Positions 1 through 64,000 of a stretch of 64,000 nucleotides of DNA are shown here, piece after piece. How positions within the stretch are numbered: position 1 is the stretch's first letter; each line of letters starts with the position of its first letter. The notes beneath the pieces were generated by a model. The model made no database searches. It worked only from the letters and a program-made list of their open reading frames with translations, and had not been told where the DNA came from. Where the stretch lies: the sequence record PV037725.1; one strand, given 5' to 3'. Made by a program: the position numbers and the translations under genes.

Positions 1-2
1 AA

Positions 3-257
3 GAAATCGATATTGTCGTCCAGGCTATCGATGACCTCACTAAAACCGTAAGTGGTTTGGAGCGAGTCATTAAGTTCAAGCAACAGCTTTACGCGGATTA
101 TTACAAAGCGTCTGCAACCTACGCTAACTTCTATATTCGTGCACGTGACACTATTGCAGAAGAAGTCCGTGTGAATCTGGTGGATGACAAAATCAAGGTT
201 GCCCTTGATAAGTTAGATAAGACCTGGGCTGAGCTTTTGAACAGCATGGGTATTTAA
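3..257 (+). CDS. 3' end of a gene running in from the left edge (partial), function unknown
   Basis: Frame open from base 3 (EIDIVVQAIDDLTKTVSGLERVIK...) to TAA at 257, immediately followed by a hairpin element. Confidence 0.75.
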   Translation, partial: EIDIVVQAIDDLTKTVSGLERVIKFKQQLYADYYKASATYANFYIRARDTIAEEVRVNLVDDKIKVALDKLDKTWAELLNSMGI

Positions 258-260
258 CGA

Positions 261-294
261 CATAAAGCCCCGACCGAAAGGCCGGGGCAATATG
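261..294. terminator. Bidirectional CATA-hairpin-TATG terminator-like element
   Basis: CATA aa GCCCCGACC GAAA GGCCGGGGC aa TATG between convergent genes. Confidence 0.8.
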
Positions 295-299
295 CTGTC

Positions 300-3224
300 T
301 TAGACTGGTTCGAGAGTATGACGATACCAGTTGAAAATCAGGTCGTCTTCAATGGTCAACTCTTGGTTAGGGAGTACAACCAGTTTCTGACGTACCGACA
401 ATCGTACTGCGTCATCTTCAACCGTGATGATGGCGTAGTTGTTAGTACCACCAAGACCTTTGGTTTCGATAGCCATTACTTCATCACCAGAGGTTTCAGT
501 CAGACGACTGGTAGCCTCAGAGATACTGATAGTACTACGTTCCAAGAACTCCGCGATGGTACTCTTAGTGTTAGCAATCAAACCTGGGCGAATGGTAGGG
601 TTGGTATAACCCGAACGACTAAGGTAATAACTGAAGCTAAAGGACTGGTCTACTGGGATAGTGATCTGTTGACCTTCACGGATCGATGCAACGGTATCGC
701 CGAACGTGGTGGTGGGGTACAAGAACAACTCAGCTTCACCCAACAGTCTTGAATCTAACAACTCAATGTCATTATCAATCCAAGTTACCAACTGCATCGG
801 GATCTCTTTGGCGTAAGTCGCTGCTTCACGTTCACTAGCAAAGTAATATTTACCGTCAACCATGAACAACGTGGTTTCGTACTTAAGCTTTCGAGCAGCA
901 ATCAAAATCGGCTGACCATCCGCGTTGTACATCGGATCACCAATACGGTGATCGTAGACAGGCTCACCAGCGTCAGTCAGTACTGGATCACCCACCCGGT
1001 GAAGGATATTGTACGACAAAGAACCATCTGGGTTGATAGTGATTACAACGTTACCGTTAGCATCGGTCTCGTAAACAGTCTGGGTGTAATAAGCTGGTAC
1101 GTTAAACTCATACTTCTTATACGACTCAGAACTAATCACTGGACGACTACGGCGCCACAGTTTCGTCATCTCATAGCCAAACACGGTTTCTAGGATTTCA
1201 CGAGTAACGCACATGAACTGGGCTGGGAGCAAATGAGTTTGCACCAGATCGTCAAGCTCGTTAGGTTTATACCCTGGTGTAACAGAGTTAACCACGCAGA
1301 TTGTAACAGCTAGGTTGGTATTCAGTGGAGCGAAGTAACCATTCTGTACAGTACTGAACATCGACATGTTAGTTGTGCGCAATGCATTACTAGCGTTAAT
1401 GTCAAAGTTAGTCATGATATCGAATTGGTAGATCGGCTCACCTTCTTGACGACCTAAGAACGTACCGTTAACAGAGGCCCAACGCGATTCACCAGCTGGT
1501 TGATAACCGATTTGTAAAACAACCTGATCGTCTTCCAGCTGCTTGAACTGCTCGCTCGTCTCAAGTACTACACGAATCCGATAACCACCTTCGATACGAT
1601 TAATGTCGTAAGAACTAATGGCTGCTTGCAGGTTAGCTGAATCGTTCTCACCCACAAACGTCTTAGTGGTGATGGTTGGATTATCCAGGTAGTAAGGGCG
1701 CATCTCAAAGTTGTCGTTAGAGATGTCCATCACGTTGTGCAGTGGCGAGTAAACGTATCGAGCGTTGTTAACTTCACGCGCACACTGTTCAGCCGGGATC
1801 GTATTAAGACGTGTAATCTCCGAGTCAGGTAAAGGTGTGACCTTACCGTTGTTGTAGTTATACAACATGCTTGGGAGAATAGTCAGTCGATTACCGTTGT
1901 CCGATACGTGAGTCGAACCGCCGAAGGAGTCCATATCGAATGTGATCTGAGACATCGCCACACCAGCACCAGACGTAATATCCAGATTACCCGTAGTCGA
2001 CATACGTCGAGCAGCAAGGTATTGCAGGTCAGTGATGTTATCGATGTTGGTAACCAGATCATAGCCACGACGATCCAGCGCCGAAGACAACTGAACGTTA
2101 GTGATCGGTAACTGCATTGGACCTAAGGTATTGTTGATCACCTGTTCCCGCAGTGTAGCGAACGACATGGCGTTAGAACCACCACTTACTCGACCACGGG
2201 CCAACACCTGTTGTGTAGTCAAGGTATTCATGGGTGCAGTAAACGTTTTATTGTCGTCAATCGAATTGAACGTAACTGAGAAATCAGCTTCAGCCAAAGT
2301 CGAGAAGTCTACGTCTACCGGGCCTTGGGTGGAGTAGATGTCGATACGAATCGAACCCTGCGCCAGTCCAGTAGTTACGTATACCACTGGGATGGTAGCA
2401 GTGAGTTGCCCAGTCGTAACTTTGAAAACCACCGTAAGCTTTTCTGGATCGTAAGTCAATGCACTATGGGTAGTGTTGATCTCTTTCCAAGTGGTTTCAT
2501 TGTCGGTGGAGATATAAGCTCGAGCATAGAAGAACTGATCATCTACCAGATAGGTCTTTTGGAACAGTGCCGACGGGTTCAGTGTATCGGTGTGAGTGTT
2601 GATAGCAAACTGTTGAACGGGGATACTCATCACCATCAATCGACGACGAAGGTTATCCACTTTAGAAGTCATCATCTGCCATTGAACAATGTTAGTAGTC
2701 AGCGTCTCAACCGGAGATACCATATCAAGCACGTATTCAACGTTGATACCGCCGTGACGCATCACAGTCATCTGAATTGGATACTGCATGGTGAATGGCA
2801 TCTTACCCGCTTGGAACTGAGTAAAGCGTGGGATTACTAAACGCTTCAAACCTTGATCACCGTAAGGCACAGCTTTCGAAACGATCTCGTCGTAGTCTAA
2901 CACCAACATGAACGGAGTAGATGCTGGGTTAGCAAAGCGACCCAAGTAGTCATCGTCAGCCATGTGTGCGTAAAGCTCATCGGGCGTAACTGCTTGACGA
3001 CCGTACAACCGACGCATTGACGCTTCGATATGGTTAACGTTAGCCGCTGTCTCCATACTCCCGCATTCCATCAGATAAACAAATGGTAGTGTCCCATCGG
3101 GTACATCGTAAGTTGGATTGTTAGGATCTGGGTTGAGCTGTGAATCTAGTTCGTTCATTACCAACGACTGAATCAAACTCGGGTTGTTAAGGATCTCGTA
3201 AAGATTGTCTTTAAAGCTACTCAT
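300..3224 (-). CDS. Virion structural protein, baseplate wedge-like (phiKZ gp87-like)
   Basis: 974 aa beta-rich ORF; GGSNAMSFATLREQVINN resembles the GG-x-D/N...LR motif of baseplate J/gp6-type wedge proteins; position next to the inner-head cluster matches recalled phiKZ order. Confidence 0.65.
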   Translation of the reverse strand: MSSFKDNLYEILNNPSLIQSLVMNELDSQLNPDPNNPTYDVPDGTLPFVYLMECGSMETAANVNHIEASMRRLYGRQAVTPDELYAHMADDDYLGRFANPASTPFMLVLDYDEIVSKAVPYGDQGLKRLVIPRFTQFQAGKMPFTMQYPIQMTVMRHGGINVEYVLDMVSPVETLTTNIVQWQMMTSKVDNLRRRLMVMSIPVQQFAINTHTDTLNPSALFQKTYLVDDQFFYARAYISTDNETTWKEINTTHSALTYDPEKLTVVFKVTTGQLTATIPVVYVTTGLAQGSIRIDIYSTQGPVDVDFSTLAEADFSVTFNSIDDNKTFTAPMNTLTTQQVLARGRVSGGSNAMSFATLREQVINNTLGPMQLPITNVQLSSALDRRGYDLVTNIDNITDLQYLAARRMSTTGNLDITSGAGVAMSQITFDMDSFGGSTHVSDNGNRLTILPSMLYNYNNGKVTPLPDSEITRLNTIPAEQCAREVNNARYVYSPLHNVMDISNDNFEMRPYYLDNPTITTKTFVGENDSANLQAAISSYDINRIEGGYRIRVVLETSEQFKQLEDDQVVLQIGYQPAGESRWASVNGTFLGRQEGEPIYQFDIMTNFDINASNALRTTNMSMFSTVQNGYFAPLNTNLAVTICVVNSVTPGYKPNELDDLVQTHLLPAQFMCVTREILETVFGYEMTKLWRRSRPVISSESYKKYEFNVPAYYTQTVYETDANGNVVITINPDGSLSYNILHRVGDPVLTDAGEPVYDHRIGDPMYNADGQPILIAARKLKYETTLFMVDGKYYFASEREAATYAKEIPMQLVTWIDNDIELLDSRLLGEAELFLYPTTTFGDTVASIREGQQITIPVDQSFSFSYYLSRSGYTNPTIRPGLIANTKSTIAEFLERSTISISEATSRLTETSGDEVMAIETKGLGGTNNYAIITVEDDAVRLSVRQKLVVLPNQELTIEDDLIFNWYRHTLEPV

Positions 3225-4303
3225 TAGGGCGTTCCTGTAGTTGTACCTGCGGCTTGATCGGCATCGCGAATAGTGGTAGTAAGGTTACCACCGTACTTGG
3301 CAGCGTAAGTACTTCTGAGTACGTGCCACTCTAATTCGTTATGGGCTTCAACGTTGATGTAAGGGTACGCTTCGAAGTTAAACCAGTTCAGCTCGTTTTG
3401 GCCAAGCTTAATGGTTTGAACACCACGATTACCATCCTTCATTGCGTCGTTGAATTCTTGGACCAATTCATTAAACTCATAAATTAAGATATAGTCGTAA
3501 ATTGTCATACCCATGCAACGCCAGCTGAAGTTAAGCTGATCGCTCACTGTCTGATACGGAGTCTCAGCACCGTCACCAGTAAAGTTGATACCTTGACCGG
3601 TTGGAGTGTTCATAGGAAGCATGGCACCGCATGCAGCTACACGCTGTACGTAGGTTTTAGTCGAGTCCATAACTAGGCGATAAACCCGGCTGTTGGCATC
3701 GTACTCGTTCAATAAAACTAGCTCAGGATACGGCATCAAACGCCCTTCCCGATTCAAGCCCATATAGACTTCCCACATGTACATCATCCATGATATAGGA
3801 TCGCCATCAATATTTCGGCAGGTCATTTGCAAATCGAACGTTCCGAATTGATAAGGAACATCATCTACGTATGCCATTGCATCACGGTAAACACCGGGTG
3901 CAGTCGTACTCAGATTCAATGTGAAATCTTCCCAACCAGTCAAACTGATAAGGTTGTTCGATAACAGTGGCATGAACGGTTGTAGCGGATCAACACCTGG
4001 GCACCAATCGGGACCATTTGCCTTATGGGCCTCAGGGTCGAGGTAAGCTCTAACTCGACGCTCAATACTGTGTGGATTTGGATTAAGTAACATCTGAAGA
4101 CGTCGATCAACCAAGCAATTGGCTTCTGACAAATTCAAATATGGTCGTGTAAAAAAGGTATACCCATGGTTCTCAGTGTTGAGTGGTACGGCGTTGTTAC
4201 GGCCCGTAATATTTAACCCACGAAACGTATCGTATATTGATTGATCACGCGGCGATAAACCCGAGTTCTTGATGATCTGATTGATGAAATCACTTAAAGC
4301 CAT
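3224..4303 (-). CDS. Virion tail/baseplate structural protein (phiKZ gp88-like)
   Basis: 359 aa; stop overlaps the start of the downstream gene (TAATG on minus strand); synteny. Confidence 0.55.
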   Translation of the reverse strand: MALSDFINQIIKNSGLSPRDQSIYDTFRGLNITGRNNAVPLNTENHGYTFFTRPYLNLSEANCLVDRRLQMLLNPNPHSIERRVRAYLDPEAHKANGPDWCPGVDPLQPFMPLLSNNLISLTGWEDFTLNLSTTAPGVYRDAMAYVDDVPYQFGTFDLQMTCRNIDGDPISWMMYMWEVYMGLNREGRLMPYPELVLLNEYDANSRVYRLVMDSTKTYVQRVAACGAMLPMNTPTGQGINFTGDGAETPYQTVSDQLNFSWRCMGMTIYDYILIYEFNELVQEFNDAMKDGNRGVQTIKLGQNELNWFNFEAYPYINVEAHNELEWHVLRSTYAAKYGGNLTTTIRDADQAAGTTTGTP

Positions 4304-4339
4304 TTTAATTAACCTCTTTTATGATTAAAGGAAGAGACT

Positions 4340-5548
4340 ATGACATTACCAATTGTTGCAGCTGCTGCCGCAGGTGACATGAAGGGTCTGGGCAAAGAAC
4401 TTATGTCCACTGTCCTGACCGCTGCAAAAGCCTCGACGCGAGTAAGCTCTCTCGCCGACCTGGCTAAGCCATGCCGCGTTGAACCAATTACCCTGATTGA
4501 CCAGACCATCGCCGACCAACCATACGTGGTTGATCTGATGAAGCTGACCGTGAGTCTGTTTGCCGGGTATTACCTGCAAGCTGTAAACATGGTGATGGGT
4601 GTTGGTAAAATTGATACCCTCAAAGTGTTCGACGCATTGAACCCAGAACGTAGTTTGGGTGGGTTGGCTTTCGAAGAATACCGGGGCGCTGTATATGATC
4701 CCGCTACTTATAGCAATGGACTCCCATCGCTGGAAGCATTTAGCAAACCAATGAGTCGTGGCTTGATTGCGGAATACTCGCAAGAAAAGTTTGAAGACGC
4801 TTGGAAAGAGGAAGCTCCATACCGTGCATCATTGGAAGATGACAAAGGTACCGAGGAATCCGATAAACCACCACGCAATTCCATTAGTTCCTCTGACGCT
4901 CATAAAATCTACGAAGCAGAGAACCTAGCTATTGGTAAACTGTTGAGTGTTGACGTTAGCTCCGATGGCGAGAAGAAGAAACTCCCAGTACTGATTAAGC
5001 TGGTACCGGCTGTTGTTCCGTCTGATACACTGGTTCAGATCTTTACTGCTGGTGGTCGTGACACTTGGGCACACCGTATGTTCTTGGTCAAATCCGGTCA
5101 GATTAAATTCTGGCGTGACTTCGTAATGGGTCAGGATATGATTGACGCACATATGAAGTCGATGATGTCTGACACTAAAGGTGTTTACAAGGCTATCATG
5201 GACCGTCGTCGTAACAACGTATCCAAGTCTGTGCAGTCCGGTCGCTTGAGTTTGGCGGATGCTTCTAACATCGCTATCATCTCTGCCACCACTATGAAGA
5301 AATCGGCGAATACCTTACTGGCTAAGATCGACGATAAGAACATGCGTGACAAGATCTTCGATAACTCCTATCTGCTGATGCTGATGGTAGTTGACGAGCG
5401 TTGGGGTCGTGTGACTATTTACCATCGTGGTGTTGATCTGTCGACTAGCTACCGCATCGAAGACGTTAAACTGGCTGAGAAATCTAAAGGTCAAGACGTT
5501 ACTGAGATCTTCAAGCTGTTCAACAAGCAAATGCACACTAACATCTAA
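4340..5548 (+). CDS. Inner head protein (phiKZ gp89-like)
   Basis: 402 aa; SD GGAAG; S/A-x-E motifs (SLE, SQE, ASLE) of prohead-protease substrates; first gene of the head cluster. Confidence 0.65.
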   Translation: MTLPIVAAAAAGDMKGLGKELMSTVLTAAKASTRVSSLADLAKPCRVEPITLIDQTIADQPYVVDLMKLTVSLFAGYYLQAVNMVMGVGKIDTLKVFDALNPERSLGGLAFEEYRGAVYDPATYSNGLPSLEAFSKPMSRGLIAEYSQEKFEDAWKEEAPYRASLEDDKGTEESDKPPRNSISSSDAHKIYEAENLAIGKLLSVDVSSDGEKKKLPVLIKLVPAVVPSDTLVQIFTAGGRDTWAHRMFLVKSGQIKFWRDFVMGQDMIDAHMKSMMSDTKGVYKAIMDRRRNNVSKSVQSGRLSLADASNIAIISATTMKKSANTLLAKIDDKNMRDKIFDNSYLLMLMVVDERWGRVTIYHRGVDLSTSYRIEDVKLAEKSKGQDVTEIFKLFNKQMHTNI

Positions 5549-5559
5549 GGGGTCTCCAG

Positions 5560-6453
5560 ATGAGTCTTTTGTCCTTTGTCCAATCCTTACCGAACGTGCT
5601 GGAACGCCGTCAGGTAATGAACGTTGTAGATCAGCTCAAGCTGGAATACGATGATACCATCTCGCCGATCCTTGATGATGTTCGTGAAACCTATCAAGGT
5701 AAGCAGCTTAAATCCATCCTGAATAAGCGTATGGATACAGTAACCCGCCGGTTCGTTAGTTTCAATGGTGACTCGCTCACATTGATCCTTAACAACCTGA
5801 CTAACATTCGTGGTTACTTCGAACTGCTGGAACGTGACGTTAAGTCTGCATTCAGTGTACAGTTCACCAATACCAACATGTCCTTCGAGCGTGCAAACGT
5901 TCTGAGGTTCATTGAGGCTCTAGCGTTCTACATTCGATATGCTCGCAAATATCTGTTGTTCCTCACTGCACAAGAATCTGCGGTCATCGGTAAATCGACT
6001 GCTGGTAAATGGTCTGCTGCTGAGATCGAGTGGGTTGACAGTCATATGGTCACCTTCGCTGAGCTGTATCAAACCATGGCTATCCAACCGAATGAGTTTA
6101 AAGCGCGTATTCAACGTACTTCGAACGCGGTTATTGACGAGTCTACTTATCAGGTTGCTATGCAGTCCCTGGGTGCTCAAAAGACTGACCCATTCCAAAT
6201 GGACGGCTTTAGCCCGCGACAAAACCCATTCATGATGCTCGGCAAGTTTCTGGCAGAGATGCAGGTTACCCGCTATAACGAAGCTAAGGAAGAATTCTAC
6301 GGTCTGCAATTGCGACTGCAAGAACTTCGTGATCTGAGTGAAGGCCAACCCGCTAACCCTAAAGTCCAGAAGTTGATCCAGGATTATGAGAAACGCATCA
6401 GCGAGTATGAATACGACCTGAAGCAAATCGAAGAGAAGGCTGGTCTTGCCTAA
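5560..6453 (+). CDS. Inner head protein (phiKZ gp90-like), helical
   Basis: 297 aa; coiled-coil C-terminus; synteny. Confidence 0.6.
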   Translation: MSLLSFVQSLPNVLERRQVMNVVDQLKLEYDDTISPILDDVRETYQGKQLKSILNKRMDTVTRRFVSFNGDSLTLILNNLTNIRGYFELLERDVKSAFSVQFTNTNMSFERANVLRFIEALAFYIRYARKYLLFLTAQESAVIGKSTAGKWSAAEIEWVDSHMVTFAELYQTMAIQPNEFKARIQRTSNAVIDESTYQVAMQSLGAQKTDPFQMDGFSPRQNPFMMLGKFLAEMQVTRYNEAKEEFYGLQLRLQELRDLSEGQPANPKVQKLIQDYEKRISEYEYDLKQIEEKAGLA

Positions 6454-6462
6454 GGAGGCACC

Positions 6463-6999
6463 ATGGCTACTAATGCTGTAAAGCCATTCCCAGACGGGCG
6501 AGACTACTCCGGTGGTCAGATCAAGCCGACTAAACGTTTTGAAATGCGTCAAGGTGATCCCCGAGTACACGCTCTGTTTGTACAGTTCACCAATGAACCT
6601 AAGAAGGCGGTAACTTGGGAATTCCAAAGCAAGGTTGTTACTTTAGCGCAGGAACTATTCGAAGGTGAATACAACTGGTTTATCCGTCAAGACTCTAATG
6701 CCTTGATGAAAGATCAGAACTACGCTTTCGTTTTAGATACCATTCGCTTCATTGCAACAGGTCGTCGGAAGTTCAGTATCCACACATGGCCCGCTTTGGT
6801 GAGCTATGAAGTACCACTGATTTCTGAATCGGTACAAGGTCGTCGTGAAATCTTTTTCTTGATGGAACAACTGGCCGTACCGACACAAACGAATGCATTC
6901 CTACAACGCTGGCTTAGCTGGCCCGATGGGTTTAATGATCTGGTCTACACCATGCATCTGTTGTTTGGTAGTGTTCCGGAACAAATCGCACAACGCTAG
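6463..6999 (+). CDS. Putative virion protein (phiKZ gp91-like)
   Basis: 178 aa; strong SD AGGAGG; within the head operon. Confidence 0.55.
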   Translation: MATNAVKPFPDGRDYSGGQIKPTKRFEMRQGDPRVHALFVQFTNEPKKAVTWEFQSKVVTLAQELFEGEYNWFIRQDSNALMKDQNYAFVLDTIRFIATGRRKFSIHTWPALVSYEVPLISESVQGRREIFFLMEQLAVPTQTNAFLQRWLSWPDGFNDLVYTMHLLFGSVPEQIAQR

Positions 7000-7007
7000 G
7001 AGGGATA

Positions 7008-8288
7008 ATGGTTAATTCTATTAACCGTCCCCAACCTGAACTCGGCGGGGTAACACCCGCCGATTTTAACGTCTTGTCCAATGAGTTCTTTACTGAGCTG
7101 GATCGCCAAGCAGCTAACGCTCAGGCTACCTGTGATGAAATGGCGGCATTGGAGAAACTCTTTATAGCCCTTGAAGGGACTGATTCATCGATGCTCAAGC
7201 TTGCATTAGAGCGGTATGGACTGGATGATGTAGTTTCCAATGAAGACGTTAACCGTGCAGCTATTCAGGCGTGGGAACGTGTAAAGGTAAACCTACGGCG
7301 TTTCCAAAGCGATCTGTTTGGTTACGCTAAAGTAATTCAATCCGGTGCCGATCGTTTGGTTGAGCGACTGGAGATGTTGAAGGGTATTGCCGAGAAGGCT
7401 AACAAAGTACCATTCAAAGATCAGATCTCGGTGAAGAAGAATCAGAAGTTCGCCATCAACGGTGGTTTTCAACCATTCGACATTCGACCGCTATTGGAGG
7501 ATACTAACAATACCTACGACTTTTACGATAAGGTGTTGTTACCCTACATGAAGCAGATCGACAAGTTACTTAATACAGTTGAGTTAAACCTCACTTGGAC
7601 TGAGAACACTGAGATGCGGTTTGAGTTATTCAGTGCTGGTAAATGGATGAAGAACTTTAAACCGTTGGAAGAACCAGACGAGCGTTTCCGCGCAGCGTCA
7701 TTTGTAGTACGTGGTATAACTGCTCAAGGTGAGAAGGCCATCTATTACTCAGGTCCACCAGACACTAAGACTGAGAACGTCAAAGACTGGGGTTACTTCA
7801 TAACGACTATTCGTAGTATGCGTTACCGGTATCTCAAAATACCTGGCCAACAGCCACTCAATGAATCTGATAACAAGATTGATGTTGAGAACGCAACCAC
7901 CATCCGTCAACGACTTAACTACCTGATCGGTATTGCCAAACGTATCCAAGGTCGTAAAGGTTATGACCAGAAGATCTCGACTGAACTTCGTAAGATCGAA
8001 AGGTCAGCTGAGAAAGTACGTAACATGACTAAGTCGATGCGTACTCAAATGGATCGTAACAATGTTGAAGAAGATCGAGACGAAGGGCGACCTAACGTTT
8101 CTGACACCGTGAAAGACATCTCGACCATCATGAACTCCATGACTCGATTAGTCCACGACTTCAACAACGCTGTAGCTGGGCAACTGAGATTAGCGGGTGC
8201 CTTGGGGTTTGTATGTGACTTAGAACTTAAGGCATATGAAGCCCCACTTGAGAAGCCAACGCCCGAAGTACAAGACAAACTTGCTTAA
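7008..8288 (+). CDS. Inner head protein, processed paralog family
   Basis: 426 aa; ALE and SNE motifs in an N-terminal propeptide-like region. Confidence 0.6.
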   Translation: MVNSINRPQPELGGVTPADFNVLSNEFFTELDRQAANAQATCDEMAALEKLFIALEGTDSSMLKLALERYGLDDVVSNEDVNRAAIQAWERVKVNLRRFQSDLFGYAKVIQSGADRLVERLEMLKGIAEKANKVPFKDQISVKKNQKFAINGGFQPFDIRPLLEDTNNTYDFYDKVLLPYMKQIDKLLNTVELNLTWTENTEMRFELFSAGKWMKNFKPLEEPDERFRAASFVVRGITAQGEKAIYYSGPPDTKTENVKDWGYFITTIRSMRYRYLKIPGQQPLNESDNKIDVENATTIRQRLNYLIGIAKRIQGRKGYDQKISTELRKIERSAEKVRNMTKSMRTQMDRNNVEEDRDEGRPNVSDTVKDISTIMNSMTRLVHDFNNAVAGQLRLAGALGFVCDLELKAYEAPLEKPTPEVQDKLA

Positions 8289-8291
8289 CGG

Positions 8292-8322
8292 CATACTGGG
8301 AACCATTACGGTTCCCCTTATG
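8292..8322. terminator. CATA-hairpin-TATG element
   Basis: CATA ct GGGAACC ATTAC GGTTCCC ct TATG, 3 nt after the stop. Confidence 0.7.
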
Positions 8323-8354
8323 CTATGTTATTCTAATTTACAGAGAGCATACAC

Positions 8355-10277
8355 ATGTCCCTTTTCGATTTGAAATCACTGGTCAGCAAAGAAGACTTCG
8401 CTGACGCACATGAACCATTGAATGATGGTATTAAAGAAGTACCGAATGCACAAACCGTAGCTGCCAGTGTCGGAACTGGTGACGTGGGTAAAGACACTAC
8501 CAGTCCAGGTCCTGCCAAAGTAGTACCAGAAAAACCTGATACTGATGAAGCTACTAAAACTGAACACAACGTAGTTAAAGAATCAGCCGAGAAGAAAGGT
8601 AGTACTCCAGCTGCTGCACCTGCGGCAAAACCTTTCCCACCAAAGAAAGAAGAAACCGATAAACCCGCTGGCGACAAAGCTCCTCCATTCACACCTAAGG
8701 ATGAGACAGCTGACAAGGCTGAAGATGACACTGCTGAAACTGAGTTGGAACATACCAGTGAGAAAGCAGCTAAGGATGATCTGGAGAAGACTGAGAAAGC
8801 CAAAGAAGCTCTCGAAGCCTATGCACCTAAAGCTAAACGCTTTGACATCATTGGTCACCCAACTCGCCAAGCTGAACAAATTGGCAAAGCGATCGGTTTC
8901 GTACAACGTCGTTCCGGTGTGAAGGGTGAAGTAACTGTTTCCGCTGAATCGATTGACGGGGCTATTGCCTTGAGTCAAACTCGTCTGGCTAAACTGGAAC
9001 GTGAAGTTCGCATCCTCGGTCAACGGAGAGTATCTGCTGAAGACATCTCAGATTCGATGGGTATTGATAATCCACCGCTGGTTGAAGAGATCGCTGTAAC
9101 TGAAGCACCTACCGAACACGGTGCTCCACCTATGGAACCGACCGCCGCCGCAGCTTTGACTGAAGCCGAAATCGACCCACTGGATGTACCTATCCTGGAG
9201 ATCCAGCGAGTTCAAGAAACGATCGACGCCCTCCAGGGTAGTCAAGCCGCTCTTGAAAAGTACATTCATATTGTTCGTACCAATCCTAATATGTCGAAGC
9301 AAGCTGCCGCTGTATTGCATGCTGGGTTGGAACAAATTGACCAAGCATGTGGATTGAAGATCCGAGCAACTGGTCTGGAGAACTATTTGACAACGCCACG
9401 TGCCGCAATGGAAGTTGGTGATGTCAATGAGAAATCTCTATTGGATCGCGCTGGGGAAATTGGCGCTAAGATTCTGAATTGGCTTATGAAGTTGTTTGAG
9501 TATGCCGAAACCTTTACATTACGGTTTAGTGAAGGTATGACTGATGTGATCAGCGAGTTCCGTCGCATTCGTGATGCAGTTCAAAGTGGTGTGATGCCTG
9601 CAATGAATGCAGCTTCGGTCCGACCTGAATTGATGCTCGAGGGTGAGTTCGTAGGGGACAAATTAACAGCTGTTGAAAAGGCTGTCCCAAAAGCACTGGC
9701 CGGTAACCGTCGTGATGTAATTTCGAAGGTTGTTCGACCATTGGTGTCAGCACTTAAATCCGGTGCGGCATCTGATGAGATGTTTGACCGAATCGAAGAG
9801 ATCAGTACCCAGTTCAACGACTCGGCTGCACAAACTCTAGTGTTACCTGGTGAAGCACACCTGACTGCACGTGGGTTGAATGTTGAATTCGAATTGCCGA
9901 ATAGTACGCTCAACGGTCGAGATAAACCGAAGCATACAAAGAACGTTAATCTGCCAGATTACCCGGTACAGCAGTTGCACCGTAACATCGATGAGATCAT
10001 TCGGTATATTGAAGAACTGACAGAGACCTCTGTAGCGTTAGCTATGGTGCAAGCTGGTTCTGACATCAAAGCCGCCATCATTGAATGTCGTCGTAAATCT
10101 AAAGGCGGTGACGAGGCAATGTTCCAGAAAGTTCAAAGTGCCGCTATGAAGATTGTAGAAGGGTCTTTACATCAGCGAACTTATTTCAAAGTACTTGGTG
10201 CCTTGGCTAAAGCACAGTTGGCCCGTGCGGCATACTTTGATATGCGTCTACGTAACTCCCCACTGGCTACATCCTAA
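8355..10277 (+). CDS. Inner head protein with long charged/Pro-rich propeptide (phiKZ gp93-97 family)
   Basis: 640 aa; several cleavage-type motifs (SKE, SAE, ALE, GLE, AME); helical paralog core. Confidence 0.7.
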   Translation: MSLFDLKSLVSKEDFADAHEPLNDGIKEVPNAQTVAASVGTGDVGKDTTSPGPAKVVPEKPDTDEATKTEHNVVKESAEKKGSTPAAAPAAKPFPPKKEETDKPAGDKAPPFTPKDETADKAEDDTAETELEHTSEKAAKDDLEKTEKAKEALEAYAPKAKRFDIIGHPTRQAEQIGKAIGFVQRRSGVKGEVTVSAESIDGAIALSQTRLAKLEREVRILGQRRVSAEDISDSMGIDNPPLVEEIAVTEAPTEHGAPPMEPTAAAALTEAEIDPLDVPILEIQRVQETIDALQGSQAALEKYIHIVRTNPNMSKQAAAVLHAGLEQIDQACGLKIRATGLENYLTTPRAAMEVGDVNEKSLLDRAGEIGAKILNWLMKLFEYAETFTLRFSEGMTDVISEFRRIRDAVQSGVMPAMNAASVRPELMLEGEFVGDKLTAVEKAVPKALAGNRRDVISKVVRPLVSALKSGAASDEMFDRIEEISTQFNDSAAQTLVLPGEAHLTARGLNVEFELPNSTLNGRDKPKHTKNVNLPDYPVQQLHRNIDEIIRYIEELTETSVALAMVQAGSDIKAAIIECRRKSKGGDEAMFQKVQSAAMKIVEGSLHQRTYFKVLGALAKAQLARAAYFDMRLRNSPLATS

Positions 10278-10289
10278 TTAGATCGATTA

Positions 10290-10320
10290 AGGAAGGTGGT
10301 CTAACCGCCTTCTTTATTTT
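10290..10320 (+). terminator. Intrinsic terminator
   Basis: GAAGGTGG/CCGCCTTC stem followed by TTTATTTT. Confidence 0.7.
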
Positions 10321-10336
10321 AGTAAAGGTATTGAAC

Positions 10337-11503
10337 ATGTCTGATGATACACGTCAAGATCCGAGCAATCTTCCGTCCCTGACCTCACCGGTGGAAGAAC
10401 CTACGGAACAAAACACAATCGTTACAGATACATTAGATCAACTCCAAGATCATATTACACAACGTGCCGCCTTGGAAAACTATCGTGATATGGTTATTGC
10501 CGCAGGTCGTGATGGCCTGGACCCAGTAGCCAAACAACTGATGTTGGTCAACTTGCAACAACTTAAACTGAAGCGTAACAGTGTCGGCATGGAGTCTTTT
10601 GATTCTGGCTGCCAAGAGATTACGTTGGAAGGCTTTAGTGAATGGATCGAAGGACTTGGCGAAAAGATTCGAGCCCTGATCGATAAACTGATCGCTATGG
10701 CTAAGGAATTCGCTTCTAAGATTATGTCCGGTGTTGAGTCTGTTAAACAACAGTCTGAGGATCTAATCAAGCGAGCCATGAAACGGGGCAACTCCAAACC
10801 AGCTACCGAACTCCATGATGAAAATAAAGAAGTCTCCATTGATAACCCATCGATCCTTTGGGCCAATGGTGAGTTCTGTATTGCGGATTGCCGCTCTGAA
10901 CAAGAAGTCATTAAGTTCTTCTTGCAGGTATGGCCTAAGTACGCTAAAGACCAAGTCTTACGTGCTAAGAAGATGGTCAGTGAGTACGACGTGGAGTCGG
11001 GTAATTCTGAGAACTTTGAATCCAACATGGGCTTCATTGGTAACCACCAATCCTTCGTTAATAACGTAACCAGTCTAGTCTTGCCGGGTAACAAACAGAT
11101 CGCATTTAAGTATGTTGCTCTGGGTCCTGAATTAGTAGATGCGAAAGATGCCGAACCAGCTCCAGATACACATTCGTTTGAAGTACGTACTGGTGCCGAG
11201 ATCCATAGTACATTGAAGGCTAACATCGCCACAATGAATGCTCTGGGTGGATTGTTCCGTGCTGAATCTGAGGTGTTGAATGAGATGGCTACACTGGGTC
11301 AAGCCTTGACTACCCTTGAAGGTCGTCGTAGTGAGACTATCTGGAAAACAGCCCGTGATGGGTTGGATGATATCTCTAACGCCATGCTGGATCTTATTGG
11401 TCGCCTTAAGCCAAACTATGATCCAATCGTTCGTCACCTCGCCAAAGTGGGTAACGCTCGTAACGCTATCTGCCGTAAAGAACTTGACGCACTGGGTCAA
11501 TGA
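10337..11503 (+). CDS. Inner head protein paralog
   Basis: ATG at 10337 preferred (SD AAAGGT); ALENY, GMESF, TLEGF motifs. Confidence 0.7.
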   Translation: MSDDTRQDPSNLPSLTSPVEEPTEQNTIVTDTLDQLQDHITQRAALENYRDMVIAAGRDGLDPVAKQLMLVNLQQLKLKRNSVGMESFDSGCQEITLEGFSEWIEGLGEKIRALIDKLIAMAKEFASKIMSGVESVKQQSEDLIKRAMKRGNSKPATELHDENKEVSIDNPSILWANGEFCIADCRSEQEVIKFFLQVWPKYAKDQVLRAKKMVSEYDVESGNSENFESNMGFIGNHQSFVNNVTSLVLPGNKQIAFKYVALGPELVDAKDAEPAPDTHSFEVRTGAEIHSTLKANIATMNALGGLFRAESEVLNEMATLGQALTTLEGRRSETIWKTARDGLDDISNAMLDLIGRLKPNYDPIVRHLAKVGNARNAICRKELDALGQ

Positions 11504-11529
11504 TATAGTTTAACTTAAAGGAATCCACC

Positions 11530-12972
11530 ATGAGTTTGTCAGCCCTTCTGAAAGAAGCCGGTGTGCGTAAAGTCAGTAATGAAAATATTGGCGAAACCCC
11601 ACTGGTGCAAGAAACCGTAGTCTCTCCAGTAGACTCCCCATCGGCAGCTATCCCAGTTGCTGAGACCGCTGTTGTAGAAACAACCCCATTGCCAGCTGAT
11701 GTAGCTCCGGCAGTAGCTGAAGTACCGCCAGTAGTAGAACCTATTGCCCCAGTAGCCGTAGTTCCTCCTGTACAGGAAAGCGTTCAAGTTGAGACAGTAC
11801 CGTTAGACGTTGCAGAGGCTGCTGTTGCCGATGCCGTAGAGATCACTCAGATCGAAGCCACTGGTGGTCAACTTGAAGTGGAGCAATGCGCCCTACAAGA
11901 GAAAGCCGATGAGCTGATGGAGATCCAAACAGCTCTGGAACACCTGACTACAGTAATCCGTAAATCGGGTGCTGCTGGTGTTAGCAATCAAAGTGCTGAG
12001 ATCATTCAAGTCCAGCTCCGTGCAGTTAACCGTAAACTCGGTGTCGAGAGTACGTTTGTCTCAACTGAATCGTTTACTGCTCGTGATCCACGTAGCCAAC
12101 ATGAAACAGCTACTATCGCACTTGAGGACATTAAGACGTCTATTAAGGTGGCGAAGAACAAGTTCATTGAGGTCATGGAAAAGCTCATCGCTTTGTTCAA
12201 GAAGACTGCCAACAATTATCTCGACGGTGTGAATGCACTGGAGAAGAAAACCGATCAGTTGGATCAGCGCCTTGGTGCACTGAAGAAAACTGGTGCTGGT
12301 GGTTCGATGACTGTCAACAATGCTGGTGTTGTCCTGTTGGACGATAGTTGGGATATCCCGGACGACATTCCAGGATTGGCTCACTTCGCAGCGGTCGGTT
12401 ATCCAGAAGGTGTTATCAAGTACCTCAACAACTCCGCTAAGGTATTGCTGAAGTATAAAGGTGACAACTTCGATCGTGAACGTTTGATGGAAGACTTCAA
12501 CCGCGAAGCTAAGCCATTGCAGTATCTCATTAACATGAACGTTAAAGACGATAAGCTACCTGGTGGCTTCCACATGGACATCAGTGAGGATGGTCTGAGT
12601 TTCGGCATCAAGGGTGAAATCCCAAGTGGCGTGAACAAAGAACTGGATCTGTTGGCTACTGCTGAATTGCGTAAGAAAGTTCGTAAGATCAAAGAGATCA
12701 TCGTCCAACTGAAAGAGATTCGTCCAGAAGTAGATAAGATCGACAAGGCTGCGCGCAAGTTGATTGAAGCGGCAGGTCGAGCTACCGATAGTTGGGGTAA
12801 AGATCAAACCCAGGCTCAGGAATACATGGACACTGTCCGTGATGCGGTCTACCGCTCCTCTGCTTCCAAACCACGTATTGATGAAGTAATCAAATACTTG
12901 GTTCGCTACCTCTCGATGCAACTGGCCATCTGTACTACGATGACCAACGAAATTGAGAAAGAGAAAGACTAA
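11530..12972 (+). CDS. Inner head protein paralog with Pro/Val/Ala-rich propeptide
   Basis: 480 aa; SNE, ALE, STESF, ALEDI motifs. Confidence 0.7.
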   Translation: MSLSALLKEAGVRKVSNENIGETPLVQETVVSPVDSPSAAIPVAETAVVETTPLPADVAPAVAEVPPVVEPIAPVAVVPPVQESVQVETVPLDVAEAAVADAVEITQIEATGGQLEVEQCALQEKADELMEIQTALEHLTTVIRKSGAAGVSNQSAEIIQVQLRAVNRKLGVESTFVSTESFTARDPRSQHETATIALEDIKTSIKVAKNKFIEVMEKLIALFKKTANNYLDGVNALEKKTDQLDQRLGALKKTGAGGSMTVNNAGVVLLDDSWDIPDDIPGLAHFAAVGYPEGVIKYLNNSAKVLLKYKGDNFDRERLMEDFNREAKPLQYLINMNVKDDKLPGGFHMDISEDGLSFGIKGEIPSGVNKELDLLATAELRKKVRKIKEIIVQLKEIRPEVDKIDKAARKLIEAAGRATDSWGKDQTQAQEYMDTVRDAVYRSSASKPRIDEVIKYLVRYLSMQLAICTTMTNEIEKEKD

Positions 12973-12976
12973 CTAG

Positions 12977-13000
12977 ACGGGACCTTCGGGTCCCGTTTTT
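12977..13000 (+). terminator. Intrinsic terminator
   Basis: ACGGGACC TTCG GGTCCCGT TTTT. Confidence 0.85.
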
Positions 13001-13014
13001 ATTCAGGTGTCATT

Positions 13015-14118
13015 ATGAATGAAATTGTAGAACTCGCCCCAACAACAGCAGTCAATGCTGCGCCTGACGTAATGAGTACCTTGATGGAGTTGAATCCGGC
13101 TATTGCGGACGAGATCCTAGAGTTGGTACATGGAATCGAACATTACAAAAATATCCGACGCTACAAACCCAAAGAATTTAATCTGGGCCTGGAAGTAGAA
13201 GATCAGTCTAACCTTCTCGACCGATTAGTAGACGCATTGATCCGTTTCATTACACGCTTCATTAAAGACATCTATGAAGGTACGGCTACACTGAGCTTCT
13301 CTTTAGGTAAAGTTCACAACCGTGCCGAGCTGATCAACACTGAATCCAGAACTAAGCGTCGTACTAATCGCAATGACACTTTTAAAATTGATACCCGTGT
13401 GCACAACCTGTGTATCAACTACAAACCTGTTAGCGATCCACAGCAACTCTTGATGTTGATGAAGTCCAACGATACTTTGTTTAAGAACTATTTCAAGTAT
13501 CAGAACATCGATCTCCCATCTGTTATTCCACGCTTACTTGCAATCGACCCTAATTCTGAAACCTCAGTCATTGGGCTAATTGAACTGCTCGCGCCAGTAT
13601 CACCCATGTCGGTTGGTACAGCATTCGGCTTTACCGGTGACGGTAGTTCAAAAGTCAGTATACATCTATTAGGTAATCAACGACTGCACGTACTCAGTAA
13701 GAATCCTGTGGGTGATGCTGTTGAACAGTTGGTTGGTCAAGAGTGGTTGTTGTTACCCGTCTCAGATAGTCCTAAGCCTACGCCACCTAACATTACATAC
13801 AACACGTTCGCTTCGACTATTGAACAAAGTATTCTCCGTGAGATCATCAACACTACCAGTGCACTGGAAGCTAACTTTGGCATCGTATCGCGTAACCGCC
13901 GTGCATCGTCGGTAGATGACTTCACACGTTACTTAGAACGTCTACGTAATGGTATCCTTACAGGTAAGTACACGGGTGAAGCTTTAGATCGGACAAATCA
14001 AATTGTTCGGATGTTAGAAGCTTACGCTACTTGGCTTGTCAACCCTTACTTGAACATGATGGGTCTCTATATCAGAAATGCCAATGCTGTGCTGAATGTA
14101 TGCGCTGCTAACAACTAA
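13015..14118 (+). CDS. Inner head protein paralog
   Basis: 367 aa; GLEVE motif followed by a helical LLDRLVDALIRFI segment as in the neighbouring paralogs. Confidence 0.6.
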   Translation: MNEIVELAPTTAVNAAPDVMSTLMELNPAIADEILELVHGIEHYKNIRRYKPKEFNLGLEVEDQSNLLDRLVDALIRFITRFIKDIYEGTATLSFSLGKVHNRAELINTESRTKRRTNRNDTFKIDTRVHNLCINYKPVSDPQQLLMLMKSNDTLFKNYFKYQNIDLPSVIPRLLAIDPNSETSVIGLIELLAPVSPMSVGTAFGFTGDGSSKVSIHLLGNQRLHVLSKNPVGDAVEQLVGQEWLLLPVSDSPKPTPPNITYNTFASTIEQSILREIINTTSALEANFGIVSRNRRASSVDDFTRYLERLRNGILTGKYTGEALDRTNQIVRMLEAYATWLVNPYLNMMGLYIRNANAVLNVCAANN

Positions 14119-14149
14119 AGACAAAACTGGCTTATTATCTGATAGTATA

Positions 14150-14189
14150 TTCGTCCTGTGGTTATGTGGAGGACGAACTGCATAACCAC
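14150..14189 (+). promoter_or_regulatory. Candidate RNA pseudoknot or two-state hairpin in the 5' leader
   Basis: TTCGTCCT (14150-57) is complementary to AGGACGAA (14170-77); GTGGTTATG (14158-66) is complementary to CATAACCAC (14181-89); the stems interleave. Confidence 0.65.
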
Positions 14190-14216
14190 TCCTGTAACAA
14201 AAAAGGTATTGTCAAC

Positions 14217-17018
14217 ATGTTGAAAAAACTAAATAGCGGTAACTTGTTCTCTTTTGAAGACCACGAGGATACGTCCGGTGAAGATCTTCCAGAGCAAGGT
14301 GTTGTATCTGAAGCGGATGCCGAAAGTGTAGTCGCTGAAGCAACCCCATCGGACGACGTAACCGAAGCGGGCGATGACATTGGTCAAGCAACTCCTAATG
14401 TCGAAATTGAAGCAACCCCAGATGCTGACCTGACTGTAACTGAAGACAGCGTCGACTCTCCGGATGGTAGTACCACTGAGATCGTTGATGAAGTTCCTGC
14501 TGAAGGCGGTTCTTCGGAAGAAGTCAATAAACTCACCGAAGAAGGCGAGGAAGCTGCGGCCACTAAAGATGAGATCGTAGCTTTGGCTACCGCCGAAGCC
14601 ACCAGTGAAGCTGGCGGTACTGATGTAAATGGTAATGCCATCACTGAAGAACAAGCTGCGGAGAATACTGAGGCTGAAGAGATCGATGAAGAGGTCGACG
14701 AAGAAGCTGAGAAATCGGCAGCTGACAAAGATCTCAACGAACAAGTCGAAGACGTAAACGAACACGTTGACGAAGAACTCGGTGAAGCCATTGGCGACGA
14801 TTCCACTGATGGTGGCCTGGACGCTGAATCTACCGACGACACCTCTACTGATATCGACTCCGGTGGCGACCAAGGTGATCTTGGTATGGATGCCGACCTG
14901 GGTGGTGAAGGCGACGTTGAAGGTGGTGATGACGCAGCCTTTGACGACGAAACTCCTTTAGAGGGTACTGACGATGTGGATGCAGGTTCCGATACTACTG
15001 CTGACGATTCTGCTGGTGATGTGGGTAGTGCTGAAACTGATACGGGGTCTGATCAGACTGATGTCGAATCCACAGACGGTGGTGACCTTGGTCAAACGGA
15101 TACTATTCCGGATGCCGAAGGTGTTGACGGGGATAGCTCGGTGGCTGACGACGTAGCTAAGCAAAACGAAGCTGCCGATGTAACCGCAGACGCGGCTAGT
15201 GCCGATGCTGATCAAACCGACTTTATTGCTGGTGATACTCCTGAACAACATGGTGTAGAACCGGCCAGTGACGAACTCCCAGCTAACGATGGTGAAGAAG
15301 TTGTTGCTGAAGCTATCCCAGCCGTTCAGAACCAATCTGACGTGGGTGCCGCGAATGCCAACGCTGAAGTAACTGAGACTACCGAAGATGAAGTAAACTT
15401 CGACGACGAAACTCCACTGGAAGGTGTTGATGACACTGAGACTGAACCTCTTGATGTCAATGCGGAACAAGACCTTACACCGGTAGAAGTCGATGGTCAA
15501 GAAGCAGACGGCCCAACGGGCGACGGCGCCACAGTAGAAGAGTCCCAATCGGATCAACAAGCCGAGGCGATGGATGAAGCCGCTGAAACTACTGAAACCG
15601 AAGAGGAAGAAGGTGCTGGTGAAGCTGAAGATGGTGAATCCGCAGTAGAGACGGAAACCGAAACGGATACTGATGGCTCCACTGCTGAAGTAGTAGAAGA
15701 CATTACTTCTGACGGTGAGCCGGGCATTGACGCTGAGGCTGGTGAGATCGAAGAGACTGAAGAGGAAGCCAACCTTGAAGAAGGTGAATTGGATATCCCT
15801 GACGTCGATACCGATACCACCGAAGAAGAAGTCGAAGAAGCCACTATTGCGGCCGATGAGATGGATGCTGAAGCTGACGCCGAAGAAGCCGAAGGCGACA
15901 TTGCAGAGAAAACTATTGAAGAACTCCAACGTGAGAAAGAGTCCCTCGAGAAATTCTGCGTGATGATCCAATGGGGCATTGCCAACGAATCTTACAACCC
16001 TGGGCTGCTGGCCTACATGGTAGCTGAATCCGATAAGATGCGTGGTGTACTGAACGACATCGGCTTTAAGTTACCTAAGGTTGCATTGGAATCTTACGAC
16101 GCTAAGGATATGGACCTGGCTTATCAAACTACTCTGGAATCCTTCCGTGGTATGTTGTCTCGCATGTCTGGTATCAGTCATCAACTTACCCAAAAGGTAG
16201 AACGTTGGTGGGCTAAGGGTATGGTTGACAAAGTCAAGACCCGTGCTACTGCGTTGAACAAGCAGATTGACCTTTGCTTGGTACAGCTTAAAGAGGCTGA
16301 TAAGTCTACCCATGAAGTAAACGCTATCGGTGCCTATCTGTCACACGCCGACGGACATTTGGTTAAGGCTGTTTCTGACGACCTGAAAGCTATCACTGAA
16401 ATTGGTGGTAAAGGCTTTAAGGCTACCGAAGATCTGCAAACCAATATCGTCAAAGCGTTGAACGACATCACGGGTGCAGCTAACCCTGCTGAAGCAACTA
16501 GCATTGCCGATAAAGTATCTCGTTTCAAAGATACCAAGTCAGCCTTCCCAACCAAGGCGTTCACTCCAGGCTTACTGGGTGGCTATCGCTTGGAACTTAA
16601 GGATGCTAAAGCTGGTGACGCTCTGAAAGATAAGATCATTGATATGGGTCGTCGTGCAGTACCTGTAGTTGTTAAAGAAGGTAAAGGTGTGAAGTCTACT
16701 CAGAAGCTCTCTAAGGGTGATGTAGCCAACTTACTGAAGATGGCTAAGGCTTACGTGGCTTTGGCTGTTAAACTCTCTGAGACGACTGGTGATCGCGCTG
16801 TAGACAACGTATCCAAGATCCGTCTGACTCGTGAACGTGCTTTGCCGATCGCAGTAGAGGGTCGTGTTCGTGGTGGTGATGAGGCTGCAATCGATGCAGC
16901 AGCTAGCGCTCTGGAAATGATTGCTAAGGCACACAACGACCTGTACAAGTTCGTTACCAAACATTGCATCGAAGTTGCTGACGCATTGTGTGGCGTGTCT
17001 AAGAAGTTTACCAAGTAA
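14217..17018 (+). CDS. Giant inner head protein with about 600 aa acidic propeptide (phiKZ gp97-like)
   Basis: ATG 14217 with SD AAAGGT (933 aa); D/E-rich N-terminal two-thirds; ANESY, ALESY, TLESF motifs precede a basic helical mature domain. Confidence 0.7.
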   Translation: MLKKLNSGNLFSFEDHEDTSGEDLPEQGVVSEADAESVVAEATPSDDVTEAGDDIGQATPNVEIEATPDADLTVTEDSVDSPDGSTTEIVDEVPAEGGSSEEVNKLTEEGEEAAATKDEIVALATAEATSEAGGTDVNGNAITEEQAAENTEAEEIDEEVDEEAEKSAADKDLNEQVEDVNEHVDEELGEAIGDDSTDGGLDAESTDDTSTDIDSGGDQGDLGMDADLGGEGDVEGGDDAAFDDETPLEGTDDVDAGSDTTADDSAGDVGSAETDTGSDQTDVESTDGGDLGQTDTIPDAEGVDGDSSVADDVAKQNEAADVTADAASADADQTDFIAGDTPEQHGVEPASDELPANDGEEVVAEAIPAVQNQSDVGAANANAEVTETTEDEVNFDDETPLEGVDDTETEPLDVNAEQDLTPVEVDGQEADGPTGDGATVEESQSDQQAEAMDEAAETTETEEEEGAGEAEDGESAVETETETDTDGSTAEVVEDITSDGEPGIDAEAGEIEETEEEANLEEGELDIPDVDTDTTEEEVEEATIAADEMDAEADAEEAEGDIAEKTIEELQREKESLEKFCVMIQWGIANESYNPGLLAYMVAESDKMRGVLNDIGFKLPKVALESYDAKDMDLAYQTTLESFRGMLSRMSGISHQLTQKVERWWAKGMVDKVKTRATALNKQIDLCLVQLKEADKSTHEVNAIGAYLSHADGHLVKAVSDDLKAITEIGGKGFKATEDLQTNIVKALNDITGAANPAEATSIADKVSRFKDTKSAFPTKAFTPGLLGGYRLELKDAKAGDALKDKIIDMGRRAVPVVVKEGKGVKSTQKLSKGDVANLLKMAKAYVALAVKLSETTGDRAVDNVSKIRLTRERALPIAVEGRVRGGDEAAIDAAASALEMIAKAHNDLYKFVTKHCIEVADALCGVSKKFTK

Positions 17019-17021
17019 CAA

Positions 17022-17053
17022 CATATTGCCCCTCCTTCGGGAGGGGCCTTATG
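17022..17053. terminator. CATA-hairpin-TATG element
   Basis: CATA tt GCCCCTCC TTCG GGAGGGGC ct TATG. Confidence 0.85.
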
Positions 17054-17086
17054 CCGTAATCTTATGATCTTTTAATGAGGTGTAAG

Positions 17087-17956
17087 ATGATAGACCTACT
17101 GTTAGTTTCTTTACTTATAAATGGGGATTCCCCGATTACGCCAACACCGGCACCACCAAATCCCACCGACTGGGCTAGTACCATGGGCATCGTAGCTGAT
17201 GAACTAGGTGAAAATATTTATTTCGCTGGCGGTACTACTTCGCCTTCTGGTGCTAACAGACGTGTAATGAGCTACAATGTCATTAGTAAAACATACACTG
17301 AATATCCGGCATTACCTGGTACAGTGACACCCACGAACTATTTCCAGATATGGTGTAAGTCGGGTACGATCTACGTTACCCGCAGTGGGGCAATGTATAA
17401 ACTTGATTCTGGTGCCACGAGTTGGGTAAAGCTGGCGAACCCAAGCACCCCAGGTAACATGCCAGCGTATGGTGGTGCCACGTTAATCTACAATGGGCGA
17501 CTACTTTGCTATGGGCTACTTGCTTCTCCGGGTTATGAGAATGCGATTTGTGAGTACCTACCTGACACTAATAGTTTTGTTAAGGTTGCGGTAAACCCCG
17601 CCAAACCGATCATGACGTATACCAGTCTTAATGTAGTCGGTACGAAATTTTACATGGTTAACGGCACTAATAACAATTTCGACGTTTACGATATTGTAAC
17701 TAATACGTGGACAACTACCGCAGTTATGCCTGTACCTTATTACACCAGAGCCCAAGCGGCCTATGATGGTAAGGTCGTATTGTTCGGTGGTAATACATCA
17801 ACGTTTGAAATAACTACCGCCTACGATACCGTGTCGGCGCAATTTAGTAATTTACCACCCATGAGACTACCCGATACCAATGGTCTGTTTGTTACAGCTG
17901 GTGGATACGCCTACTCACTTCAACAAGGTAAGTTGCTAAGTTATAAACTTGAATAG
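17087..17956 (+). CDS. Kelch-repeat beta-propeller virion protein
   Basis: ATG 17087 after SD GAGGTG; Kelch hallmarks (IYFAGG, YNVISKTYT, YDIVTNTW, VVLFGG); N-terminus MIDLLL. Confidence 0.8.
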   Translation: MIDLLLVSLLINGDSPITPTPAPPNPTDWASTMGIVADELGENIYFAGGTTSPSGANRRVMSYNVISKTYTEYPALPGTVTPTNYFQIWCKSGTIYVTRSGAMYKLDSGATSWVKLANPSTPGNMPAYGGATLIYNGRLLCYGLLASPGYENAICEYLPDTNSFVKVAVNPAKPIMTYTSLNVVGTKFYMVNGTNNNFDVYDIVTNTWTTTAVMPVPYYTRAQAAYDGKVVLFGGNTSTFEITTAYDTVSAQFSNLPPMRLPDTNGLFVTAGGYAYSLQQGKLLSYKLE

Positions 17957-17966
17957 AGGTACTACC

Positions 17967-19631
17967 ATGGCTAACGCCGTTATTGTTTTACCTGACGTTT
18001 ACGAAACCATTCAACGAGCTGTAGCTGTGAGTGCTGTAAGTCAGATTGCGCAGTTTATGGGTCTACCCCCAGAGACTCAAGTGTATTTCCCCGGACGAGC
18101 TGAAACCGTACCTATGAACGGCGGTATGTTCGGTAACTGCTGTGATGCTACCAGTGCTATTCGCTTTGATCCAGAAGAGCGTATTGAGGTTAAGTACGAC
18201 GAGATCGCTGAAGAGAACTTCACGTTATCCACGGCAGTAATGAATGACCAAAACTTTCCGATCTTTGTAGATCTGAAACATGGTATCTTCATTCACCCAG
18301 TACGTAGGTTTGTTGACTTCCGTATCGATATTACTTATCAAGCTCCGAACGTAGTGGTGGCACAACGCTGGTTGGACGATCAACGTATCAAGTTGTCAGA
18401 AGGCTTTGGTGACATGACCATGGCACTAGAGTACCACTACAACTTCCCATTACCCATGATGTCGCTCCTCAAAGGCCTCTACGACACACAAGAAGGATCG
18501 GCCTACCCAACCGGGCAGCCTTTCAAAGAATGGCTCTTAGAACGCACTGTACAGCCTAACACAGAAATGGTTACGCAGACGGATACCTTTCCACAATACA
18601 CCGTTTATGAACGACAAGTAGATGTGGTGGGCCATTTCGATTTCATCAACACACCTGAGACACCAGTACCTACCTCTGATAAAGCGGGTAGCTATGAAGT
18701 GACCTTTAGTTACATCTGTCGTTACGATCGCCCAACCCACATGTACATCGAATATCCGATGATCATGAACCAGTGTCCGATTCCAAAGTTGTTCCGTCCT
18801 GATTACCCATATCAGAACTACCAACAAACAGATCGTAAGACTACTGTATTGCGTGGGTCTCTTGAAAAGGCATTCATGATCTCAGCTGAACGTGGTTTAC
18901 CTTACATCCAGTACCCACCGACGGACACCTGGGTTGCACCAGATGAATACCCAACCAAACTAACTTTCTTCACCGGCCTGCTGATGCTTAATTGCAAAGA
19001 CCTCAAAGCCGTGATGGATTTTAAGTCTTTGGGTACCTTTGCGTTTACGCCATGGTTCACTGAGTTGTTCGATACTGTTGGTGATCGTGCGTTGGGACCG
19101 AATAGTTTCTTCGATGTTAGGCTTTACCGTAATAATGAACGTTTGTATGTACCGTTAACAATGGAACCCGGAACACTTAAGTTAAGAACTACAGTTGACT
19201 TAGATCCGGAGTACTACTATCACGTTCAGATTTCACTGAATGGTAACTGGTTACAGATTCCTAAGGATACATGGGAAGGCTTACGCCGTTACCCAACGGC
19301 TTACTGGAATATCTGTCGCATGTTCAGGGTATGTAGAGGTAAAGCACCTTTGGATAAGCTGGAGCTATTAGGTCTGGGTCGCCCCCGTACACCTAATCCA
19401 GATTGGCCGGGTGAAGGTACTACCGATTGGACTAAAGATGTCCCACGATTTACCCAAGGGTATGTAAGGTGGGCAGACATCGAATGCGGTCGTACCGAAC
19501 GTGCTGATACGATCCCTGGTCAGACTGGACCTAACGGTACAGACGCCTTTACAGCGCTACAAGGGTATGGACCATCAAACGTACTGTACTTTGGTTTGAT
19601 CGCTGACAAACTCATCGGAGGCCCTCAATGA
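17967..19631 (+). CDS. Conserved virion structural protein (neck/tail region; phiKZ gp98-101 block)
   Basis: ATG 17967 with SD GAGGT; long conserved-type ORF in the late block. Confidence 0.55.
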   Translation: MANAVIVLPDVYETIQRAVAVSAVSQIAQFMGLPPETQVYFPGRAETVPMNGGMFGNCCDATSAIRFDPEERIEVKYDEIAEENFTLSTAVMNDQNFPIFVDLKHGIFIHPVRRFVDFRIDITYQAPNVVVAQRWLDDQRIKLSEGFGDMTMALEYHYNFPLPMMSLLKGLYDTQEGSAYPTGQPFKEWLLERTVQPNTEMVTQTDTFPQYTVYERQVDVVGHFDFINTPETPVPTSDKAGSYEVTFSYICRYDRPTHMYIEYPMIMNQCPIPKLFRPDYPYQNYQQTDRKTTVLRGSLEKAFMISAERGLPYIQYPPTDTWVAPDEYPTKLTFFTGLLMLNCKDLKAVMDFKSLGTFAFTPWFTELFDTVGDRALGPNSFFDVRLYRNNERLYVPLTMEPGTLKLRTTVDLDPEYYYHVQISLNGNWLQIPKDTWEGLRRYPTAYWNICRMFRVCRGKAPLDKLELLGLGRPRTPNPDWPGEGTTDWTKDVPRFTQGYVRWADIECGRTERADTIPGQTGPNGTDAFTALQGYGPSNVLYFGLIADKLIGGPQ

Positions 19632-21043
19632 GTCTTTTTCATGAAACGGAGGAAACTCCTATTAACCCCGAAGTGCAACCAGTAGAGGTCAAAGCCTATT
19701 GTGAAGCCTATCGGGGTATTGCTGTAGATACCAAGTACGTACCGCGTTCTAGTATGTTGGCATGGATCAATGGTTCTAATTGGCGTGCCAAGGCATACTA
19801 CTCGCAGATGTTGGATGCTACTCAAGAGCCGACGCCTCTGGCCTTAAACCGGAGACCGCCGTATCAACAGTACTACCAGATCATGAACATTGATATTAAA
19901 GTTAACCAACCTTTGGATATCAGTCAACGTGAAGATCTTCGTACTTTCAGTGTTACTGGTAGCGGTCACACTTATCCTGGCCTGGCTGCTAACTACGGCG
20001 ACATGTTTGTTGCTGATGTTGGCGATGGACGTGCTGGCCTTTTTACTGTTACTAGCGCTCGCCGTGAAACATACCTACGTGACTCCACCTACGCTATTGA
20101 GTGGAAGATGGTGGGATGGCTCACCGACCAGCAACAACAAGACTTAACAGAAAAGACACAGATTACTTATTACTGGGATGCTAATCGTTTAGCTGGTGGA
20201 TGTAACCCGTTCATCACTGAGGAAGACTATCACGATAACCAAGAGTTTGCTAAGACTCGCGGTGACATAATCCGTCGTTATATCGCTGACTTCTTCTCTA
20301 CCCAGTACTTTACGTTCATCGTACCAGACCAACTCAATAATACGTACGATCATTTCGTCGTAAAAGCGTTGCTCAGTATTTTGGACACCAAAGCTTATCG
20401 TGACCTGCGTCGAGCCAAAGTGCTTAATGTGATGAGTTTGTCTGTGATGCGTGAACCAACTGTATGGGACATGATCATCCAACAGAACTCTGTGATCGGT
20501 TGTGGTGCTACAGAGCGGGCTCACTTGGTAATGACGGCTATCTCGCGGTGGAAACCTGAGTTACAGGCGATCGGCTATTCGGGTATTCCTCGAATGGTTT
20601 ATCCTATTGACGCTCCGACTGACGTAGACTCCCAGTACGATGGTACAAACCGTTGTACGCCAGAAGGTATCCCTTACCAAGCCGGTCAACCTCGTCGACC
20701 CCCTAAAGGTAAATGGGAACCTCAGTGGACACGTAACGAACCTTGGTTCCGTCGTACACCACCTGAAGAACAGATCAATATCGATAAAGCTTGGTCATAC
20801 CCGCAAGACATCAAACCCGTCGTAATTGACGACTATTACGTTTTCTCTGAAGCCTTCTATTACGAAGATTCTAAACTTCAGAGTAAACTGGAACTATTAA
20901 CTTGGCAGATGATCAACAACGAACCACTTAATCGTCAGCAACTTAAAGCTGTCATTAAATGCTGTTTGTCGTGGGATAACCTTGAACGGTTCTATTACCA
21001 CCCCGTGTTGATTCTATTGTTGGGTTACGCTATCAGGAACTAA
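19628..21043 (+). CDS. Conserved virion structural protein
   Basis: 471 aa; ATGA overlap with the upstream gene. Confidence 0.55.
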   Translation: MSLFHETEETPINPEVQPVEVKAYCEAYRGIAVDTKYVPRSSMLAWINGSNWRAKAYYSQMLDATQEPTPLALNRRPPYQQYYQIMNIDIKVNQPLDISQREDLRTFSVTGSGHTYPGLAANYGDMFVADVGDGRAGLFTVTSARRETYLRDSTYAIEWKMVGWLTDQQQQDLTEKTQITYYWDANRLAGGCNPFITEEDYHDNQEFAKTRGDIIRRYIADFFSTQYFTFIVPDQLNNTYDHFVVKALLSILDTKAYRDLRRAKVLNVMSLSVMREPTVWDMIIQQNSVIGCGATERAHLVMTAISRWKPELQAIGYSGIPRMVYPIDAPTDVDSQYDGTNRCTPEGIPYQAGQPRRPPKGKWEPQWTRNEPWFRRTPPEEQINIDKAWSYPQDIKPVVIDDYYVFSEAFYYEDSKLQSKLELLTWQMINNEPLNRQQLKAVIKCCLSWDNLERFYYHPVLILLLGYAIRN

Positions 21044-21045
21044 TC

Positions 21046-21645
21046 ATGGCCGCTCCTCGCAAGTTTGAATTGTGTAAACGCAATACCCCAGCATGGCGAT
21101 TGTTTAACCTTCGCTTTAAATGCTTGGCTACTAACCTGATTGAAGTTACGTCAGAATACCTAGCCACTGGACAAGTAGTAATGAACGTGTCTGGTGACCC
21201 CACCGTAGACAAACTCTCGTCTGGTCGTATGGAAATCAAAAACCTTACGGCTGCTGCGATTGCTATGTTTATGGATGAGGGTCATGCGATTGCCATTACA
21301 GATATGTACGACTGTGTGCAGATCTACAATGACATCCAAGATCACTTGCATGATCACCTACGTGCATCCAGACAAGCTTTCCACAAAGATGACTTGCCAG
21401 AGATTGAGGAACTTAGGATGTTTGAAGCTTTAGCCCTAGAGGTCTACCAGACAGCTAAGCGACTAGAGCCTAAAGCATCCCAAGTCCATGGCGGTATCTT
21501 TGATAGCTTTATTGAAATGTCCCGTCGACGTAACCTGATTGCTACCAACAAATTCCTTAAAGCTCAACTGGAAACTGATGGTCAGCTCAAACCTTACATT
21601 TCGATCGTGGACGATATTGAGGCCAACATTGCGGAGCTTCGCTAA
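21046..21645 (+). CDS. Conserved jumbo-phage protein
   Basis: 199 aa; tightly packed in the late block. Confidence 0.55.
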   Translation: MAAPRKFELCKRNTPAWRLFNLRFKCLATNLIEVTSEYLATGQVVMNVSGDPTVDKLSSGRMEIKNLTAAAIAMFMDEGHAIAITDMYDCVQIYNDIQDHLHDHLRASRQAFHKDDLPEIEELRMFEALALEVYQTAKRLEPKASQVHGGIFDSFIEMSRRRNLIATNKFLKAQLETDGQLKPYISIVDDIEANIAELR

Positions 21646-23024
21646 TGTCATACGACGCCACATTACTTGTAAAAGAAGCAGAACGTGTCCGAGACAATGG
21701 TGAAGGTTACCACAACGTACGAACTACAGTAAACATCCTGGCTAATGGTAAGTGGACTCAACCTACTCGGGTTGAACACATTCACCTAGTTCGTGACTAT
21801 GGTACTGGTCCATTGGGTGACATTCGTAAGTTAGAGGTTCTGATGTTGTTAGGTGATTACACCTTCGACATCTTACCTTACCGTGATAAACTCACTATCG
21901 ACATTACCGAGATCCCTCTGATGGAGGGTAACTCTGCTCGGAACTGGGAACGTTTTGCTGGCACTAAACGGTATAAAGCCGTCCTCGATTTAGAGGGTGG
22001 TGACAACACCGTACTCACAAACAAACAATCAGCTATGCAATCGAAAGCTCAAATGAACCAGGTTGGTATGAAGACGGTGGTCTTTACCCTAGTTGATGAG
22101 ATCTGTTACAAGCTGATGATGGTAACAACTGGACTTACCCTGAAATCAATGACGGCATTGGATATGATTCAATACGTACATGACTTCTACTTTAAGCAAT
22201 TGTTCAAAGGATCGAGTGAACGTATCGAGGGGATAAACGTTTGGCGTGACCAATCAAACCCTGAGTTGATTCACCAACTAGCCTTGCCTGATGGTATTCC
22301 ACTTAAAGATGTTTGCCGGTTCATTCAGAACGACGAGTGTGGAGTTTACCCAACTGGACTAGGTAGGTATATCCAGAACAAGCAGTTCTATGTGTATCCG
22401 TTGTTTGATACAACTCGGTATTCAAAGAACACTAAAGTGCTCAACATTATCAACATGCCGAACGACCGCTTTAAAGGTTCGGAGAAAACATTCCTTGATA
22501 CTGATAAGTCTCTAACAATCATCGTGACTGGTACAGCCATTGCGGATGATAAATCTACGGGTACTAAGATCCAAGATGGTAACGGCTACCGCTTCGGCGA
22601 CCTAACCAAATTACTTAATACTGGTACGATTAAAGACAACAGGATGTTGATTGACCGAGCGACTAATCTGTATGAAGTCACCTCTGAGCCTTTAGCAGAT
22701 GGTTTAAACAACATGCGTTGGTCAGAAGATCGGTTCACAGCTAACCCATTTAAACAGTACACACTGATGGCTCAACAACAGGGTCAACCAGTTACAGTAC
22801 AATGGACACGTGGAGTAGCTGACCTACTTGAACCAGGGATGCCTGTAAAGTTCCAGACCATCGACGGCAATACAGTTAATACTTACTACGGAACCCTATT
22901 AGGTGTAAACGATAACCGTGCACCTGTAGATGCCGGTAACATTAGTACTCGTTTTGACGGGATCACTACGTTGAGCCTATTCCTTGTAAGATTAACCCAA
23001 ACTGCCGAAGACGATGCAGCCTAA
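21645..23024 (+). CDS. Baseplate hub-like virion protein (phiKZ gp101-like)
   Basis: 459 aa; TAATG overlap; C-terminal DLLEPGMPVKF ~ hub-type 'L.PG..V' motif. Confidence 0.5.
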   Translation: MSYDATLLVKEAERVRDNGEGYHNVRTTVNILANGKWTQPTRVEHIHLVRDYGTGPLGDIRKLEVLMLLGDYTFDILPYRDKLTIDITEIPLMEGNSARNWERFAGTKRYKAVLDLEGGDNTVLTNKQSAMQSKAQMNQVGMKTVVFTLVDEICYKLMMVTTGLTLKSMTALDMIQYVHDFYFKQLFKGSSERIEGINVWRDQSNPELIHQLALPDGIPLKDVCRFIQNDECGVYPTGLGRYIQNKQFYVYPLFDTTRYSKNTKVLNIINMPNDRFKGSEKTFLDTDKSLTIIVTGTAIADDKSTGTKIQDGNGYRFGDLTKLLNTGTIKDNRMLIDRATNLYEVTSEPLADGLNNMRWSEDRFTANPFKQYTLMAQQQGQPVTVQWTRGVADLLEPGMPVKFQTIDGNTVNTYYGTLLGVNDNRAPVDAGNISTRFDGITTLSLFLVRLTQTAEDDAA

Positions 23025-23037
23025 CCGGAAGGACCAC

Positions 23038-23409
23038 ATGAACGTATATTTTCACATTGATCAATCGTGGTCCTACCATTTCTTAACTAGACATAAAAAA
23101 ATTATAGCTAACTATGATTTCTTCACCTTCAGTGATCGGTTCATTACAACTGGCATTAACGCCCTCATGGCGCACGCCAATTACCAGTTGAATAAAGACC
23201 CGACACTGTTCTCAACAACCATGGACCAGATCCACCGGCTATGCGACGACTATCCTCTATTAGGTCAGTATATACCACAGGCTATTAATCAGTTCAGAGC
23301 TATCCATCAGGACGCATTGAATGGTATCAATAGACCCATCATCAACTATCAGCCGATTATCGATGACATGTATATCCTGACTGGTGTTGTATTCACACTT
23401 GTTATTTAA
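23038..23409 (+). CDS. Hypothetical protein
   Basis: ATG 23038 after SD GAAGGA; 123 aa. Confidence 0.6.
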   Translation: MNVYFHIDQSWSYHFLTRHKKIIANYDFFTFSDRFITTGINALMAHANYQLNKDPTLFSTTMDQIHRLCDDYPLLGQYIPQAINQFRAIHQDALNGINRPIINYQPIIDDMYILTGVVFTLVI

Positions 23410-23423
23410 AGGCTTTTAAAGCC

Positions 23424-23431
23424 TATATTAC
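23424..23431 (+). promoter_or_regulatory. phiKZ-type early promoter (TATATTAC)
   Basis: Exact TATATTAC preceded by TTTTAAAGCC, upstream of the first gene of the accessory island. Confidence 0.75.
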
Positions 23432-23460
23432 TTTTGTGAATTAATTGAGAGGTGATCGCT

Positions 23461-23634
23461 ATGTTTGGTAGTTTCTTTGATGAATCCAAGACTCCTGAAG
23501 AAAACAAAAAGGAGTCTGAGAAGGCGCGTCACAATCGTGACATCTTCCTGTGTGCCAGTGCGGCATTGGGTTTAATTACAGCAGCAGTAGCTGCGGGTTT
23601 CGCTGTTAAGAAAGTGGTAGACGAAATCGTGTGA
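23461..23634 (+). CDS. Small protein with C-terminal membrane anchor
   Basis: SD GAGGTG; hydrophobic IFLCASAALGLITAAVAAGFAV. Confidence 0.65.
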   Translation: MFGSFFDESKTPEENKKESEKARHNRDIFLCASAALGLITAAVAAGFAVKKVVDEIV

Positions 23635-23682
23635 AGCTGTACAATTAGATGAGGGGAAACCCGAATCTTTTTGGAGGCCAAC

Positions 23683-24165
23683 ATGGTAGAATTCGTAATC
23701 GGTACTGACATCTTCAAACACGAAGGTGATCTTTATCTAATCACTGTAAACTGCGTAGGAGTTATGGGTACAGGCTTAGCAAAGTCTTTCAAGCTAGCAC
23801 ATCCTGATCTTTACGAGCAATATCGCCACGACTGCAAGATGAAAATGATTACCATCGGTAATCCAGTAATCTACAAAGCCGATAACGGGAAACGTTACAT
23901 GATGTTCCCCACCAAAGATCGTTGGCAAGACGGATCTTTACCGAACTACATCTCTGCTGGTTTACAGTGGATGGTAGACTCGGTAGGTGAAGACGAAGAC
24001 ATTGATCCTAAGTGGAAGATAGTCATACCCCCATTGGGTTGCGCTAACGGTGGACTCAGCTTTACACAAGTTCGAGAAACCATCAAGACGTTTGGCGAAG
24101 CCATGCCTAATCCAATCGTAGTGGTTTATCCACCCTGGATGGAAGCTGGTGAACATTGGGACTAA
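23683..24165 (+). CDS. DarG-like macrodomain ADP-ribosyl hydrolase
   Basis: TVNCVGVMGTGLA, FPTKDRW and IPPLGCANGGL match the DarG macrodomain signature motifs; SD GGAGG. Confidence 0.85.
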   Translation: MVEFVIGTDIFKHEGDLYLITVNCVGVMGTGLAKSFKLAHPDLYEQYRHDCKMKMITIGNPVIYKADNGKRYMMFPTKDRWQDGSLPNYISAGLQWMVDSVGEDEDIDPKWKIVIPPLGCANGGLSFTQVRETIKTFGEAMPNPIVVVYPPWMEAGEHWD

Positions 24166-24195
24166 CATACTGCCAGCCTATGGGCTGGCTTTATG
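24166..24195. terminator. CATA-hairpin-TATG element
   Basis: CATA ct GCCAGCC TATG GGCTGGC tt TATG. Confidence 0.85.
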
Positions 24196-24220
24196 CCGTT
24201 ATTAGAAAGCAATTTATCGC

Positions 24221-24228
24221 TATATTAC
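24221..24228 (+). promoter_or_regulatory. phiKZ-type early promoter (TATATTAC)
   Basis: Exact motif; shares the 20-mer CTATATTACTTTTGTGAATT with the 23423 promoter. Confidence 0.75.
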
Positions 24229-24259
24229 TTTTGTGAATTTAACCTAAGGAGTTTGTATC

Positions 24260-24436
24260 ATGGCCCATGCACGAGCTGTATTGATTCATTTCGAACGCGA
24301 CGATGGTTCGGTAACCCACAGTACCATGTCCGGCTCGCAATTGAGTTCGGTGGTGGCTGGTTCTAAAGCCGAAGCTGAAACCCTCATGGTTGAAAAGCTG
24401 AAAGAGCTGGGTGCTCACTCGTTCGAGTTTGTCTAA
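24260..24436 (+). CDS. Small early protein (58 aa, below the ORF-track cutoff)
   Basis: SD AAGGAG; MAHARAVLIHFERDDGSVTHSTMSGSQLSSVVAGSKAEAETLMVEKLKELGAHSFEFV. Confidence 0.75.
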   Translation: MAHARAVLIHFERDDGSVTHSTMSGSQLSSVVAGSKAEAETLMVEKLKELGAHSFEFV

Positions 24437-24464
24437 AGCCTTTTTAACTCAAGGAGTTTGAAAC

Positions 24465-24905
24465 ATGACGTTACTCACCCAAGAATACCTCGACGACAAT
24501 GTCGACTTGGATGAACTGGAAAAAACCTATTCGTCTATATTGAGCCGTGGTCTCGAAGAACGCATCAAAAGTGGGGATGCGGCTAACGACACATTCCGTT
24601 TGCCGGAAGGGTTCCGTGATCGCATCATTAAGTTCCTCGAGGAACGTAAGAAGGTCCTGAACAAAAAGATCTTCTGGTTCACGTATCGGGTAGATACTGC
24701 GGGTCAACCCTGGGTTGATTTCCCAGTGGTTGGTTATCGCTTCGGTAACCCGCCTGACACCGCACTGAACACCCCATCTGTCATGGGTGCTGTGAAGCGT
24801 ATGGTCAAGCGTAACAACATCCTCAAAGTCACTGTGAGTGGCCCAGTGCCACAACACTGGTTCCATGGCCCAATGGCTGGTTTCCCTGAATCTGCTTGTT
24901 CCTAA
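24465..24905 (+). CDS. Hypothetical early protein
   Basis: SD AAGGAG; 146 aa; host-like codon usage. Confidence 0.7.
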   Translation: MTLLTQEYLDDNVDLDELEKTYSSILSRGLEERIKSGDAANDTFRLPEGFRDRIIKFLEERKKVLNKKIFWFTYRVDTAGQPWVDFPVVGYRFGNPPDTALNTPSVMGAVKRMVKRNNILKVTVSGPVPQHWFHGPMAGFPESACS

Positions 24906-24915
24906 GGAGTTTTAT

Positions 24916-25266
24916 ATGTGCCGTAAACTAGGTAAGGGTCACCTGGAATACATCAACCGCCGTGACAACATGTACGAGGTTGGTGAAGATGGTGTCAAGC
25001 GTATGCGGCGTACTCATGCTGGGCGCCGTGTTGATAAACACCATGGTACCAACATACTCAACACCATGACTGACTACCGTGACAAGATCTGGAGTTGGTT
25101 TCCCGACCAAGCTTTCAAAACCCAGTGTGCCACGGCAGCCAAAACCAAGAAGCTGGAACAACTGCAAAAGTTGTGCAATCATGGAATGGGTCGCCTCGGC
25201 CGTAAACGTCGGGAGCATCTCCGTCGTAATAACGTTTCAGTCATTAGCCGTAACATGAGGACTTAA
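24916..25266 (+). CDS. Basic hypothetical protein starting MCRKLG
   Basis: ATG 24916 after SD AAGGAG; Arg/Lys-rich; 116 aa. Confidence 0.7.
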   Translation: MCRKLGKGHLEYINRRDNMYEVGEDGVKRMRRTHAGRRVDKHHGTNILNTMTDYRDKIWSWFPDQAFKTQCATAAKTKKLEQLQKLCNHGMGRLGRKRREHLRRNNVSVISRNMRT

Positions 25267-25607
25267 TGAAAGAAAATCTGATTGACTCACTGGTCATAGT
25301 TGCTGCGATAACTATGGCGGTTGTAGGTGGGGCTATCGCAGTGTCAGTTCCAGCAATGGATAAATACAAAGCTGACAAACTGTATCAGGAAGCAATGATT
25401 GAACTCACTGTCCTTGTAACGGACATGAATAAACTACCGTTGTTTCGTGATATGAAACTCGTGGATAAATGGCTTAACATTAAGCCAGAATACGATGCCT
25501 TCATGGAGGGTATCTTGTTCAACCTCGAACCCACCGATGCAAGAAAACTCAGTGCTCGAATCCGAGTTGCTGTTAATAAACTTTTGGAAATAGGTGTAGA
25601 ACAATGA
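25266..25607 (+). CDS. N-terminally membrane-anchored protein
   Basis: Hydrophobic LVIVAAITMAVVGGAIAVSV; TAATG overlap. Confidence 0.7.
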   Translation: MKENLIDSLVIVAAITMAVVGGAIAVSVPAMDKYKADKLYQEAMIELTVLVTDMNKLPLFRDMKLVDKWLNIKPEYDAFMEGILFNLEPTDARKLSARIRVAVNKLLEIGVEQ

Positions 25608-25735
25608 AATATGGTATCGCTGCTGTAACCGCAATCGCCGCTGCTGCTGTTGGCTACTGGTACTTCACTCGTGAAGAAGAAACCGTAGCTCCGGCTGAAG
25701 AGCCTGTTACCGCCACTGAAGAACCATCCATCTAA
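25604..25735 (+). CDS. 43 aa membrane-anchored peptide with acidic tail
   Basis: ATGA overlap; MKYGIAAVTAIAAAAVGYWYFTREEETVAPAEEPVTATEEPSI. Confidence 0.7.
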   Translation: MKYGIAAVTAIAAAAVGYWYFTREEETVAPAEEPVTATEEPSI

Positions 25736-25753
25736 TCACCTGGAGTTATCCCT

Positions 25754-26023
25754 ATGTTCGGTTCCATCCTGAAGTACACCGCTGTAGCGCTCGCTGGCGC
25801 AGTAATCTTCACCACCTCTGGCTTCTTCATGGATGCCGACGTAGTGGAGAAAGCTAAATCGGAAATCGAAGCTTACGACCTCACCCAACTGGATCTGCCT
25901 GACGCAGAACGTAAAGAAAAGGTCAAGGCTTTCATCGTCATCAACCGTGCTGAATGGTTGGCTCAACTCACCTTCGCTACAAGCGTAAAAGACCTCGACG
26001 CCGTGCTGGCGACCTGGGCTTAA
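25754..26023 (+). CDS. N-terminally membrane-anchored or exported protein
   Basis: SD GGAG; YTAVALAGAVIFTTSGFF. Confidence 0.7.
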   Translation: MFGSILKYTAVALAGAVIFTTSGFFMDADVVEKAKSEIEAYDLTQLDLPDAERKEKVKAFIVINRAEWLAQLTFATSVKDLDAVLATWA

Positions 26024-26050
26024 ACAATAACTCGGTATAGGAAATATCAC

Positions 26051-26344
26051 ATGTCGTTACGTCGTAAGCATTACCCCAACGATGGTCGTTTCGAGCGTCC
26101 AACGTCGCATATCGCTGGTGTGGGTGATGCACAGGGTGCGGGTGTATTGTTGGACGAAATGGTAGATTCCATTATCTGCCAGGTCCGTGATCCATTCGCA
26201 ACCTTCGTAGATCCTAATAACTATCACGACGTGATGGTTCTGGATACCGAGGGTTGTCTGAACAGCATGGTCGCTGGGGTAGCCGAAGCACTCGGTCTTC
26301 CTAGTGGTCTGTCGTTCGAAGATGTATTTGCTCGTATCGTGTAA
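26051..26344 (+). CDS. Hypothetical protein
   Basis: SD AGGAA; 97 aa. Confidence 0.65.
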   Translation: MSLRRKHYPNDGRFERPTSHIAGVGDAQGAGVLLDEMVDSIICQVRDPFATFVDPNNYHDVMVLDTEGCLNSMVAGVAEALGLPSGLSFEDVFARIV

Positions 26345-26347
26345 CAA

Positions 26348-26372
26348 CCTGGGGGCTTCGGCCCCCGGCTTC
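26348..26372 (+). terminator. GC-rich UUCG hairpin, terminator-like
   Basis: CC T GGGGGC TTCG GCCCCC GG CTTC right after the stop. Confidence 0.6.
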
Positions 26373-26400
26373 AATCAAAATTAATCAAAGGGTAATAATC

Positions 26401-26553
26401 ATGAAATACGCACTCATTCTGGTAGGTGTTGTACTCGGTGGTCTGTTCACTAACGCTAAAATGACCCCGCCGGTCCAACACACTGACAAAACTGAAATCG
26501 TCTACGGTACCCGTATCGACGGTCTTGGTCAACTCATGCTCGTAACCAAGTAA
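26401..26553 (+). CDS. 50 aa signal-anchored peptide
   Basis: MKYALILVGVVLGGLFTNAKMTPPVQHTDKTEIVYGTRIDGLGQLMLVTK; SD AAAGGG. Confidence 0.65.
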   Translation: MKYALILVGVVLGGLFTNAKMTPPVQHTDKTEIVYGTRIDGLGQLMLVTK

Positions 26554-26562
26554 GGATCTACC

Positions 26563-27300
26563 ATGCAACAGCATAATCATCAGCTTGATCAACCCATCAG
26601 CTTTCAACAACTTTTCGGTGTACGCCCAGATGCTGCACAGGTTATTGGCGCTCGTCCACCGAGTGTTAGTAAGTATGACCAGACAACGGTTATCCGCATG
26701 GGTAATCAAATCGCTACCATCATGGTTGACGCGGCTATTCCATTCTCGACCGAGGGTGTACATCGTTTAGTTCTACGTTGTATCGAATTCGGTGTAAGTA
26801 CGCCACGTGGGGTTGAGTGCATGGTAAAAGCTGCGCATGGCGAGTGCTTCTCGAACAGAGAGCGCATCGGCTTTGTTGCAGAAGCCATCGTCTGGGAATA
26901 CGTAAGTGAGCGCTCGCTGACAGTATCCAAAGAAGATGTCCTACTCCAGGCACAGCTGGTAGCTAACTGTGTTGGGGATGTACCCTACGATGACGTTACC
27001 TTGGATCTGATCCAGCGAACCCAGTTGGTTGCGGTGGTAAAAAAGTCGAGCACTGACCAACCTACCTGCAAGCCGAAGCCTGAGCTGATAAACCTGCTTG
27101 AGCTGGAAGAGAACCACTATCGCTCAGTGCGTAACGACAACGAGTTCGTTATCAGTCGTGAGTTTGGCATTCATCCGACCTCGGGTGAGCCTATGTACGG
27201 TCAGTGGGTTTTGCGTAACTATCATACCGGTGAGTTCATTGACTCTGATCGTTACATCAACGACATCACTGAACGTAACCATTTCCATATCGTTCGTTAA
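26563..27300 (+). CDS. Hypothetical protein with C-terminal GQWVLR...D.D.Y..D..ER module
   Basis: 245 aa; SD AAGGA. Confidence 0.65.
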   Translation: MQQHNHQLDQPISFQQLFGVRPDAAQVIGARPPSVSKYDQTTVIRMGNQIATIMVDAAIPFSTEGVHRLVLRCIEFGVSTPRGVECMVKAAHGECFSNRERIGFVAEAIVWEYVSERSLTVSKEDVLLQAQLVANCVGDVPYDDVTLDLIQRTQLVAVVKKSSTDQPTCKPKPELINLLELEENHYRSVRNDNEFVISREFGIHPTSGEPMYGQWVLRNYHTGEFIDSDRYINDITERNHFHIVR

Positions 27301-27312
27301 GGAGTTACAACC

Positions 27313-27732
27313 ATGTCGCATGTTTCTGAATTCAAACGCCTTACGGCCAGCATCCTCGCTGACCTCGAAGCTCTTAAAGCTAACCTGACCGCGATCGCTG
27401 CCGACCCTGAATTCGGAAACATTGTGGCCGAACTGAACGAACTCGATGAGCGTCGGGTTACTCTACTGGAGCCGATGGTTCTCCAGGTGCGGTTGCAAGA
27501 AGCATTGGCGGTCGCAGCCGACATCAGTCTGATCGATTACGTCAATCGTAAAGATCCACTGCGCAAACTCAAGAATGAAGCTGGCGTAAGCTGGTTCTTC
27601 CCAACCCAAACAAGCCGTCGCGTTACCGTGGATGCTATCAAGGCAGTCCGTGAATGTCTGGATCATCGTTTGATCGATATCCGTGACGGTAAGCGCATCT
27701 GTGAACTCATTGCACAAGGACTGATCAAATGA
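27313..27732 (+). CDS. Coiled-coil protein with ribosomal bL12 (L7/L12) C-terminal-domain-like motif
   Basis: VDAIKAVRECL...IRDGKRICE resembles the I.AIK.VR...L.eAK..ve motif of the bL12 CTD; SD AAGGAG. Confidence 0.5.
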   Translation: MSHVSEFKRLTASILADLEALKANLTAIAADPEFGNIVAELNELDERRVTLLEPMVLQVRLQEALAVAADISLIDYVNRKDPLRKLKNEAGVSWFFPTQTSRRVTVDAIKAVRECLDHRLIDIRDGKRICELIAQGLIK

Positions 27733-28052
27733 CAACCGTTGAAGAAAAGCTGGCCCTGGCTGTTAAGACCGGTAACGAACTGAAGCGTGATGTCGGTCTG
27801 GGTAAAGAGTGGCATGGTGTTTATGCCGCTCATGACCAGGGCATCATCCTGGAGTTCATCTACCAGAAGGCCAATGCAGCCTACCCAGAGATCACCAAGG
27901 TGTCTTCGATTGTCACCACGTTCTGGGAACTCTTTGGTATCTGCAAAGGTATCTTCCGTCATGATGCCAACACCCAGATGTACTACGTTCACAAGCGTCG
28001 CTTCAAGCGTCACCTGAAGAAAGCTTTGTGCCGTAGTCGGTGTATCCAGTGA
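27729..28052 (+). CDS. Hypothetical protein, basic C-terminus
   Basis: ATGA overlap; 107 aa. Confidence 0.65.
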   Translation: MTTVEEKLALAVKTGNELKRDVGLGKEWHGVYAAHDQGIILEFIYQKANAAYPEITKVSSIVTTFWELFGICKGIFRHDANTQMYYVHKRRFKRHLKKALCRSRCIQ

Positions 28053-28348
28053 AACCGGTGTTGCATGTCATGCTACCCGCTGGACTTGTACTGCTTACGG
28101 CCACTACGCTCATGGTAGCTGAGTGTGTGGCTAACGTTACACCTGAAGCTGAGATCCAATCGGCCATTGATGGTTTGGAGAATCGCCTGAATGCATATCG
28201 TGCACAAGTGGAGAACGAAGCTGAAGCGAAACGGTTGTTCAGCTACTATTATGGTGGCTTGATGGCAAAGTATCGGTTGGCCAAGTATCATCCAACTCTT
28301 TTACTAAAACTAGAAACCCGCTACGTCGAACTGACTCGACCTAGTTAA
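28049..28348 (+). CDS. Putative exported or membrane-anchored protein
   Basis: GTGA overlap start; hydrophobic LPAGLVLLTATTLMVA. Confidence 0.55.
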   Translation: MKPVLHVMLPAGLVLLTATTLMVAECVANVTPEAEIQSAIDGLENRLNAYRAQVENEAEAKRLFSYYYGGLMAKYRLAKYHPTLLLKLETRYVELTRPS

Positions 28349-28369
28349 TAGACAATAGGAGTATTACCC

Positions 28370-28696
28370 GTGGACAAGACTACTATCATTGGTTGCGCAG
28401 TTGGTGTAGCAGTTACTGTTGGCGCTATCATCGGCCTGAGCATTTGGAACAACCGCAACCAGTGGGATCAGGACATCGCAGACGCTGAGATCATCGAACT
28501 GACCGATATCTACAACGCGGCTATCCATGAGTTCCCAGCTGACCATAACCGTGCAATCTTCTGGTTCGATGTAGAAGCTGCGAAGAAGCGTGATGCCTTC
28601 CTGGCTAAGAACAAACAGCATGAAGAACATGTTGCGTGGCTGGCTCGTTTTGAAGCCCAGTGTGTTCATCTGCGCAAAGCTTTGCGTAAGGGTTAA
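28370..28696 (+). CDS. N-terminally membrane-anchored protein
   Basis: SD AGGAG, GTG start; IIGCAVGVAVTVGAIIGLSIW. Confidence 0.7.
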   Translation: MDKTTIIGCAVGVAVTVGAIIGLSIWNNRNQWDQDIADAEIIELTDIYNAAIHEFPADHNRAIFWFDVEAAKKRDAFLAKNKQHEEHVAWLARFEAQCVHLRKALRKG

Positions 28697-28705
28697 TCAA
28701 CTTAA

Positions 28706-28733
28706 GCCCCTCCTAGTGATGGGGCATTTATTT
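28706..28733 (+). terminator. Intrinsic terminator variant
   Basis: GCCCC...GGGGC followed by ATTTATTT. Confidence 0.6.
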
Positions 28734-28749
28734 CGTTAGGAGCTTTATC

Positions 28750-29427
28750 ATGGAAAAGTCTATCCACGCACCAAAGAAATGGCAACCAGAGCACATGCCC
28801 ATCGGCAGTGTTGTTCGATATACCACTACGCGTAATGGCCGGGATGATGACATCCTCGAGGTGACGGTTACCGGTCATCGATACAACGAGGTTGATTCAT
28901 TCGTATTCGAAACCGATCACCAATGTCCGATCTTCGCAGATGATCCATTGGCCAAGGCTTCGGCCAATGGTGATTACGTGGTGGAGATCGTCTCCCGTGG
29001 TACAGGTGGTACCTCCATGGCTACCCAAGCCCGCGAAGGTCGTGCTGCACGATTGGCAGAGTACAACAAACGTTTCCAAAACGGATACCTACACCAATAC
29101 ACTGGTTCACACCAGTACGCATCGTATGATCGCGAAACTCTGGTCTATATGGCCCTAGCGGCTAATGACCAACTGTTCAGCCTATTCAGTCAACATGGCC
29201 AACACTTCCGTTTGGGTAATGACTTCTTTGACAAGTTGGCGGACTGCTTTGAATATCGCGGTTACATGAACATGGTCGTAGTAGCCAACAAACGCAAGTT
29301 GATTAAGCGGCTGAAGCAACTACTCCCACGTTATCGCGTAAGTAAGAAGTCACTAATGGCTGAACATCGTGCCATTGAAGAAGAGTTCTATCGCCGGGAT
29401 ATGGAATACCATTTCGGCGAGGAGTAA
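28750..29427 (+). CDS. Hypothetical early protein
   Basis: SD AGGAG; 225 aa. Confidence 0.7.
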   Translation: MEKSIHAPKKWQPEHMPIGSVVRYTTTRNGRDDDILEVTVTGHRYNEVDSFVFETDHQCPIFADDPLAKASANGDYVVEIVSRGTGGTSMATQAREGRAARLAEYNKRFQNGYLHQYTGSHQYASYDRETLVYMALAANDQLFSLFSQHGQHFRLGNDFFDKLADCFEYRGYMNMVVVANKRKLIKRLKQLLPRYRVSKKSLMAEHRAIEEEFYRRDMEYHFGEE

Positions 29428-29430
29428 CGT

Positions 29431-29468
29431 TATAAAGCCCCTCCTTTACGGGAGGGGCATTTATTTTT
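29431..29468 (+). terminator. Intrinsic terminator of the GCCCCTCC family
   Basis: TATA aa GCCCCTCC ttTACG GGAGGGGC ATTTATTTTTT. Confidence 0.8.
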
Positions 29469-29520
29469 TGTTATCGCTTTATTTTTTATTTAGTCATCAA
29501 CCTTAACTAGAGGATCTAGC

Positions 29521-30051
29521 ATGCAATTGACTAACGTATCTAAGATTGGCCTAATCAGTGTACTCGCTATTGATCAACCCGGCGGTGTAGAATACTGGAC
29601 CGGTGGCACTGAGTTCCATAAGGACATCGTTCATGCAAATCAACTGGGTTGTGGTGCAGCTATGCATTGGATGGCCAAGTTGAATAATCGCGGCCTCAAT
29701 GTTCGCTGTGTAACTCACCCTGATGGTGATATCCAGATGATCCACTGGGCTGACATTGGTTGGGTTGTGGTAAACCATCGTAACTGGCCAGTGACAGTAC
29801 ACCGCGCCTATTACACTGGCGCATACGGCGAAGGCTGGTTCATGGAGGGTGAAGGTTCTATCGAACGTAAGCTCTGCATCAATCGCCCCAACCACACCTA
29901 CGTGGACATCACGGTACGTGGTCGTGAGATCATCAGTGCCGAACTCCGTGTAGAAGGTGAGACATTCGACAAGTGGGGTACTCTGAGTATTCCATGTGAC
30001 TCCGATCTGGCTTACCAGTTCGGCTTTGACCCTACCCCATTGGAGTTGTAG
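29521..30051 (+). CDS. Hypothetical protein
   Basis: SD GAGGA; 176 aa. Confidence 0.7.
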   Translation: MQLTNVSKIGLISVLAIDQPGGVEYWTGGTEFHKDIVHANQLGCGAAMHWMAKLNNRGLNVRCVTHPDGDIQMIHWADIGWVVVNHRNWPVTVHRAYYTGAYGEGWFMEGEGSIERKLCINRPNHTYVDITVRGREIISAELRVEGETFDKWGTLSIPCDSDLAYQFGFDPTPLEL

Positions 30052-30052
30052 T

Positions 30053-30409
30053 ATGGACGAATACTATCCTACCCTAAAAGAAGTACTTGAAGTGTTGGGG
30101 GAGGATTGTATTCTGGTGGGTTCAGCTACATGGAAACCTGAGTCAGAATGTAAGGACTTTGATTTCGTTATTAACAGTAACGGTGTTAATCGACTGCTTG
30201 AACATTACGGTTACTACATATACCAAGAGGCTGATACCTGGTGGCAATATATACCGGTTGACGCTAAAGGTAAATGTGTTGACTTCTTTTTCGGGTTGTG
30301 TGAAATCGTTGACGAATCAAAGTTTCATCTCCGTCTAACTTATGAGCAAGCTTCCACCCTACCCTTGACTATTAAGATCATTGGTGGGGTGGAGGTACTA
30401 TCTATTTAA
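30053..30409 (+). CDS. Minimal nucleotidyltransferase (pol-beta superfamily)
   Basis: ATG 30053; hGS...DxD motif ILVGSA...KDFDFVI and a third acidic residue in CVDFF; 118 aa. Confidence 0.65.
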   Translation: MDEYYPTLKEVLEVLGEDCILVGSATWKPESECKDFDFVINSNGVNRLLEHYGYYIYQEADTWWQYIPVDAKGKCVDFFFGLCEIVDESKFHLRLTYEQASTLPLTIKIIGGVEVLSI

Positions 30410-30423
30410 CAGGAGTTTTAGTC

Positions 30424-30942
30424 ATGGAAATGCAAAAACTGTTTAACCTGATCGAGCGTACTGCTGATCACAGCTCTGCGTTGAATATCCCACACCATGT
30501 GGAGTTGGTCGAGCTGATAAAAGGCTCAACCCATGCTGCCCGTATCTACGCTGGCGATGAAGTTGCTGAATGCATCGACACTATCCGTAACTCGCAATAC
30601 GGCTCGGTATCTGAGAAGCGGTCTATGACCGAATTCGTACTTCGTCGCGTTGTAGCGGTCCTCTGTGAGGAGGAAGGTCTCGACCTGATGTACCGCTTCC
30701 CTAATCAGCAGCGTACACTGCATGTGGGCCTGGTGGTCCGTGAGACCCATACTGGTACCGATGCGGTTTACGGTATCCGTGACTGTGATTCGGATGGTAG
30801 TGATAGCCCAGTGTGGGAATTCGTGCCAGTCGACAATAGCCGTCTGTTCGATGCTATCCAATGGCGTATGCGTGACCCGCGCCGTGTTAGCATCTACGGT
30901 TGGGCTGATCCAATCAATATCAACAAACCACTCGAGTTTTAA
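30424..30942 (+). CDS. Hypothetical protein
   Basis: SD AGGAG; 172 aa. Confidence 0.7.
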   Translation: MEMQKLFNLIERTADHSSALNIPHHVELVELIKGSTHAARIYAGDEVAECIDTIRNSQYGSVSEKRSMTEFVLRRVVAVLCEEEGLDLMYRFPNQQRTLHVGLVVRETHTGTDAVYGIRDCDSDGSDSPVWEFVPVDNSRLFDAIQWRMRDPRRVSIYGWADPININKPLEF

Positions 30943-30957
30943 CTCAAGGAGCTTGAC

Positions 30958-31464
30958 ATGTTTTATAAAGAAGATTATTCGTTTGAACTCGGTACCTTCT
31001 CTGGCTCTAACAAGATCCTGGAGGATATCAAATCGAAGGCGATCGAGCAATTTGATCGCTTTAACCTGGCCTGCGATCAGCGTAACATCGATGTCGCAAA
31101 CTCCCTGGTCTTCAAATTGGAAGACCTGAGCTACATGTGGGCGCTCAACCTTGAGTTGGGTATTCAAACCCTGGCGATCTATCGTGCTGGTAACGAGGTT
31201 CCACTCGTGGTGGTGGATCAAAAGATGCCATGGTGCGGTGAACCACATCACCAACACATGGCTGAGTTCGTTAACCATCACATGGGTAAGTCGGATTCGA
31301 ACCGTCGCCGACTGGGTGCCGAGTTCATCATCGGGCAGCTTAACCTTATTGCTATTGCGCAACTCGAAGATGATATTCGAGCCATCGCGCGTTGGGATAA
31401 CGCTTACGCTGCACGTCGCGCAATAATGGCTATCATGCCTATTGAAGTAGGTACTCCAGCATGA
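30958..31464 (+). CDS. Hypothetical protein
   Basis: SD AAGGAG; 168 aa. Confidence 0.7.
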   Translation: MFYKEDYSFELGTFSGSNKILEDIKSKAIEQFDRFNLACDQRNIDVANSLVFKLEDLSYMWALNLELGIQTLAIYRAGNEVPLVVVDQKMPWCGEPHHQHMAEFVNHHMGKSDSNRRRLGAEFIIGQLNLIAIAQLEDDIRAIARWDNAYAARRAIMAIMPIEVGTPA

Positions 31465-31745
31465 AAGATTGGAAATTTCCAGAAAGCACCCCAAGTGTTT
31501 TGTACATCGGTAACGCAGCGGACCAAGTTAGCTTTGGTCACCTCTTTGGGCAGATCGAATTACATTTCGGTTCAGCTGTCCCATTGAGTCACCTTCGGAT
31601 TGAATACATCCGCCATACACTCGAGGAGCCATGTGGTTGCTGCACTGGTTCTGGTGTGTATGGCGATTACTATCGCATCGAGTTGGTTGATGTACCGGAT
31701 GAGTACACGCCCGCTACCCCTATCAAGGAACTGGTGATTGACTAA
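31461..31745 (+). CDS. Hypothetical protein with CGCC motif
   Basis: ATGA overlap; 94 aa. Confidence 0.65.
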   Translation: MKDWKFPESTPSVLYIGNAADQVSFGHLFGQIELHFGSAVPLSHLRIEYIRHTLEEPCGCCTGSGVYGDYYRIELVDVPDEYTPATPIKELVID

Positions 31746-31975
31746 TGACAATAACTCCGCAAACCTTGTGGCTGGGCCTGACGGCTATCATCACAATAAT
31801 GATGGCTATCCAGGTATACGTAATGGCCGGTTATTACCAATCGGTCAGGCAGATCAAGGAGGTCGAGAAATCGGACCACCTCGAACTGAGTTGGAAATTG
31901 GTGGTGGGCTGGTCCCTGACTCCGGGCGTAATCGGGGTAGTGACTTGCCTAGCTCAAGCCAACACGTACCTGTAG
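31745..31975 (+). CDS. Two-TM membrane protein
   Basis: TAATG coupling to the upstream gene; two hydrophobic segments. Confidence 0.6.
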   Translation: MTITPQTLWLGLTAIITIMMAIQVYVMAGYYQSVRQIKEVEKSDHLELSWKLVVGWSLTPGVIGVVTCLAQANTYL

Positions 31976-32066
31976 GTCTACAACTCGGTACACTGGTCAT
32001 TATGTGGGGCCTAACCATTGGCCTCATTGGTGGCTTTGTCTATAACTATTTAATCAAAGGTGCTCT

Positions 32067-32411
32067 ATGAACATGGCTCAAACTATCGCCAAGATCCATA
32101 AAGATCGTGATGATGAAATCTTCAATCAACTCACCGAAATGGTTAACAATAAACTCAGCGATCCTTCATGGGTACAGGTTGGTGATAACTATCGCCGTAG
32201 CGATGACAATGTTTTCACCTATACGTTTGACTTGAATGGAACCCTCAAGTCGATTCTCACTGATGATGAGAAACCGTGGGCCTCGAAACAAATCAAAGAC
32301 CGTTTGGCTAAGTACTATTACGAGCAAGGGTTTGAAGCATCAATCACCACGATGGACGAGCTGACCCTACGTATTCAAGGCATCGACACTGGTGAAGTAG
32401 ATGTGCCGTAA
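32067..32411 (+). CDS. Hypothetical protein
   Basis: 114 aa; SD AAAGGT. Confidence 0.65.
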   Translation: MNMAQTIAKIHKDRDDEIFNQLTEMVNNKLSDPSWVQVGDNYRRSDDNVFTYTFDLNGTLKSILTDDEKPWASKQIKDRLAKYYYEQGFEASITTMDELTLRIQGIDTGEVDVP

Positions 32412-32646
32412 ACTGGGTGGGCGTAAATACCGGGATCGTACGGAGGGTCTAAAAGAGTTCTTTAAGAATGATCCGTACGGTTGGAATACTCTACTCAATG
32501 CTAGTTACCTAAGCACTAAGTTCAATGGTAACTTAGGTGAGTATGAGGATCTTCGAAAGATGCGACCAACCCGCGAAGCGTACCTAGCCAAGCTTTGGAA
32601 GTATCACAATCGCACTAACCCATTGAGGTTGACACATGCTCAATAA
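32401..32646 (+). CDS. Basic hypothetical protein starting MCRKLG
   Basis: 81 aa; overlaps both neighbours by a few bases. Confidence 0.6.
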   Translation: MCRKLGGRKYRDRTEGLKEFFKNDPYGWNTLLNASYLSTKFNGNLGEYEDLRKMRPTREAYLAKLWKYHNRTNPLRLTHAQ

Positions 32647-33013
32647 GCTTTATGGTCGTTGGCTAGCTAGCTGGATTGAGCGTGCAGCCAATAACCCGGC
32701 GTATGGCGCGGGCCGACCATTTCTCTGCTCAGTGATCCTCGACTGTTATTGGTCACCATATCGGTATTTAGTCATAGATCACATCACGAGAATGTTGAAT
32801 ACCCACATGACCTTACGGATGCATTTAGACGTATTCGTAAATGGTCGTTTGCCATCCAACTGGCATGATCGTGAAATGTATCACCGTAAGTTCTGGCAAC
32901 TCAAATGTGAAGCCTTGCGTCGAGGGGATTTAGATTGGGGGCGTATCCCAGACCTCGATGCACTCAACCTCAGGAGTTTACTCGATGAAAATGTATCACG
33001 GTCCATTCGGTAG
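32636..33013 (+). CDS. Hypothetical Trp/Arg-rich protein
   Basis: SD GAGG; 125 aa. Confidence 0.6.
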   Translation: MLNKLYGRWLASWIERAANNPAYGAGRPFLCSVILDCYWSPYRYLVIDHITRMLNTHMTLRMHLDVFVNGRLPSNWHDREMYHRKFWQLKCEALRRGDLDWGRIPDLDALNLRSLLDENVSRSIR

Positions 33014-33209
33014 TTATCAAGCAGGTAGCATCGGCGCGGTGTTGAACGCGTTGTGTGAACAGGAAGGTCGTTCGAGTGGGTTGGTCGGTAACTACGCCAT
33101 TGGTAGCGGTAAAGTTTACCGTAACCCCACGTCGACCACAGTCCTTGCTACGTTTGAGTGGGATGATGAAGGCAATATTAAATTCACTTGGTTGCCTCAG
33201 GCGGCATAA
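32985..33209 (+). CDS. Hypothetical protein
   Basis: ATG 32985 after SD CAGGAG. Confidence 0.65.
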   Translation: MKMYHGPFGSYQAGSIGAVLNALCEQEGRSSGLVGNYAIGSGKVYRNPTSTTVLATFEWDDEGNIKFTWLPQAA

Positions 33210-33330
33210 AAGAAATAGCTCACCAGGGCACTACTCCCGGTGAGCTGGCCGCTATCAAGGATTAGTGGTCCTCTCTAACGGGTTGACCACGCTACCTTCG
33301 ATTCAACTGAATCCCCTCGTGGGACCAATC
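33201..33330 (+). ncRNA. Candidate structured RNA in an intergenic gap
   Basis: Several perfect helices (AGCTCACC/GGTGAGCT, GCGGC/GCCGC, GTGGTC/GACCAC or TGGTCC/GGACCA, GATTC/GAATC) in a 190-nt gap. Confidence 0.4.
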
Positions 33331-33398
33331 TTCAATCCAGCTTTGTTGTCAGTACGATACAATCATTCACATATTATCTACACAGGAGTATTTCTTTC

Positions 33399-33659
33399 AT
33401 GTCGATGGAAGAGGCTATCCACGCTGCAACGATTAAGTTCAACATGAACCATATCATGACCCAACTCGAAGATGCCATGTTGAAAGGGGCTCATAGTCTT
33501 ACTTTCAAACGTCGAGATGATCAAAAACCCCCGACCTCACTTCCTACTGGTGAGATGCATTTTATGCAAGCTGTCCGTCTATCTCGAGAAGGTTGGACTG
33601 TTGAGCGTTCCAGTGGTGTGTTCACTATCTCTGGTTGGGGCGATACAGTAACAGTGTAG
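33399..33659 (+). CDS. Hypothetical protein
   Basis: SD CAGGAG; 86 aa; last gene before a bidirectional terminator. Confidence 0.65.
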   Translation: MSMEEAIHAATIKFNMNHIMTQLEDAMLKGAHSLTFKRRDDQKPPTSLPTGEMHFMQAVRLSREGWTVERSSGVFTISGWGDTVTV

Positions 33660-33665
33660 TTGTGT

Positions 33666-33697
33666 CATAAAGCCCCTCCGCAAGGAGGGGCACTATG
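33666..33697. terminator. Bidirectional CATA-hairpin-TATG element
   Basis: CATA aa GCCCCTCC GCAA GGAGGGGC ac TATG between convergent genes. Confidence 0.85.
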
Positions 33698-33711
33698 CTG
33701 TTTCTTTTTTG

Positions 33712-34890
33712 TTAACGATCAGCTTTAGACGCTGAGTTCTCAGCCTGATCAAACAACTTCATCGCGCCGTAGGTAACGTGGGTAACGTGCTCTACAGTTT
33801 TAGCAGCCAATTCCAGTACTGGACTAGCAGCACGCTTCAGATCGGCTTTACGATCTTCTTTAGCGCTGTTGCAGGCAGCTACGATTTCTTTGGCATCTTT
33901 CTCAATCTCTTGGACCAATGGTGCCAGACGTTTCATCTCGGTGATCACTTTATGGATAGCTTTCAGAGACTGGGCTTTCTTAGCTTCGTCGGTACCCGAA
34001 CCACCTTTGATCAATCGGTAGATCAAACCAGCCCAACTGAAAATGAGTACCCAGAACCAGTCCCCCGCCGTCCACTTACCTTCGTTGTTCTTAGGTGGTG
34101 GCACGTCTTCAACAACCCACTTGCTGCGACCGTCTTTAACAGTCACGTCGGTGTTGTTCATCAGTTGTACGAAAGTCTTACCTTGGATAGCAGCGCCAGA
34201 CGAATCTTCGCCACGGGACCACTTAACGATATTATCTTTACCTTGACGAACCAACTCAGCCAGTTGCTTAACGCCATCAACTTCTTGGCCAAAGTCTTTA
34301 GGTCCCATCAGTTCATCGTTCATGTGGAATAATTTCCAGAACGCTTTGTAGTTGATTACGATATCGTTCTCTGGGGCAAAGTCATCTTCACGAACTTCGT
34401 TCAGTTTGGCCAATGCTTGCTTGTAGTTCGACATCGAGGTACCGATGGACTCTTCTACACCACTAGCAAATTCTTCAAACGCCAATGTCACACAACCACG
34501 GATCTCATTTGCATGACCGCGTACGGAGCGTGCGAACTTACGAACACCACCTTTAGTGGCAGGGAAGTTTTCGAGGCTAGCCATAGGGTGTCCAGTCAGT
34601 TCAGTCATTTGGCGAACGATACGCTTGTAGGACTCCATTGCGGGCGCAGTGGTAATGCCATCAATATCACCAGCCATGGCATCCAGTTCGTCAGCCACAG
34701 CTACGGAGTCAACGATAGGATCAAGGGTAGTTTCTGGTGCGACGATAGTCTCACAGATACGATTATCGATAATGGTGTCACCTTCGATAACCTGTTCTGG
34801 AGGGATAGAGTTCATAAACTCTTCAATAGCTACTTGTTCAGCAGTCAGTTTCGGTTTTGCATGTTTCATTACGGGACTAGGCTTAGCCAT
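33712..34890 (-). CDS. Inner head protein paralog with hydrophobic segment
   Basis: AMESY, SLENF, AFEEF motifs; aligns by eye with the 34902 product. Confidence 0.65.
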   Translation of the reverse strand: MAKPSPVMKHAKPKLTAEQVAIEEFMNSIPPEQVIEGDTIIDNRICETIVAPETTLDPIVDSVAVADELDAMAGDIDGITTAPAMESYKRIVRQMTELTGHPMASLENFPATKGGVRKFARSVRGHANEIRGCVTLAFEEFASGVEESIGTSMSNYKQALAKLNEVREDDFAPENDIVINYKAFWKLFHMNDELMGPKDFGQEVDGVKQLAELVRQGKDNIVKWSRGEDSSGAAIQGKTFVQLMNNTDVTVKDGRSKWVVEDVPPPKNNEGKWTAGDWFWVLIFSWAGLIYRLIKGGSGTDEAKKAQSLKAIHKVITEMKRLAPLVQEIEKDAKEIVAACNSAKEDRKADLKRAASPVLELAAKTVEHVTHVTYGAMKLFDQAENSASKADR

Positions 34891-34901
34891 GTTAAGGTAC
34901 C

Positions 34902-36056
34902 TTACTTGGTATGTTTACGTACGATTTTAGTGAAGAGTGTGTCAGTACCTTTAGTGATGTCGCAAACCTGTTTCATGATGAACATGGCTAACTCCATTAC
35001 CGGAACGATACGACGATTCAGCGCTGATTCTTGTGTTTCATTTACTTTCTTAAACAGATCTACAAGGTCCTGTACATGACCAGACAGATCATCCACAACA
35101 TCTTCCAGTGCCTCAACAGCACGAATGAATTTGTGTATCTCACCTAGATTATTGGACACTTTTGCCTCGGAGTCTTTTTTCTTATGGTTAATGGCTTTAG
35201 TAAGCTCATAACCAAACCGTCCAAATAATACCCCACCAAAGATCATAGCTGCATGTTGACCCCAACTATGGGACTTTCGTGGTAGGCGAGTCTTACGTTG
35301 ATCGGTCTCAAACTGACCACTAACTACCTTAGCCTTACGGTTGAACATTATGTAGATGGACTGTTGCTCAGGAAGGTCTCGACCACTCCGTTCCAGCTTA
35401 TCTTCATCGCCCAGTTTAGCTACGTCTTTAGCAATACGATCTACGCCAGTAGCCACACGACTAACTAGACGCTCAAGGTTGGCTGTCTCAGCCCGAATGA
35501 CCGATAAAGGTTCTTCACCTTTGAATGTATCCTTAACCATGAACATGTCAAATATGCGTGTGTGGTTAACTTCGATCTTGGTACTGACTTCGTTTTCAAT
35601 CTCAGAATCAGTTGCACGTAGTTTACGGTTAAGCTGATCGTACTGCTTAACAATTTCAGCAAAGTCCTCTTTAACATCACTAGCGTAGCTTTCGAAGGCC
35701 ATAGTGAGTTCAGTGTCTAGCTTACTCACTTCTTTCCGAATAGCATCAGCTAAGGCTTTCTTCCGTGTAATGGTACCAGTGAATCCTTCCAATGAAATAG
35801 CTTTAGTCTCTACGACATGATTGACGCCCGTTAAGGCCGTATACGTCCACTGGTAAGCTTCCAATGACGTTTGGTCACGTACGGTATCAACTCGATCGGC
35901 TAGCTCTGATAGTGCTGCCTGAGTGCGTTCTACTTCAATCAATGCTTCTACAGGTGAATCTTCAGGTAGAGTTTCAAATTGTAGCTCTTCCTCGATTTGT
36001 TCTACAGCGACTCTGGGTTGCATTACGTCCATGTCGGTTAGTTTCTTTTGTTTCAT
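34902..36056 (-). CDS. Inner head protein paralog with hydrophobic segment
   Basis: SLEAY, SLEGF, AFESY motifs; TATG upstream on the minus strand. Confidence 0.65.
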   Translation of the reverse strand: MKQKKLTDMDVMQPRVAVEQIEEELQFETLPEDSPVEALIEVERTQAALSELADRVDTVRDQTSLEAYQWTYTALTGVNHVVETKAISLEGFTGTITRKKALADAIRKEVSKLDTELTMAFESYASDVKEDFAEIVKQYDQLNRKLRATDSEIENEVSTKIEVNHTRIFDMFMVKDTFKGEEPLSVIRAETANLERLVSRVATGVDRIAKDVAKLGDEDKLERSGRDLPEQQSIYIMFNRKAKVVSGQFETDQRKTRLPRKSHSWGQHAAMIFGGVLFGRFGYELTKAINHKKKDSEAKVSNNLGEIHKFIRAVEALEDVVDDLSGHVQDLVDLFKKVNETQESALNRRIVPVMELAMFIMKQVCDITKGTDTLFTKIVRKHTK

Positions 36057-36258
36057 AGGTCTACCTGATCAGGGTTTTAAATAACATACGATTGAATTAA
36101 AATACTGGCTTGTCCAACACTGTGTACAGAGACCCCCTCTAAGAGCATAGGCCCGCCCGTAGGGCTTTTATTTCTTATATTAACTACGGTTACGTTAGTA
36201 ACCAATGCATAGCTTTGATAGACTCCTTAGTGCTGTTAGCGTAGCTGTGTAATATGGA

Positions 36259-36293
36259 CATAAGCCATCCCCACAAGAGGGATGGCATTTATG
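36259..36293. terminator. CATA-hairpin-TATG element
   Basis: CATA a GCCATCCC CACAAGA GGGATGGC att TATG after the Kelch gene. Confidence 0.75.
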
Positions 36294-36296
36294 ACG

Positions 36297-37784
36297 TTAC
36301 CAAGGAAAGTTAGTGGACGTGATCTTGATCAATGGTCGGATATTGGCTCGACCACTACTGCTGTTAAGAGTAGCACCCTGTGCACCAGGATCTGTACCAC
36401 CACGTGCCCACGTATCATAAGCACCGTTAGCCAAGCGTGTCCACTCGTAACTGGCGTTAGCACCTGCACCAAACCCTAAGGTGGCATTATCCCACAAGGC
36501 CAGTTTAGGAATAGGATTTAGTGTGTAGCTCTTACTAACACGGGCAAACAACTTAGTCCAAGGTTCGGTAGCACCAGTGTTAGTGTTAGCCGGTCCATAC
36601 CAGGTCATGCTGACACCTTGGATCATTTTACCAGTACCAGATGGACTATATGCATAAGACGAATCTAATGGACAGTTAGTCCGCAATGGTTTCTGAGGTA
36701 ATAACCAAGTCTCATTGTCAAAGCGCATTAGTATCCAGTTCATACCTTCATAGGTAGCTGTACCAGCTGTGGATAGCGCGCCCGCAGTAGTGAACTCACT
36801 CGCAGTCATGTATTCTTGGAATGGGATAACGACCAAGGTAGGTTTAGGCTTACCTACATATGGATCATAAACCCAAAATTCGGTACCAGTCAACGAACCG
36901 ATCGTGTAGAACTTCTCTTTGGCTTTAAAGCCATAGGAATACAAATTAGCTTGAGCCGGAATTGTGCCAACGTTGTCGGTGAATGTATTAGTCCTAGGAC
37001 TATACTTCGACATCTTAAGACTATCTGACCGCCCGCCCCAATAGAAGATCTCATCGCCAAACAGCGTAGCTTTCGCACCAGAGCGTACACCGTAATCGGT
37101 AGTGATATCGGCAACCTTGGTTGTCCAAGCGTTAGTAATAGGGTCATAGCACGTTATAGACTTGTTTGTGACTGTACCGTTAGTGTTGACACCATAGGCT
37201 ACAAAAATCTTATCGTCCTGTACGCAAGCCGAACCGTTGAGCACCATGCCCGGCATAGCTGGTAATGTAGTCCAAGTGTTAGCCACTGGGTTATATTTAA
37301 CTGCGTTAGTCGTACCTGCGGTTGGTGCGTCACCATAACCACCACCCATGATGTAGACATCCAAACCAATGTTAACCATCATGGCTTGTGCACAACCTGG
37401 TCTGTTCGCCGCTGCTGGCATAGTACCCGCTGCCCAGGTATTAGATGAGATTGTGTAGATGTAGAAGCGACTGGCGTAACTAGTCCCATCATAACCACCC
37501 CAGACGTACAGTTTACCAGCACCCATAACACATCTATGTAAACGCATTGCTACTGGCATATCTGCCAATTTAGTGAATGTGTTAGTAGACGGGGTAAATT
37601 TATAAAGACTGGCTATTTCTTTGGCTGCGACGTTGTCAAACCCACCTACAAAATAAATATCGTTTTTATAAGTGGATACCGCCTGTTCGGTAATACCGAC
37701 CGGTGCGTCCGTTGCACTCAATTTTGTCCACACTGTAACTGGAGGAGTCGAAATCCCCGAAGTGGCTAATAATAGATCAATCAT
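36297..37784 (-). CDS. Kelch beta-propeller fused to a phiKZ-family virion domain
   Basis: Six Kelch repeats (IYFVGG, LYVWGG, VYIMGG, IFYWGG; YNPVANTW); C-terminal WILMRFDNETWLLPQKPLR...RG...IRPLIKI; N-terminus MIDLLL. Confidence 0.8.
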   Translation of the reverse strand: MIDLLLATSGISTPPVTVWTKLSATDAPVGITEQAVSTYKNDIYFVGGFDNVAAKEIASLYKFTPSTNTFTKLADMPVAMRLHRCVMGAGKLYVWGGYDGTSYASRFYIYTISSNTWAAGTMPAAANRPGCAQAMMVNIGLDVYIMGGGYGDAPTAGTTNAVKYNPVANTWTTLPAMPGMVLNGSACVQDDKIFVAYGVNTNGTVTNKSITCYDPITNAWTTKVADITTDYGVRSGAKATLFGDEIFYWGGRSDSLKMSKYSPRTNTFTDNVGTIPAQANLYSYGFKAKEKFYTIGSLTGTEFWVYDPYVGKPKPTLVVIPFQEYMTASEFTTAGALSTAGTATYEGMNWILMRFDNETWLLPQKPLRTNCPLDSSYAYSPSGTGKMIQGVSMTWYGPANTNTGATEPWTKLFARVSKSYTLNPIPKLALWDNATLGFGAGANASYEWTRLANGAYDTWARGGTDPGAQGATLNSSSGRANIRPLIKITSTNFPW

Positions 37785-37820
37785 TTTTGAAGCCTCTGTT
37801 AAATTTCATACGATTGACGA

Positions 37821-37852
37821 CATAACGCCCCTCCTTGCGGAAGGGCAATATA
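37821..37852. terminator. CATA-hairpin variant
   Basis: CATA ac GCCCCTCC TTGC GGAAGGGC aa TATA. Confidence 0.7.
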
Positions 37853-37853
37853 T

Positions 37854-38246
37854 TCAAGAACTGACTTCGTTATAGTAGTCACGTTTGATAGTGTCGAAAT
37901 AAGGGTCACTCACGTTGAGTTCAAGATCATAGAACAATGTTGCATACCCACTTACATCTAACTGCATGTGACTCCAGTCAGGGTGAGACATTGGTTTCTG
38001 ATTAACCTCAATTAGAATACTGTGCATTAGATACAATCGTTCTTTTGCAAGATTGAATGCACTATAAGTAGTACAGTCCGTAGGTCCCCACTGCTCGTTC
38101 TCAGCCACGAAAGAAGTAACTGCGGTCATTACACTGATTACGTTCTGTTCGGCCGCGTAGACGCATATAGAGTCACCCTGACGGTATTTGACTCGATGTT
38201 GTAACGTACCTACGATCTTTTCAATGAAATGGTCTACATAAGCCAT
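37854..38246 (-). CDS. Hypothetical protein
   Basis: 130 aa; TAATG coupling. Confidence 0.65.
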   Translation of the reverse strand: MAYVDHFIEKIVGTLQHRVKYRQGDSICVYAAEQNVISVMTAVTSFVAENEQWGPTDCTTYSAFNLAKERLYLMHSILIEVNQKPMSHPDWSHMQLDVSGYATLFYDLELNVSDPYFDTIKRDYYNEVSS

Positions 38247-38572
38247 TAGGTGTTCTCCGTGTAATCAAAGATAATTGCGGTCAATCCACCAACAGTCAGT
38301 GTAAGGTGGTTACGTTGATCATCGAAGGGTTCAGGTTTTTGCCAAACGTCGAAACGAATGTTGTAGTGCTTCTCAATAAAAGCTTTGAGACTCTTAAGAT
38401 CCGTAGCCTGAAGGAAGAATACTAGGTTAGCCTGCTCCAGTAGTTTGTCGATAACTGGAATAAGGTTTTGTCGTGCTACATAAACACCAATGAACGCATT
38501 TTGTTTGATGTTGATAGCCAAACGGATTTGTGTAATGATGTCGTGTACCAGGTGGTCAATGTTTGCGGTCAT
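38246..38572 (-). CDS. Hypothetical protein
   Basis: ATG at 38572 (MTANID...) after SD AGGGA; the longer track start crosses a terminator. Confidence 0.6.
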   Translation of the reverse strand: MTANIDHLVHDIITQIRLAINIKQNAFIGVYVARQNLIPVIDKLLEQANLVFFLQATDLKSLKAFIEKHYNIRFDVWQKPEPFDDQRNHLTLTVGGLTAIIFDYTENT

Positions 38573-38585
38573 GTCTGAGTTCCCT

Positions 38586-38630
38586 AATAAATGCCTCTCC
38601 TTCGGGAGAGGCAATATGTCGTTTTCTTTT
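38586..38630. terminator. GCCTCTCC-UUCG hairpin terminator after the helicase gene
   Basis: AATA aat GCCTCTCC TTCG GGAGAGGC aa TATG tcg TTTTCTTTTTT. Confidence 0.8.
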
Positions 38631-40166
38631 TTATCGGTCCCAGGCATCATCGCCGTCTTCGGCAAGATTATTACCCGGTAGCGATTTAAGGCAGTAGTCT
38701 TCGTCCTTATCGATGTCCCATGGCATAGTACCTACAGGGTTCATAGGAATGATTACCCGTTGGTCTTCCACTGGCGTAAGCACGTTACGGTGTTTACCAC
38801 GTTGCAGTTCAAAGTACGCTTTACCTTTATGACGAACGATCTGGTGGAAGATCTCAAGATCAGGTTCTTGGCCCAGTCGACGGCAACCATCGTAGAAACC
38901 ACGGTTAGCAACAACCCTCAAGAAGTCTTCAGTGTTTTCCCGCATGATCTGCAAAGCATCTGACGACATCTGATGCGGAGATAGGAATGTGATACCACGT
39001 GGCGAAGTGTAGTTACGCATCCGACGGAATAACAGACGAATATCATCACCAGCTACTTTAGCATCCAGCCCAGTCTTAGGAAGCATGTTAAGGTAATCGA
39101 CACAAAGAAATTGTAATTCAAAACCCTGAGCTTGTAAGCCATCAAGATAGTTGACGAAACCAGCTACTGTAAATTCAGTAGGGTCGAATCGAATCATCTT
39201 AGCTTTGAACCCGTTCTCTTCAAGTCGGGAACATACATAGGCCGCAGCCTCGTGTTTGTTTACATGATTCCTAACTACGGGTTCACCGGTTTCGTTTTCC
39301 TTAAGGTAGCAATACATGTGCATCAAGTTGTCTGAGATTTCGTTCTCAAGTGTTACGAACAAAACCAGAGGCTTCTTAGTGGAGTCACGCATGAATGGTT
39401 TGTTGAAGATACAAATATGCAAGAACACGAACATAGCAAAGTAAGACTTACCTTGGTGTTGTAGTGCGGAAGTAATGATGAACTCACCACGGCGCAATGC
39501 ACCCAATGGACCGAGCAAACGGTTAACACCTTTCCACCCCAAACGGAATGCACCATCTGGTGACAACGTGTCTTGAGCTTTCTGGAAGATGTCCTCTACG
39601 GCATCAGGGTCGTCAAAGTCAATACTACCCATCTCAGCAGGGTGTTTGGATTCAGCACGTGCTTTTACATAGGGTTCGAGCTTGGCACCCATCTCACTGA
39701 CCATACTAACAATGTCCAAGTTACCTCGGTCTTGGAAGATCAGCTTTTGGGAATATTCTTTTACAACAGTCTTAATAGTTACATCGTTGAGATAGACGTT
39801 TAAGGTACCACGGCGACTATTAATAGAGCGCATGATAGCCATGCCATCAGGAAAGTTCTCCAGTACACCCTGTTCAACAGAATCGTATAGATAAACTTCA
39901 TCACGGCAACTAACCCGAACCAGTTGCAATACTTCTTGCAGACCAGGAAAAGCATTCTTTGGTTTCTGGTTGAGTTCATTAACCAGATTACGTAGCTCTA
40001 GGAATGTCTGTCGACCTTGGTCATGGTCAGCTGTCGTTTCTTTGACGTCTAGAGATGTTACAACCTTCTCGATCAATTCAGTTGATGGAGATGCAGGAGA
40101 ATCTTCACGATGTTCCAGGCATAACAATGTTACACACTGAACTAGAAGCTGTTTAGGAGAAGCCAT
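38631..40166 (-). CDS. dnaB: DnaB-like replicative helicase (phiKZ gp118-like)
   Basis: Walker A variant SALQHQGKS, FVTLEN, Walker B VDYLNML, LSPHQMS, GKHR arginine finger; adjacent to the capsid gene as in phiKZ. Confidence 0.85.
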   Translation of the reverse strand: MASPKQLLVQCVTLLCLEHREDSPASPSTELIEKVVTSLDVKETTADHDQGRQTFLELRNLVNELNQKPKNAFPGLQEVLQLVRVSCRDEVYLYDSVEQGVLENFPDGMAIMRSINSRRGTLNVYLNDVTIKTVVKEYSQKLIFQDRGNLDIVSMVSEMGAKLEPYVKARAESKHPAEMGSIDFDDPDAVEDIFQKAQDTLSPDGAFRLGWKGVNRLLGPLGALRRGEFIITSALQHQGKSYFAMFVFLHICIFNKPFMRDSTKKPLVLFVTLENEISDNLMHMYCYLKENETGEPVVRNHVNKHEAAAYVCSRLEENGFKAKMIRFDPTEFTVAGFVNYLDGLQAQGFELQFLCVDYLNMLPKTGLDAKVAGDDIRLLFRRMRNYTSPRGITFLSPHQMSSDALQIMRENTEDFLRVVANRGFYDGCRRLGQEPDLEIFHQIVRHKGKAYFELQRGKHRNVLTPVEDQRVIIPMNPVGTMPWDIDKDEDYCLKSLPGNNLAEDGDDAWDR

Positions 40167-40294
40167 GTCAAATCCTTGTAAAAATAGTGGAGTGCATCGT
40201 GTATCATTTATCTTACTAGTATTAGTTTGTAGCCTCTTTACAGCACTATGAATATGTAGAACTTTAACCCCTCTGAACCAATAGGTTTCGTGAT

Positions 40295-40837
40295 ATGGTC
40301 CAACTGCTAGTATTACCTGAAGCTGTTTACGAACAGTACAAAGTAGATGGTGTCCAATTTAACCGATTGTTAGACACTAACTATATAGCTTGTGCAGATG
40401 TAAGTTCGGTCAATGATCTCGCTCAGATCGACCTTGCATTGAATCAATTTCCTTTCGTGTTCTGCCCAGGTACTGGAGTAGTCTTGGCCCACAGTCCACG
40501 AGTTGGCATTGCAATTGCATCCACTTCTGATCATGAAGAAAAGTTTAGGATGCAAGATTTGCATAATGCTTTAGAGGAACGCGTTGAAACGCTTTCGCTT
40601 CGTCTCGCTAGCCAACCACAGTTAGTAAGCGAATATTCCCTTTATCCTGTAGATGAGAATCTTTGGGTTGCGGTGCAGAAGAGTCTGCCTATCACCAATA
40701 GCGATCCTGAACGGTTATCTATTATTAGTAACCGCCCTTTCTTTGATAGTATGATTAATGAGTTGCTGAGAACCTGCAAGATCAGTCAGGTAGCATCAAC
40801 GAATCTCTTCAACTATTATCTTATGTCTAAGGTCTAG
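40295..40837 (+). CDS. Conserved head-associated protein (phiKZ gp119-like)
   Basis: 180 aa between the helicase and capsid genes; synteny. Confidence 0.55.
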   Translation: MVQLLVLPEAVYEQYKVDGVQFNRLLDTNYIACADVSSVNDLAQIDLALNQFPFVFCPGTGVVLAHSPRVGIAIASTSDHEEKFRMQDLHNALEERVETLSLRLASQPQLVSEYSLYPVDENLWVAVQKSLPITNSDPERLSIISNRPFFDSMINELLRTCKISQVASTNLFNYYLMSKV

Positions 40838-40913
40838 TTCCGGTGAAAAATAGATCTTTCACATTTAGATACTTGTTTAAAACCAATACCCATCCTGCGT
40901 AGGAAATACATTA

Positions 40914-43154
40914 ATGAAACATCTCAAATCTCTGAAGTCTGTACTCAAAGCTACCGCCGCTGATCATCAAACTTTCTCCATGGAAGGTTTCGTGTCTGGC
41001 ATGAAGAAAGAAGACACTCTGGCAGATGGTCTGTTCTCGGTTGCTGAACGCGCCGAAAGCCTGATCGAATCGATCGGTACCGAATCGTTCGGTGCCAAGC
41101 ATGACGACGCGCAAATTGCTGTTGGTCTGTACAAGCAAATCTCGAAAATCGCACGTGACTACGGTTTCGAATCGTACCTGTCCGCTGACGCACGCGTTGC
41201 CGAGAACCAACTGACCGCTGCTGTACTGGGTGCCCTGGCTGCAACCAACACCACCAAGTACATCAAAGCCCTCCGTGGTGTATCGAAAATCGTTCCTTCG
41301 AACGAAGACATCAAAACCATTACCCAGAGCTATAATGGCCCTGCTGGTGGTCTGGACGTATTCACTGGTGACGAAACCAAAGCAGTAGCTCTGGAAAACT
41401 ACAACGAGAAATCTCAGCGCGACTTCCGCGTTGTAACCGTTGGTTATAACCTGGCTGCTAGCCGTCAGGACGAGTTCGCTGAACGTATCTACCCAACCAC
41501 CGTTATCAACCCTATCGAGGGTGGTGTGGTTCAGGTATTGCCTTACATCGCTGTAATGAAAGACGTTCATCACCAAGTTAACGGCGCTCGTTGGAAGAAC
41601 GACGAAGTGAACATGGTAGAAGCATACCGTGATCCGTCGATCCTTGACGACAACGCTACTGACCTGATCCCAGCTATCGATCCAGCTGGTACCAACGCAC
41701 AGTACTTCGCTGACCCAGCTCTGATTCCTCCAGAAGTTGTAGTTAACGAACAAAACCTGTCCATCGAAACCGCTCCTCTGAAGCCTGGTATTCGTCTGGA
41801 CCTGATGGGTAACTCCAACGCCAACCAGCTGATCGCTGCTAACATGCTGGACGTATCGGACACCATCGACCCTGCTGGTCGCCTGAAAGCTCTGTACATC
41901 AAGTTCCAAGGTAAAGTTATCAAGTTCAAAGTAGACCGCATGCCACGTGCTGTGTTCCAACCTGACCTGATCGGCGATACCCGCGGTGCCAAAGTTGACT
42001 TCTGGACCGATGACCTGACTGTATCTGCTGTAACCCGTACTATCGATGGCGTTCAAACTGCCGCGATGACTGAGCTGGAAGCTCGTGGTTGGGTACTGCG
42101 TCTGAGCGTAGACTTCACTGGTAACGTTTCCACTTCTCGTGGTGACAGCCGCTTCACTAACGGTGATGCTTCGATCTCTAAGATCCTGAACGCTGACCGT
42201 CGTGAAATCGACACCACTGCTGGTGACGGTAAAGTCCTGGTAGATACCATCACTGATCTGGAAATTGTTGGTTTCGAACTTCAAGTTCGCTTCACTAACA
42301 CTAACCGTCGTCAGCGTGGTCACCTGCTGCAAACTCGTGCTCTGCAATTCCGTCACCCAATCCCAATGCACGCTCCAGTGACTCTGCCACTGAGCACCAT
42401 GGAAGATGAAGGTCCAGGCGAAGTTGTTAAAGCTCTGACTGTTAACACCAACATCCGTAACAGCAACAACGCTGTTAAGACTCTGTTGAACTACCTGGCT
42501 CAACTGCGTGAGCTGACCGGTAACGGCTTCAACCGTCCAGTCATCAACGTGTACGAAGGTGCTCTGGCCGCTGTAATGCGTCCGACCTACCACTACGACA
42601 CCATGCACCTGCCAGACATGATCGACACCCTGAAGTCGAAAGACCGTTGGGACGACGTTTGCTCGGCCATCCTGAACAAAGTTAAAGGTATCCTGTTCCC
42701 AGCATACCGTAACTCGAACATCGAAGCTGCCTTCCGAGTAATCTCGGGTAACCAAGACGAGCGTCCGATCTTCCTGTTCTGCACCGACAAAGAAATCGCC
42801 AACTACCTGATGACCAAAGGCGACGACCGCACCCTGGGTGCTTACCTGGAATACGACATCGTATCCACTAACAACGAACTGTTCGACGGTAAGTTGGTAG
42901 TAGTACCTACTCGTAAAACTCCAGTTGAGAACGACATCCTGAGCTTCGGTCAGTTCTTCTACGTTTCGACCATCATCGCTGACCTGCCTATCACTCGTGG
43001 TGGCAACCAGGTTACTCGCGAGATCGCTGCGATTCCATTCAACCTGCACATCAACAACGTTCCGTTCGCTATCGAATTCGACGTTACTGGTTTCGAACAG
43101 GTAATGGGTCACTCGATGTGGAACAAACCAGTGGTTGACGCCCTGGCTGCCTGA
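40914..43154 (+). CDS. Major capsid protein (phiKZ gp120-like)
   Basis: 746 aa; strongest codon bias in the window; propeptide with SME, GTE, GFE and ALENY motifs; RQDEFAERIYPT and C-terminal PFNLHINNVPF typical of phiKZ-like capsid proteins. Confidence 0.9.
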   Translation: MKHLKSLKSVLKATAADHQTFSMEGFVSGMKKEDTLADGLFSVAERAESLIESIGTESFGAKHDDAQIAVGLYKQISKIARDYGFESYLSADARVAENQLTAAVLGALAATNTTKYIKALRGVSKIVPSNEDIKTITQSYNGPAGGLDVFTGDETKAVALENYNEKSQRDFRVVTVGYNLAASRQDEFAERIYPTTVINPIEGGVVQVLPYIAVMKDVHHQVNGARWKNDEVNMVEAYRDPSILDDNATDLIPAIDPAGTNAQYFADPALIPPEVVVNEQNLSIETAPLKPGIRLDLMGNSNANQLIAANMLDVSDTIDPAGRLKALYIKFQGKVIKFKVDRMPRAVFQPDLIGDTRGAKVDFWTDDLTVSAVTRTIDGVQTAAMTELEARGWVLRLSVDFTGNVSTSRGDSRFTNGDASISKILNADRREIDTTAGDGKVLVDTITDLEIVGFELQVRFTNTNRRQRGHLLQTRALQFRHPIPMHAPVTLPLSTMEDEGPGEVVKALTVNTNIRNSNNAVKTLLNYLAQLRELTGNGFNRPVINVYEGALAAVMRPTYHYDTMHLPDMIDTLKSKDRWDDVCSAILNKVKGILFPAYRNSNIEAAFRVISGNQDERPIFLFCTDKEIANYLMTKGDDRTLGAYLEYDIVSTNNELFDGKLVVVPTRKTPVENDILSFGQFFYVSTIIADLPITRGGNQVTREIAAIPFNLHINNVPFAIEFDVTGFEQVMGHSMWNKPVVDALAA

Positions 43155-43241
43155 GATGGAAAGGGTAACTACCGTTACTTTGAAGATGGTACACGCATCC
43201 GATACGAAGAGGACGGCGTTGCCCGCCGACTAGAGCGGTAA
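43155..43241 (+). CDS. Putative UGA read-through extension of the major capsid protein (28 aa)
   Basis: In frame after the TGA: DGKGNYRYFEDGTRIRYEEDGVARRLER then TAA; terminator lies only after the second stop. Confidence 0.6.
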   Translation, partial: DGKGNYRYFEDGTRIRYEEDGVARRLER

Positions 43242-43249
43242 CACTAGAA

Positions 43250-43281
43250 CATACTGCCAGTCCTTCGGGACTGGCTTTATG
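43250..43281. terminator. CATA-hairpin-TATG element
   Basis: CATA ct GCCAGTCC TTCG GGACTGGC tt TATG. Confidence 0.85.
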
Positions 43282-43365
43282 TTGTCTTTTACCTTAATAC
43301 AAATTATTTCAAATTTATATCATGATTGTGTAATTAATATCAATCCTTAACCAAAGGACCCGATC

Positions 43366-43872
43366 ATGAGCTTCTTAGCGAAATATTGGAATGCTGTTGA
43401 ACGAGCTGTATCTGAAACCGGAATGAACCCAGGTGACATTATCGTTAACATCGCAGAGGTGATTAAAAATACTGAAGTGCATGATGATGTAGACTTCCAC
43501 GTGAGTAATATCCCTGATCCTAAACAAACCACTACACCGGCTAACGCTGGTTCTATGCCCCATCGTAAACCTGACATCGGTGCTATGGAAGAAGCTGCTC
43601 GGAGGGCGGCTAGACCAGGCGAAGAATTCGACCAGTTGGAAGAAAGACTCACCTGGCCAAAAGCCAAAGTACGATCCGTACGAGACACAATGGCAAAGAC
43701 AGACACCGAACGGCCCAAAGCTAGAGGTAAGACGTCCAAAGCGATTCGTAAGGCCGAGCGCAAGAAACTGAAGAAGCTGGGTGGTGGTAGAAAAGTGAGG
43801 TTGGTTATTGACGAGGTACGTATAAATGACAGAGCAGTATGGCCTAAGCCCTCGGCAGACCATAGACCATAA
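43366..43872 (+). CDS. Hypothetical protein with Lys/Arg-rich C-terminus
   Basis: SD AAAGGA; KARGKTSKAIRKAERKKLKK; AT-rich promoter region upstream. Confidence 0.65.
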   Translation: MSFLAKYWNAVERAVSETGMNPGDIIVNIAEVIKNTEVHDDVDFHVSNIPDPKQTTTPANAGSMPHRKPDIGAMEEAARRAARPGEEFDQLEERLTWPKAKVRSVRDTMAKTDTERPKARGKTSKAIRKAERKKLKKLGGGRKVRLVIDEVRINDRAVWPKPSADHRP

Positions 43873-44860
43873 GTACACTACACAAGAGGGCGCTACGCTA
43901 CCGATACACAACTCGTACTTTATCAAGCCGAACGAGTTCAAGTCCGAAATGCATTTCATTAATAGCAGTGGATTTGACTTGTTGGTATTGACAGCCGACG
44001 GTATGCGATTGTGTAGTGATGCAACTGGCCAGCGAGAGGATGGCAATTGTTACTTTGTTGTAAAGTATACCTTAGGTGGTGATGTTGAACTCAACGTTAG
44101 TAATAGCGTAGAGGACGACCCAGCGTTACGGAAGCAGCTTCAAAGCATCGAAGCCATCGTGGACAGTTATCGGTATACCAATGGACCTCATCAACGCAAT
44201 CGTGCAGAAGCGATTGTAGAGTTTCATTATCGAATCGAATGTACCGACATTGCTCACTTCACTCACGGTGTTTGGATTCCAACCGTTGGTGTACATCTGT
44301 ATCGCTCCACCAAACGTAATGGGCGGTGTAGCCATTTGGGTCGAAGTAGATTCGCTGAAGTGTTACTGTTTAACGACAACTTTGAAAACCAAGAGGAGGT
44401 ATCCCAGGCGGCGGGATGTGGAGTCGTCTACTACGTTAGTGATGAACACAACGTAGATCCCATAGTTGTCTGTAACCGCCACTTCAGCGGCGTACTTTAT
44501 CCTGAATACGAACCCGATGAACCATCTGGTGTACACATCTACAACGTAGGTCAGCGTACAGATGTAAGTAACAAGCGACTTACCAACATTGTTTTTATTC
44601 CCGTAGCTGAGTTTAAAGCTAATGGAATCTTTCATAATGTCAGAGCACTTGAGGAAGCCGTCGAGGTGTTCGCTCGTAAGTTGAAAGCACCTAAGGACGC
44701 AGTAGAGTATAACGAGGTATTGCAGAACTTGAGATGTACCTTCCCAGAGTTCTATAAGTACTTTCCGGTTGAGAAGAAACCATTTGACGTCAAAGAGTTT
44801 ATGGGTAATATCTTTGATGGCATGGCAATGGCTAAAAAGATACAGTCGACATTTGGGTAG
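43826..44860 (+). CDS. Conserved hypothetical protein (phiKZ gp122-like position)
   Basis: 344 aa, directly upstream of the RNA polymerase subunit. Confidence 0.6.
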   Translation: MTEQYGLSPRQTIDHKYTTQEGATLPIHNSYFIKPNEFKSEMHFINSSGFDLLVLTADGMRLCSDATGQREDGNCYFVVKYTLGGDVELNVSNSVEDDPALRKQLQSIEAIVDSYRYTNGPHQRNRAEAIVEFHYRIECTDIAHFTHGVWIPTVGVHLYRSTKRNGRCSHLGRSRFAEVLLFNDNFENQEEVSQAAGCGVVYYVSDEHNVDPIVVCNRHFSGVLYPEYEPDEPSGVHIYNVGQRTDVSNKRLTNIVFIPVAEFKANGIFHNVRALEEAVEVFARKLKAPKDAVEYNEVLQNLRCTFPEFYKYFPVEKKPFDVKEFMGNIFDGMAMAKKIQSTFG

Positions 44861-44865
44861 TAAGA

Positions 44866-46488
44866 ATGGATAAATTCCTCCGCAGTAAAATGCTTGAACG
44901 TACAGCACCGTTTAATAAATCGGTGGCTAACGGTTTAGCACTCGAACACCTCATGGGGGTGAACGAAGCTGGACTGTGTAATCGTAGGGCATACATCGAT
45001 AAGATCTGGGCACTCAATGCTCAGATGTTCCCAGCTGGTTTTAAATATGAAGGTAGTGTGCTGTGTCGCCCTGAGCAGATGTTTCAAGAACTGACTAGGG
45101 AATACGGATCTAAGCGTACAGCTAACATTGCTAAGACCAACCATCGAATGATCGCGCTCAAGACATCCTTTAAAGGGGAACCTTGTTTCGATCGCTATAT
45201 CCTGATTCCATTCATCAACCAAGATTCAACCTGTCCGATTAACGGGGCAGTGTATATGCCTTCACCGGTAATGACTGATGTTGGTTATTCGGTATTGGCT
45301 AACACGATCTTCATTCCGTTTCGTCGAGCCAAGCTGACCTTTAAACAGATTGATCATCATTACGTCTGCAATGACCGACGTGAGATCAAGTATGTTATCT
45401 GGTCACAGATCCATAACGAGATGTCCAAACGTACTAAGAAGGATCTCGATAATCGTCATCGCATCGAGAGTTGCCTAGCTCACTATTTCTTCTGTGAGTT
45501 CGGAGTGAAGGAAACCTTTAAGCGTTGGGCTAACACAGACATTCGCATTGGTAAGATCACTGACTTCGGTACAGCTAAGTATCCTCGTGACAAGTGGAAC
45601 GTGTATCAGTCCGGTACATTGGTTGGTAAACACCCCACTGGTGACATGGCCATCGCTATCCCAGCAGAAGATGACTCTGACCTCGTACAACGTCTTGTGG
45701 CGGGTCTTTGGTATGTAGTGGATGCTTTCCCTAGTCGGTTCGTTGAACCGTCGTACCTGGACAACAAGGCACTCTGGCGAATCATTCTGGGCCTGATGAT
45801 CTTCGGTGACTTTGAGCACCAAGGTAAACTGGCCGAGAACATCGATGCTCACTTGAATTCGTTCAATAGTAGTCTCGATGCCGATACCATCAAAGAGCTG
45901 GCTTCGGTAGATGTAAAGGTCAACACGATCTGGGAACTGCTGTATGAGATCATGACTAGTATGGCGCACCACTTCTATGATACGGATATGGACGAAACCA
46001 GTCTGTGGAATAAATCACTGAGTGTGCTGCGTTATGTATTCGATGACCTGAACAGCGCTGTAACTATGTTCGGTTATGGTTTCCAGTCTCGGTTGGACAA
46101 AGATTGGACGATCAATGAGATCAATGATGCACTCAAGCGAGCGTTCAAGCCTAACACTGCAATGCGTCGTCTCTCGGTAGATCATGGTGAATTTGATACC
46201 GTGAGTTATCCGGGTGACAACAAAGCTATCAAACTGACTTCGATTGTAGTCCCACAGGACAAAGCTAAGTCTAAAGGTTCGCACAACAAGTCACTCATCG
46301 GTGACTCTAGTCGATTGATCCACGTCTCGCTCGCTGACATTGGACAATATAAGAACCAACCTAAGAATAACCCCGATGGTAGGGGGCGATTGAACCTCTA
46401 CGTTGATGTCGGTCCAGACGGGACCCTCCTTCGTGGTAAGGATGATCGCGCATTCTTAGATTCTGTACAAGCGCGCTTCAACCGATAA
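44866..46488 (+). CDS. Non-virion RNA polymerase beta-like subunit (phiKZ gp123-like)
   Basis: 540 aa; YILIPF...INGAVYMPSPVMTD and FDTVSYPGDNK.IKLTS resemble split beta-subunit motifs; size and position match recalled gp123. Confidence 0.8.
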   Translation: MDKFLRSKMLERTAPFNKSVANGLALEHLMGVNEAGLCNRRAYIDKIWALNAQMFPAGFKYEGSVLCRPEQMFQELTREYGSKRTANIAKTNHRMIALKTSFKGEPCFDRYILIPFINQDSTCPINGAVYMPSPVMTDVGYSVLANTIFIPFRRAKLTFKQIDHHYVCNDRREIKYVIWSQIHNEMSKRTKKDLDNRHRIESCLAHYFFCEFGVKETFKRWANTDIRIGKITDFGTAKYPRDKWNVYQSGTLVGKHPTGDMAIAIPAEDDSDLVQRLVAGLWYVVDAFPSRFVEPSYLDNKALWRIILGLMIFGDFEHQGKLAENIDAHLNSFNSSLDADTIKELASVDVKVNTIWELLYEIMTSMAHHFYDTDMDETSLWNKSLSVLRYVFDDLNSAVTMFGYGFQSRLDKDWTINEINDALKRAFKPNTAMRRLSVDHGEFDTVSYPGDNKAIKLTSIVVPQDKAKSKGSHNKSLIGDSSRLIHVSLADIGQYKNQPKNNPDGRGRLNLYVDVGPDGTLLRGKDDRAFLDSVQARFNR

Positions 46489-46509
46489 CTTAATTAGTAA
46501 AAGGGTGTA

Positions 46510-48600
46510 ATGATGCAAAACTTCAATCCGAACCAGAGTCTGCCTGTTCCATGCAATGAGGTCGACCCACGGTGGCTCAATAACAATCTGCCTCAGGGTA
46601 ATGATTGTGTTCCACCGATCCAGCTGAGTCAGTGGATGCAGGCCAACCAACAGGTTGGATTGATGACTATTGGCCTGGTACGTGCAATGGCACAGTCTGC
46701 CGCGCCGAAGTCACCGACTCACTGCTTCGTGTATAACCTGTTGTGTCAGAATGGTTTCCAGAACCAGATCTGGCAGCAGTGGGCACAGACGGCTGTAGAT
46801 TTCTGTGAAGTGTTGATCCTGATGCGACAGTACAATGTACAAGACGCTGTTAACAAAGCGGCTCAGTGCACTGTAGAGGCTTGCATGGGTGTTGCGTTCC
46901 ATACGTATCCAGCTCTGCAACAAGTTACCCCTAACAACTTCTGGGCTGGCCTGCAAGGTGCCCAGCAGATGTATCAGCAGATGACACTCGACATTCGTAA
47001 TCTGCGTAGCGGTAACTTCCAGAACGGTATGCAGCAACAGCAGCAATGGCCTGCTAACCCAACTGGTAACCTGCCACCGATCAACATGAATCAACACCAA
47101 CAGCAGTACAGCGGTCACCAGAACTATGGTCACCAAGTATCGGGTAATGGTCCAGCTGTTTCTAGCTATCAGCCACATAACCAGTACCAGACTAACAATG
47201 GTGCGACCAGCGGTGAAGTAGCTAACTCGTTGTACGACATCCCAGTAACTGAGCCTGTCAAACCACTGGTCCCTAAAGAAGAGATCAGCACTGACTACTT
47301 CGGTAATTCTTTCCATCAGGAACCCGCCCCAATGCAAACCTTTCAAAATGCAACACCAATCGTAGAAGAGACTACTCTGCCGATCCCGACCAACGTATCG
47401 GAAGTAGTCGTCGACCCAACCTATTATCAACCAACCGGTTTCAAACTGGACATCAACCGTGCATACGACTTGATCTGGAACCCAGGTGGTATCGAAATCC
47501 GTCCAGCTCAACTGGCAGATTGGGAAATCACTGTAGGTGACGATGCACCTTGGGCTCAACTGATGGACCCAACACGCTACTGTGCGTTCCTGGTCAAGTT
47601 CCCTGACGGTACTGTCAAAGAGAAATTCGTTGAATGGACTGACGCAATGAATTATCTCCGCCATGAACTCGATGCAGAACTGCGTCGTAAAGCATATCGC
47701 CCTAACGGTATCGTAGTATCCTCCAGCACCCCGATCTCCACCATTGGTGGCGATGCAATGAATGCTGAAGAAGTAGATTCTCTGGTTAAAGACGGTCACC
47801 TGAAACGTGAAACTGTACCAACCGTGATTCTGCCAGCAGTATTCCAAGGCTCGACCGATCTGGAAATCGAAGGACAAGTACGCGAAGAACTCAGCAACCT
47901 GCTGGAAGTAAACTTCAACGACGACATCCCAATGCCGACTGTAGAGTATCGCTCTCAGTTCACCCATACCCTGCCAATCGACCACGATGCGTTCATTGCA
48001 CTGGGTGAGTTCCGCGTAGGTAAAGATCTGGCACAGACTGCTCTGGGTCTGCGTGACTTGGCCACACAGGGTGTGATCTCGATTCGTGTACTGCATGCGC
48101 TGAATGACCGTCTGACCAAAGCCACCAACACCCTGATGGCTGACGCAATGGGTCTGACTATTCAGATCGATGACTTCTGCGAAGACTATCTGGCACTGGA
48201 AGATCACCTCGAAGCAAAACGTGGTATCGCCATGCGTCGTACTCTGCAAGGTGCAGCTGAAACGATTCTGAATCGTGCACTGACTCTGGTCGCTACCGAC
48301 AACGGTGAGGAGTTCTCCCCTACGGTGTATCATGTTGTAGATAACTTCGTGAACCATCAACTGGGCTGGGATCTGGCAGATCTGGCTACACTGAACCTGA
48401 AGTCCGGTAAGCCAGTACTGATCAGTCAACTGGCTCACCCTGTGATTCTGGAAACTCTGAAAGGTATGATCGCACGTAACAACGCCAACCGTGAAGTCTT
48501 CACTGGTGTACTGCGCCTGATCACTCGTGATGGCTACTATCTGGAAGTCCTGAAAGGTCGTCTGGTTGAGAATGCCACTTTGTTGAAACTGGTACGCTGA
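46510..48600 (+). CDS. Conserved jumbo-phage protein with internal Q/N-rich disordered region
   Basis: 696 aa; strong codon bias; QQQQQWPANPTG...QHQQQYSGHQNYGHQ. Confidence 0.7.
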   Translation: MMQNFNPNQSLPVPCNEVDPRWLNNNLPQGNDCVPPIQLSQWMQANQQVGLMTIGLVRAMAQSAAPKSPTHCFVYNLLCQNGFQNQIWQQWAQTAVDFCEVLILMRQYNVQDAVNKAAQCTVEACMGVAFHTYPALQQVTPNNFWAGLQGAQQMYQQMTLDIRNLRSGNFQNGMQQQQQWPANPTGNLPPINMNQHQQQYSGHQNYGHQVSGNGPAVSSYQPHNQYQTNNGATSGEVANSLYDIPVTEPVKPLVPKEEISTDYFGNSFHQEPAPMQTFQNATPIVEETTLPIPTNVSEVVVDPTYYQPTGFKLDINRAYDLIWNPGGIEIRPAQLADWEITVGDDAPWAQLMDPTRYCAFLVKFPDGTVKEKFVEWTDAMNYLRHELDAELRRKAYRPNGIVVSSSTPISTIGGDAMNAEEVDSLVKDGHLKRETVPTVILPAVFQGSTDLEIEGQVREELSNLLEVNFNDDIPMPTVEYRSQFTHTLPIDHDAFIALGEFRVGKDLAQTALGLRDLATQGVISIRVLHALNDRLTKATNTLMADAMGLTIQIDDFCEDYLALEDHLEAKRGIAMRRTLQGAAETILNRALTLVATDNGEEFSPTVYHVVDNFVNHQLGWDLADLATLNLKSGKPVLISQLAHPVILETLKGMIARNNANREVFTGVLRLITRDGYYLEVLKGRLVENATLLKLVR

Positions 48601-48634
48601 CATAAATGCCCCTCTTCGGAGGGGTAACTAATGG
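48601..48634. terminator. CATA-hairpin variant
   Basis: CATA aat GCCCCTC TTCG GAGGGGT aac TAATG. Confidence 0.7.
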
Positions 48635-48643
48635 AAAAATCGT

Positions 48644-48874
48644 ATGGTACGTTACAGCGTCGTAGAGAAAGCCGTATTAGTTACTTTGGGTAATCCCAGA
48701 TTAACTTTAGTTGAATTGGTACAAGCAATTCATGCGGTACATCCGGACATTAAACATGTCGCCTTTATCAAAACCTATGACCTGAAATATTTCACAGTCT
48801 GGGTTAAGTATAACGATCGTAAAACCGATACCTTTAATTTCATGCGTGGTAATTGGAGCGAATACAATGCCTAA
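48644..48874 (+). CDS. Hypothetical protein
   Basis: 76 aa. Confidence 0.55.
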   Translation: MVRYSVVEKAVLVTLGNPRLTLVELVQAIHAVHPDIKHVAFIKTYDLKYFTVWVKYNDRKTDTFNFMRGNWSEYNA

Positions 48875-49187
48875 TCACAAGTTTGATTTTTCGAATAGCG
48901 GTCTCACCGATCTCCGTGGTGAGCTGGTACTTAAAGCTTATAAGGATGCGTTTCGTAGTGGTCTCACCGATGCGGGTATCGCTGTTGCAATGCATCGCTC
49001 TGAACCCACCATTAAAAACGTGGCGTATGTAAGCGATAAGTCTGGAGCAGTTACAATCCGAACTAAGTTCCACGACAGTTCTACATTTGTACTGCACACC
49101 TACCAACAACCTGCTGTTGGTATTGACGTAGGTTACAGTTGGTCTGCTGATGTAACTATCAAAGATGGTGAAGTCACAGTGCATTAA
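48867..49187 (+). CDS. Hypothetical protein
   Basis: ATG 48867 after SD GGAG. Confidence 0.65.
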   Translation: MPNHKFDFSNSGLTDLRGELVLKAYKDAFRSGLTDAGIAVAMHRSEPTIKNVAYVSDKSGAVTIRTKFHDSSTFVLHTYQQPAVGIDVGYSWSADVTIKDGEVTVH

Positions 49188-49217
49188 CATAGTGCCCTCC
49201 TACGGGAGGGCGTTATG
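49188..49217. terminator. CATA-hairpin-TATG element
   Basis: CATA gt GCCCTCC TACG GGAGGGC gt TATG. Confidence 0.85.
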
Positions 49218-49239
49218 ACATTTAAAGCTTTTTAAAGCG

Positions 49240-49247
49240 TATATTAC
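49240..49247 (+). promoter_or_regulatory. phiKZ-type early promoter (TATATTAC)
   Basis: TTTTTAAAGCG TATATTAC, same upstream context as the 23424 promoter. Confidence 0.75.
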
Positions 49248-49257
49248 AAAGGTGTAT

Positions 49258-49695
49258 ATGGAAGCTCAACTCGTACTTACGCAAGACGGTTACATGTATG
49301 CAGACTTCCTAATGGACGATGGTCCAGCTGGTTTCGAAGATTGTATGCAGACATCCTACTTCTATCATCGGCTTATGCACGGTATAGCCTTTGCCGAACT
49401 GGGTGAACCATGTACTGATCATCTATTGGGTGATCCAGTAGCTACCCTAAGACGTATTGTCTGTATTGATGAAAAGTCGGTCTGTGCACACATTACCATG
49501 GAAGCTATCCTTGGGATGGGTGATATGGTTCGAGCATTCTTCAAACCTTCAGGTCCACGTGCAGATGCATTGCGTCAACTGTGGCTAACTAACCCCACTG
49601 GCCTTAAAGCCAAGTTCCGATTCACCGAAGCCAATGACGATGAAGGTGACCTCAAAGTCATGAACATCTATGGCATCGATGTAATTCAAAATTAA
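49258..49695 (+). CDS. Hypothetical early protein
   Basis: ATG 10 nt after the promoter octamer. Confidence 0.65.
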   Translation: MEAQLVLTQDGYMYADFLMDDGPAGFEDCMQTSYFYHRLMHGIAFAELGEPCTDHLLGDPVATLRRIVCIDEKSVCAHITMEAILGMGDMVRAFFKPSGPRADALRQLWLTNPTGLKAKFRFTEANDDEGDLKVMNIYGIDVIQN

Positions 49696-49712
49696 CTAGA
49701 AGGATATACCCC

Positions 49713-50381
49713 ATGTTTATCGATACCGCTAAAGTGGAAGGCTTCAAGAACTGGTTCTTCGGTCGCCCTAACTTCATGTTGGATGACGATGAGGCTTTCA
49801 GTGATCTGCCAGTACATGTGGCGACTGAAGCCGATCTTCCAAAAGATGGCGACCCAGATGCTAAGTACTTTGTTGCTGAGACTGGTGACACCTATCGTTA
49901 TAGAGATGGGGCGTATTACGTCATCGATGTTTACAGCTACGGCTGCACCAATCAATACCGTGAAGCACCGCGGCGTGTAGTTTGCCGTGAAGTCATCACT
50001 GACTATTCTTACACACTCGGTTCGATCACCGCCGATCAAATCCGTGCCGGGACTTCGCCAGTGCTAGCTACCTTGTACAACATCCAAGCCCTGTTGATCG
50101 ATCTTGCACAAATCCGTCGGATGTACGTTACCGGTTATCGTACCACGCTGATGGAAGTACTCAGCAAAGGTCCATACGTCGACAAAGACCAAAACGTGAC
50201 TAACTGGTTCTCCAGCAATCACTCGATGCTCTATCGTCTACTGGCCAGCAGTCAACGATCGAAAGACTCGTTCAACACCGCGGTGGTGGATGCAGTGCAC
50301 AAACAAGAATATGTGCTGACCTGGGATGATGACAAAAATCGTGCTGTGTTTAAAATCGACGACTTCATTGTTTATCTGTGA
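49713..50381 (+). CDS. Hypothetical early protein
   Basis: SD GAAGGA; 222 aa. Confidence 0.7.
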   Translation: MFIDTAKVEGFKNWFFGRPNFMLDDDEAFSDLPVHVATEADLPKDGDPDAKYFVAETGDTYRYRDGAYYVIDVYSYGCTNQYREAPRRVVCREVITDYSYTLGSITADQIRAGTSPVLATLYNIQALLIDLAQIRRMYVTGYRTTLMEVLSKGPYVDKDQNVTNWFSSNHSMLYRLLASSQRSKDSFNTAVVDAVHKQEYVLTWDDDKNRAVFKIDDFIVYL

Positions 50382-50388
50382 GGGAAAC

Positions 50389-50649
50389 ATGAAAATCAAA
50401 GTTCTTGCTGTAATGGCATTGCTTGCTTTGGTCGGTTGTAGTGATGATGCAACTGTAGGTACGCTAAGCGCAGTTCGTTGTGACGAAGCTGCGTGTAAGG
50501 TGGTCCTTAGTACTAAAGACATTGCGAACGCACCAAAGTTTACCGAGTATAGGTCGTGTGTCCGTGACGTTGAAAAGTTACTTGCTCGTAAAGTAATCAT
50601 AATCAACAAGCCGGGTGCATGCGTGGCTATCTACGACTACTACCAATGA
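50389..50649 (+). CDS. Lipoprotein
   Basis: MKIKVLAVMALLALVG-C: basic N-region, hydrophobic core, lipobox LVGC; SD GAGGG. Confidence 0.8.
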   Translation: MKIKVLAVMALLALVGCSDDATVGTLSAVRCDEAACKVVLSTKDIANAPKFTEYRSCVRDVEKLLARKVIIINKPGACVAIYDYYQ

Positions 50650-51092
50650 TTAAGTTGGAATCGGCAACTACATTCGTAACGGCTTTCTCAGCGTTACCAT
50701 TCATCCAGTCCCTCAACCGTTACTATCCTGACATTGAATACTGGTACGTCAACAAAGTCGTACCGGGTTTGATCGTGGGTAATGACAAACTACTGGTCGC
50801 CCATGACAACGGCATCATTGCCGGAATCGCATTAGGTAAGGCTAGTGAGGATGAAGCTAAACTGAGATGTGTTCGAGTTCACCCAGACCATCAAAACGGT
50901 GGATTGGGTATTCGACTCATTGATGGGATGCTTGATCTGATTGGTGAACGTATGCCTGGTGTAACGGTAGCTGAAGAGATGATTAACCTGTATAGCCGAG
51001 CATTCGTGAAGCGTTATGGGTTCAATCTTTCGGATGTTACCAAAGGTCGGTATCGCCAAGGTAAGTTGGAATACGGTTTCAATGGGGCTTAG
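50646..51092 (+). CDS. GNAT-family acetyltransferase
   Basis: Acetyl-CoA motif A VRVHPDHQNGGLGIRL; FVKRYGF; ATGA overlap. Confidence 0.85.
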   Translation: MIKLESATTFVTAFSALPFIQSLNRYYPDIEYWYVNKVVPGLIVGNDKLLVAHDNGIIAGIALGKASEDEAKLRCVRVHPDHQNGGLGIRLIDGMLDLIGERMPGVTVAEEMINLYSRAFVKRYGFNLSDVTKGRYRQGKLEYGFNGA

Positions 51093-51103
51093 GTCCCAAG
51101 CGT

Positions 51104-51135
51104 TATAAAGCCCCTCCGTAAGGAGGGGCAATATG
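51104..51135. terminator. Bidirectional TATA-hairpin-TATG element
   Basis: TATA aa GCCCCTCC GTAA GGAGGGGC aa TATG, then a T-run. Confidence 0.85.
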
Positions 51136-51150
51136 ACGTTATTTTTTTTT

Positions 51151-51582
51151 TCACGTTTCCGTGTATTCCAGAGTAATCTGGTCGGAAGGTAAGTAGGCCA
51201 TACACGATGGGGTAGTCGCGATGTTGACTGTCGGACCACTTATTGGACGATCAAGGAATTCAGATTCCTGTAAAGGTACACCCATCTGCTCTCGCAATAC
51301 CCTTAGGACGTCGTAGAAGCGCGCGTAGTCGCTAGACTTACCCGGAACCTTAATACCCCTAAGGTCTTGACTTAAACGTCTCCGAATGAAGTACAAGGTT
51401 TGCACACCACCGAAAGATTCGTTATCAGCTTTAGCAACGATATTCACACGGGAGTTACACTGACCTTGTAACCATACCTCAGGTACACCAAAGTTTACGT
51501 CGTTTGGTTGTATAGCGGGCTTAACCTTGTTCAACCGGTTAAACTCGGTGAGCAATGATTGTTTTACATTAACTACTAACAT
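51151..51582 (-). CDS. Virion structural protein (phiKZ gp126-like)
   Basis: ATG 51582 after SD GAGGTG; NSRVNIVA...FGGVQTLYFIRRRL motif shared with the neighbour. Confidence 0.6.
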   Translation of the reverse strand: MLVVNVKQSLLTEFNRLNKVKPAIQPNDVNFGVPEVWLQGQCNSRVNIVAKADNESFGGVQTLYFIRRRLSQDLRGIKVPGKSSDYARFYDVLRVLREQMGVPLQESEFLDRPISGPTVNIATTPSCMAYLPSDQITLEYTET

Positions 51583-51589
51583 AGTCACC

Positions 51590-52456
51590 TCAGTTGTAAT
51601 GGAGCAGTAAGTAGCCACCCAGGCCGGTTGAAAGATCGCCTAACAGTAACACACAAACATTTCGAATGTCTTTACGTGGACTGTAACGTGGTAGCACTAC
51701 ACCGTTGTACAGGACTGACAGGCGTGCTTCACCTGAGACGACTTCACCAGCAATGTTCCATTCACCAGGCTCGACTGTACATGTAAATGGATAAGCAGTT
51801 TTATCGTTCAACAGTGCCGCTAACTTACGACCGCTAGGCCATACCGAACTAGGTGAGAGCTGTTTGATGAAATCACGATCACTCGTGAAATCAAAACCAG
51901 AGGTAGTGTATTGTGCAACTACCTTACTGATAACACTACCCAGAGGTCGAGCATTAGCTTGTTCTAGTTCCAGCCGATCACCAACATTAGGTAATAGCTG
52001 TTTAGTGGTATTGACCAGTTGGAAGTCAACCGAACCCACGAACCGCAGTGATTTCTCGTTAGCGGTAAGCGTGTAGGTCTTTAGGTATTCATCGTAACGA
52101 ACGTGAACGAAATCATTCAGTGTAAATACGATGTCATTCAACTCACTAATGGCATCTAACACTTTAAAGGTGTTAGTTGGTAAGGCGAACCCACTAAGTT
52201 GTTTGGTACCCACGAAGAACGTACTGAGATCAATACGATCGTACAGGTAATTCTCACGAGTTACCACCGGCTGTGTGTTGTTCGGGTCAATGCTACGATG
52301 AGCATCAACCTCGATTTGTGTACGCGTGCCACCCAAGGAGGTAAACGTCTTCAATGTGGCAGTGTAGGGTGTCAGGTCAGTCTGATAGACTTCATTGATC
52401 CGATTGATTACAGCTGTCCAAGGATCAGCCTTCAAATAGTCTTTTGTGCTATACAT
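51590..52456 (-). CDS. Virion structural protein (phiKZ gp127-like)
   Basis: 288 aa; YLYDRIDLS...KSLRFVGSV motif typical of this jumbo-phage baseplate-associated family. Confidence 0.6.
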   Translation of the reverse strand: MYSTKDYLKADPWTAVINRINEVYQTDLTPYTATLKTFTSLGGTRTQIEVDAHRSIDPNNTQPVVTRENYLYDRIDLSTFFVGTKQLSGFALPTNTFKVLDAISELNDIVFTLNDFVHVRYDEYLKTYTLTANEKSLRFVGSVDFQLVNTTKQLLPNVGDRLELEQANARPLGSVISKVVAQYTTSGFDFTSDRDFIKQLSPSSVWPSGRKLAALLNDKTAYPFTCTVEPGEWNIAGEVVSGEARLSVLYNGVVLPRYSPRKDIRNVCVLLLGDLSTGLGGYLLLHYN

Positions 52457-52458
52457 AC

Positions 52459-54630
52459 TTAGTTCTCTAATTTAGGCCATGTTGGATCATCGGAAGGTTC
52501 GTAGAACCCAAGCTCACCATCTGGATCTGGTTCATTGTGAACAACCACCTGAACATTACTAACACCAAGGCTTACCACAGGTAATGGGTACTTACCGCTG
52601 TTAAAAGAAGTTTCACGAACATCTACCATTGGATCAATCCACCAACGACCTTCTTGTCTATAAGTCCAACTAATCTCTGGACCTACCACAGCATCACTGA
52701 TCGTGTACCGTGCTTTCTGAAGTGCAGTGTACTGGCGCAGGGCGATATTAACAATAGGTACGATCAATGTATCGCCGGTCTTAACAGAGATATCGCCAAT
52801 ACGTGGCATCACCATACCCAGCACATGGAACTTGGTATATTCAACGTTACGCAAGAACTGAGCGATGTAGCTAGACATCTTAGACATCAGCCTCAAGAGT
52901 TCACGTTGGACTTCACCCAAGGTAATGATCCTTACCAAGTTAGCGCCAGTGGCAATGTTAATGGTATCAAGCATTAACTGTTCCATATCTGGAGCAGACA
53001 TGTCAGTGATCTCAAAGCCAGCAGTCTTGAAGTAATCATCCCACGTAATGTCACCATCAACCAATGTACACATCCGGTTCATGTAGTGCATGCGAACGAT
53101 CTGTTCACAGTACCCACGACCAACCATGTGTTCTTGGAAACTATAGAGTTCCCATTGCTTGAGGTATCGTTGATGTGCATCGGCACAGTCCAAATAGAAC
53201 TGTTCAGTCGAGATGTAATCACCCATTGGTGGAGTAATGTCTTGGATAGCCGTGATAATACGATCTGGGATAAGTCGGATAGGTGACATTGCTCGAAGCT
53301 CTGCAAACGGTGGAGACCTTGGTCGCAATACATCGTAAGCTACGAACTTAGGAATAGTTGGGCTTAACCAACCACGCGTTTTCATCCAGCAATACATTGT
53401 AACGATCCATGCATCCTTTACAGACATGGTCATCATCACACCGTTCTTAGGGTTCGGGATCTGCACAAAGGCGCGGTAACGAGAACTAGACGCAAGGTCA
53501 AGCCACTCATTCAAAAGAACGCTTTGTAAGCTACGGACGTTAGACACAGACCGGTCAATAACCTCAGAGTCGTAGACCCGTGTAGGTAATACACTGTATG
53601 CGCTGTAACCCATATCACGTTGAATGTCACGTTCAGTCTCAAATTCAACCAGCGGGTTATCACGAGCCAACAACTGCTCACGTGCCAGAATAGTCGCTGT
53701 TGGAACCGAAGCATTATCTTCATCAACAACTTTGAAGTTAATGTCATGCTTAACCATCTCGGCCGAAGCCTTGAAGTCACGCAGAAGGTTCTTAGAGTTC
53801 TGTTCTAAGGTGTATTCCAGAATAGGGATACCGCGGTGAGTCAAGATGTTCTGAACCAGTCGACGGAAATTATCCTTGCTACCCGCATGTCGTTGTAGGT
53901 AATTGATGTTCCGATAAAGCCAAAGCATCTGGAATGTATCGAGATAAGGGATAAAGTCATCGAGGTGTTCATGTGACGCTAGGTATTCACGAATGTGATA
54001 ACTGTGCGCTTGGTTGGTCTTAGCCTTATCCATACGCAGAGCCATGATACCTGGAACCATTCGAAGGTACATGTTACCTAGAAAGCCTGCGTGGTACTGT
54101 GTGTCGATCAAGTTAAACTGATCGTTGTACCAGCGCAAGTAGAATGTATCTACCCAATCTTGTAGTTGATAGATCAGGATACCCTCCTGCTCCTCGATAT
54201 ACGCCTTGTCGTAGTAAAGGATCTTACCGTTTGGGGCATCAATGGCAGTTTGAATATCGATTGGATAAAGAATACCCGTGATCAAGTCTACCTGTTTAGG
54301 GTACTGGCGAGCTAAGCTCTTGTAGAGCGTGCTACCCGGTACGTAAGAACGCGCAGTAGCTCGATGTATGGCTAGGTTAGCTTTCGTGAACTCAATGACC
54401 TCTAGAGTGTCTGAGGACCTTACATACATCATCTCATCGGTGGAATGGTATTCCCCGGCCAAGTGCATGTAGTATTTCCAGCTTGCGGGGTTATCTTGGT
54501 CTACAGTAATTGGAAAATTTCGCTCGAGTTGATAATTGATTTGTTCGGCAGTCTGGTTAAACTTAATAATGACTGAGCGCACCAATTTAATAGTATCATC
54601 TCGATAAACATCAAAGTATACGTTACTCAT
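52459..54630 (-). CDS. Baseplate-associated virion protein (phiKZ gp128-like)
   Basis: 723 aa; WKYYMHLAGEYH and WLYRNI.YL...G motifs; divergent from the portal gene. Confidence 0.65.
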   Translation of the reverse strand: MSNVYFDVYRDDTIKLVRSVIIKFNQTAEQINYQLERNFPITVDQDNPASWKYYMHLAGEYHSTDEMMYVRSSDTLEVIEFTKANLAIHRATARSYVPGSTLYKSLARQYPKQVDLITGILYPIDIQTAIDAPNGKILYYDKAYIEEQEGILIYQLQDWVDTFYLRWYNDQFNLIDTQYHAGFLGNMYLRMVPGIMALRMDKAKTNQAHSYHIREYLASHEHLDDFIPYLDTFQMLWLYRNINYLQRHAGSKDNFRRLVQNILTHRGIPILEYTLEQNSKNLLRDFKASAEMVKHDINFKVVDEDNASVPTATILAREQLLARDNPLVEFETERDIQRDMGYSAYSVLPTRVYDSEVIDRSVSNVRSLQSVLLNEWLDLASSSRYRAFVQIPNPKNGVMMTMSVKDAWIVTMYCWMKTRGWLSPTIPKFVAYDVLRPRSPPFAELRAMSPIRLIPDRIITAIQDITPPMGDYISTEQFYLDCADAHQRYLKQWELYSFQEHMVGRGYCEQIVRMHYMNRMCTLVDGDITWDDYFKTAGFEITDMSAPDMEQLMLDTINIATGANLVRIITLGEVQRELLRLMSKMSSYIAQFLRNVEYTKFHVLGMVMPRIGDISVKTGDTLIVPIVNIALRQYTALQKARYTISDAVVGPEISWTYRQEGRWWIDPMVDVRETSFNSGKYPLPVVSLGVSNVQVVVHNEPDPDGELGFYEPSDDPTWPKLEN

Positions 54631-54665
54631 GGTAAGATACTCACTTAGTAATTTGGGAGTTTTAA

Positions 54666-57467
54666 ATGGCTCAAAGTAAGAAAGTGGATACTTATCCTAA
54701 ACTAGCGGCCCTTCGTTTGGGTCATGCTGCAACTCCGACTAACGCTGTGTTGAACAGCTTACGGAAAGGCATTCATGATGCAACTGGATCGGCATCACAA
54801 CCCAAAGTGGATGTGAACCGCTTTACTATGGATAAGGTGTCCCGTCAGACATCGCAAGATCAGACTGACTCTGATGCAGTTATGCAACTGCTACCAGAAC
54901 TACAGTTGGTTAAAACCGTAACCATTGGTACGACACTCGACCCTAAGTCGATGTCTGAATCTAACCTTACGTTCACTGTTGACCCCACTGTGTTTGACAG
55001 TGAAATTGGCAAGCTATTGCTTGAGCCAATTGAAAACTTCTTTAAGAAAGACTATAAGATTGACGACCGGCTGGACCTCATCCTCACGGACTGTCTATTT
55101 ACTAAAGGTTCATCGGTTCTTTGCGTACTGCCTGAGAATACCCTTGACTCTCTAGTCAACGGTCGGCAAAGAATGTCCATGGAATCTTTCGAGCAGATTC
55201 GTAACCACGTAACTGCCTCGAATAACAAACCATTAGGTTTCCTAGGTTCACCTAAAGCACACAAGGATGGTGTTAAAGTTTCGCTGGAATACCACAACGG
55301 TGTATCGGCTGAAGCGACTGTGAAGGGTTACGCTGAGCATCTGAAGAAAGAGGTTACCTTAGAACACATCACGGTAACTGACAACTTTGATGCACTGAAG
55401 ATTCCGGGTATGTCACAACGTATCCGTGAGATGACGATTGCTGACAAACTCAGGTCTCGTAAGGTCTCGATGGAATCTGAAGTACACCACTTCAAGAACG
55501 CTGAGATCGAGCAGCTTTATCAGGCTACCCACTCTACGTCGGAACAAACTCAGGTGATCAGTTCACCTAAGTACATGTCTCGTCCGTCGGTCGGCCATCC
55601 TCTGATTCTACCACTCCCACCTGAATCGGTTATTCCGGTATTCGTATCAGGTCGACCTTATGAACACATCGGCTACTTTCTGCTGGTAGACCATAACGGT
55701 TATCCAGTATCGAAGGACTCCACCCGTGACTTCTATGGTGAGATGCAATCGGGTTGGAAGTCTGGTACCGGTGGTGGTAGTAACGCTCAAGGCTCAAGTG
55801 AGATTCTTCGTCTGACTCGTGAAGCAATGGGTGACAACGGTAACAAATCTGAATACGAAGTGGATCATATCCAACAGGCATTCAACGCTATTCTGACCAG
55901 TGACCTGAACAACCGTCTCCGTAACGGGATGTACGATCAGGAAATTGAGATTGGTATGGCTCAAGAGATCCAACGGATTATGCTGTACCGTAGCTGGCAG
56001 GCTAAGTCCACCCAGTTGGTATTCGTACCCGTAGAACTCATGACCTACATTGCTTTCGACTTCAACAAGAACGGCATCGGTGAAACACTGATCGCTCGTA
56101 CTAAGATGTTGTCGACAATGCGTACTACCTTGCTGTTCGCTGAAACCATCGGCGGTATGCGTAACGCAATGGGTCGTAAGAAAGTTCGTATCGAGATTGA
56201 CCCGAACGATCCAGATCCAGAACAAACGATCTCTAACATCCAGTCCGTCATTATGGAACAGACACACCGGAGCTTCCCTCTGGCTGCGCCTGACCCTGGA
56301 CAGACTCTTGATGCACTGATGCGTTCTGGTTTTGACTTCGAGATCAATACCAACGACTCTGCTTACGCTTCAACCAAAGTAGAGTTCGACGACTACAACA
56401 CTAGCGTTAACGCTGGTAACCCTGATCTTCAGGATCGCCTGCGGAGATATCACATCAGCTCCTTCGGTATTCCACCTGAGAAGGTTGACCCGATGGCCTC
56501 GCCTGACTTCGCAACATCGATTGTGAACAACGACTTGGTTACAGCTCGTGTAGTTAAAGAACGTCAGAAAGCATTGTGTGAACATCTGTCTAAGTTCATC
56601 CGTGTATTCTGTGTACATAGTTCGATCATTCGTGAACAACTGACTCAGAAGATCAAAGACAACGTATCGATGATCGTTGCCCCAGACCTGAAGAAGTTGA
56701 CCGTAGAAGAACTGATTGATGAATTCATCTTGGCTGTTAGTGTAGGCTTGCCTGCTCCTGATAACACCCAACATGAACGTCAACTGGAAGCATTGGAGAT
56801 CTACGAGCGCCTGCTGGATAAAGCACTTGAGTCTCACATTACTCCAGACATGTTCCCCGATGACCTGACTGAGGTCTCTGGCCTGGCTGATGACATCCTG
56901 TTGAATACCAAAGCACTGTTCATGCGACAGTACATGGCAACCAACAACATCATGCCTGAGCTGAGTATCCTCACTGAGATGGATGGTACCCGACCAGCAT
57001 TCAGCTTGTTGGACTTCATCAATACTCAACGTGCTACCACAGTACAAGCCTTCCTTGAATACGCTGCTGGTAAGCAGAAGTTCAAAGACCGTCTGCATTC
57101 ACTCTACAAAGAAATCATTGAGAAAGTTAATGATGGTGATAGTGGTGGTGGTTTCGGCGGCGATAGTGGAGACGACGGTGGTTTCGGTGGGGATGATCAA
57201 GGCGGCGATGACGGCGGCTTTGGTGATGACTCTGGTGGGTTTGGTGACGATGCCACCGGCGACGGCGGTGATCAACAGCTGGACGAGAGTTCACAGAACG
57301 AATTGGATACTGATTTCGATATGGGTGATGGCGATAATGCCAACGCTGTTGAGAATGACGAAGAAGATTCTGATAACTCCGACATTCAAGATCCAATGGG
57401 TGCAGCGGAAGCTGACGAAGCTGGTGACGAAGAAGAGGAAGAGGAAGACGACCTCACTAAACGTTGA
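54666..57467 (+). CDS. Portal protein (phiKZ gp129-like)
   Basis: 933 aa; MQLLPELQL, PVGHPLILPLPPESVIPV, FGIPPEKVD motifs; acidic Gly/Asp tail; synteny. Confidence 0.8.
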   Translation: MAQSKKVDTYPKLAALRLGHAATPTNAVLNSLRKGIHDATGSASQPKVDVNRFTMDKVSRQTSQDQTDSDAVMQLLPELQLVKTVTIGTTLDPKSMSESNLTFTVDPTVFDSEIGKLLLEPIENFFKKDYKIDDRLDLILTDCLFTKGSSVLCVLPENTLDSLVNGRQRMSMESFEQIRNHVTASNNKPLGFLGSPKAHKDGVKVSLEYHNGVSAEATVKGYAEHLKKEVTLEHITVTDNFDALKIPGMSQRIREMTIADKLRSRKVSMESEVHHFKNAEIEQLYQATHSTSEQTQVISSPKYMSRPSVGHPLILPLPPESVIPVFVSGRPYEHIGYFLLVDHNGYPVSKDSTRDFYGEMQSGWKSGTGGGSNAQGSSEILRLTREAMGDNGNKSEYEVDHIQQAFNAILTSDLNNRLRNGMYDQEIEIGMAQEIQRIMLYRSWQAKSTQLVFVPVELMTYIAFDFNKNGIGETLIARTKMLSTMRTTLLFAETIGGMRNAMGRKKVRIEIDPNDPDPEQTISNIQSVIMEQTHRSFPLAAPDPGQTLDALMRSGFDFEINTNDSAYASTKVEFDDYNTSVNAGNPDLQDRLRRYHISSFGIPPEKVDPMASPDFATSIVNNDLVTARVVKERQKALCEHLSKFIRVFCVHSSIIREQLTQKIKDNVSMIVAPDLKKLTVEELIDEFILAVSVGLPAPDNTQHERQLEALEIYERLLDKALESHITPDMFPDDLTEVSGLADDILLNTKALFMRQYMATNNIMPELSILTEMDGTRPAFSLLDFINTQRATTVQAFLEYAAGKQKFKDRLHSLYKEIIEKVNDGDSGGGFGGDSGDDGGFGGDDQGGDDGGFGDDSGGFGDDATGDGGDQQLDESSQNELDTDFDMGDGDNANAVENDEEDSDNSDIQDPMGAAEADEAGDEEEEEEDDLTKR

Positions 57468-57472
57468 TGCGT

Positions 57473-57506
57473 CATATTGCCCCGACCGAAAGGCCGGGGC
57501 TTTATG
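57473..57506. terminator. Bidirectional CATA-hairpin-TATG element
   Basis: CATA tt GCCCCGACC GAAA GGCCGGGGC tt TATG; core identical to the element at 261. Confidence 0.85.
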
Positions 57507-57509
57507 CCG

Positions 57510-58796
57510 TTAACCTTCTACTCCAAGAATTCTGAAGTAAGCAGTCTCATTCTTAAATGGATGAGCTGGGTAACGTCCACCGTCTACGGCCTTTTGTTGT
57601 AACCAAGGTCGAGTGTGGGCATCGTATTTATTACGTTGGTTCATGGTGGCACAGTAAACGTAGAGTTGTTCAACTACTGGAATGTGTTGACTCTTAGCCA
57701 TACCCGGTTCTTTGATGATGTGGTAATCCAACATCCGACCATAAGCACCGACCATAGGTAACTGATCTTGTTTACCATCAATGAATCGTCCGGGCTCATT
57801 CAGATACTGAACAGGCTCAAACGATTGGAAGAACGACGGTGAGTCTACAATCACAAAGAAACTCTGACTCAGTTTAAGATAAGCCTTGATCACTGAATCG
57901 TCTTTAAGTTGTTGAGCGTTGAATAGAGTCTCGTTCTCTTCAAACTGTTCCAACCCTAGACTGCTTAAGTCCATATCCTGAACCGATTGGATATACCGGT
58001 TAAGGAACATCATTCTACCAAAGCTTAATCGCCATGTACGTTCATTGATACGTTCGTAAACGTCAGACAGTACGTTAAGATAACCGCCTGTTACCAACAA
58101 TACCGTTTTATCTTTGATGTCGACATCGGCAGGTAGTTTGAGATAAGTAGCATCCCAGAGTGGCGTATCAGCATTAGAAGCAATGATCATGTCGTCAGTG
58201 ATGGGCACAAACTTCAACTTACCAATGGTCTCGAACGAATCCAAACCAATCTGGTTGTCATTACACCGCAACACTGTCTTATTACCATCAATGATCCTTA
58301 CACCATCGGCAGTCCAATCAGTTAAGTGGTAATAACCATTAACACGAATTAAGCAGTTATCTCGGATATCCTGAGGCTTAAACTTTGGATGAGTGAGAAT
58401 CAAGTCTTCTTTATAGTGAACGGAAATATCTTGGTCGATGTGACCATTAGCTGCACACGCTTGAATATTGTAGCCACAGTGCCAGGCTTGAGCATACTTA
58501 ACCAGACGAAGTTTCTCATTCGGTAGTTCTGCGTCAAAAGGTAGCGTCTTGTTACCAATAGAGGTAAGCCATTGTTGAACAGTCAGTAATGGATCAACAC
58601 CATTAAGAGTATATTCAACATTGGTCCAATGTAAAGCTTTGGTAACAGGTGTACCAGCACCAGGGTATTCGATGTAGAGGTAGATATCCCCATAGTTTGC
58701 TGAGAGTGTACCGATCGGCGCGTCCGCCAAATCAGCCTCGGTCCAACGACCCGAGCGTCGCTCTCTGCGGTATCTTGCCCGTACTAATACGTACAT
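57510..58796 (-). CDS. Virion structural protein (phiKZ gp130-like)
   Basis: 428 aa; SD GGAGG; between portal and tail-fibre genes. Confidence 0.6.
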   Translation of the reverse strand: MYVLVRARYRRERRSGRWTEADLADAPIGTLSANYGDIYLYIEYPGAGTPVTKALHWTNVEYTLNGVDPLLTVQQWLTSIGNKTLPFDAELPNEKLRLVKYAQAWHCGYNIQACAANGHIDQDISVHYKEDLILTHPKFKPQDIRDNCLIRVNGYYHLTDWTADGVRIIDGNKTVLRCNDNQIGLDSFETIGKLKFVPITDDMIIASNADTPLWDATYLKLPADVDIKDKTVLLVTGGYLNVLSDVYERINERTWRLSFGRMMFLNRYIQSVQDMDLSSLGLEQFEENETLFNAQQLKDDSVIKAYLKLSQSFFVIVDSPSFFQSFEPVQYLNEPGRFIDGKQDQLPMVGAYGRMLDYHIIKEPGMAKSQHIPVVEQLYVYCATMNQRNKYDAHTRPWLQQKAVDGGRYPAHPFKNETAYFRILGVEG

Positions 58797-58888
58797 GTTT
58801 TACCTCCAGGAGTAAGAATGGACAATTCTATGTGAATTTCACATCATTACGCTAACAACAGCGCACTAGTGCTTCCTAGGAGGGCGCG

Positions 58889-61105
58889 ATGGCTTACAGC
58901 ACCACTAATCTGTATCCAGAAGACCTTTACGGGACTAACCCTGCGAACTTGATTACTAACGAACCACAAACGTTACAAGTTCCGGGTCCCGATGATTACT
59001 ATTTTATTATCCCGAAGGCTGCTCCGTTCTTCGTTGATTCCGTAACGGTACTCAACGCTGCAACTATGCAACCTTACGTGGAAGGTGATGACTACCAGCT
59101 AGGTCACCAATTCATTGAAGCTATGGACTCTACTGGTCGACCCATTGCCGGTAGTATTCGTTTCATGCGTCCAACCATTACTGGCCAAGTACTTGTTACT
59201 TACCGTACGTTGGGTGGTCCATGGGGCTTCAGTGATCAGGCGATCATGCGTGAGCTGTCGAATAAACTCGTTAACCCACTCATTCGGAGTTGGGGTGACA
59301 TCGACCCTCTACCATATTCGTTCCCACCATTACCGCATGACCAACGTATTGATACGTTGATTGGTTCCAAGCAGCTCAATGAGACGCTTGAGAACATTGC
59401 GGCAATTCTAGAGGCAACAGCTGAAGGCGCAACTGCTTCTCACTTGGTTGACTTTAATAACCCACACCGGGTTAACAAACAGCAAGTGGGTTTAGGGAAT
59501 GTCCCTAACTTCGCGATGGCTACGGACCAAGAGCACCAAGACGGGACACGTAACGATTTGTTTACGAATCCACGTGGCGTGTTGTTGATGATTCAAAAGT
59601 TTGCATTGGTGCCATTAGATGCACACATTGCTGACTTCAACAACCCACATCGGACTAACAAGCAACAAGTCGGTCTGGGTAACGTACCTAACTTTGCTAA
59701 GGCTACCGCTGCTCAAGCAATTGATCCAACCAACGACTCGGCATTCATGACCCCGTACACAGCTTCCCTGCTGGTACAGAGCATGACCAACGATCCACGG
59801 TTAGACCAACTGATCCTTGCCTTCAACGATCACATCACAGCGAACAACCCTCACCACATCACACCTGATCTGATTGGTACTTATACCTCTCAGCAAATCG
59901 ATGAGATGATTGCGGACATCCAACAGGGTGGTAATGCTACGACCTTTGATGGTCAGGATTCTGGGCAGTGGGAAGCTAAGTTCCCGTCGAACGATGACAT
60001 GAATACAATCCTGTCAGAACTGTTCGATACGTTTGTAGCCGCCAGTACGGCCTGGGCACAATTGGACGTAACTGATCCTGTTACTCCATCGGATAAGGAT
60101 ACTATCGCTGCACAGCGCTTGAGCTGGACCTTTGGCGATTACGAGGCTTACGCGGTATATAACTCGTTGTCGGCTGGCGTTATTCAACCATCCAGTAGTA
60201 TTGGTAATGGTTACCCAACCGGGGCAACAGCAGGGTTAGTAAGTCGTTGGGGTACTACCCAAAACGGTGCATACTACGTAAACGACGATGGTAGTGTTAA
60301 GTCTTGGGGTACTAACCCAATTACATTGCCGACTAAGTATACCAACCCTAGTGCAGCTGGCTTCGATCCGATTGCTACGATTTACCCATCGAGTGATTGG
60401 GTTATCCTACACTCTAAAGCTGGGGAAATCTTACGTGTAAGTCGTGGTACCGCAGCTAATGGTACTGGTGTCGTATTGAAAACCGGCGTAGCTACTGTAT
60501 GGAGTCTTTACGTTAACAATGGCATGGCCGACAATCGTGTTTGCTTAGTCTATGAAGACGATGATTCTAAATGGTACGCCTTAGGTGATCCAAGCTGGGT
60601 CAGTGCTGTGAACGCATTACTGGCTACTGCGACTACCGCAGGTGCGATTGTAATCGATGCTCGACTCGGGACAAACAACCTGGTTGTTATCAATGAGGTG
60701 GGTCCAGACAATGCACGAGTGCAACGCCTGTTTGTATATGACATCAACTGGGGTAGTACTGTAACATTAACCGATGTCAGTGCGACCACGGCTGTACGTA
60801 ACCATACCACCGGTGAAATCAAAATGGCCAACACCGTAACGGGTGTGACACAGGTAGCGGGTTCTTTCACGCATACCGTGTTGACCAAACCCATTGCACC
60901 GGGTAGCGAGCTGTGTGATCTGTTGTCCTTCGGCGATGACTCGAATGGTCAATTAGAAATCCCATCTACCTCGGCACCTTTCCTTAGTATCGGCGCAGGT
61001 TATGGCTATACTGTAACCATCAACCAATTCCACTTTCCAGAGTTCTGGGGCGATTCTCCGGATAACTCCCTACTGTATCGTGGACCTTCGCGAATCGTAC
61101 CTTAA
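58889..61105 (+). CDS. Tail fibre/baseplate protein (phiKZ gp131-135 family)
   Basis: N-terminal YPEDLYGTNPANLI; repeated H.xDFNNPH...VGLGNVPNF; beta-rich C-terminus. Confidence 0.75.
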   Translation: MAYSTTNLYPEDLYGTNPANLITNEPQTLQVPGPDDYYFIIPKAAPFFVDSVTVLNAATMQPYVEGDDYQLGHQFIEAMDSTGRPIAGSIRFMRPTITGQVLVTYRTLGGPWGFSDQAIMRELSNKLVNPLIRSWGDIDPLPYSFPPLPHDQRIDTLIGSKQLNETLENIAAILEATAEGATASHLVDFNNPHRVNKQQVGLGNVPNFAMATDQEHQDGTRNDLFTNPRGVLLMIQKFALVPLDAHIADFNNPHRTNKQQVGLGNVPNFAKATAAQAIDPTNDSAFMTPYTASLLVQSMTNDPRLDQLILAFNDHITANNPHHITPDLIGTYTSQQIDEMIADIQQGGNATTFDGQDSGQWEAKFPSNDDMNTILSELFDTFVAASTAWAQLDVTDPVTPSDKDTIAAQRLSWTFGDYEAYAVYNSLSAGVIQPSSSIGNGYPTGATAGLVSRWGTTQNGAYYVNDDGSVKSWGTNPITLPTKYTNPSAAGFDPIATIYPSSDWVILHSKAGEILRVSRGTAANGTGVVLKTGVATVWSLYVNNGMADNRVCLVYEDDDSKWYALGDPSWVSAVNALLATATTAGAIVIDARLGTNNLVVINEVGPDNARVQRLFVYDINWGSTVTLTDVSATTAVRNHTTGEIKMANTVTGVTQVAGSFTHTVLTKPIAPGSELCDLLSFGDDSNGQLEIPSTSAPFLSIGAGYGYTVTINQFHFPEFWGDSPDNSLLYRGPSRIVP

Positions 61106-61116
61106 GGAGGTGACCT

Positions 61117-61440
61117 ATGGCTATCGCTACATTTCGGGTTAACCTTGATAAACTGAAGACAGCAATCAGTCAGTTATTCAATGGACAACTACAAAAAGTA
61201 TCAGTCCTTAAAGATCGCCTGAACGAACATACCGCTGCAACAGGTAACGTACACGATCTTGAACCACGCGACATCGGTTTAGGCAATGTTCCCGACTGGA
61301 CACCTGCCACTAAATCGCAGGCTCAGAAAGGACTAAGTAACAACGCCTTCATGACCCCTCGCCGGGTGGATGATTATACAGACGCTAATGTCTTCACCGT
61401 TATCGGTGACGCATTTAAAGACGCGGCTGATGATCTTTAA
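61117..61440 (+). CDS. Short tail-fibre-family protein
   Basis: HTAATGNVHDLEPRDIGLGNVPDW...FMTPRR single repeat. Confidence 0.7.
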   Translation: MAIATFRVNLDKLKTAISQLFNGQLQKVSVLKDRLNEHTAATGNVHDLEPRDIGLGNVPDWTPATKSQAQKGLSNNAFMTPRRVDDYTDANVFTVIGDAFKDAADDL

Positions 61441-61451
61441 ACACAACTAAT

Positions 61452-61500
61452 CGGCAGAGGGAGCGCTGGCTAAACCCAGTGCTCTCCCTGTCGTTATTTT
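61452..61500 (+). terminator. Long 18-bp hairpin with U-tract
   Basis: CGGCAGAGGGAGCGCTGG/CCAGTGCTCTCCCTGTCG (17 of 18 pairs incl. G-U) followed by TTATTTT. Confidence 0.6.
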
Positions 61501-61514
61501 CCCTTGGAGCTGAC

Positions 61515-62894
61515 ATGGCTGACATCTATGTAAAGTATCCGTACGATCCCACCGGGAAAAATGCGGATAACCTCGTGTCTGGTGAGTTACACACACTAGC
61601 GCCAGTGAGTGGATTCCCTTACAAAATTATTACCATGAACAATGGTGGCTTCTTTGCTCGGACATGCCGAGTATACGATGCCGATTACAACCGTCTAACC
61701 GAGAGTGTCGATTACATCCTCACTTATCGTTACGCTCACCTTTCCCAGATGCTTGGTCTTGAGGTAGTGAATGACATCGTCTTCTTAGATAAGTCCCGTG
61801 TCGGCTCCGTATATGTATCAGCGCAAATGGTCGGTGGCGATGTTGCCTTCAGTCTTACCGGTATTCCTGACTACGTTGCATGGTATAATACCCAGGAAGC
61901 TGGATATCTTCCACGTATGTTCGACTACAACGGTAATGAGCCTGTCTGGGGTCCCGGAGAACTCGACCAGGAGCGTTGGCGCTTAGATACGTACCAACCC
62001 TTCAACAATGAGATTTATGAGCTTAGCCGAGCTGTTGAGGGTGGACGTGGTGTTGGTGAAGACAAGTTCCGTAAAGACGTAAAGGATAAGTATCTTGCTT
62101 TCCTTGATATGTTTACCGATCGTCTGCAAAGACACATCGATGACAAACAGAACCCACACGTAACTACAAAAGCACATATCAAATTGGGTCTTGTACAGAA
62201 CTATCGTTTAGCCTCGGTACAGGAATCACGTCAAGGTACGTCTAACGTGCTTTACCAGACACCCGAACTGAGTTGGCAGACCCTTGATAACCTTGCGTTA
62301 CAACCATTGAATCTGCACGTCACTAACTACAGCAACCCACACCAGACAACTCCTGAGAAAATTGATTCGCCGCGCAAACCCGTGGTTGAGGATACAATCA
62401 ACAGCAAGTACCTAGATTCGGAAACTGTAGCTAACGCCAACACTTTCATGAATGGTAATACATCGTATACGTATTCTGAGTACTACAATTACGTCAGGTC
62501 TAATCTTGAGGCACTTAACTTTGCATCTGGTTCCACTAACGCAGCATATGGATACCTTAGCCCATATCGCATGGGTCGTGGCATTCCGAATGTAAACGCG
62601 GTACTCCGGTCAGGTCCTAATCCAACGTGGCAGTCTATTGACTCGTTGATCATTGAAGCTCAACCCAAAGTTTCGTCTGGTCTGTTACACCTATCTTTCC
62701 CAGGGGCAAGTCCAACAAGTGCCTTCAACCAGGCTATTGTCCATCCGTGGGCATACACGGCTTCAGTAGGTTCGATTATTTGCTATCGGATATATGAGCA
62801 GTACGTATGGGGTGCCGGTAACGGTACGTATACTTCTGGACACAATGTTTTGTACATTGCTTATAAGTCAGCCAACGGTTGGGTTCAAGTGTGA
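61515..62894 (+). CDS. Tail fibre/baseplate protein (gp131-135 family)
   Basis: ATG 61515 after SD GGAG; YPYDPTGKNADNLV; NPH repeats. Confidence 0.75.
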   Translation: MADIYVKYPYDPTGKNADNLVSGELHTLAPVSGFPYKIITMNNGGFFARTCRVYDADYNRLTESVDYILTYRYAHLSQMLGLEVVNDIVFLDKSRVGSVYVSAQMVGGDVAFSLTGIPDYVAWYNTQEAGYLPRMFDYNGNEPVWGPGELDQERWRLDTYQPFNNEIYELSRAVEGGRGVGEDKFRKDVKDKYLAFLDMFTDRLQRHIDDKQNPHVTTKAHIKLGLVQNYRLASVQESRQGTSNVLYQTPELSWQTLDNLALQPLNLHVTNYSNPHQTTPEKIDSPRKPVVEDTINSKYLDSETVANANTFMNGNTSYTYSEYYNYVRSNLEALNFASGSTNAAYGYLSPYRMGRGIPNVNAVLRSGPNPTWQSIDSLIIEAQPKVSSGLLHLSFPGASPTSAFNQAIVHPWAYTASVGSIICYRIYEQYVWGAGNGTYTSGHNVLYIAYKSANGWVQV

Positions 62895-62903
62895 GGTAAT
62901 AAA

Positions 62904-64000
62904 ATGATTCCAGTATTACAACCACTACCAATCGACTGGAGTGGTAAGTCGCAACACAACCGGACTAAGGGTGAGATTCATAACCTGTCGACTCAGTCCG
63001 GTATGCCATACCGCATCATCGTAATGGAACGTGGTTATTTCTATACTGACGATCTATTCATGATTGACTCTCGCGGTTATAAGTTACAGACCACCGACTA
63101 TCAGTGCATTGCACCTAGTCGAGATCTGTTTAATGAAGTCAAGAAGACGGCGTGCGCGGTTATCCTGATTACGAATCCAGACGTAGGTAATATCGTTCGA
63201 GTGGATGCGCAGATGGTGGGCGGACAATACTGCTCGCTGAATCCAGCGATCTTAGAGACGGCTATTAACGTTACCATGGCAGCCAACCGTAAAGTCTATT
63301 GGAAGGATCTGACGGATAAGCCTGATGCTTATCGACCAAATGGTCACTTACATGCACTGTGGGATCTTTTTGGGTTCACTGAGCAAACAGGGATCATTAA
63401 ACGAATGACTACGGCAATGGATAAAACTGTTGCTAAAGAATTCGTTGGGTTATTCGATGAGTTCATGATTAAGTGGACTCCTATCGATAACGGGATGCAA
63501 GACATTGAGAACCGGTTGACCACCCACATCAATGACACTGAGAACCCACACCAAGTCGACAAGATTCAGGCTGGCCTTAGTAATGTCTCCAATGGACCTG
63601 TGGCAACTCAGGCTGATGCGCAGTTCAGTAGTGATACCAATCGGACGTCATATACAACACCGTTACGGACTAAACAATCGATTGATGCGAACTTCACCCC
63701 AAGGTTGACTGAGCACATTAATGATCTGAATAACCCGCACGCAGATACCGCAGCTAAACTTGGCACCCTGACAAATCTTGAATTCCGATTACTAGCCAAC
63801 CAGTATTACAATCGTGGTGACACTACCGCTCAAACAAATCGTATTGCCGGTAGGACATTCTCGGAGTATACCAACTATATTCGAACGGGTATTAACGTTG
63901 CTGAGATCACCACTGGCATCTTACCTCAGACTAACTATGTTCAGGTACCTCGCGATGTAGATTACATTCTACAACCTTCGGCTTCGGGTTATCTTGAGTG
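62904..64000 (+). CDS. Tail fibre/baseplate protein, runs off the right edge (partial)
   Basis: SD GAGGT, ATG 62904: MIPVLQPLPIDWSGKSQHNR...; HINDTENPH and HINDLNNPH repeats; absent from the track. Confidence 0.75.
   Translation, partial: MIPVLQPLPIDWSGKSQHNRTKGEIHNLSTQSGMPYRIIVMERGYFYTDDLFMIDSRGYKLQTTDYQCIAPSRDLFNEVKKTACAVILITNPDVGNIVRVDAQMVGGQYCSLNPAILETAINVTMAANRKVYWKDLTDKPDAYRPNGHLHALWDLFGFTEQTGIIKRMTTAMDKTVAKEFVGLFDEFMIKWTPIDNGMQDIENRLTTHINDTENPHQVDKIQAGLSNVSNGPVATQADAQFSSDTNRTSYTTPLRTKQSIDANFTPRLTEHINDLNNPHADTAAKLGTLTNLEFRLLANQYYNRGDTTAQTNRIAGRTFSEYTNYIRTGINVAEITTGILPQTNYVQVPRDVDYILQPSASGYLE

Follow-up and report, generated by a model that had tools for sequence, protein, structure and literature searches.

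Termination in the phiKZ-like jumbo phages has been mapped by ONT-cappable-seq. In phiKZ, a terminator motif consisting of a stem-loop and the sequence YTTATKYYGT was reported at 61 TTS, and bidirectional terminators were placed between convergent genes (Putzeys et al. 2024, PMC10914365). As described there, the motif covers only the 3' half of the elements analysed below, and the text consulted does not discuss a mirrored CATA, an unpaired 2x2 spacer or an overlap with the late promoter (PMC10914365). The 132 TTS that the same method mapped in 201phi2-1 include 15 bidirectional ones (Poppeliers et al. 2024, PMC11512511). Motif A of that study (n = 59) resembles the phiKZ motif and together with motif B forms an elongated hairpin; eight of the terminators were validated in vivo, where they lowered downstream expression in a terminator trap and stopped the host RNA polymerase in P. 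chlororaphis (PMC11512511). The word TATG is also the core of the late promoter, with G as +1 and each base required in vitro (PMC4666361), and single-stranded non-template TATG is bound base-specifically by GP123, in a pocket of the core enzyme (PMC12809450).

A family of CATA/TATG hairpins in phage Viktualia

The window analysed here is a stretch of 64,000 nt from Pseudomonas phage Viktualia (PV037725.1, 186001-250000; genome 322.7 kb), whose closest relative is 201phi2-1 (76% nucleotide identity). An initial annotation of this DNA had listed nine full copies and five variants of a hairpin flanked by CATA and TATG, and their coordinates and layout agreed with the window sequence when we checked them. 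The strict pattern CATA-NN-SCC...GGS-NN-TATG occurs seven times in the window versus 0.01 expected from 100 shuffles. It was counted 13 times in 201phi2-1, 23 times in PhiPA3 and 16 times in phiKZ, with counts of 0 for reversed-pattern controls. A covariance-model scan, which the initial annotation had proposed, was carried out on the whole Viktualia genome with a model trained on 13 window copies, and yielded 75 strand hits, or 40 loci by count, at E<=0.01. Because the model found no two-sided copies in the window beyond those already listed, the earlier list is complete for the two-sided class. One-sided members at 10292, 12977 and 28706 were absent from it. In total, Viktualia has about 40 two-sided elements and a roughly equal number of one-sided ones. 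Judged by their sequence, the CATA/TATG hairpins do not form a new class of element and are identified as the conserved terminator of phiKZ-like jumbo phages. Such terminators are ordinary for this phage group and are often built bidirectional. The sites are given below in window coordinates, with gene contexts from gene calls made with a codon-usage score.

261-294, both strands: predicted two-faced terminator at a convergent junction; the + strand virion structural gene ends at 257 and the - strand gene at 300
8292-8322, + strand: predicted terminator that follows the gene for the internal head protein, tandem + genes; 5' CATA; another TATG 5 nt downstream
17022-17053, + strand: predicted terminator after a virion structural gene, tandem + genes; UUCG loop, 5' CATA
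24166-24195, + strand: predicted terminator at the end of the structural block, tandem + genes; early promoter downstream at 24221
33666-33697, both strands: predicted two-faced terminator between convergent genes; on + a GCAA loop with an AC spacer, on - a TT spacer
36259-36293, - strand: predicted terminator after the - strand gene 36297-37784, tandem - genes; 7-nt loop
43250-43281, + strand: predicted terminator that follows the gene for the major head protein; orthologous to TTS 132,419, one of the eight validated in 201phi2-1 (PMC11512511)
43296-43320, - strand: early-type promoter-like motif that points into the 43250 hairpin
49188-49217, + strand: predicted terminator, tandem + genes; UACG loop; early promoter downstream at 49240
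57473-57506, both strands: predicted two-faced terminator at a convergent junction; stem as at 261, TT/TT spacers on +
29431-29464, + strand: variant; 5' TATA, 3' TTTATT box (K = T) and T-run
37821-37852, - strand: variant; GTTATG on the sense (-) strand, GCAA loop on -, + face TATA
38586-38618, - strand: variant after a DnaB-like helicase gene; TTTATT on -, AATATG on +
48601-48633, + strand: weak variant; 5' CATA, 3' side without a TAT box; below the model threshold
51104-51135, both strands: two-faced variant at a convergent junction; 5' TATA, 3' AATATG, GTAA loop on +
10292-10320, + strand: one-sided member; box TTTATT
12977-13004, + strand: one-sided member; UUCG loop, box TTTTTATT; conserved in 201phi2-1 and PhiPA3
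28706-28737, + strand: weak one-sided member; 5-bp stem, box ATTTATTTCGTT
40253-40256, + strand: TATG of the late promoter p119L ortholog, without a hairpin; a contrast from outside the family

Anatomy of stem, loop, spacer and box

Stems at the listed sites have 7-9 pairs, 5-8 of them GC (28706: 5 bp), in line with the phiKZ type, whose GC-rich stem-loop has about 7-9 bp and a short loop. Compensatory change was found in six of the eight pairs of the inner stem among the covariance-model hits. Loops are predominantly GNRA or UNCG, as had been claimed. At tandem junctions, 27 of 46 loops are UNCG when read on the sense strand and none when read on the antisense strand. At convergent sites, faces with a stable tetraloop lack a T-rich spacer in 31 of 42 cases, compared with 24 of 62 for faces with other loops; each face of a convergent element looks as if it were tuned separately.

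The box YTTATKYYGT follows directly 3' of the stem, again as in the phiKZ type. Intergenic hairpins of Viktualia provide 118 sense faces, and 94 of these have TAT at an offset of 0-6, with the consensus TTTAT[G/T]YYGT (sense-face profile: T 64/88, T 72/92, TAT, K, Y, Y, G 66/94, T 66/94). Faces read TTTATG, CTTATG, AATATG or ACTATG, with an invariant A, and TAT is kept in 74 of the 75 model hits while the stem is free to vary. The TATG flank reported by the initial annotation is present in the nine full copies, but its G is not fixed across the wider family: the fourth box position in 94 Viktualia sense faces is G in 64, T in 23, A in 4 and C in 3. The description of the elements as U-tract-poor was likewise right only in part. 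Most sense faces read TTTAT or CTTAT; by direct count, about 4-5 of the 8 nt that follow the stem are U, and the uninterrupted U-rich tract of about 7-9 nt of canonical intrinsic terminators is absent. A simple terminator scan of the first 20 kb called two of three family sites, and only on the T-rich face.

The 2x2 loop between stem and box is indeed usually unpaired: it is Watson-Crick-paired in 10 of 73 elements from the four phages versus 18.6 +/- 2.5 expected, so that it is open beyond chance (P about 4e-4). Outside this loop, the 5' CATA is the mirror copy of the 3' box. Since ATA/TAT is near-invariant and lacks covariation, it behaves as a sequence signal and not as a helix.

Position relative to genes and conservation of junctions

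The elements are located at gene ends and are mostly intergenic, like the terminators of the phiKZ type. Two-sided elements occupy 16 of 25 convergent junctions in Viktualia versus 11 of 68 tandem ones, and two-sidedness relates to gene orientation in a similar way in 201phi2-1, PhiPA3 and phiKZ. The distance from stop codon to stem has an interquartile range of 7-15 nt across the four phages, and that from the box to the next start codon one of 22-77 nt. Orthologous junctions retain an element across four genera, with stems that differ and show compensation. For example, the convergent site 261 (spacers AA/AA, loop GAAA on +) has orthologous elements at the matching junction in 201phi2-1, PhiPA3 and phiKZ, and PhiPA3 and phiKZ both retain the CATA of site 17022 at their orthologous junctions.

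This conservation bears on the idea of a mobile, copy-pasted repeat of the REP or MITE kind, whose symmetry would come from its spread and not from a function. An identical 32-mer is found at three Viktualia loci, including 33666. A search of sequencing runs with window positions 37400-43399 matched only contigs of related phages, and contigs assembled from relatives stop at the 38586 element or match nothing else, as a mobile repeat might predict. However, the identical copies have unrelated flanks, the elements keep fixed distances from stop codons, and orthologous junctions keep their elements across four genera while the stems change with compensation. We consider this origin extremely improbable.

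In each of the eight validated 201phi2-1 terminators, TAT(G/A) comes after a GC hairpin and the TTS lies 1-2 nt past the box; five of the eight also have a 5' CATA. The 201phi2-1 TTS 289,834 has an AATATG face, yet its 3' end was mapped. An early-type motif facing the hairpin, as at 43296-43320, is also present at three validated 201phi2-1 terminators. An antisense face is needed at 43250 because this - strand motif points at the hairpin.

A probable terminator with two opposing boxes

Each element is very probably a terminator, capable of having two faces, of the type known from phiKZ-like jumbo phages, and we infer that the Viktualia copies themselves terminate transcription. The initial annotation had offered a symmetric terminator specific to a phage polymerase or factor as one of its readings. 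The terminator part of that reading holds and belongs to an already published type; the specificity for a phage polymerase does not hold, because eight 201phi2-1 copies stop the host RNA polymerase (PMC11512511). Transcription of a GC-rich stem with a stable tetraloop would allow the hairpin to fold in the nascent RNA, and the transcript would end within the box TTTAT-K-YY|GT, at a distance of about 8 nt from the stem; in 201phi2-1, the second Y is the end point. As the 5' CATA is the box on the opposite strand, one hairpin would serve two opposing boxes, which is why the element looks symmetric. The double box would be used at convergent genes and at sites that require a stop of antisense transcription. 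After release, pairing of CAUA with UAUG could bury the 3' end, as it does in terminators with an A-tract and a U-tract generally.

Some observations do not fit a plain U-tract model, which leaves the invariant A within the T-run and the preference for K = G unexplained, and AATATG faces still give mapped 3' ends in 201phi2-1. In addition, exact TATG occurs on 95 antisense and 100 sense faces of 334 at tandem junctions, a parity that is not obviously predicted if the 5' box were needed for antisense stops only.

Folding of the outer flanks

Another proposal of the initial annotation was that the element tags the RNA for 3' protection or nuclear export and is recognised through the internal loop. 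In the form considered here, a protein would recognise the hairpin, the 2x2 loop and the closed 3' end, for 3' protection or export from the phage nucleus. The predicted folds agree with a closed end. When the RNA is taken to end 2 nt behind the box, the CAUA/UAUG helix is part of the minimum-energy fold on both strands in 9/9 copies, where it adds -1.5 to -7.1 kcal/mol and leaves almost no 3' overhang, and the 2x2 loop that such a protein would recognise is unpaired beyond chance. Nevertheless, the outer pairs show no compensatory change, with outermost pairs other than C-G mostly unpaired (17/21), complementarity just outside the box is depleted (59 vs 88 expected), and two-sidedness follows gene orientation. 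In PhiPA3, eCLIP of ChmC, the one nucleus-associated RNA-binding protein profiled so far, gave peaks near start codons and no motif (PMC11077065). Furthermore, no specific tag function is required because any terminator hairpin stabilises a 3' end. With outer pairs that lack covariation and ChmC binding near starts, the tag proposal gained no direct support, and we regard it as improbable.

At the fourth position of the box, phiKZ and PhiPA3 show more complementarity than expected from permutation, an excess that is absent from Viktualia and 201phi2-1. RNAalifold did not predict the outer CATA/TATG helix; given this result and the depletion of complementarity one position further out, the outer helix was rejected as a selected RNA structure.

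Relation to late promoters

A further reading of the same annotation was a terminator fused to outward-facing TATG re-initiation sites on both strands, which would produce antisense RNA where genes converge. The flanks would then be late promoters, the G of TATG being the nvRNAP start, and transcription would re-initiate at tandem junctions. The late promoter core is TATG with G = +1 (PMC4666361), the element at 8292 lies only about 30 nt from the next start, and the parity of TATG between antisense and sense tandem faces would suit promoters on both sides. Against this, TATG is necessary but insufficient, and the downstream sequence decides (PMC4666361). Neither p119L nor its window ortholog at 40253 has a hairpin within 400 nt; both share TATGTAGA, common to four genera, and at 40253 the TAGA downstream of TATG is conserved in the four genera. 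The terminator boxes read TATG-YYGT, an extension absent from the bona fide late promoter, and K is T or A in about one third of faces. The elements track upstream stop codons and not downstream starts, and their loops show optimisation on the sense strand alone. Of the six tandem full copies, three (17022, 24166 and 49188) are followed by separate promoters: TATATTAC of the early type lies at 24221 and at 49240, and position 17059 has a conserved ATCTTATGATCTT. A MEME search of 201phi2-1 TSS regions (-50..+1) gave only a weak short late motif, for 24 of them, without a hairpin. The elements thus lack the context of proven late promoters, which have a downstream determinant and need no hairpin. 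Stop-codon anchoring, sense-only loops, YYGT and separate downstream promoters leave outward re-initiation unsupported, and we judge it highly improbable.

Possible reading of the box by phage polymerases

A refinement of the terminator mechanism, and not a replacement for it, is that the TATG pocket of the beta-like subunit would catch the word in the transcription bubble, a few nucleotides behind the hairpin, and pause the phage enzyme, so that the box would substitute for a long U-tract. The GP123 pocket reads non-template TATG (PMC12809450), TAT is kept in 74/75 hits with a freely varying stem, AA-spacer faces poor in U still have mapped 3' ends, and the motif is retained in four genera. 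On the other hand, the host RNA polymerase, which has no such pocket, terminates at 8/8 tested elements (PMC11512511), the 3' ends were mapped to 1-2 nt beyond the G and not on it, and K is not G in one third of faces. The box is also not confined to late units, because TATG occurs in first hairpins downstream of early-type TATATTAC promoters, which are expected to be virion-polymerase units: it is present in 23 of 67 of these, versus 243 of 538 overall, early-type promoters being a crude proxy here. Only phiKZ departs from this, with TATG in 1/18 first hairpins after TATATTAC promoters. K = G was not associated with upstream gene length, a crude proxy for late genes (Fisher P=0.76).

Multisubunit RNA polymerases share a consensus elemental pause, G-10 Y-1 G+1. 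The conserved Y|G at the 3' end fits this general consensus without a special pocket, which argues against the pocket as the cause of pausing. Overall, pausing by the pocket is unlikely. The wider proposal, in which phage polymerases would read TAT(G) via the promoter pocket, one word would both start and end late transcripts, and unpaired spacers would keep the box available, is rather doubtful.

Implications for annotation and use

The element sites mark operon ends in Viktualia and cast doubt on tiny ORFs predicted to span them, for instance at the 36259 hairpin. As a terminator, the family is compact, strongly conserved and active with host and phage polymerases alike, and it would be useful as an insulator part. 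The invariance of TAT, the preference for G and the unpaired spacer bear on a possible sequence-specific stop signal for non-canonical phage polymerases.

Comparison with known terminators and promoters

The Viktualia elements share the GC-rich stem-loop and YTTATKYYGT with the phiKZ terminator motif. Several sites have a stem other than that of their 201phi2-1 ortholog, and at Viktualia junction 261 the core of the hairpin is inverted relative to 201phi2-1. Like canonical bidirectional intrinsic terminators, they combine a GC hairpin with a predicted 3' end some 8 nt further on and with flanks that can pair, and phiKZ-type elements also work with the host RNA polymerase, as canonical intrinsic terminators do. 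In contrast to canonical terminators, their short T-run is broken by an invariant A and usually a G, a further conserved YYGT comes next, and the two nucleotides adjoining the stem are kept non-complementary; canonical bidirectional terminators pair A- and U-tracts, whereas the Viktualia-type elements keep the 2x2 loop unpaired. With the 3' end at its second Y, the box gives Y-1 and G+1 and the last stem G lies at -10, a likeness to the elemental pause that is one of sequence alone. The phiKZ late promoter (T-3 A T G+1; p119L) has the four letters TATG in common with the elements, but it has no hairpin and carries TATGTAGA downstream, whereas at the terminators the RNA ends just past the word and does not start there.

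Hairpins with a conserved TAT-containing box

We compared the whole genomes of Viktualia (PV037725.1; 322,655 bp; host P. syringae), 201phi2-1, phiKZ and PhiPA3, with genes called in each genome by a codon-usage score. The window spans positions 186001-250000 of the Viktualia record; a 2.9-kb stretch of it matches Viktualia at 100% and 201phi2-1 at 76% identity. The initial annotation listed 14 CATA-NN-GC-stem-loop-NN-TATG hairpins in the window, nine full copies and five variants (named here by their start coordinates), and the sequence at every one is as it was written there. The window contains 7 matches to the strict pattern CATA-NN-SCC...GGS-NN-TATG, where shuffled sequence predicts 0.01; 201phi2-1 has 13, PhiPA3 has 23 and phiKZ has 16, and reversed controls have none. 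A covariance model trained on 13 window copies and run against the whole of Viktualia (E<=0.01) returned 75 strand hits, which we count as 40 loci. At this cut-off the scan found no two-sided copies in the window, that is, copies with a box on both strands, beyond those already listed.

In the alignment of the 75 model rows, compensatory change was observed at 6 of 8 inner-stem pairs, and the three ATA/TAT pairs were constant in 74 rows. The outermost pair departs from C-G in 21 cases, 17 of them unpaired. The compensatory change in the stem, together with the unvarying ATA/TAT, indicates that the inner hairpin is under selection as a structure and that the flank acts like a conserved sequence word. 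Among 118 sense-oriented 3' flanks of Viktualia intergenic hairpins with at least 5 GC pairs, 94 have TAT 0-6 nt past the stem, 2-3 nt being the usual distance. The Viktualia sense flanks give the profile T T TAT [G 64, T 23, A 4, C 3] Y Y G T, in which conservation of the G and T following the YY equals that of the G in TATG. As the profile extends past TATG, this motif is a section of a longer box in which the G is replaceable. The Viktualia family is larger than its symmetric copies, and one-sided members of the hairpin-TAT family are found in the window at:

10292, one-sided member
12977, one-sided member
28706, one-sided member

The elements belong to the phiKZ-type terminator family

For 61 phiKZ termination sites mapped by ONT-cappable-seq, Putzeys et al. 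2024 (PMC10914365) describe a stem-loop with a TTAT region behind it, the 3' half of the motif being YTTATKYYGT. In 201phi2-1, 132 termination sites have been mapped, 15 of them bidirectional; motif A (n=59) is similar to the phiKZ motif and has a frequent partner, motif B, which extends the hairpin (Poppeliers et al. 2024, PMC11512511). Eight 201phi2-1 terminators with published positions were validated by terminator trap in P. chlororaphis, and thus with host RNA polymerase (PMC11512511). All eight positions fall 1-2 nt past a TAT(G/A) in the 201phi2-1 sequence, itself preceded by a GC hairpin, and a 5' CATA is present at five. Window element 43250 is orthologous to one of them, the 201phi2-1 site at 132,419 downstream of the major capsid gene, and the two have an identical stem and box.

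The window elements are members of this previously described family, mostly in its two-faced form, with a terminator role predicted in Viktualia from sequence. The terminator reading proposed initially is therefore upheld, both by the match to mapped phiKZ and 201phi2-1 terminators and by the orthology of 43250 to a validated site, but the suggested specificity for a phage polymerase is not, since host RNA polymerase halts at the validated 201phi2-1 elements (PMC11512511).

Two annotated 32-aa ORFs near these elements look like over-calls:

36190-36288, minus strand, overlapping terminator hairpin 36259
43135-43233, plus strand, taking up the interval from the major head gene to its terminator

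Contigs of close relatives (two runs) break at element 38587-38619, and the match of a contig from a more distant relative (one run) is confined to this element, the usual effect of a dispersed repeat on assembly graphs.

Two-sidedness and gene orientation

At Viktualia junctions with a strong hairpin, a box is present on both strands in 16 of 25 convergent versus 11 of 68 tandem cases, and the other three phages are similar. Published bidirectional termination sites of phiKZ are also located between convergent genes (PMC10914365). The sense-strand loop is UNCG at 27 of 46 Viktualia tandem junctions, and the antisense reading of those loops never gave UNCG or GNRA. The same sense-only polarity of UNCG/GNRA loops is seen at tandem junctions of the other three phages. 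This bias suggests that the hairpins are tuned as RNA for a single direction. At convergent junctions, a T-rich spacer is missing from 31 of 42 faces (one strand's hairpin with its 3' box) bearing a stable tetraloop (GNRA/UNCG) and from 24 of 62 faces with other loops, counts that are partly non-independent through repeated copies. It is as if each face of the convergent elements were strengthened by its own means. In two-faced terminators such as 33666, 51104 and 261, the T-rich face tends to bear the complementary, unremarkable loop.

Between the orthologous convergent junctions of Viktualia (261-294) and 201phi2-1 (record 91464-91497), the hairpin core of stem and loop is an exact reverse complement, with the flanks CATAAA...AATATG unchanged. 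As a result of this inversion, the GAAA loop and the A.C/G.U mismatch are on swapped strands in 201phi2-1.

All four genera have retained the CATA at the tandem 43250 junction. On the minus strand, an early-type promoter-like motif (43296-43320) is aimed directly at this hairpin from the antisense side, which may be the reason for its antisense face. The predicted RNA would be ~45 nt long. This layout is kept in 201phi2-1 at 132432, 183880 and 230031, beside three validated terminators, and occurs once more in Viktualia, at record position 158760.

Promoter candidates near the terminators

The initial annotation also suggested that outward-facing TATG promoters are fused to the terminators. 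On indirect evidence, this is not supported. The elements track stop codons, lying a fixed distance past the upstream one (interquartile range 7-15 nt) and leaving a variable 22-77 nt before the next start. No hairpin occurs within 400 nt of the best-studied late promoter, phiKZ p119L, which is located between divergent genes. Its orthologs in Viktualia, 201phi2-1 and PhiPA3 have TATGTAGA in common, unlike the terminator boxes, which read TATG-YYGT. Of the six full copies at tandem junctions, three are followed by a separate promoter candidate. Promoter candidates in the window include:

40253-40256, plus strand, p119L ortholog in the divergent region between a DnaB-like helicase gene and a virion protein gene
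23424-23431, 24221-24228 and 49240-49247, plus strand, early promoter word TATATTAC, just 5' of gene starts, with a TTTAAAG-like upstream part
17059-17071, plus strand, 13-mer ATCTTATGATCTT, just past a terminator and before the next gene

TATGTAGA is kept in all four phages and may be a downstream determinant of late promoters. TATATTAC is the early-type promoter consensus listed for phiKZ and 201phi2-1 (PMC7058600); 20 of its 26 copies in the Viktualia genome have a same-strand gene start no more than 60 nt away, and those at 24221 and 49240 follow two tandem full copies. Viktualia, PhiPA3 and phiKZ, from three genera, each have a single ATCTTATGATCTT, at orthologous junctions; it may serve the next gene as a late promoter or operator.

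Spacer and outer helix

Complementarity is avoided in the stem-adjacent spacer: of the 73 two-sided elements in the four phages whose spacing is 2+2, 10 have Watson-Crick-paired spacers versus 18.6 +/- 2.5 in within-phage permutations (P ~4e-4). The commonest spacer is AA opposite AA, or TT opposite TT when read from the other strand. Complementarity is also depleted immediately outside the box (59 versus 88 expected), and at the fourth box position it is above expectation in phiKZ and PhiPA3 only. Minimum-energy folds of RNAs ending 2 nt past the box contain a CAUA/UAUG helix on both strands of all nine full copies (-1.5 to -7.1 kcal/mol), so that a closed RNA 3' end is possible through this predicted pairing. 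A 3'-end protection or export tag read through the internal loop, as had been proposed, is not supported; we found nothing pointing to a specific reader of this loop, and ChmC of PhiPA3, the sole nucleus-associated RNA-binding protein profiled, binds near start codons with no motif (PMC11077065).

How the box might be read

The terminator box overlaps the late promoter word TATG, and the polymerase pocket for this word could also read the box during elongation. A recent structure of the phiKZ non-virion polymerase places single-stranded non-template TATG in a core pocket, bound by the beta-like subunit (PMC12809450). Against a pocket-read stop, host polymerase halts at the elements (PMC11512511), mapped 3' ends in 201phi2-1 lie past the G and not on it, the G is missing from one third of Viktualia boxes, and units with early-type promoters likewise end at TATG boxes (23 of 67). 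A weak-hybrid model does not account for the invariant A in the T-run or for the G preference. With the RNA 3' end at the second Y, the box also resembles the general pause consensus shared by multisubunit polymerases.

Follow-up and report, generated by a model that had tools for sequence, protein, structure and literature searches.

Introduction

Among the RNA structures described in the leaders of individual genes, the pseudoknot of T4 gene 32 is a compact, coaxially stacked H-type fold with loops of about 1 and 7 nucleotides (nt). In the nucleus-forming phages of the phiKZ type, gene expression is known mostly through promoters and terminators, and we know of no gene-specific post-transcriptional element that has been characterized in them. 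The consensus of the phiKZ late promoters is TATG with G at +1 (PMC4666361), and intrinsic terminators in phiKZ-type phages follow the motif BCCYCCCCHWWDGGGRRGGBYTTAT (PMC10914365). A transcriptome study of 201phi2-1 reports 11 small RNAs (Table S4 in PMC11512511). The gp97 protein of phiKZ is a major inner-body protein, which is proteolysed and then injected together with the DNA.

The 64-kb window analysed here comes from the genome of Pseudomonas phage Viktualia (PV037725.1), a phiKZ-like jumbo phage related to 201phi2-1 and phiKZ. It contains two interleaved RNA helices, S1 and S2, immediately upstream of the gp97 ortholog. Comparison with relatives indicates that this element is very probably a genuine RNA structure under selection in the 5' untranslated region (UTR) of gp97-type genes. 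No mention of the leader structure was found in the searchable literature, and it is apparently undescribed so far.

The gp97 locus and its transcript

The two helices lie in the intergenic region between the orthologs of phiKZ gp96 and gp97 (Table 1). The gp96 ortholog is an internal head protein of the phiKZ_IP family with a weak match to Pfam PF12699. The terminator that ends the gp97 transcription unit corresponds to phiKZ T046, and another true phiKZ-type terminator lies at 10291-10316.

Table 1 Features of the gp96-gp97 region of Viktualia (positions refer to the 64-kb window)
Feature	Coordinates	Strand	Remarks
gp96 ortholog (upstream gene)	13015..14118	+	phiKZ gp96 / 201phi2-1 gp158 (annotation PV037725.1, NC_010821.1)
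TATG in last codons of gp96 ortholog	14099..14102	+	Conserved LNVC codons; putative positional equivalent of P052
Conserved promoter box	14128..14142	+	CTTATTATCTGA; predicted late start about G14141, by homology to phiKZ
S1 5' half, UUCGUCC(U)	14150..14157	+	TTCGTCCT; pairs with AGGACGAA at 14170-14177, 8 perfect bp
S2 5' arm	14158..14169	+	Core GTGGTTATG at 14158-14166 plus 3-nt extension
S2 loop = S1 3' half, A-GGACGAA	14170..14177	+	AGGACGAA
S2 3' arm	14178..14189	+	3-nt extension plus core CATAACCAC at 14181-14189
Spacer, A-rich, unstructured	14190..14216	+	Shine-Dalgarno AAGGT at 14203-14207 (centroid fold)
gp97 ortholog (putatively regulated gene)	14217..17018	+	phiKZ gp97 / 201phi2-1 gp159; 933 aa
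phiKZ-type intrinsic terminator	17029..17052	+	GCCCCTCC-ttcg-GGAGGGGC then TTATG; ends gp97 transcription unit

Published ONT-cappable-seq of phiKZ has mapped the late start P053 at 98803 ± 2 nt, about 10 nt upstream of S1. P053, which is classed as a late promoter, sits at the conserved box of Table 1 and starts at the G/A of its invariant positions; columns T13, G14 and A15 (alignment A2) are identical in all 20 sequences compared. The promoter core is non-consensus, TCTG or TTTG rather than TATG, and the box was not found as a repeated motif in the 64-kb window, where it occurs at this site only. By homology, the Viktualia transcript probably starts at about G14141, about 9 nt upstream of S1; the distance from the start to the 5' half of S1 varies from 6 to 11 nt across clades. 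Since the late start lies upstream of S1, gp97 has an mRNA of its own, with the element at its 5' end, and the earlier view of the structure as part of the leader agrees with the published phiKZ start, which puts it inside the 5' UTR. In the Temi, RVTF4 and phiKZ clades, an extra small hairpin (GAAAC/GUUUC or GAAUG/CGUUC) is possible exactly at the predicted +1.

At least three phiKZ starts (P050, P052 and P053) serve gp97. Transcription from the late promoter P052 begins at 98764, preceded by ...AATGTATGC. The transcription units of P053 (98803) and P052 (98764) hold gp97 alone, and TU077 reads through gp95-96-97. The published mapping lists no plus-strand termination site in the phiKZ gp96-gp97 spacer, and phiKZ RNA-library contigs, which carry no transcript ends, run unbroken across gp96, the spacer and gp97. 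A TATG within S2 (14163-14166) was rejected as a late promoter: neither the RVTF4/D6/Psa21 clade nor the Temi/PA1C clade has it, Phabio reads CATG instead, and the mapped phiKZ start, lying upstream at the conserved box, also contradicts it.

Structure and conservation of the leader

The helices of Viktualia follow the order a-b-a'-b', and the same order is seen in all six clades of relatives. The core of S2 consists of 9 perfect bp (14158-14166 / 14181-14189). Its 12-bp form adds U14167.G14180, G14168.U14179 and G14169-C14178 and leaves an 8-nt loop, AGGACGAA, which is perfectly complementary to the 8 nt directly 5' of the stem. On re-check, the positions given in the earlier note for S1, S2, the 12-bp extension and the loop complementarity were all correct, and the element does end 27 nt before the ATG at 14217. 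The minimum-free-energy fold and the centroid fold are the same 12-bp S2 hairpin. The centroid fold leaves the ribosome-binding site free of pairing, both the Shine-Dalgarno sequence (14203-14207) and the ATG (14217) being outside the element, which ends at 14189; entrapment of the rpsO/S15 type was rejected on this ground. RNAalifold on the leader plus 50 nt of coding sequence gave no cis pairing to the ribosome-binding site, and no pairing of the heptamers or the S2 arms with this site was seen by inspection.

Perfect local 8-bp helices number 31 in the window against 28.5 expected, so that a lone 8-bp helix carries no meaning. The interleaved helix pair is the sole instance in 64 kb, and at least one such pair arose in 9 of 200 simulated windows; taken alone, the pair is modestly unusual. 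The comparison covered 20 orthologous intergenic regions that represent six clades. S2 shows compensatory changes on both sides in 10 of its 12 pairs, the 3-bp extension included, and its sequence has been fully replaced with pairing kept. Paired cells amount to 93%, compared with 32-56% when the partners are slid, and none of 500 shuffles matched the covariation score. RNAalifold independently recovers the 12-bp S2, whose stability stays at -15 to -20 kcal/mol across clades, whatever its sequence. S1 behaves differently: covariation is found in 0 of 7 pairs, and its halves, UUCGUCC and GGACGAA, are invariant while the neighbouring S2 columns vary. The prediction that relatives would reveal covariation was thus borne out for S2 and failed for S1. 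Because S1 does not covary, its pairing is deduced from complementarity, and the two invariant, mutually complementary heptamers suggest the helix.

The heptamers keep their place as well as their sequence. UUCGUCC is unchanged in 18 of the 20 orthologs, the exceptions being phiKZ (UUCGUC) and a decayed metagenomic relative, L019, and it lies 1-10 nt upstream of S2; the S2 loop of all clades contains GACGAA. The seventh S1 pair of phiKZ is gone on both sides, and a G.U pair can be added at the opposite end. In L019, both S1 halves have decayed jointly and S2 has been retained, leaving the element half-decayed. phiPA3 has no element: the segment from the 5' half of S1 to the 3' arm of S2 has been exactly swapped for 10 nt, and the promoter box and the Shine-Dalgarno box have been kept. 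The hairpin-to-ATG distance is kept at 26-31 nt and the GACGAA-to-ATG distance at 36-41 nt in all clades; the lengths and sequences of the linkers vary among orthologs. Intergenic identity is 94% between Viktualia and 201phi2-1, against 71-72% for flanking coding DNA, and 95% between RVTF4 and D6, against 61-73%. Because conservation between the two genes exceeds that of the adjoining coding DNA and S2 covaries strongly, the element is not a product of chance. The proposal that the inner-head gene carries a functional, selected leader structure is therefore supported by conservation in six clades and covariation of S2.

The heptamer pair, the promoter box and the covariance model each give one site in 64 kb and one per relative, and the heptamers were not found near genes elsewhere in the window. 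A scan of IMG/VR proteins for further lineages yielded 201phi2-1, PA7, Phabio and one relative from a metagenome, and no others. Of 32 loci retrieved by a metagenome pattern search that used the promoter box and the start region as anchors, only one was real, and it was already known. Searches of Rfam 15 with the Viktualia and phiKZ regions at permissive E-value thresholds gave chance-level matches only (E above 1). The preQ1, SAM-II, guanidine-III and fluoride riboswitches and the self-cleaving ribozymes were rejected, as no Rfam covariance model matched and the linkers are unconserved.

The earlier note cautioned that the two stems may be mutually exclusive, and this was apt. In a crude bead model, S1 together with the 12-bp S2, which has an 8-nt loop, fitted in 0 of 2 million placements, so that S1 is incompatible with the covarying form of S2. 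In the same crude model, S1 and the 9-bp S2 fit in bent forms only, with 110-170 degrees between the axes and none coaxial; in controls, classical knots passed solely in coaxial form. A classical H-type pseudoknot of the T4 gene 32 type was rejected accordingly, given the absence of compensatory change in S1 and the exclusion of coaxial stacking by this crude model.

Possible roles of the leader

We propose that the gene-specific structured leader at the start of the late mRNA for the gp97-type inner-body protein may serve as an operator. RNA transcribed from the conserved box, starting at about G14141, would fold into a stable S2 hairpin of 9-12 bp. The S2 stem is free to drift, and the loop always presents the invariant GGACGAA, with its complement UUCGUCC just 5' of the stem. 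Because the heptamers can pair only once the top of S2 opens, two states may be envisaged. In the closed-hairpin state, the loop and the 5' heptamer would be exposed; in a knotted or alternative state, the heptamers would mask each other, which would require an open S2 top and a bent, non-coaxial geometry. The fixed distance of 26-31 nt from the start codon places the hairpin at the 5' edge of the region covered by the 30S subunit, beside an open ribosome-binding site. A candidate trans-acting factor, most likely a phage protein, would bind the invariant loop and/or the heptamer and thereby set the translation or the lifetime of the mRNA for a single abundant head protein, and S1 pairing would tune the accessibility of the loop.

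The probability of this mechanism as a whole, a post-transcriptional operator with a trans factor, is put at roughly 0.4. That the element acts post-transcriptionally is somewhat favoured on its own; true pairing of S1, the existence of a factor, and translation or stability as the output would be further steps. Because phiPA3 lives without the element, its effect is modulatory at most. It is doubtful that the heptamers are the site of a dedicated phage-encoded RNA-binding regulator, or pair between molecules, and that the inner-body mRNA receives special handling. No candidate binding factor was identified. The autoregulation suggested in the earlier note would require that the gp97-ortholog product bind its own leader; by composition, this product is extremely acidic over residues 1-600 (pI about 4.1) and basic over residues 601-933 (pI 8-9.7). 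Sites for CsrA/RsmA carry A(N)GGA in the loop of a hairpin and usually have another GGA at the Shine-Dalgarno sequence. The S2 loop holds AGGA or AUGGA in five clades and AAGACGAA in phiKZ, and the Shine-Dalgarno regions have AGGU, not GGA. One trans partner was considered and rejected: 30053-30068 (ATGGACGAATACTATC), which is part of a small hairpin and the start codon region of a 118-aa open reading frame, complements, apart from a 2-nt bulge, the 16 nt at the 5' end of the predicted leader. This complementarity is treated as chance because it is not conserved, 201phi2-1 having ATGACCGAA there.

The leader could instead be a passive hairpin, either a stabilizer of the mRNA or an insulator of the ribosome-binding site from the upstream contexts of three isoforms, with no factor or switch. 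The S2 stem, which is independent of sequence yet always stable at -15 to -20 kcal/mol, would suit this role, as would the minimum of three phiKZ starts for gp97 (P050, P052, P053) and the further small hairpin at the predicted +1 in the Temi, RVTF4 and phiKZ clades. However, 14 invariant, mutually complementary nt in the loop and the 5' flank are left unexplained while the stem drifts. The Viktualia structure begins after about 9-17 unpaired nt, which is long for protection from 5'-end-dependent decay. Furthermore, a passive hairpin needs no fixed distance to the ATG, yet this distance is conserved. A purely passive role is therefore fairly unlikely.

A role in promoter-proximal transcription is decidedly unlikely. 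The heptamer at +10 to +16 would be a downstream DNA element for the phage non-virion RNA polymerase, or the nascent RNA would act in promoter escape or in antitermination, as at lambda nut and HK022 put. The element begins about 10 nt past the mapped late start, the promoter core (TCTG/TTTG) departs from the consensus, and the strength of phiKZ late promoters depends strongly on sequence past +1, for which there is no known consensus. Much as in boxA-boxB, a conserved linear box is followed by a variable spacer and then by a covarying stem with a conserved loop, and the authors of the transcriptome study suspected antitermination in 201phi2-1 (PMC11512511). However, phiPA3 has the promoter box without the element, and since the heptamers occur near no other genes in the window, the element is not a general promoter feature. 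Moreover, in phiKZ no terminator separates the element from the end of gp97, nut-type sites do not require their box and loop to be complementary, and spacing to the ATG is conserved at least as well as spacing to the start (6 to 11 nt).

Because pairing within one molecule is strained, the heptamers might pair between molecules to give dimers or chains of gp97 mRNA, on a principle known from the loops of phi29 pRNA, which pair between molecules, and from retroviral dimerization sites. Both heptamers are single-stranded in the closed hairpin, and their complementarity is strict even with linkers of 1-2 nt that hinder intramolecular pairing. However, mRNA dimers have no known role in these phages, and the bead model allows intramolecular pairing once the S2 top opens, which makes such dimers very improbable.

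That S2 is a terminator, whether it ends the internal-head-protein operon upstream or antisense transcripts, is extremely improbable. S2 closely follows a stop codon, and phiKZ T045 (minus strand, 98802) adjoins the element. However, S2 does not match the phiKZ/201phi2-1 motif, lacks TTAT and a U tract, and was not returned by a terminator scan, which was empty here; no plus-strand termination site is listed there in phiKZ, and TU077 reads through. T045 lies 1 nt from P053 and 22 nt past the hairpin, and is most simply explained by wrongly oriented reads of the abundant gp97 transcript.

The earlier note also proposed a toggle between the ATG and an upstream in-frame CTG with a buried GGAGG, yielding two N-terminal isoforms or setting stoichiometry. 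Both motifs are present where it placed them, GGAGG at 14168-14172 being 5 nt ahead of the CTG at 14178, which is in frame with the ATG with no intervening stop. However, GGAGG is limited to two clades, Viktualia-like and Phabio, and is missing from the phiKZ, RVTF4/D6/Psa21 and Temi/PA1C clades. The triplet after GACGAA changes in nearly every lineage (CTG, CTA, CCC, CCG, CAC, CGG, CGA, CAG, TAA or TAG), being TAG in phiKZ and TAA in PA1C, and only 2 of 20 sequences can be read from there to the ATG in frame and without meeting a stop. Even in 201phi2-1, the nearest named relative of Viktualia, the CTG is out of frame by 1 nt because an A-run is 1 nt shorter, and the favoured fold pairs part of GGAGG and buries the CTG in the stem. 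With an own Shine-Dalgarno sequence in two clades and an open frame in two sequences, a near-cognate start with an N-terminal extension was rejected, the toggle is hardly credible, and, to judge from the alignment, the hidden ribosome site and the alternative CTG start are accidents of the Viktualia genome alone.

The operator reading is open to experiment. The leader is short and has strong comparative support, is present in the laboratory models phiKZ and 201phi2-1 and naturally missing in phiPA3, and controls, or at least precedes, the gene for a highly abundant injected inner-body protein. Invariant 7-mers, a drifting stem and a natural deletion make a clean experimental system, and the leader used as bait could reveal a previously unknown RNA-binding regulator. 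In Pseudomonas synthetic biology, the leader might also serve as a portable control part. If a regulator or intermolecular pairing proves true, the leader would belong to the first post-transcriptional circuit described for a single gene in Chimalliviridae, one that might, for example, serve timed or localized translation following export from the phage nucleus.

Comparison with known systems

Like the E. coli thrS and rpsO (S15) operators, the Viktualia element places a structure at the 5' edge of the ribosome-binding region, where a bound protein could compete with or trap the 30S subunit. The domain 2 hairpin of thrS has a similar position relative to the start codon. In contrast, the rpsO knot includes the Shine-Dalgarno sequence and the start codon, whereas the Viktualia element ends 27 nt upstream and leaves the site open; no mimicry of a known ligand RNA is evident.

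The element shares with lambda nut and HK022 put a promoter-proximal RNA in which a linear box and a variable spacer precede a covarying-stem hairpin with a conserved loop. However, the sequences are unrelated, nut has no complementarity between box and loop, the RNA polymerase is of a different kind, and the gp97 transcription unit has no internal terminator to override. The small RNAs and structured leaders reported for 201phi2-1 and phiKZ (sRNA005 / sRNAgp182) come from the same phage family and the same type of data, and are likewise conserved 5'-UTR structures ahead of a structural gene, but they belong to a tail gene locus (gp277/gp182) and have another structure (PMC11512511).

The T4 gene 32 leader is unrelated in sequence and differs in geometry, as the linkers of 1/1/0 or 1/4/3 in the element described here exclude coaxial stacking in the crude bead model. 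In addition, one of the two helices here does not covary but is fixed in sequence, and gp32, a single-strand-binding protein, contrasts with the protein encoded here, most of which is highly acidic. The two leaders nevertheless have in common a phage RNA structure that lies far 5' of the Shine-Dalgarno sequence, is separated from the ribosome-binding site by an A/U-rich stretch without structure, serves a single abundant protein and is kept among relatives.

Comparative evidence for a structured leader upstream of gp97

The window matches Pseudomonas phage Viktualia PV037725.1 at 100% identity (record positions minus 186000 give window positions), and 201phi2-1 matches about 31% of it at 76% identity. 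The two interleaved helices that the earlier note proposed, S1 and S2, lie in the 98-nt spacer between the gp96-type and gp97-type genes, and all their coordinates proved correct when the sequence was re-checked. The 12-bp form of S2 leaves an 8-nt loop, AGGACGAA, that is the complement of the 8 nt directly 5' of the stem, and this hairpin is both the thermodynamic optimum and the centroid fold. The ribosome-binding site of the gp97 ortholog is unpaired in the predicted fold, and no cis partner near it was found for any part of the element. Perfect local 8-bp helices number 31 in the window vs 28.5 in simulated sequence; S1/S2 is the sole interleaved pair, and such a pair occurs in 9 of 200 simulated windows.

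Features of the gp97 locus and of other sites in the window
Feature	Position	Strand	Remark
Canonical phiKZ-type terminator	10291-10316		AAGGAAGGTGG..CCGCCTTCTT+TATTTT
Shine-Dalgarno-start context	10326-10339		AAAGGTATTG(N)AACATG, upstream of another internal head protein gene
Ortholog of phiKZ gp96 / 201phi2-1 gp158	13015-14118		5' neighbour of spacer
CDS0361	14096-14185	+	29 codons, 'hypothetical protein' (GenBank)
Predicted transcription start	~G14141		9 nt before S1
S1	14150-14157 with 14170-14177		8 bp
S2	14158-14166 with 14181-14189		9 bp, can grow to 12 bp
Start-codon context	14211-14228		CAACATGTTGAA, holds perfect palindrome TCAACATGTTGA in Viktualia
Ortholog of phiKZ gp97 / 201phi2-1 gp159	14217-17018		3' neighbour of spacer
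phiKZ-type terminator, textbook form	17029-17052		GCCCCTCC-ttcg-GGAGGGGC+CTTATG, closes Viktualia gp97 transcription unit
Small hairpin	30046-30068		GUAGUAU-GGACGA-AUACUAU
Unlisted 118-aa ORF	30053-30409		its start forms part of the small hairpin

Orthologous spacers were gathered from 201phi2-1, Phabio, phiKZ, RVTF4, D6, Psa21, HPP-Temi, PA1C, PS119XW and phiPA3, and from eleven metagenomic relatives (gp96 identity with Viktualia, 46-79%). In a plain MAFFT alignment of 20 sequences, not fitted to structure, the helices fall in register. S2 covaries strongly, with compensatory two-sided changes at 10 of 12 pairs, two of them in the 3-bp extension. Of its cells, 93% are paired, vs 32-56% after shifting the partners by 1-3 columns, and none of 500 column shuffles matches its covariation score. 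Independently, RNAalifold predicts the 12-bp S2 and nothing else. The stems are unrelated between clades (GUGGUUAUG, GUGACUAUG, GUGAUCAUG, GAGUUAUG, GGCUGUGCC and GAGUAGCG) yet pairing is kept, which on comparative grounds identifies S2 as a genuine hairpin under selection. Because the extension pairs covary, the selected form in the Viktualia clade has the 8-nt loop A-GGACGAA. The spacer is also better conserved than the coding DNA on both sides (Viktualia vs 201phi2-1, 94% against 71-72%; RVTF4 vs D6, 95% against 61-73%, with gp96 proteins 53% identical).

S1 has no covarying pair: double changes are found at 0 of 7 pairs because both halves, UUCGUCC and GGACGAA, are invariant. GGACGAA always lies inside the S2 loop, flanked there by 1-5 nt 5' and 0-4 nt 3', and UUCGUCC is always 1-10 nt 5' of the stem. 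The hairpin-to-ATG distance is 26-31 nt and the GACGAA-to-ATG distance 36-41 nt in all clades, though every linker differs. In phiKZ, both sides of the seventh S1 pair have gone, and the opposite end can gain a G.U. In a metagenomic relative (L019 2305-2403), the S1 halves have decayed together (UUGUUUA / GGACGCA) and a G.U-rich S2 is retained. phiPA3 (L004 3014-3060) has 10 nt in place of the exact segment from the 5' half of S1 to the 3' arm of S2, and retains the upstream conserved box and the downstream Shine-Dalgarno/start region. These two natural losses of the element provide ready-made natural controls.

Searches with the heptamer pair, with the box and with a covariance model derived from the alignment each hit this locus alone in the window, and a single locus in each relative. 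It is firm that gp97-type genes carry in their 5' UTR a modular RNA structure, conserved and present in single copy, with one covarying helix and two invariant, mutually complementary heptamers, one of them displayed in a hairpin loop.

The small hairpin at 30046-30068 overlies the stop of an ORF as well as the start (ATGGACGAA) of the next. Its 3' part, 30053-30068, is complementary to the 5' end of the predicted gp97 leader. It was rejected as a trans-pairing partner: it is an ORF start, and the match is treated as chance because it is not conserved in 201phi2-1.

Pseudoknot or alternative folds

A crude phosphate/sugar bead model was used, with two rigid A-form helices and linkers spanning no more than 6.5-7 A per step. 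S1 and the 12-bp S2 coexist in none of 2 million placements, and S1 is likewise unable to coexist with the 10-bp stem of Psa21. With the 9-bp S2, only folded-back placements are found, with 110-170 degrees between axes and never coaxial; control classical H-type knots pass in coaxial form only. This crude model therefore excludes a classical H-type pseudoknot. Two possibilities would be left: a strained, bent knot, for which the top of S2 opens, or alternation of S1 and S2. In most lineages S2 folds are favoured over S1-only folds by 3-7 kcal/mol; in phiKZ the two are about equally stable. The earlier note is borne out in part: the element is a functional 5' leader structure and may be a switch, and the autoregulation proposed there is putative.

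The proposed toggle between start sites, a GGAGG (14168-72) and in-frame CTG (14178) ahead of the ATG (14217), is an accident of the Viktualia genome, ruled out by non-conservation among relatives. Only Phabio and the Viktualia-like clade have GGAGG. After GACGAA, nearly every lineage has a different triplet: it is a stop codon in phiKZ and PA1C and, because of an A-run 1 nt shorter, out of frame in 201phi2-1. From this triplet the frame is open as far as the ATG, and in register with it, in 2 of 20 sequences.

CDS0361 begins within the gp96 ortholog and crosses S1 and S2. Its region carries non-multiple-of-three indels among relatives, and 201phi2-1 has no annotation there; this ORF is almost certainly spurious. 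The start-codon context also occurs in loci L002-L004, L008 and L016-L025, with nucleotide-level conservation in the Viktualia-like, Phabio, phiPA3 and Temi clades. Its Shine-Dalgarno-start motif, AAAGGTATTG(N)AACATG, is found a second time at 10326-10339, in front of another gene for an internal head protein.

Transcript and protein context

The phiKZ ONT-cappable-seq supplement, with a start resolution of about 2 nt, lists two late starts upstream of gp97: P052 (98764, after ...AATGTATGC, within the gp96 end) and P053 (98803, after ...CGCAATATTTTGA). Transcription units TU079 and TU080 comprise gp97 only and end at terminator T046; TU077 reads through gp95-gp96-gp97. P053 coincides with the G/A of CAAT-W-W-T-Y-T-G-A, a box that every clade keeps, phiPA3 among them; the T, G and A columns of the box are invariant in 20/20 aligned sequences. 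Since P053 maps to the box just 5' of S1, the element is placed at the extreme 5' end of a dedicated late mRNA, and it is also internal to longer read-through transcripts; the starts in Viktualia and 201phi2-1 (~105215) are predicted by homology. Contigs of four phiKZ RNA libraries span the spacer unbroken, which is consistent but carries no transcript-end information. Within the 5' arm of S2, a TATG looks like the phiKZ late-promoter core (PMC4666361); it was rejected as a promoter, being not conserved, and the phiKZ start maps elsewhere.

The minus-strand termination site T045 (98802 (-), L005 3059) lies 1 nt from P053. The simplest explanation is that it stems from cDNA reads placed in the wrong orientation, so it may not be a real antisense terminator. 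Two TTATG late-promoter-like motifs directly follow the terminator of the Viktualia unit, the same layout as phiKZ T046/P054.

In three clades, a small hairpin can form from the predicted +1 (phiKZ L005 3059-3072, RVTF4 L006 3402-3414, HPP-Temi L008 2955-2967). RVTF4 and Temi have GAAAC-NNN-GUUUC; phiKZ has GAAUG-UUAA-CGUUC, with two pairs changed on both sides. Since its 3' arm shares 3 nt with the start of the S1 5' half, a third, mutually exclusive way of pairing is open to these clades but not to Viktualia.

In phiKZ, the gene product gp97, a major protein of the inner body, is cut by proteolysis during packaging and injected with the DNA. The Viktualia ortholog (933 residues) has two sharply contrasting parts: residues 1-600 have a pI of ~4.1, with 204 Asp+Glu (~35%) vs 11 Lys+Arg, and residues 601-933 (the last ~330) are basic. 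Cross-clade conservation is limited to the basic part (22-36% identity).

Possible function of the leader

To the most economical mechanism we give a probability of roughly 0.4: the leader would act as a post-transcriptional operator on the 5' border of the ribosome-binding region. The invariant loop, the heptamer or both would be recognised by a putative trans-acting factor, and S1 pairing would set how accessible the loop is. A hairpin that serves only as a passive stabiliser or insulator is unlikely, as it leaves the invariant heptamers unexplained. Somewhat less probable still is a role in transcription close to the promoter, where the element could serve the non-virion RNA polymerase as a downstream promoter element or work like a nut/put RNA. 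Pairing of the heptamers between molecules is very improbable. Of these rivals the least credible is S2 as a terminator, which the phiKZ data contradict, since the published listing has no plus-strand termination site in the spacer and TU077 reads through it.

An Rfam search of the element region of Viktualia and phiKZ gave no family match, and full-text literature searches on phiKZ pseudoknots and on PHIKZ097 turned up no description. The element thus appears undescribed so far; as a structured cis-acting phage leader, it belongs to a familiar kind.

Follow-up and report, generated by a model that had tools for sequence, protein, structure and literature searches.

The major capsid protein gene of Pseudomonas phage Viktualia ends in a UGA that, judging from comparison with related phages, is probably a programmed read-through site giving rise to a minor, tailed isoform of the capsid protein. 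According to this proposal, the UGA would be a deliberately leaky stop at which the majority of ribosomes terminate to give the normal capsid protein, while a minority would insert an amino acid, most likely via a near-cognate host tRNA, and continue for 24 to 30 codons to a second stop located just upstream of the transcription terminator. The product, some 3 kDa larger than the normal capsid protein, would be a minority isoform whose tail repeats a short Arg/Glu/Gly unit two and a half times, and a long stem-loop in the tail-coding mRNA, starting 8 nt after the UGA, may raise the level of read-through. Translation of the tail, the level of read-through, and the structure, location, and function of the tail are what we infer here. 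No prior description of the capsid tail was found in the open-access literature searched.

The window analyzed is a stretch of 64,000 nucleotides of record PV037725.1 (Pseudomonas phage Viktualia), and its coordinates are those of the record minus 186000 (Table 1). Viktualia is a close relative of 201phi2-1, with 93% DNA identity over the 1 kb compared and a capsid protein that is 94% identical, at the protein level, to 201phi2-1 gp200. The capsid open reading frame (ORF) ends with GCC TGA, after which no stop occurs in frame 0 for 28 codons (43155-43238), up to a TAA at 43239-41. The encoded peptide is periodic, with an R-x-x-E-x-G spacing occurring twice, nine residues apart, plus a third partial copy. 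The position of the TGA, the 28 in-frame codons, the TAA, the peptide, and its periodicity are all as described in the original prediction, which was made from this single sequence. A terminator hairpin (43256-75) followed by a T-run lies 101 nt past the TGA and 14 nt past the TAA; the same element had been placed at 95 and 8 nt, and these distances depend on the start point chosen for it. Three further terminators of the same type are found in the window, 6, 11, and 20 nt past a stop. At least 28 codons remain open past the stop in 17 of the 64 annotated window genes. A 28-codon open frame is within chance for one genome, and its significance comes only from the relatives.

Table 1. Features at the 3′ end of the Viktualia capsid gene (window coordinates)
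Feature	Position	Strand	Remarks
Major capsid protein gene, PhiKZ_MCP family (PF25620)	40914..43154	+	746 codons plus TGA
Proposed leaky UGA stop	43152..43154	+	G as next base here
In-frame extension (tail)	43155..43241	+	28 codons plus TAA; homologues in 25 lineages
Predicted long imperfect stem-loop within the extension	43163..43224	+	Begins 8 nt after the UGA; suggestive only
Local 8-bp hairpin	43162..43181	+	In this sequence; unconserved, without covariation
Intrinsic terminator, 8-bp stem, TTCG loop, plus T-run	43256..43281	+	Ends the capsid mRNA just past the extension
CDS0407 of PV037725.1, 32-codon ORF, +1 frame	43135..43233	+	Probably a false gene call

We compared the region following the capsid stop in nine GenBank phages belonging to different groups (201phi2-1, PS119XW, Phabio, PhiPA3, Psa21, D6, RVTF4, phiKZ, and Noxifer), in about 20 IMG/VR contigs, and in contigs reached via protein look-ups. 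A homologous stretch of 24 to 30 codons was found in 25 distinct lineages, in each case starting right after the capsid stop, sharing the capsid frame, and lying behind a TGA. The lineages, among them phiKZ, PhiPA3, Phabio, Psa21, PS119XW, and Noxifer, span at least nine named phage groups, and their capsid proteins are as little as about 57% identical. All 25 have TGA as the first stop, with A as the next base in 18 lineages, G in 6, C in 1, and T in none. The second stop turns over (TAA in 16, TGA in 6, and TAG in 3), even Viktualia and 201phi2-1 having different ones, and a T-run is present 25 to 55 nt past this second stop in 24 of the 25 lineages. Related capsid genes that lack the tail end in TAA in 18 of 18 cases. 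The association between stop type and presence of this tail gave a Fisher p of 1.6e-9, uncorrected for phylogeny; since the lineages share ancestry, p-values such as this one overstate independence. When the tail was used as a tblastn query, 62 records were matched, only at this position and in Pseudomonas phiKZ-like phages. Anything at all is annotated there in only two of them, as a tiny hypothetical CDS (Viktualia and HPP-Temi, the latter PS119XW-like), and in none of the 62 is the tail assigned to the capsid gene. A C-terminally fused tail was absent from all 120 capsid-protein cluster representatives examined. With an invariant TGA in tail-bearing lineages and no fused tail, the stop has therefore been neither lost nor hardened. 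In addition, mean pairwise identity is 46% for the tail, against 24% for the last 12 residues of the capsid protein.

To describe how the stretch evolves, codons were tabulated for 22 lineages, and synonymous and non-synonymous differences were counted in ten roughly independent sister pairs. In frame 0, the ten pairs differ by 93 synonymous and 130 non-synonymous changes (pN/pS of 0.48), a synonymous excess with p=8e-8 that is seen in this frame only; the shifted frames gave pN/pS values of 0.87 and 1.60, without synonymous excess. The overall pN/pS is only moderate because about half of the columns vary freely. The others include Arg at column 7, Glu at 10, and Gly at 12 and 21, which are invariant across the 22 lineages while being encoded by two to four codons each, and which remain so in a separate 23-sequence protein alignment adding Noxifer, L047, and L048. 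Arg at 16 and Glu at 19 are each present in 21 of 22 lineages, the Arg codon at column 16 alternating between CGN and AGR, and all four Gly codons occur at the invariant Gly columns. Tails differ in length by whole codons only. Frame +1 is interrupted by stops in 21 of the 22 lineages and frame +2 in 18; with the extension itself in frame 0, frameshifting of the T7 gene 10 type was rejected. An antisense ORF over the stretch was likewise rejected, the three antisense frames being interrupted by stop codons in 24, 13, and 12 of the 25 lineages. The stop, the frame, and the peptide of the tail are conserved. Three of the signatures that the original prediction had proposed looking for in relatives, namely a conserved stop, a conserved frame, and synonymous bias, are thus present in the comparison and support its reading of the UGA as a read-through site.

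Read-through might also occur without the tail being of any use to the phage. Heavy translation of the capsid gene could make some UGA read-through unavoidable, in which case the downstream codons would be shaped only so that the by-products are harmless or quickly degraded. In favor of this view, the phiKZ capsid holds about 1,620 copies of the capsid protein, the most abundant protein of the virion (PMC11297242). The tail has no detectable domain or paralogue: it matched no Pfam family at E up to 1, a PDB profile search gave no solved structure with E below 0.78, and a tail profile run against the six-frame translation of all Viktualia pieces found no second copy. Its codon usage is also poor and unlike that of the capsid gene (index of 0.275). 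However, a TAA or tandem stops would be an easy remedy for unwanted read-through, and TAA ends 67% of the window genes as well as every one of the tail-less capsid genes, yet TGA has been kept throughout the tail-bearing lineages. Moreover, four residues that are invariant across the clade exceed the needs of a neutral sink. We thus consider a tolerated by-product unlikely.

Part of the nucleotide conservation is unexplained by the peptide alone, as three columns with a variable amino acid have fixed bases. In third position, codon 3 has G and codon 6 has C, each in 21 of 22 lineages, and codon 23 is NCC, i.e., fixed at its second and third positions, in 20 of 22. The original prediction had pointed to the 8-bp hairpin close behind the UGA as a structure that might stimulate read-through. 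This hairpin, with its two G-U pairs, does exist in Viktualia, but it is neither conserved nor covarying (55% of cells pair, versus 55.7% in shuffles) and lies outside the minimum-energy fold of the Viktualia sequence, and it was rejected as a conserved stimulator. Minimum-energy folds instead contain, in most of 16 lineages, a different and longer imperfect stem-loop that begins 8 nt after the UGA and whose core pairs include bases fixed despite amino acid variation. Its fold z-scores are negative in 16 of 16 lineages, with a mean of -1.98. In addition, native tails fold more stably than peptide-preserving randomizations in 23 of 25 and 25 of 25 lineages under two null models. Covariation for this stem-loop is weak, 16 and 40 of 500 shuffles reaching the observed values; the first of these figures belongs to fixed-register pairing, which is only marginally in excess (68% of cells versus 66.0% in shuffles). 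A stimulatory stem-loop after the UGA is therefore suggested by these predicted folds, with weak to moderate support. To our knowledge, there is little documentation in bacteria of 3′ structures that stimulate read-through.

The same observations could be taken further, such that the stretch would not be translated but would act as an RNA element at the 3′ end of the capsid mRNA, for instance in stability, processing, or termination, and the peptide pattern would be incidental. The recurring stem-loop, the stability of native folds relative to the randomizations, and the fixed bases at codons 3, 6, and 23 all fit such an element, as does the near-identity of Viktualia and 201phi2-1 in the last third of the stretch and in the spacer to the terminator. 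Nevertheless, an element of this kind would account poorly for a synonymous excess confined to frame 0, for Arg codons switching between CGN and AGR, for four Gly codons at invariant columns, or for indels of whole codons, and it would need no fixed link to the capsid frame and its TGA. The RNAalifold consensus of the stretch is also just -3.3 kcal/mol, and an Rfam search of 42900-43500 returned no match. A purely RNA-level role is, in our view, improbable.

If the peptide is made, it could be reached by routes other than a leaky stop. It could be the product of a separate micropeptide gene, with its own initiation or with re-initiation after termination at the UGA. In some lineages the stretch does contain an ATG, GTG, or TTG in frame, and the GenBank record of Viktualia calls a tiny CDS here, though in another frame. 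However, no in-frame start codon of these three types is present in 13 of the 22 lineages, Viktualia included, and where there is one its position varies; a separate gene would furthermore need neither the capsid frame, nor a position adjoining the stop, nor a TGA. As for the annotated CDS (CDS0407), its +1 frame is stopped in nearly all relatives, as given above, and shows no synonymous excess, so it is probably a false call rather than a real gene. We find a micropeptide gene very improbable.

Still less credit can be given to dedicated decoding of the UGA, whether by a phage suppressor tRNA, by reassignment of the code, or by selenocysteine insertion. The Viktualia genome does carry tRNA genes together with genes for tRNA-repair enzymes. 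Nonetheless, ARAGORN, run piece by piece over the whole genome, found no UGA suppressor tRNA but four ordinary tRNAs, Leu(taa), Ser(tga), Asn(gtt), and Tyr(gta), plus one degenerate Phe-like gene; a weak tRNA-like match corresponds to this degenerate Phe(gaa) gene. With no UCA anticodon, and with TGA ending 12 of the 64 annotated window genes, of which the 11 other than the capsid gene show no sign of read-on in the window, a suppressor tRNA and stop reassignment were both rejected. Selenocysteine insertion was rejected as well, since Rfam returned nothing at E up to 10, whether SECIS-like or other, and the local hairpin is unconserved. Finally, a functionless chance ORF, which the many long open frames past stops in this genome might have suggested, has a negligible probability, as it is already refuted by the comparison across relatives. 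The simplest reading is low-level UGA read-through by a near-cognate host tRNA, kept by selection; such a tRNA would be the most likely decoder because the phage encodes no suppressor.

What the tail might look like and where it would sit can be approached through its sequence and through the phiKZ capsid. Its Glu-Asp/Asn-Gly turns suggest a small beta-hairpin meander, as a prediction from the peptide. An Ig-like decoration domain was rejected, as the tail has no Pfam match and its length falls far short of an Ig fold. The original prediction had proposed that the tail might be a docking site or bind metal. In the cryo-EM structure of phiKZ, the capsid protein is modeled to residue 747, and its C-terminal arm is on the outer surface, where it touches the external decoration protein gp244 at vertices (PMC11297242). 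Since this arm is external, the tail would point outward, and, by analogy with phiKZ, it would be displayed on the capsid exterior near capsomer centers. Six tails crowded at one capsomer center might clash, which could explain why perhaps only some of the subunits carry one. Unidentified chains in the phiKZ capsid map were considered as candidates for the tail and rejected because they are located on the inner surface.

Extended coat proteins are known from several other systems. In Qbeta, a small single-stranded RNA phage, a leaky UGA ends the coat gene and yields A1, a minor C-terminally extended coat protein present at low copy in the capsid; its additional part, of about 200 residues, forms a folded domain with a known role in infection. 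The arrangement proposed here has in common with A1 a leaky UGA after the coat gene, a minor extended form, and no dedicated tRNA. It differs in that the phages concerned are double-stranded DNA jumbo phages of 280 to 320 kb, that the tail is 24 to 30 residues long, and that there is no sequence relationship. Coat extensions made by frameshifting are found in gene 10 of T7 and T3 and in Lactobacillus phage A2 and Listeria phages A118, A500, and PSA (PMC5009743). As proposed for the tail, these systems (PMC5009743) obtain two C-termini from one gene of a double-stranded DNA tailed phage, the longer form being the minority. They use -1 or +1 shifts at slippery sites, and several add Ig-like domains; the extension described here, by contrast, continues in frame 0 past a stop, with the remaining frames closed.

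Several eukaryotic RNA viruses have an extended 3′ stem-loop or pseudoknot that stimulates read-through from a position about 8 nt past the stop. The same order of stop, spacer of about 8 nt, and long structure within the read-through coding sequence is predicted here, although the viral signals act on eukaryotic ribosomes and the structure in the capsid mRNA is a predicted one with weak covariation. Ig-like (Big_2) decoration domains, which are added to structural proteins of phages, provide a further parallel, as optional surface modules at an exposed capsid C-terminus, a placement that the tail would share; the Viktualia tail differs from them in lacking a Pfam domain and in being far below the length of an Ig fold. 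In a related metagenomic lineage (L027), a Big_2 ORF lies in frame behind the capsid TGA.

A broader possibility, which we put forward tentatively and think somewhat doubtful, is that read-through of the capsid stop is a family-wide, repeatedly used device of the nucleus-forming Chimalliviridae, with at least two unrelated tail families and with tailed subunits that serve steps specific to these phages. One family would be the Arg/Glu/Gly repeat tail of the Pseudomonas clade, whose own coding sequence may have a stem-loop built in. The second, found in Goslar, PCH45, and Moabite, would be an acidic Gly-Phe tail that likewise follows a conserved UGA of the capsid gene, and a third lineage may carry an Ig-like domain behind the capsid stop. 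A fixed, small fraction of tailed subunits could then serve in capsid trafficking, docking to the phage nucleus, or attachment of exterior decoration. The Goslar and PCH45 tails gave no BLASTP match to each other; similarity between them was detected by Smith-Waterman alignment with shuffles. A search of IMG/VR for further relatives of Goslar returned near-identical copies only.

Among nucleus-forming jumbo phages, phiKZ and 201phi2-1 serve as the models, and their capsids have already been studied by mass spectrometry and near-atomic cryo-EM. Despite such well-studied capsids, the tail stretch is unannotated in all records examined except those of Viktualia and HPP-Temi. If the tail is made, an unrecognized minor isoform of the main building block would be present on the outer surface of every capsid of these phages. 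Programmed read-through at the capsid UGA would then be a rare case in a double-stranded DNA phage, and the tailed isoform would be a new component for models of capsid assembly, decoration, and intracellular trafficking.

The DNA around the 3′ end of the extension, the 28 in-frame codons that follow the capsid TGA of Viktualia, was compared with the corresponding stretch of phage 201phi2-1. In the final third of the extension, in the spacer, and in the terminator, the two DNA sequences are nearly identical (Viktualia 43215-43300 versus L002:2315-2400), whereas many positions differ in the preceding two thirds of the extension. This contrast, seen between two genomes, hints at an additional, nucleotide-level constraint near the 3′ end of the capsid mRNA. 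Approximately 30 to 50 nt past the terminator, an AT-rich motif with TATATTAC or TATATCAT at its end is conserved in all lineages and is probably part of the promoter of the next gene.

Elsewhere in the Viktualia genome, a degenerate tRNA-Phe(gaa)-like gene was found with an abnormal anticodon arm and an Rfam score of 26 bits, which is under threshold. It is probably tRNA0003, which is absent from the numbering of the record. Genes for a tRNA splicing ligase, an RNA ligase, and a tRNA-His guanylyltransferase are also present in this genome.

Features identified in Viktualia and its relatives
Feature	Location	Strand	Description
Goslar tail	L042:1730-1819		28 codons, in frame behind capsid TGA
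PCH45 tail	L052:1599-1748 (identical in L058)		48 codons, in frame behind capsid TGA
Moabite tail	L066:1590-1643		16 codons, in frame behind capsid TGA
201-codon ORF	L027:3409-4023		In capsid frame after TGA; metagenomic lineage, also L063, L064
TAA-ending capsid genes with low-complexity tails	3′ ends in L025, L028, L029, L037, L065, L050, L051, L054, L067
AT-rich motif	Window 43305-43325 and corresponding place in L002-L009
Degenerate tRNA-Phe(gaa)-like gene	L045:28800-28882 (record 78800-78882, outside the window)	-	Adjoins tRNA-Ser

The capsid genes of Goslar, PCH45, and Moabite also stop at TGA, followed in frame by an acidic peptide, and these three peptides have a Gly-Phe core in common. 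The Goslar and PCH45 tails align with a Smith-Waterman score of 41, equalled or exceeded in 3 of 5,000 shuffles, and the capsid proteins themselves share just 26% identity over their aligned C-terminal ~530 to 580 residues. These acidic tails are a second family, unrelated to the tail of the Pseudomonas clade.

In the metagenomic lineage represented by L027, the capsid gene finishes with a Gly/Asp/Thr/Pro-rich linker and a TGA. A Big_2 Ig-like domain (E value of 4e-9) lies at the start of the ORF behind it, and the third codon past the capsid stop is an ATG; this ORF could encode a decoration domain added by read-through, or it could be a gene in its own right. Several capsid-protein homologues (P0032, P0033, P0038, and P0039) carry the JGI name “virulence-associated protein VapD,” apparently a misannotation. 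In many relatives whose capsid gene stops at TAA, the capsid protein instead has a constitutive C-terminal tail of low complexity, with a high content of Gly, Thr, Asp, and Pro and often with Pro as the last residue. The exposed capsid C terminus seems to be a hotspot of lineage-specific additions.
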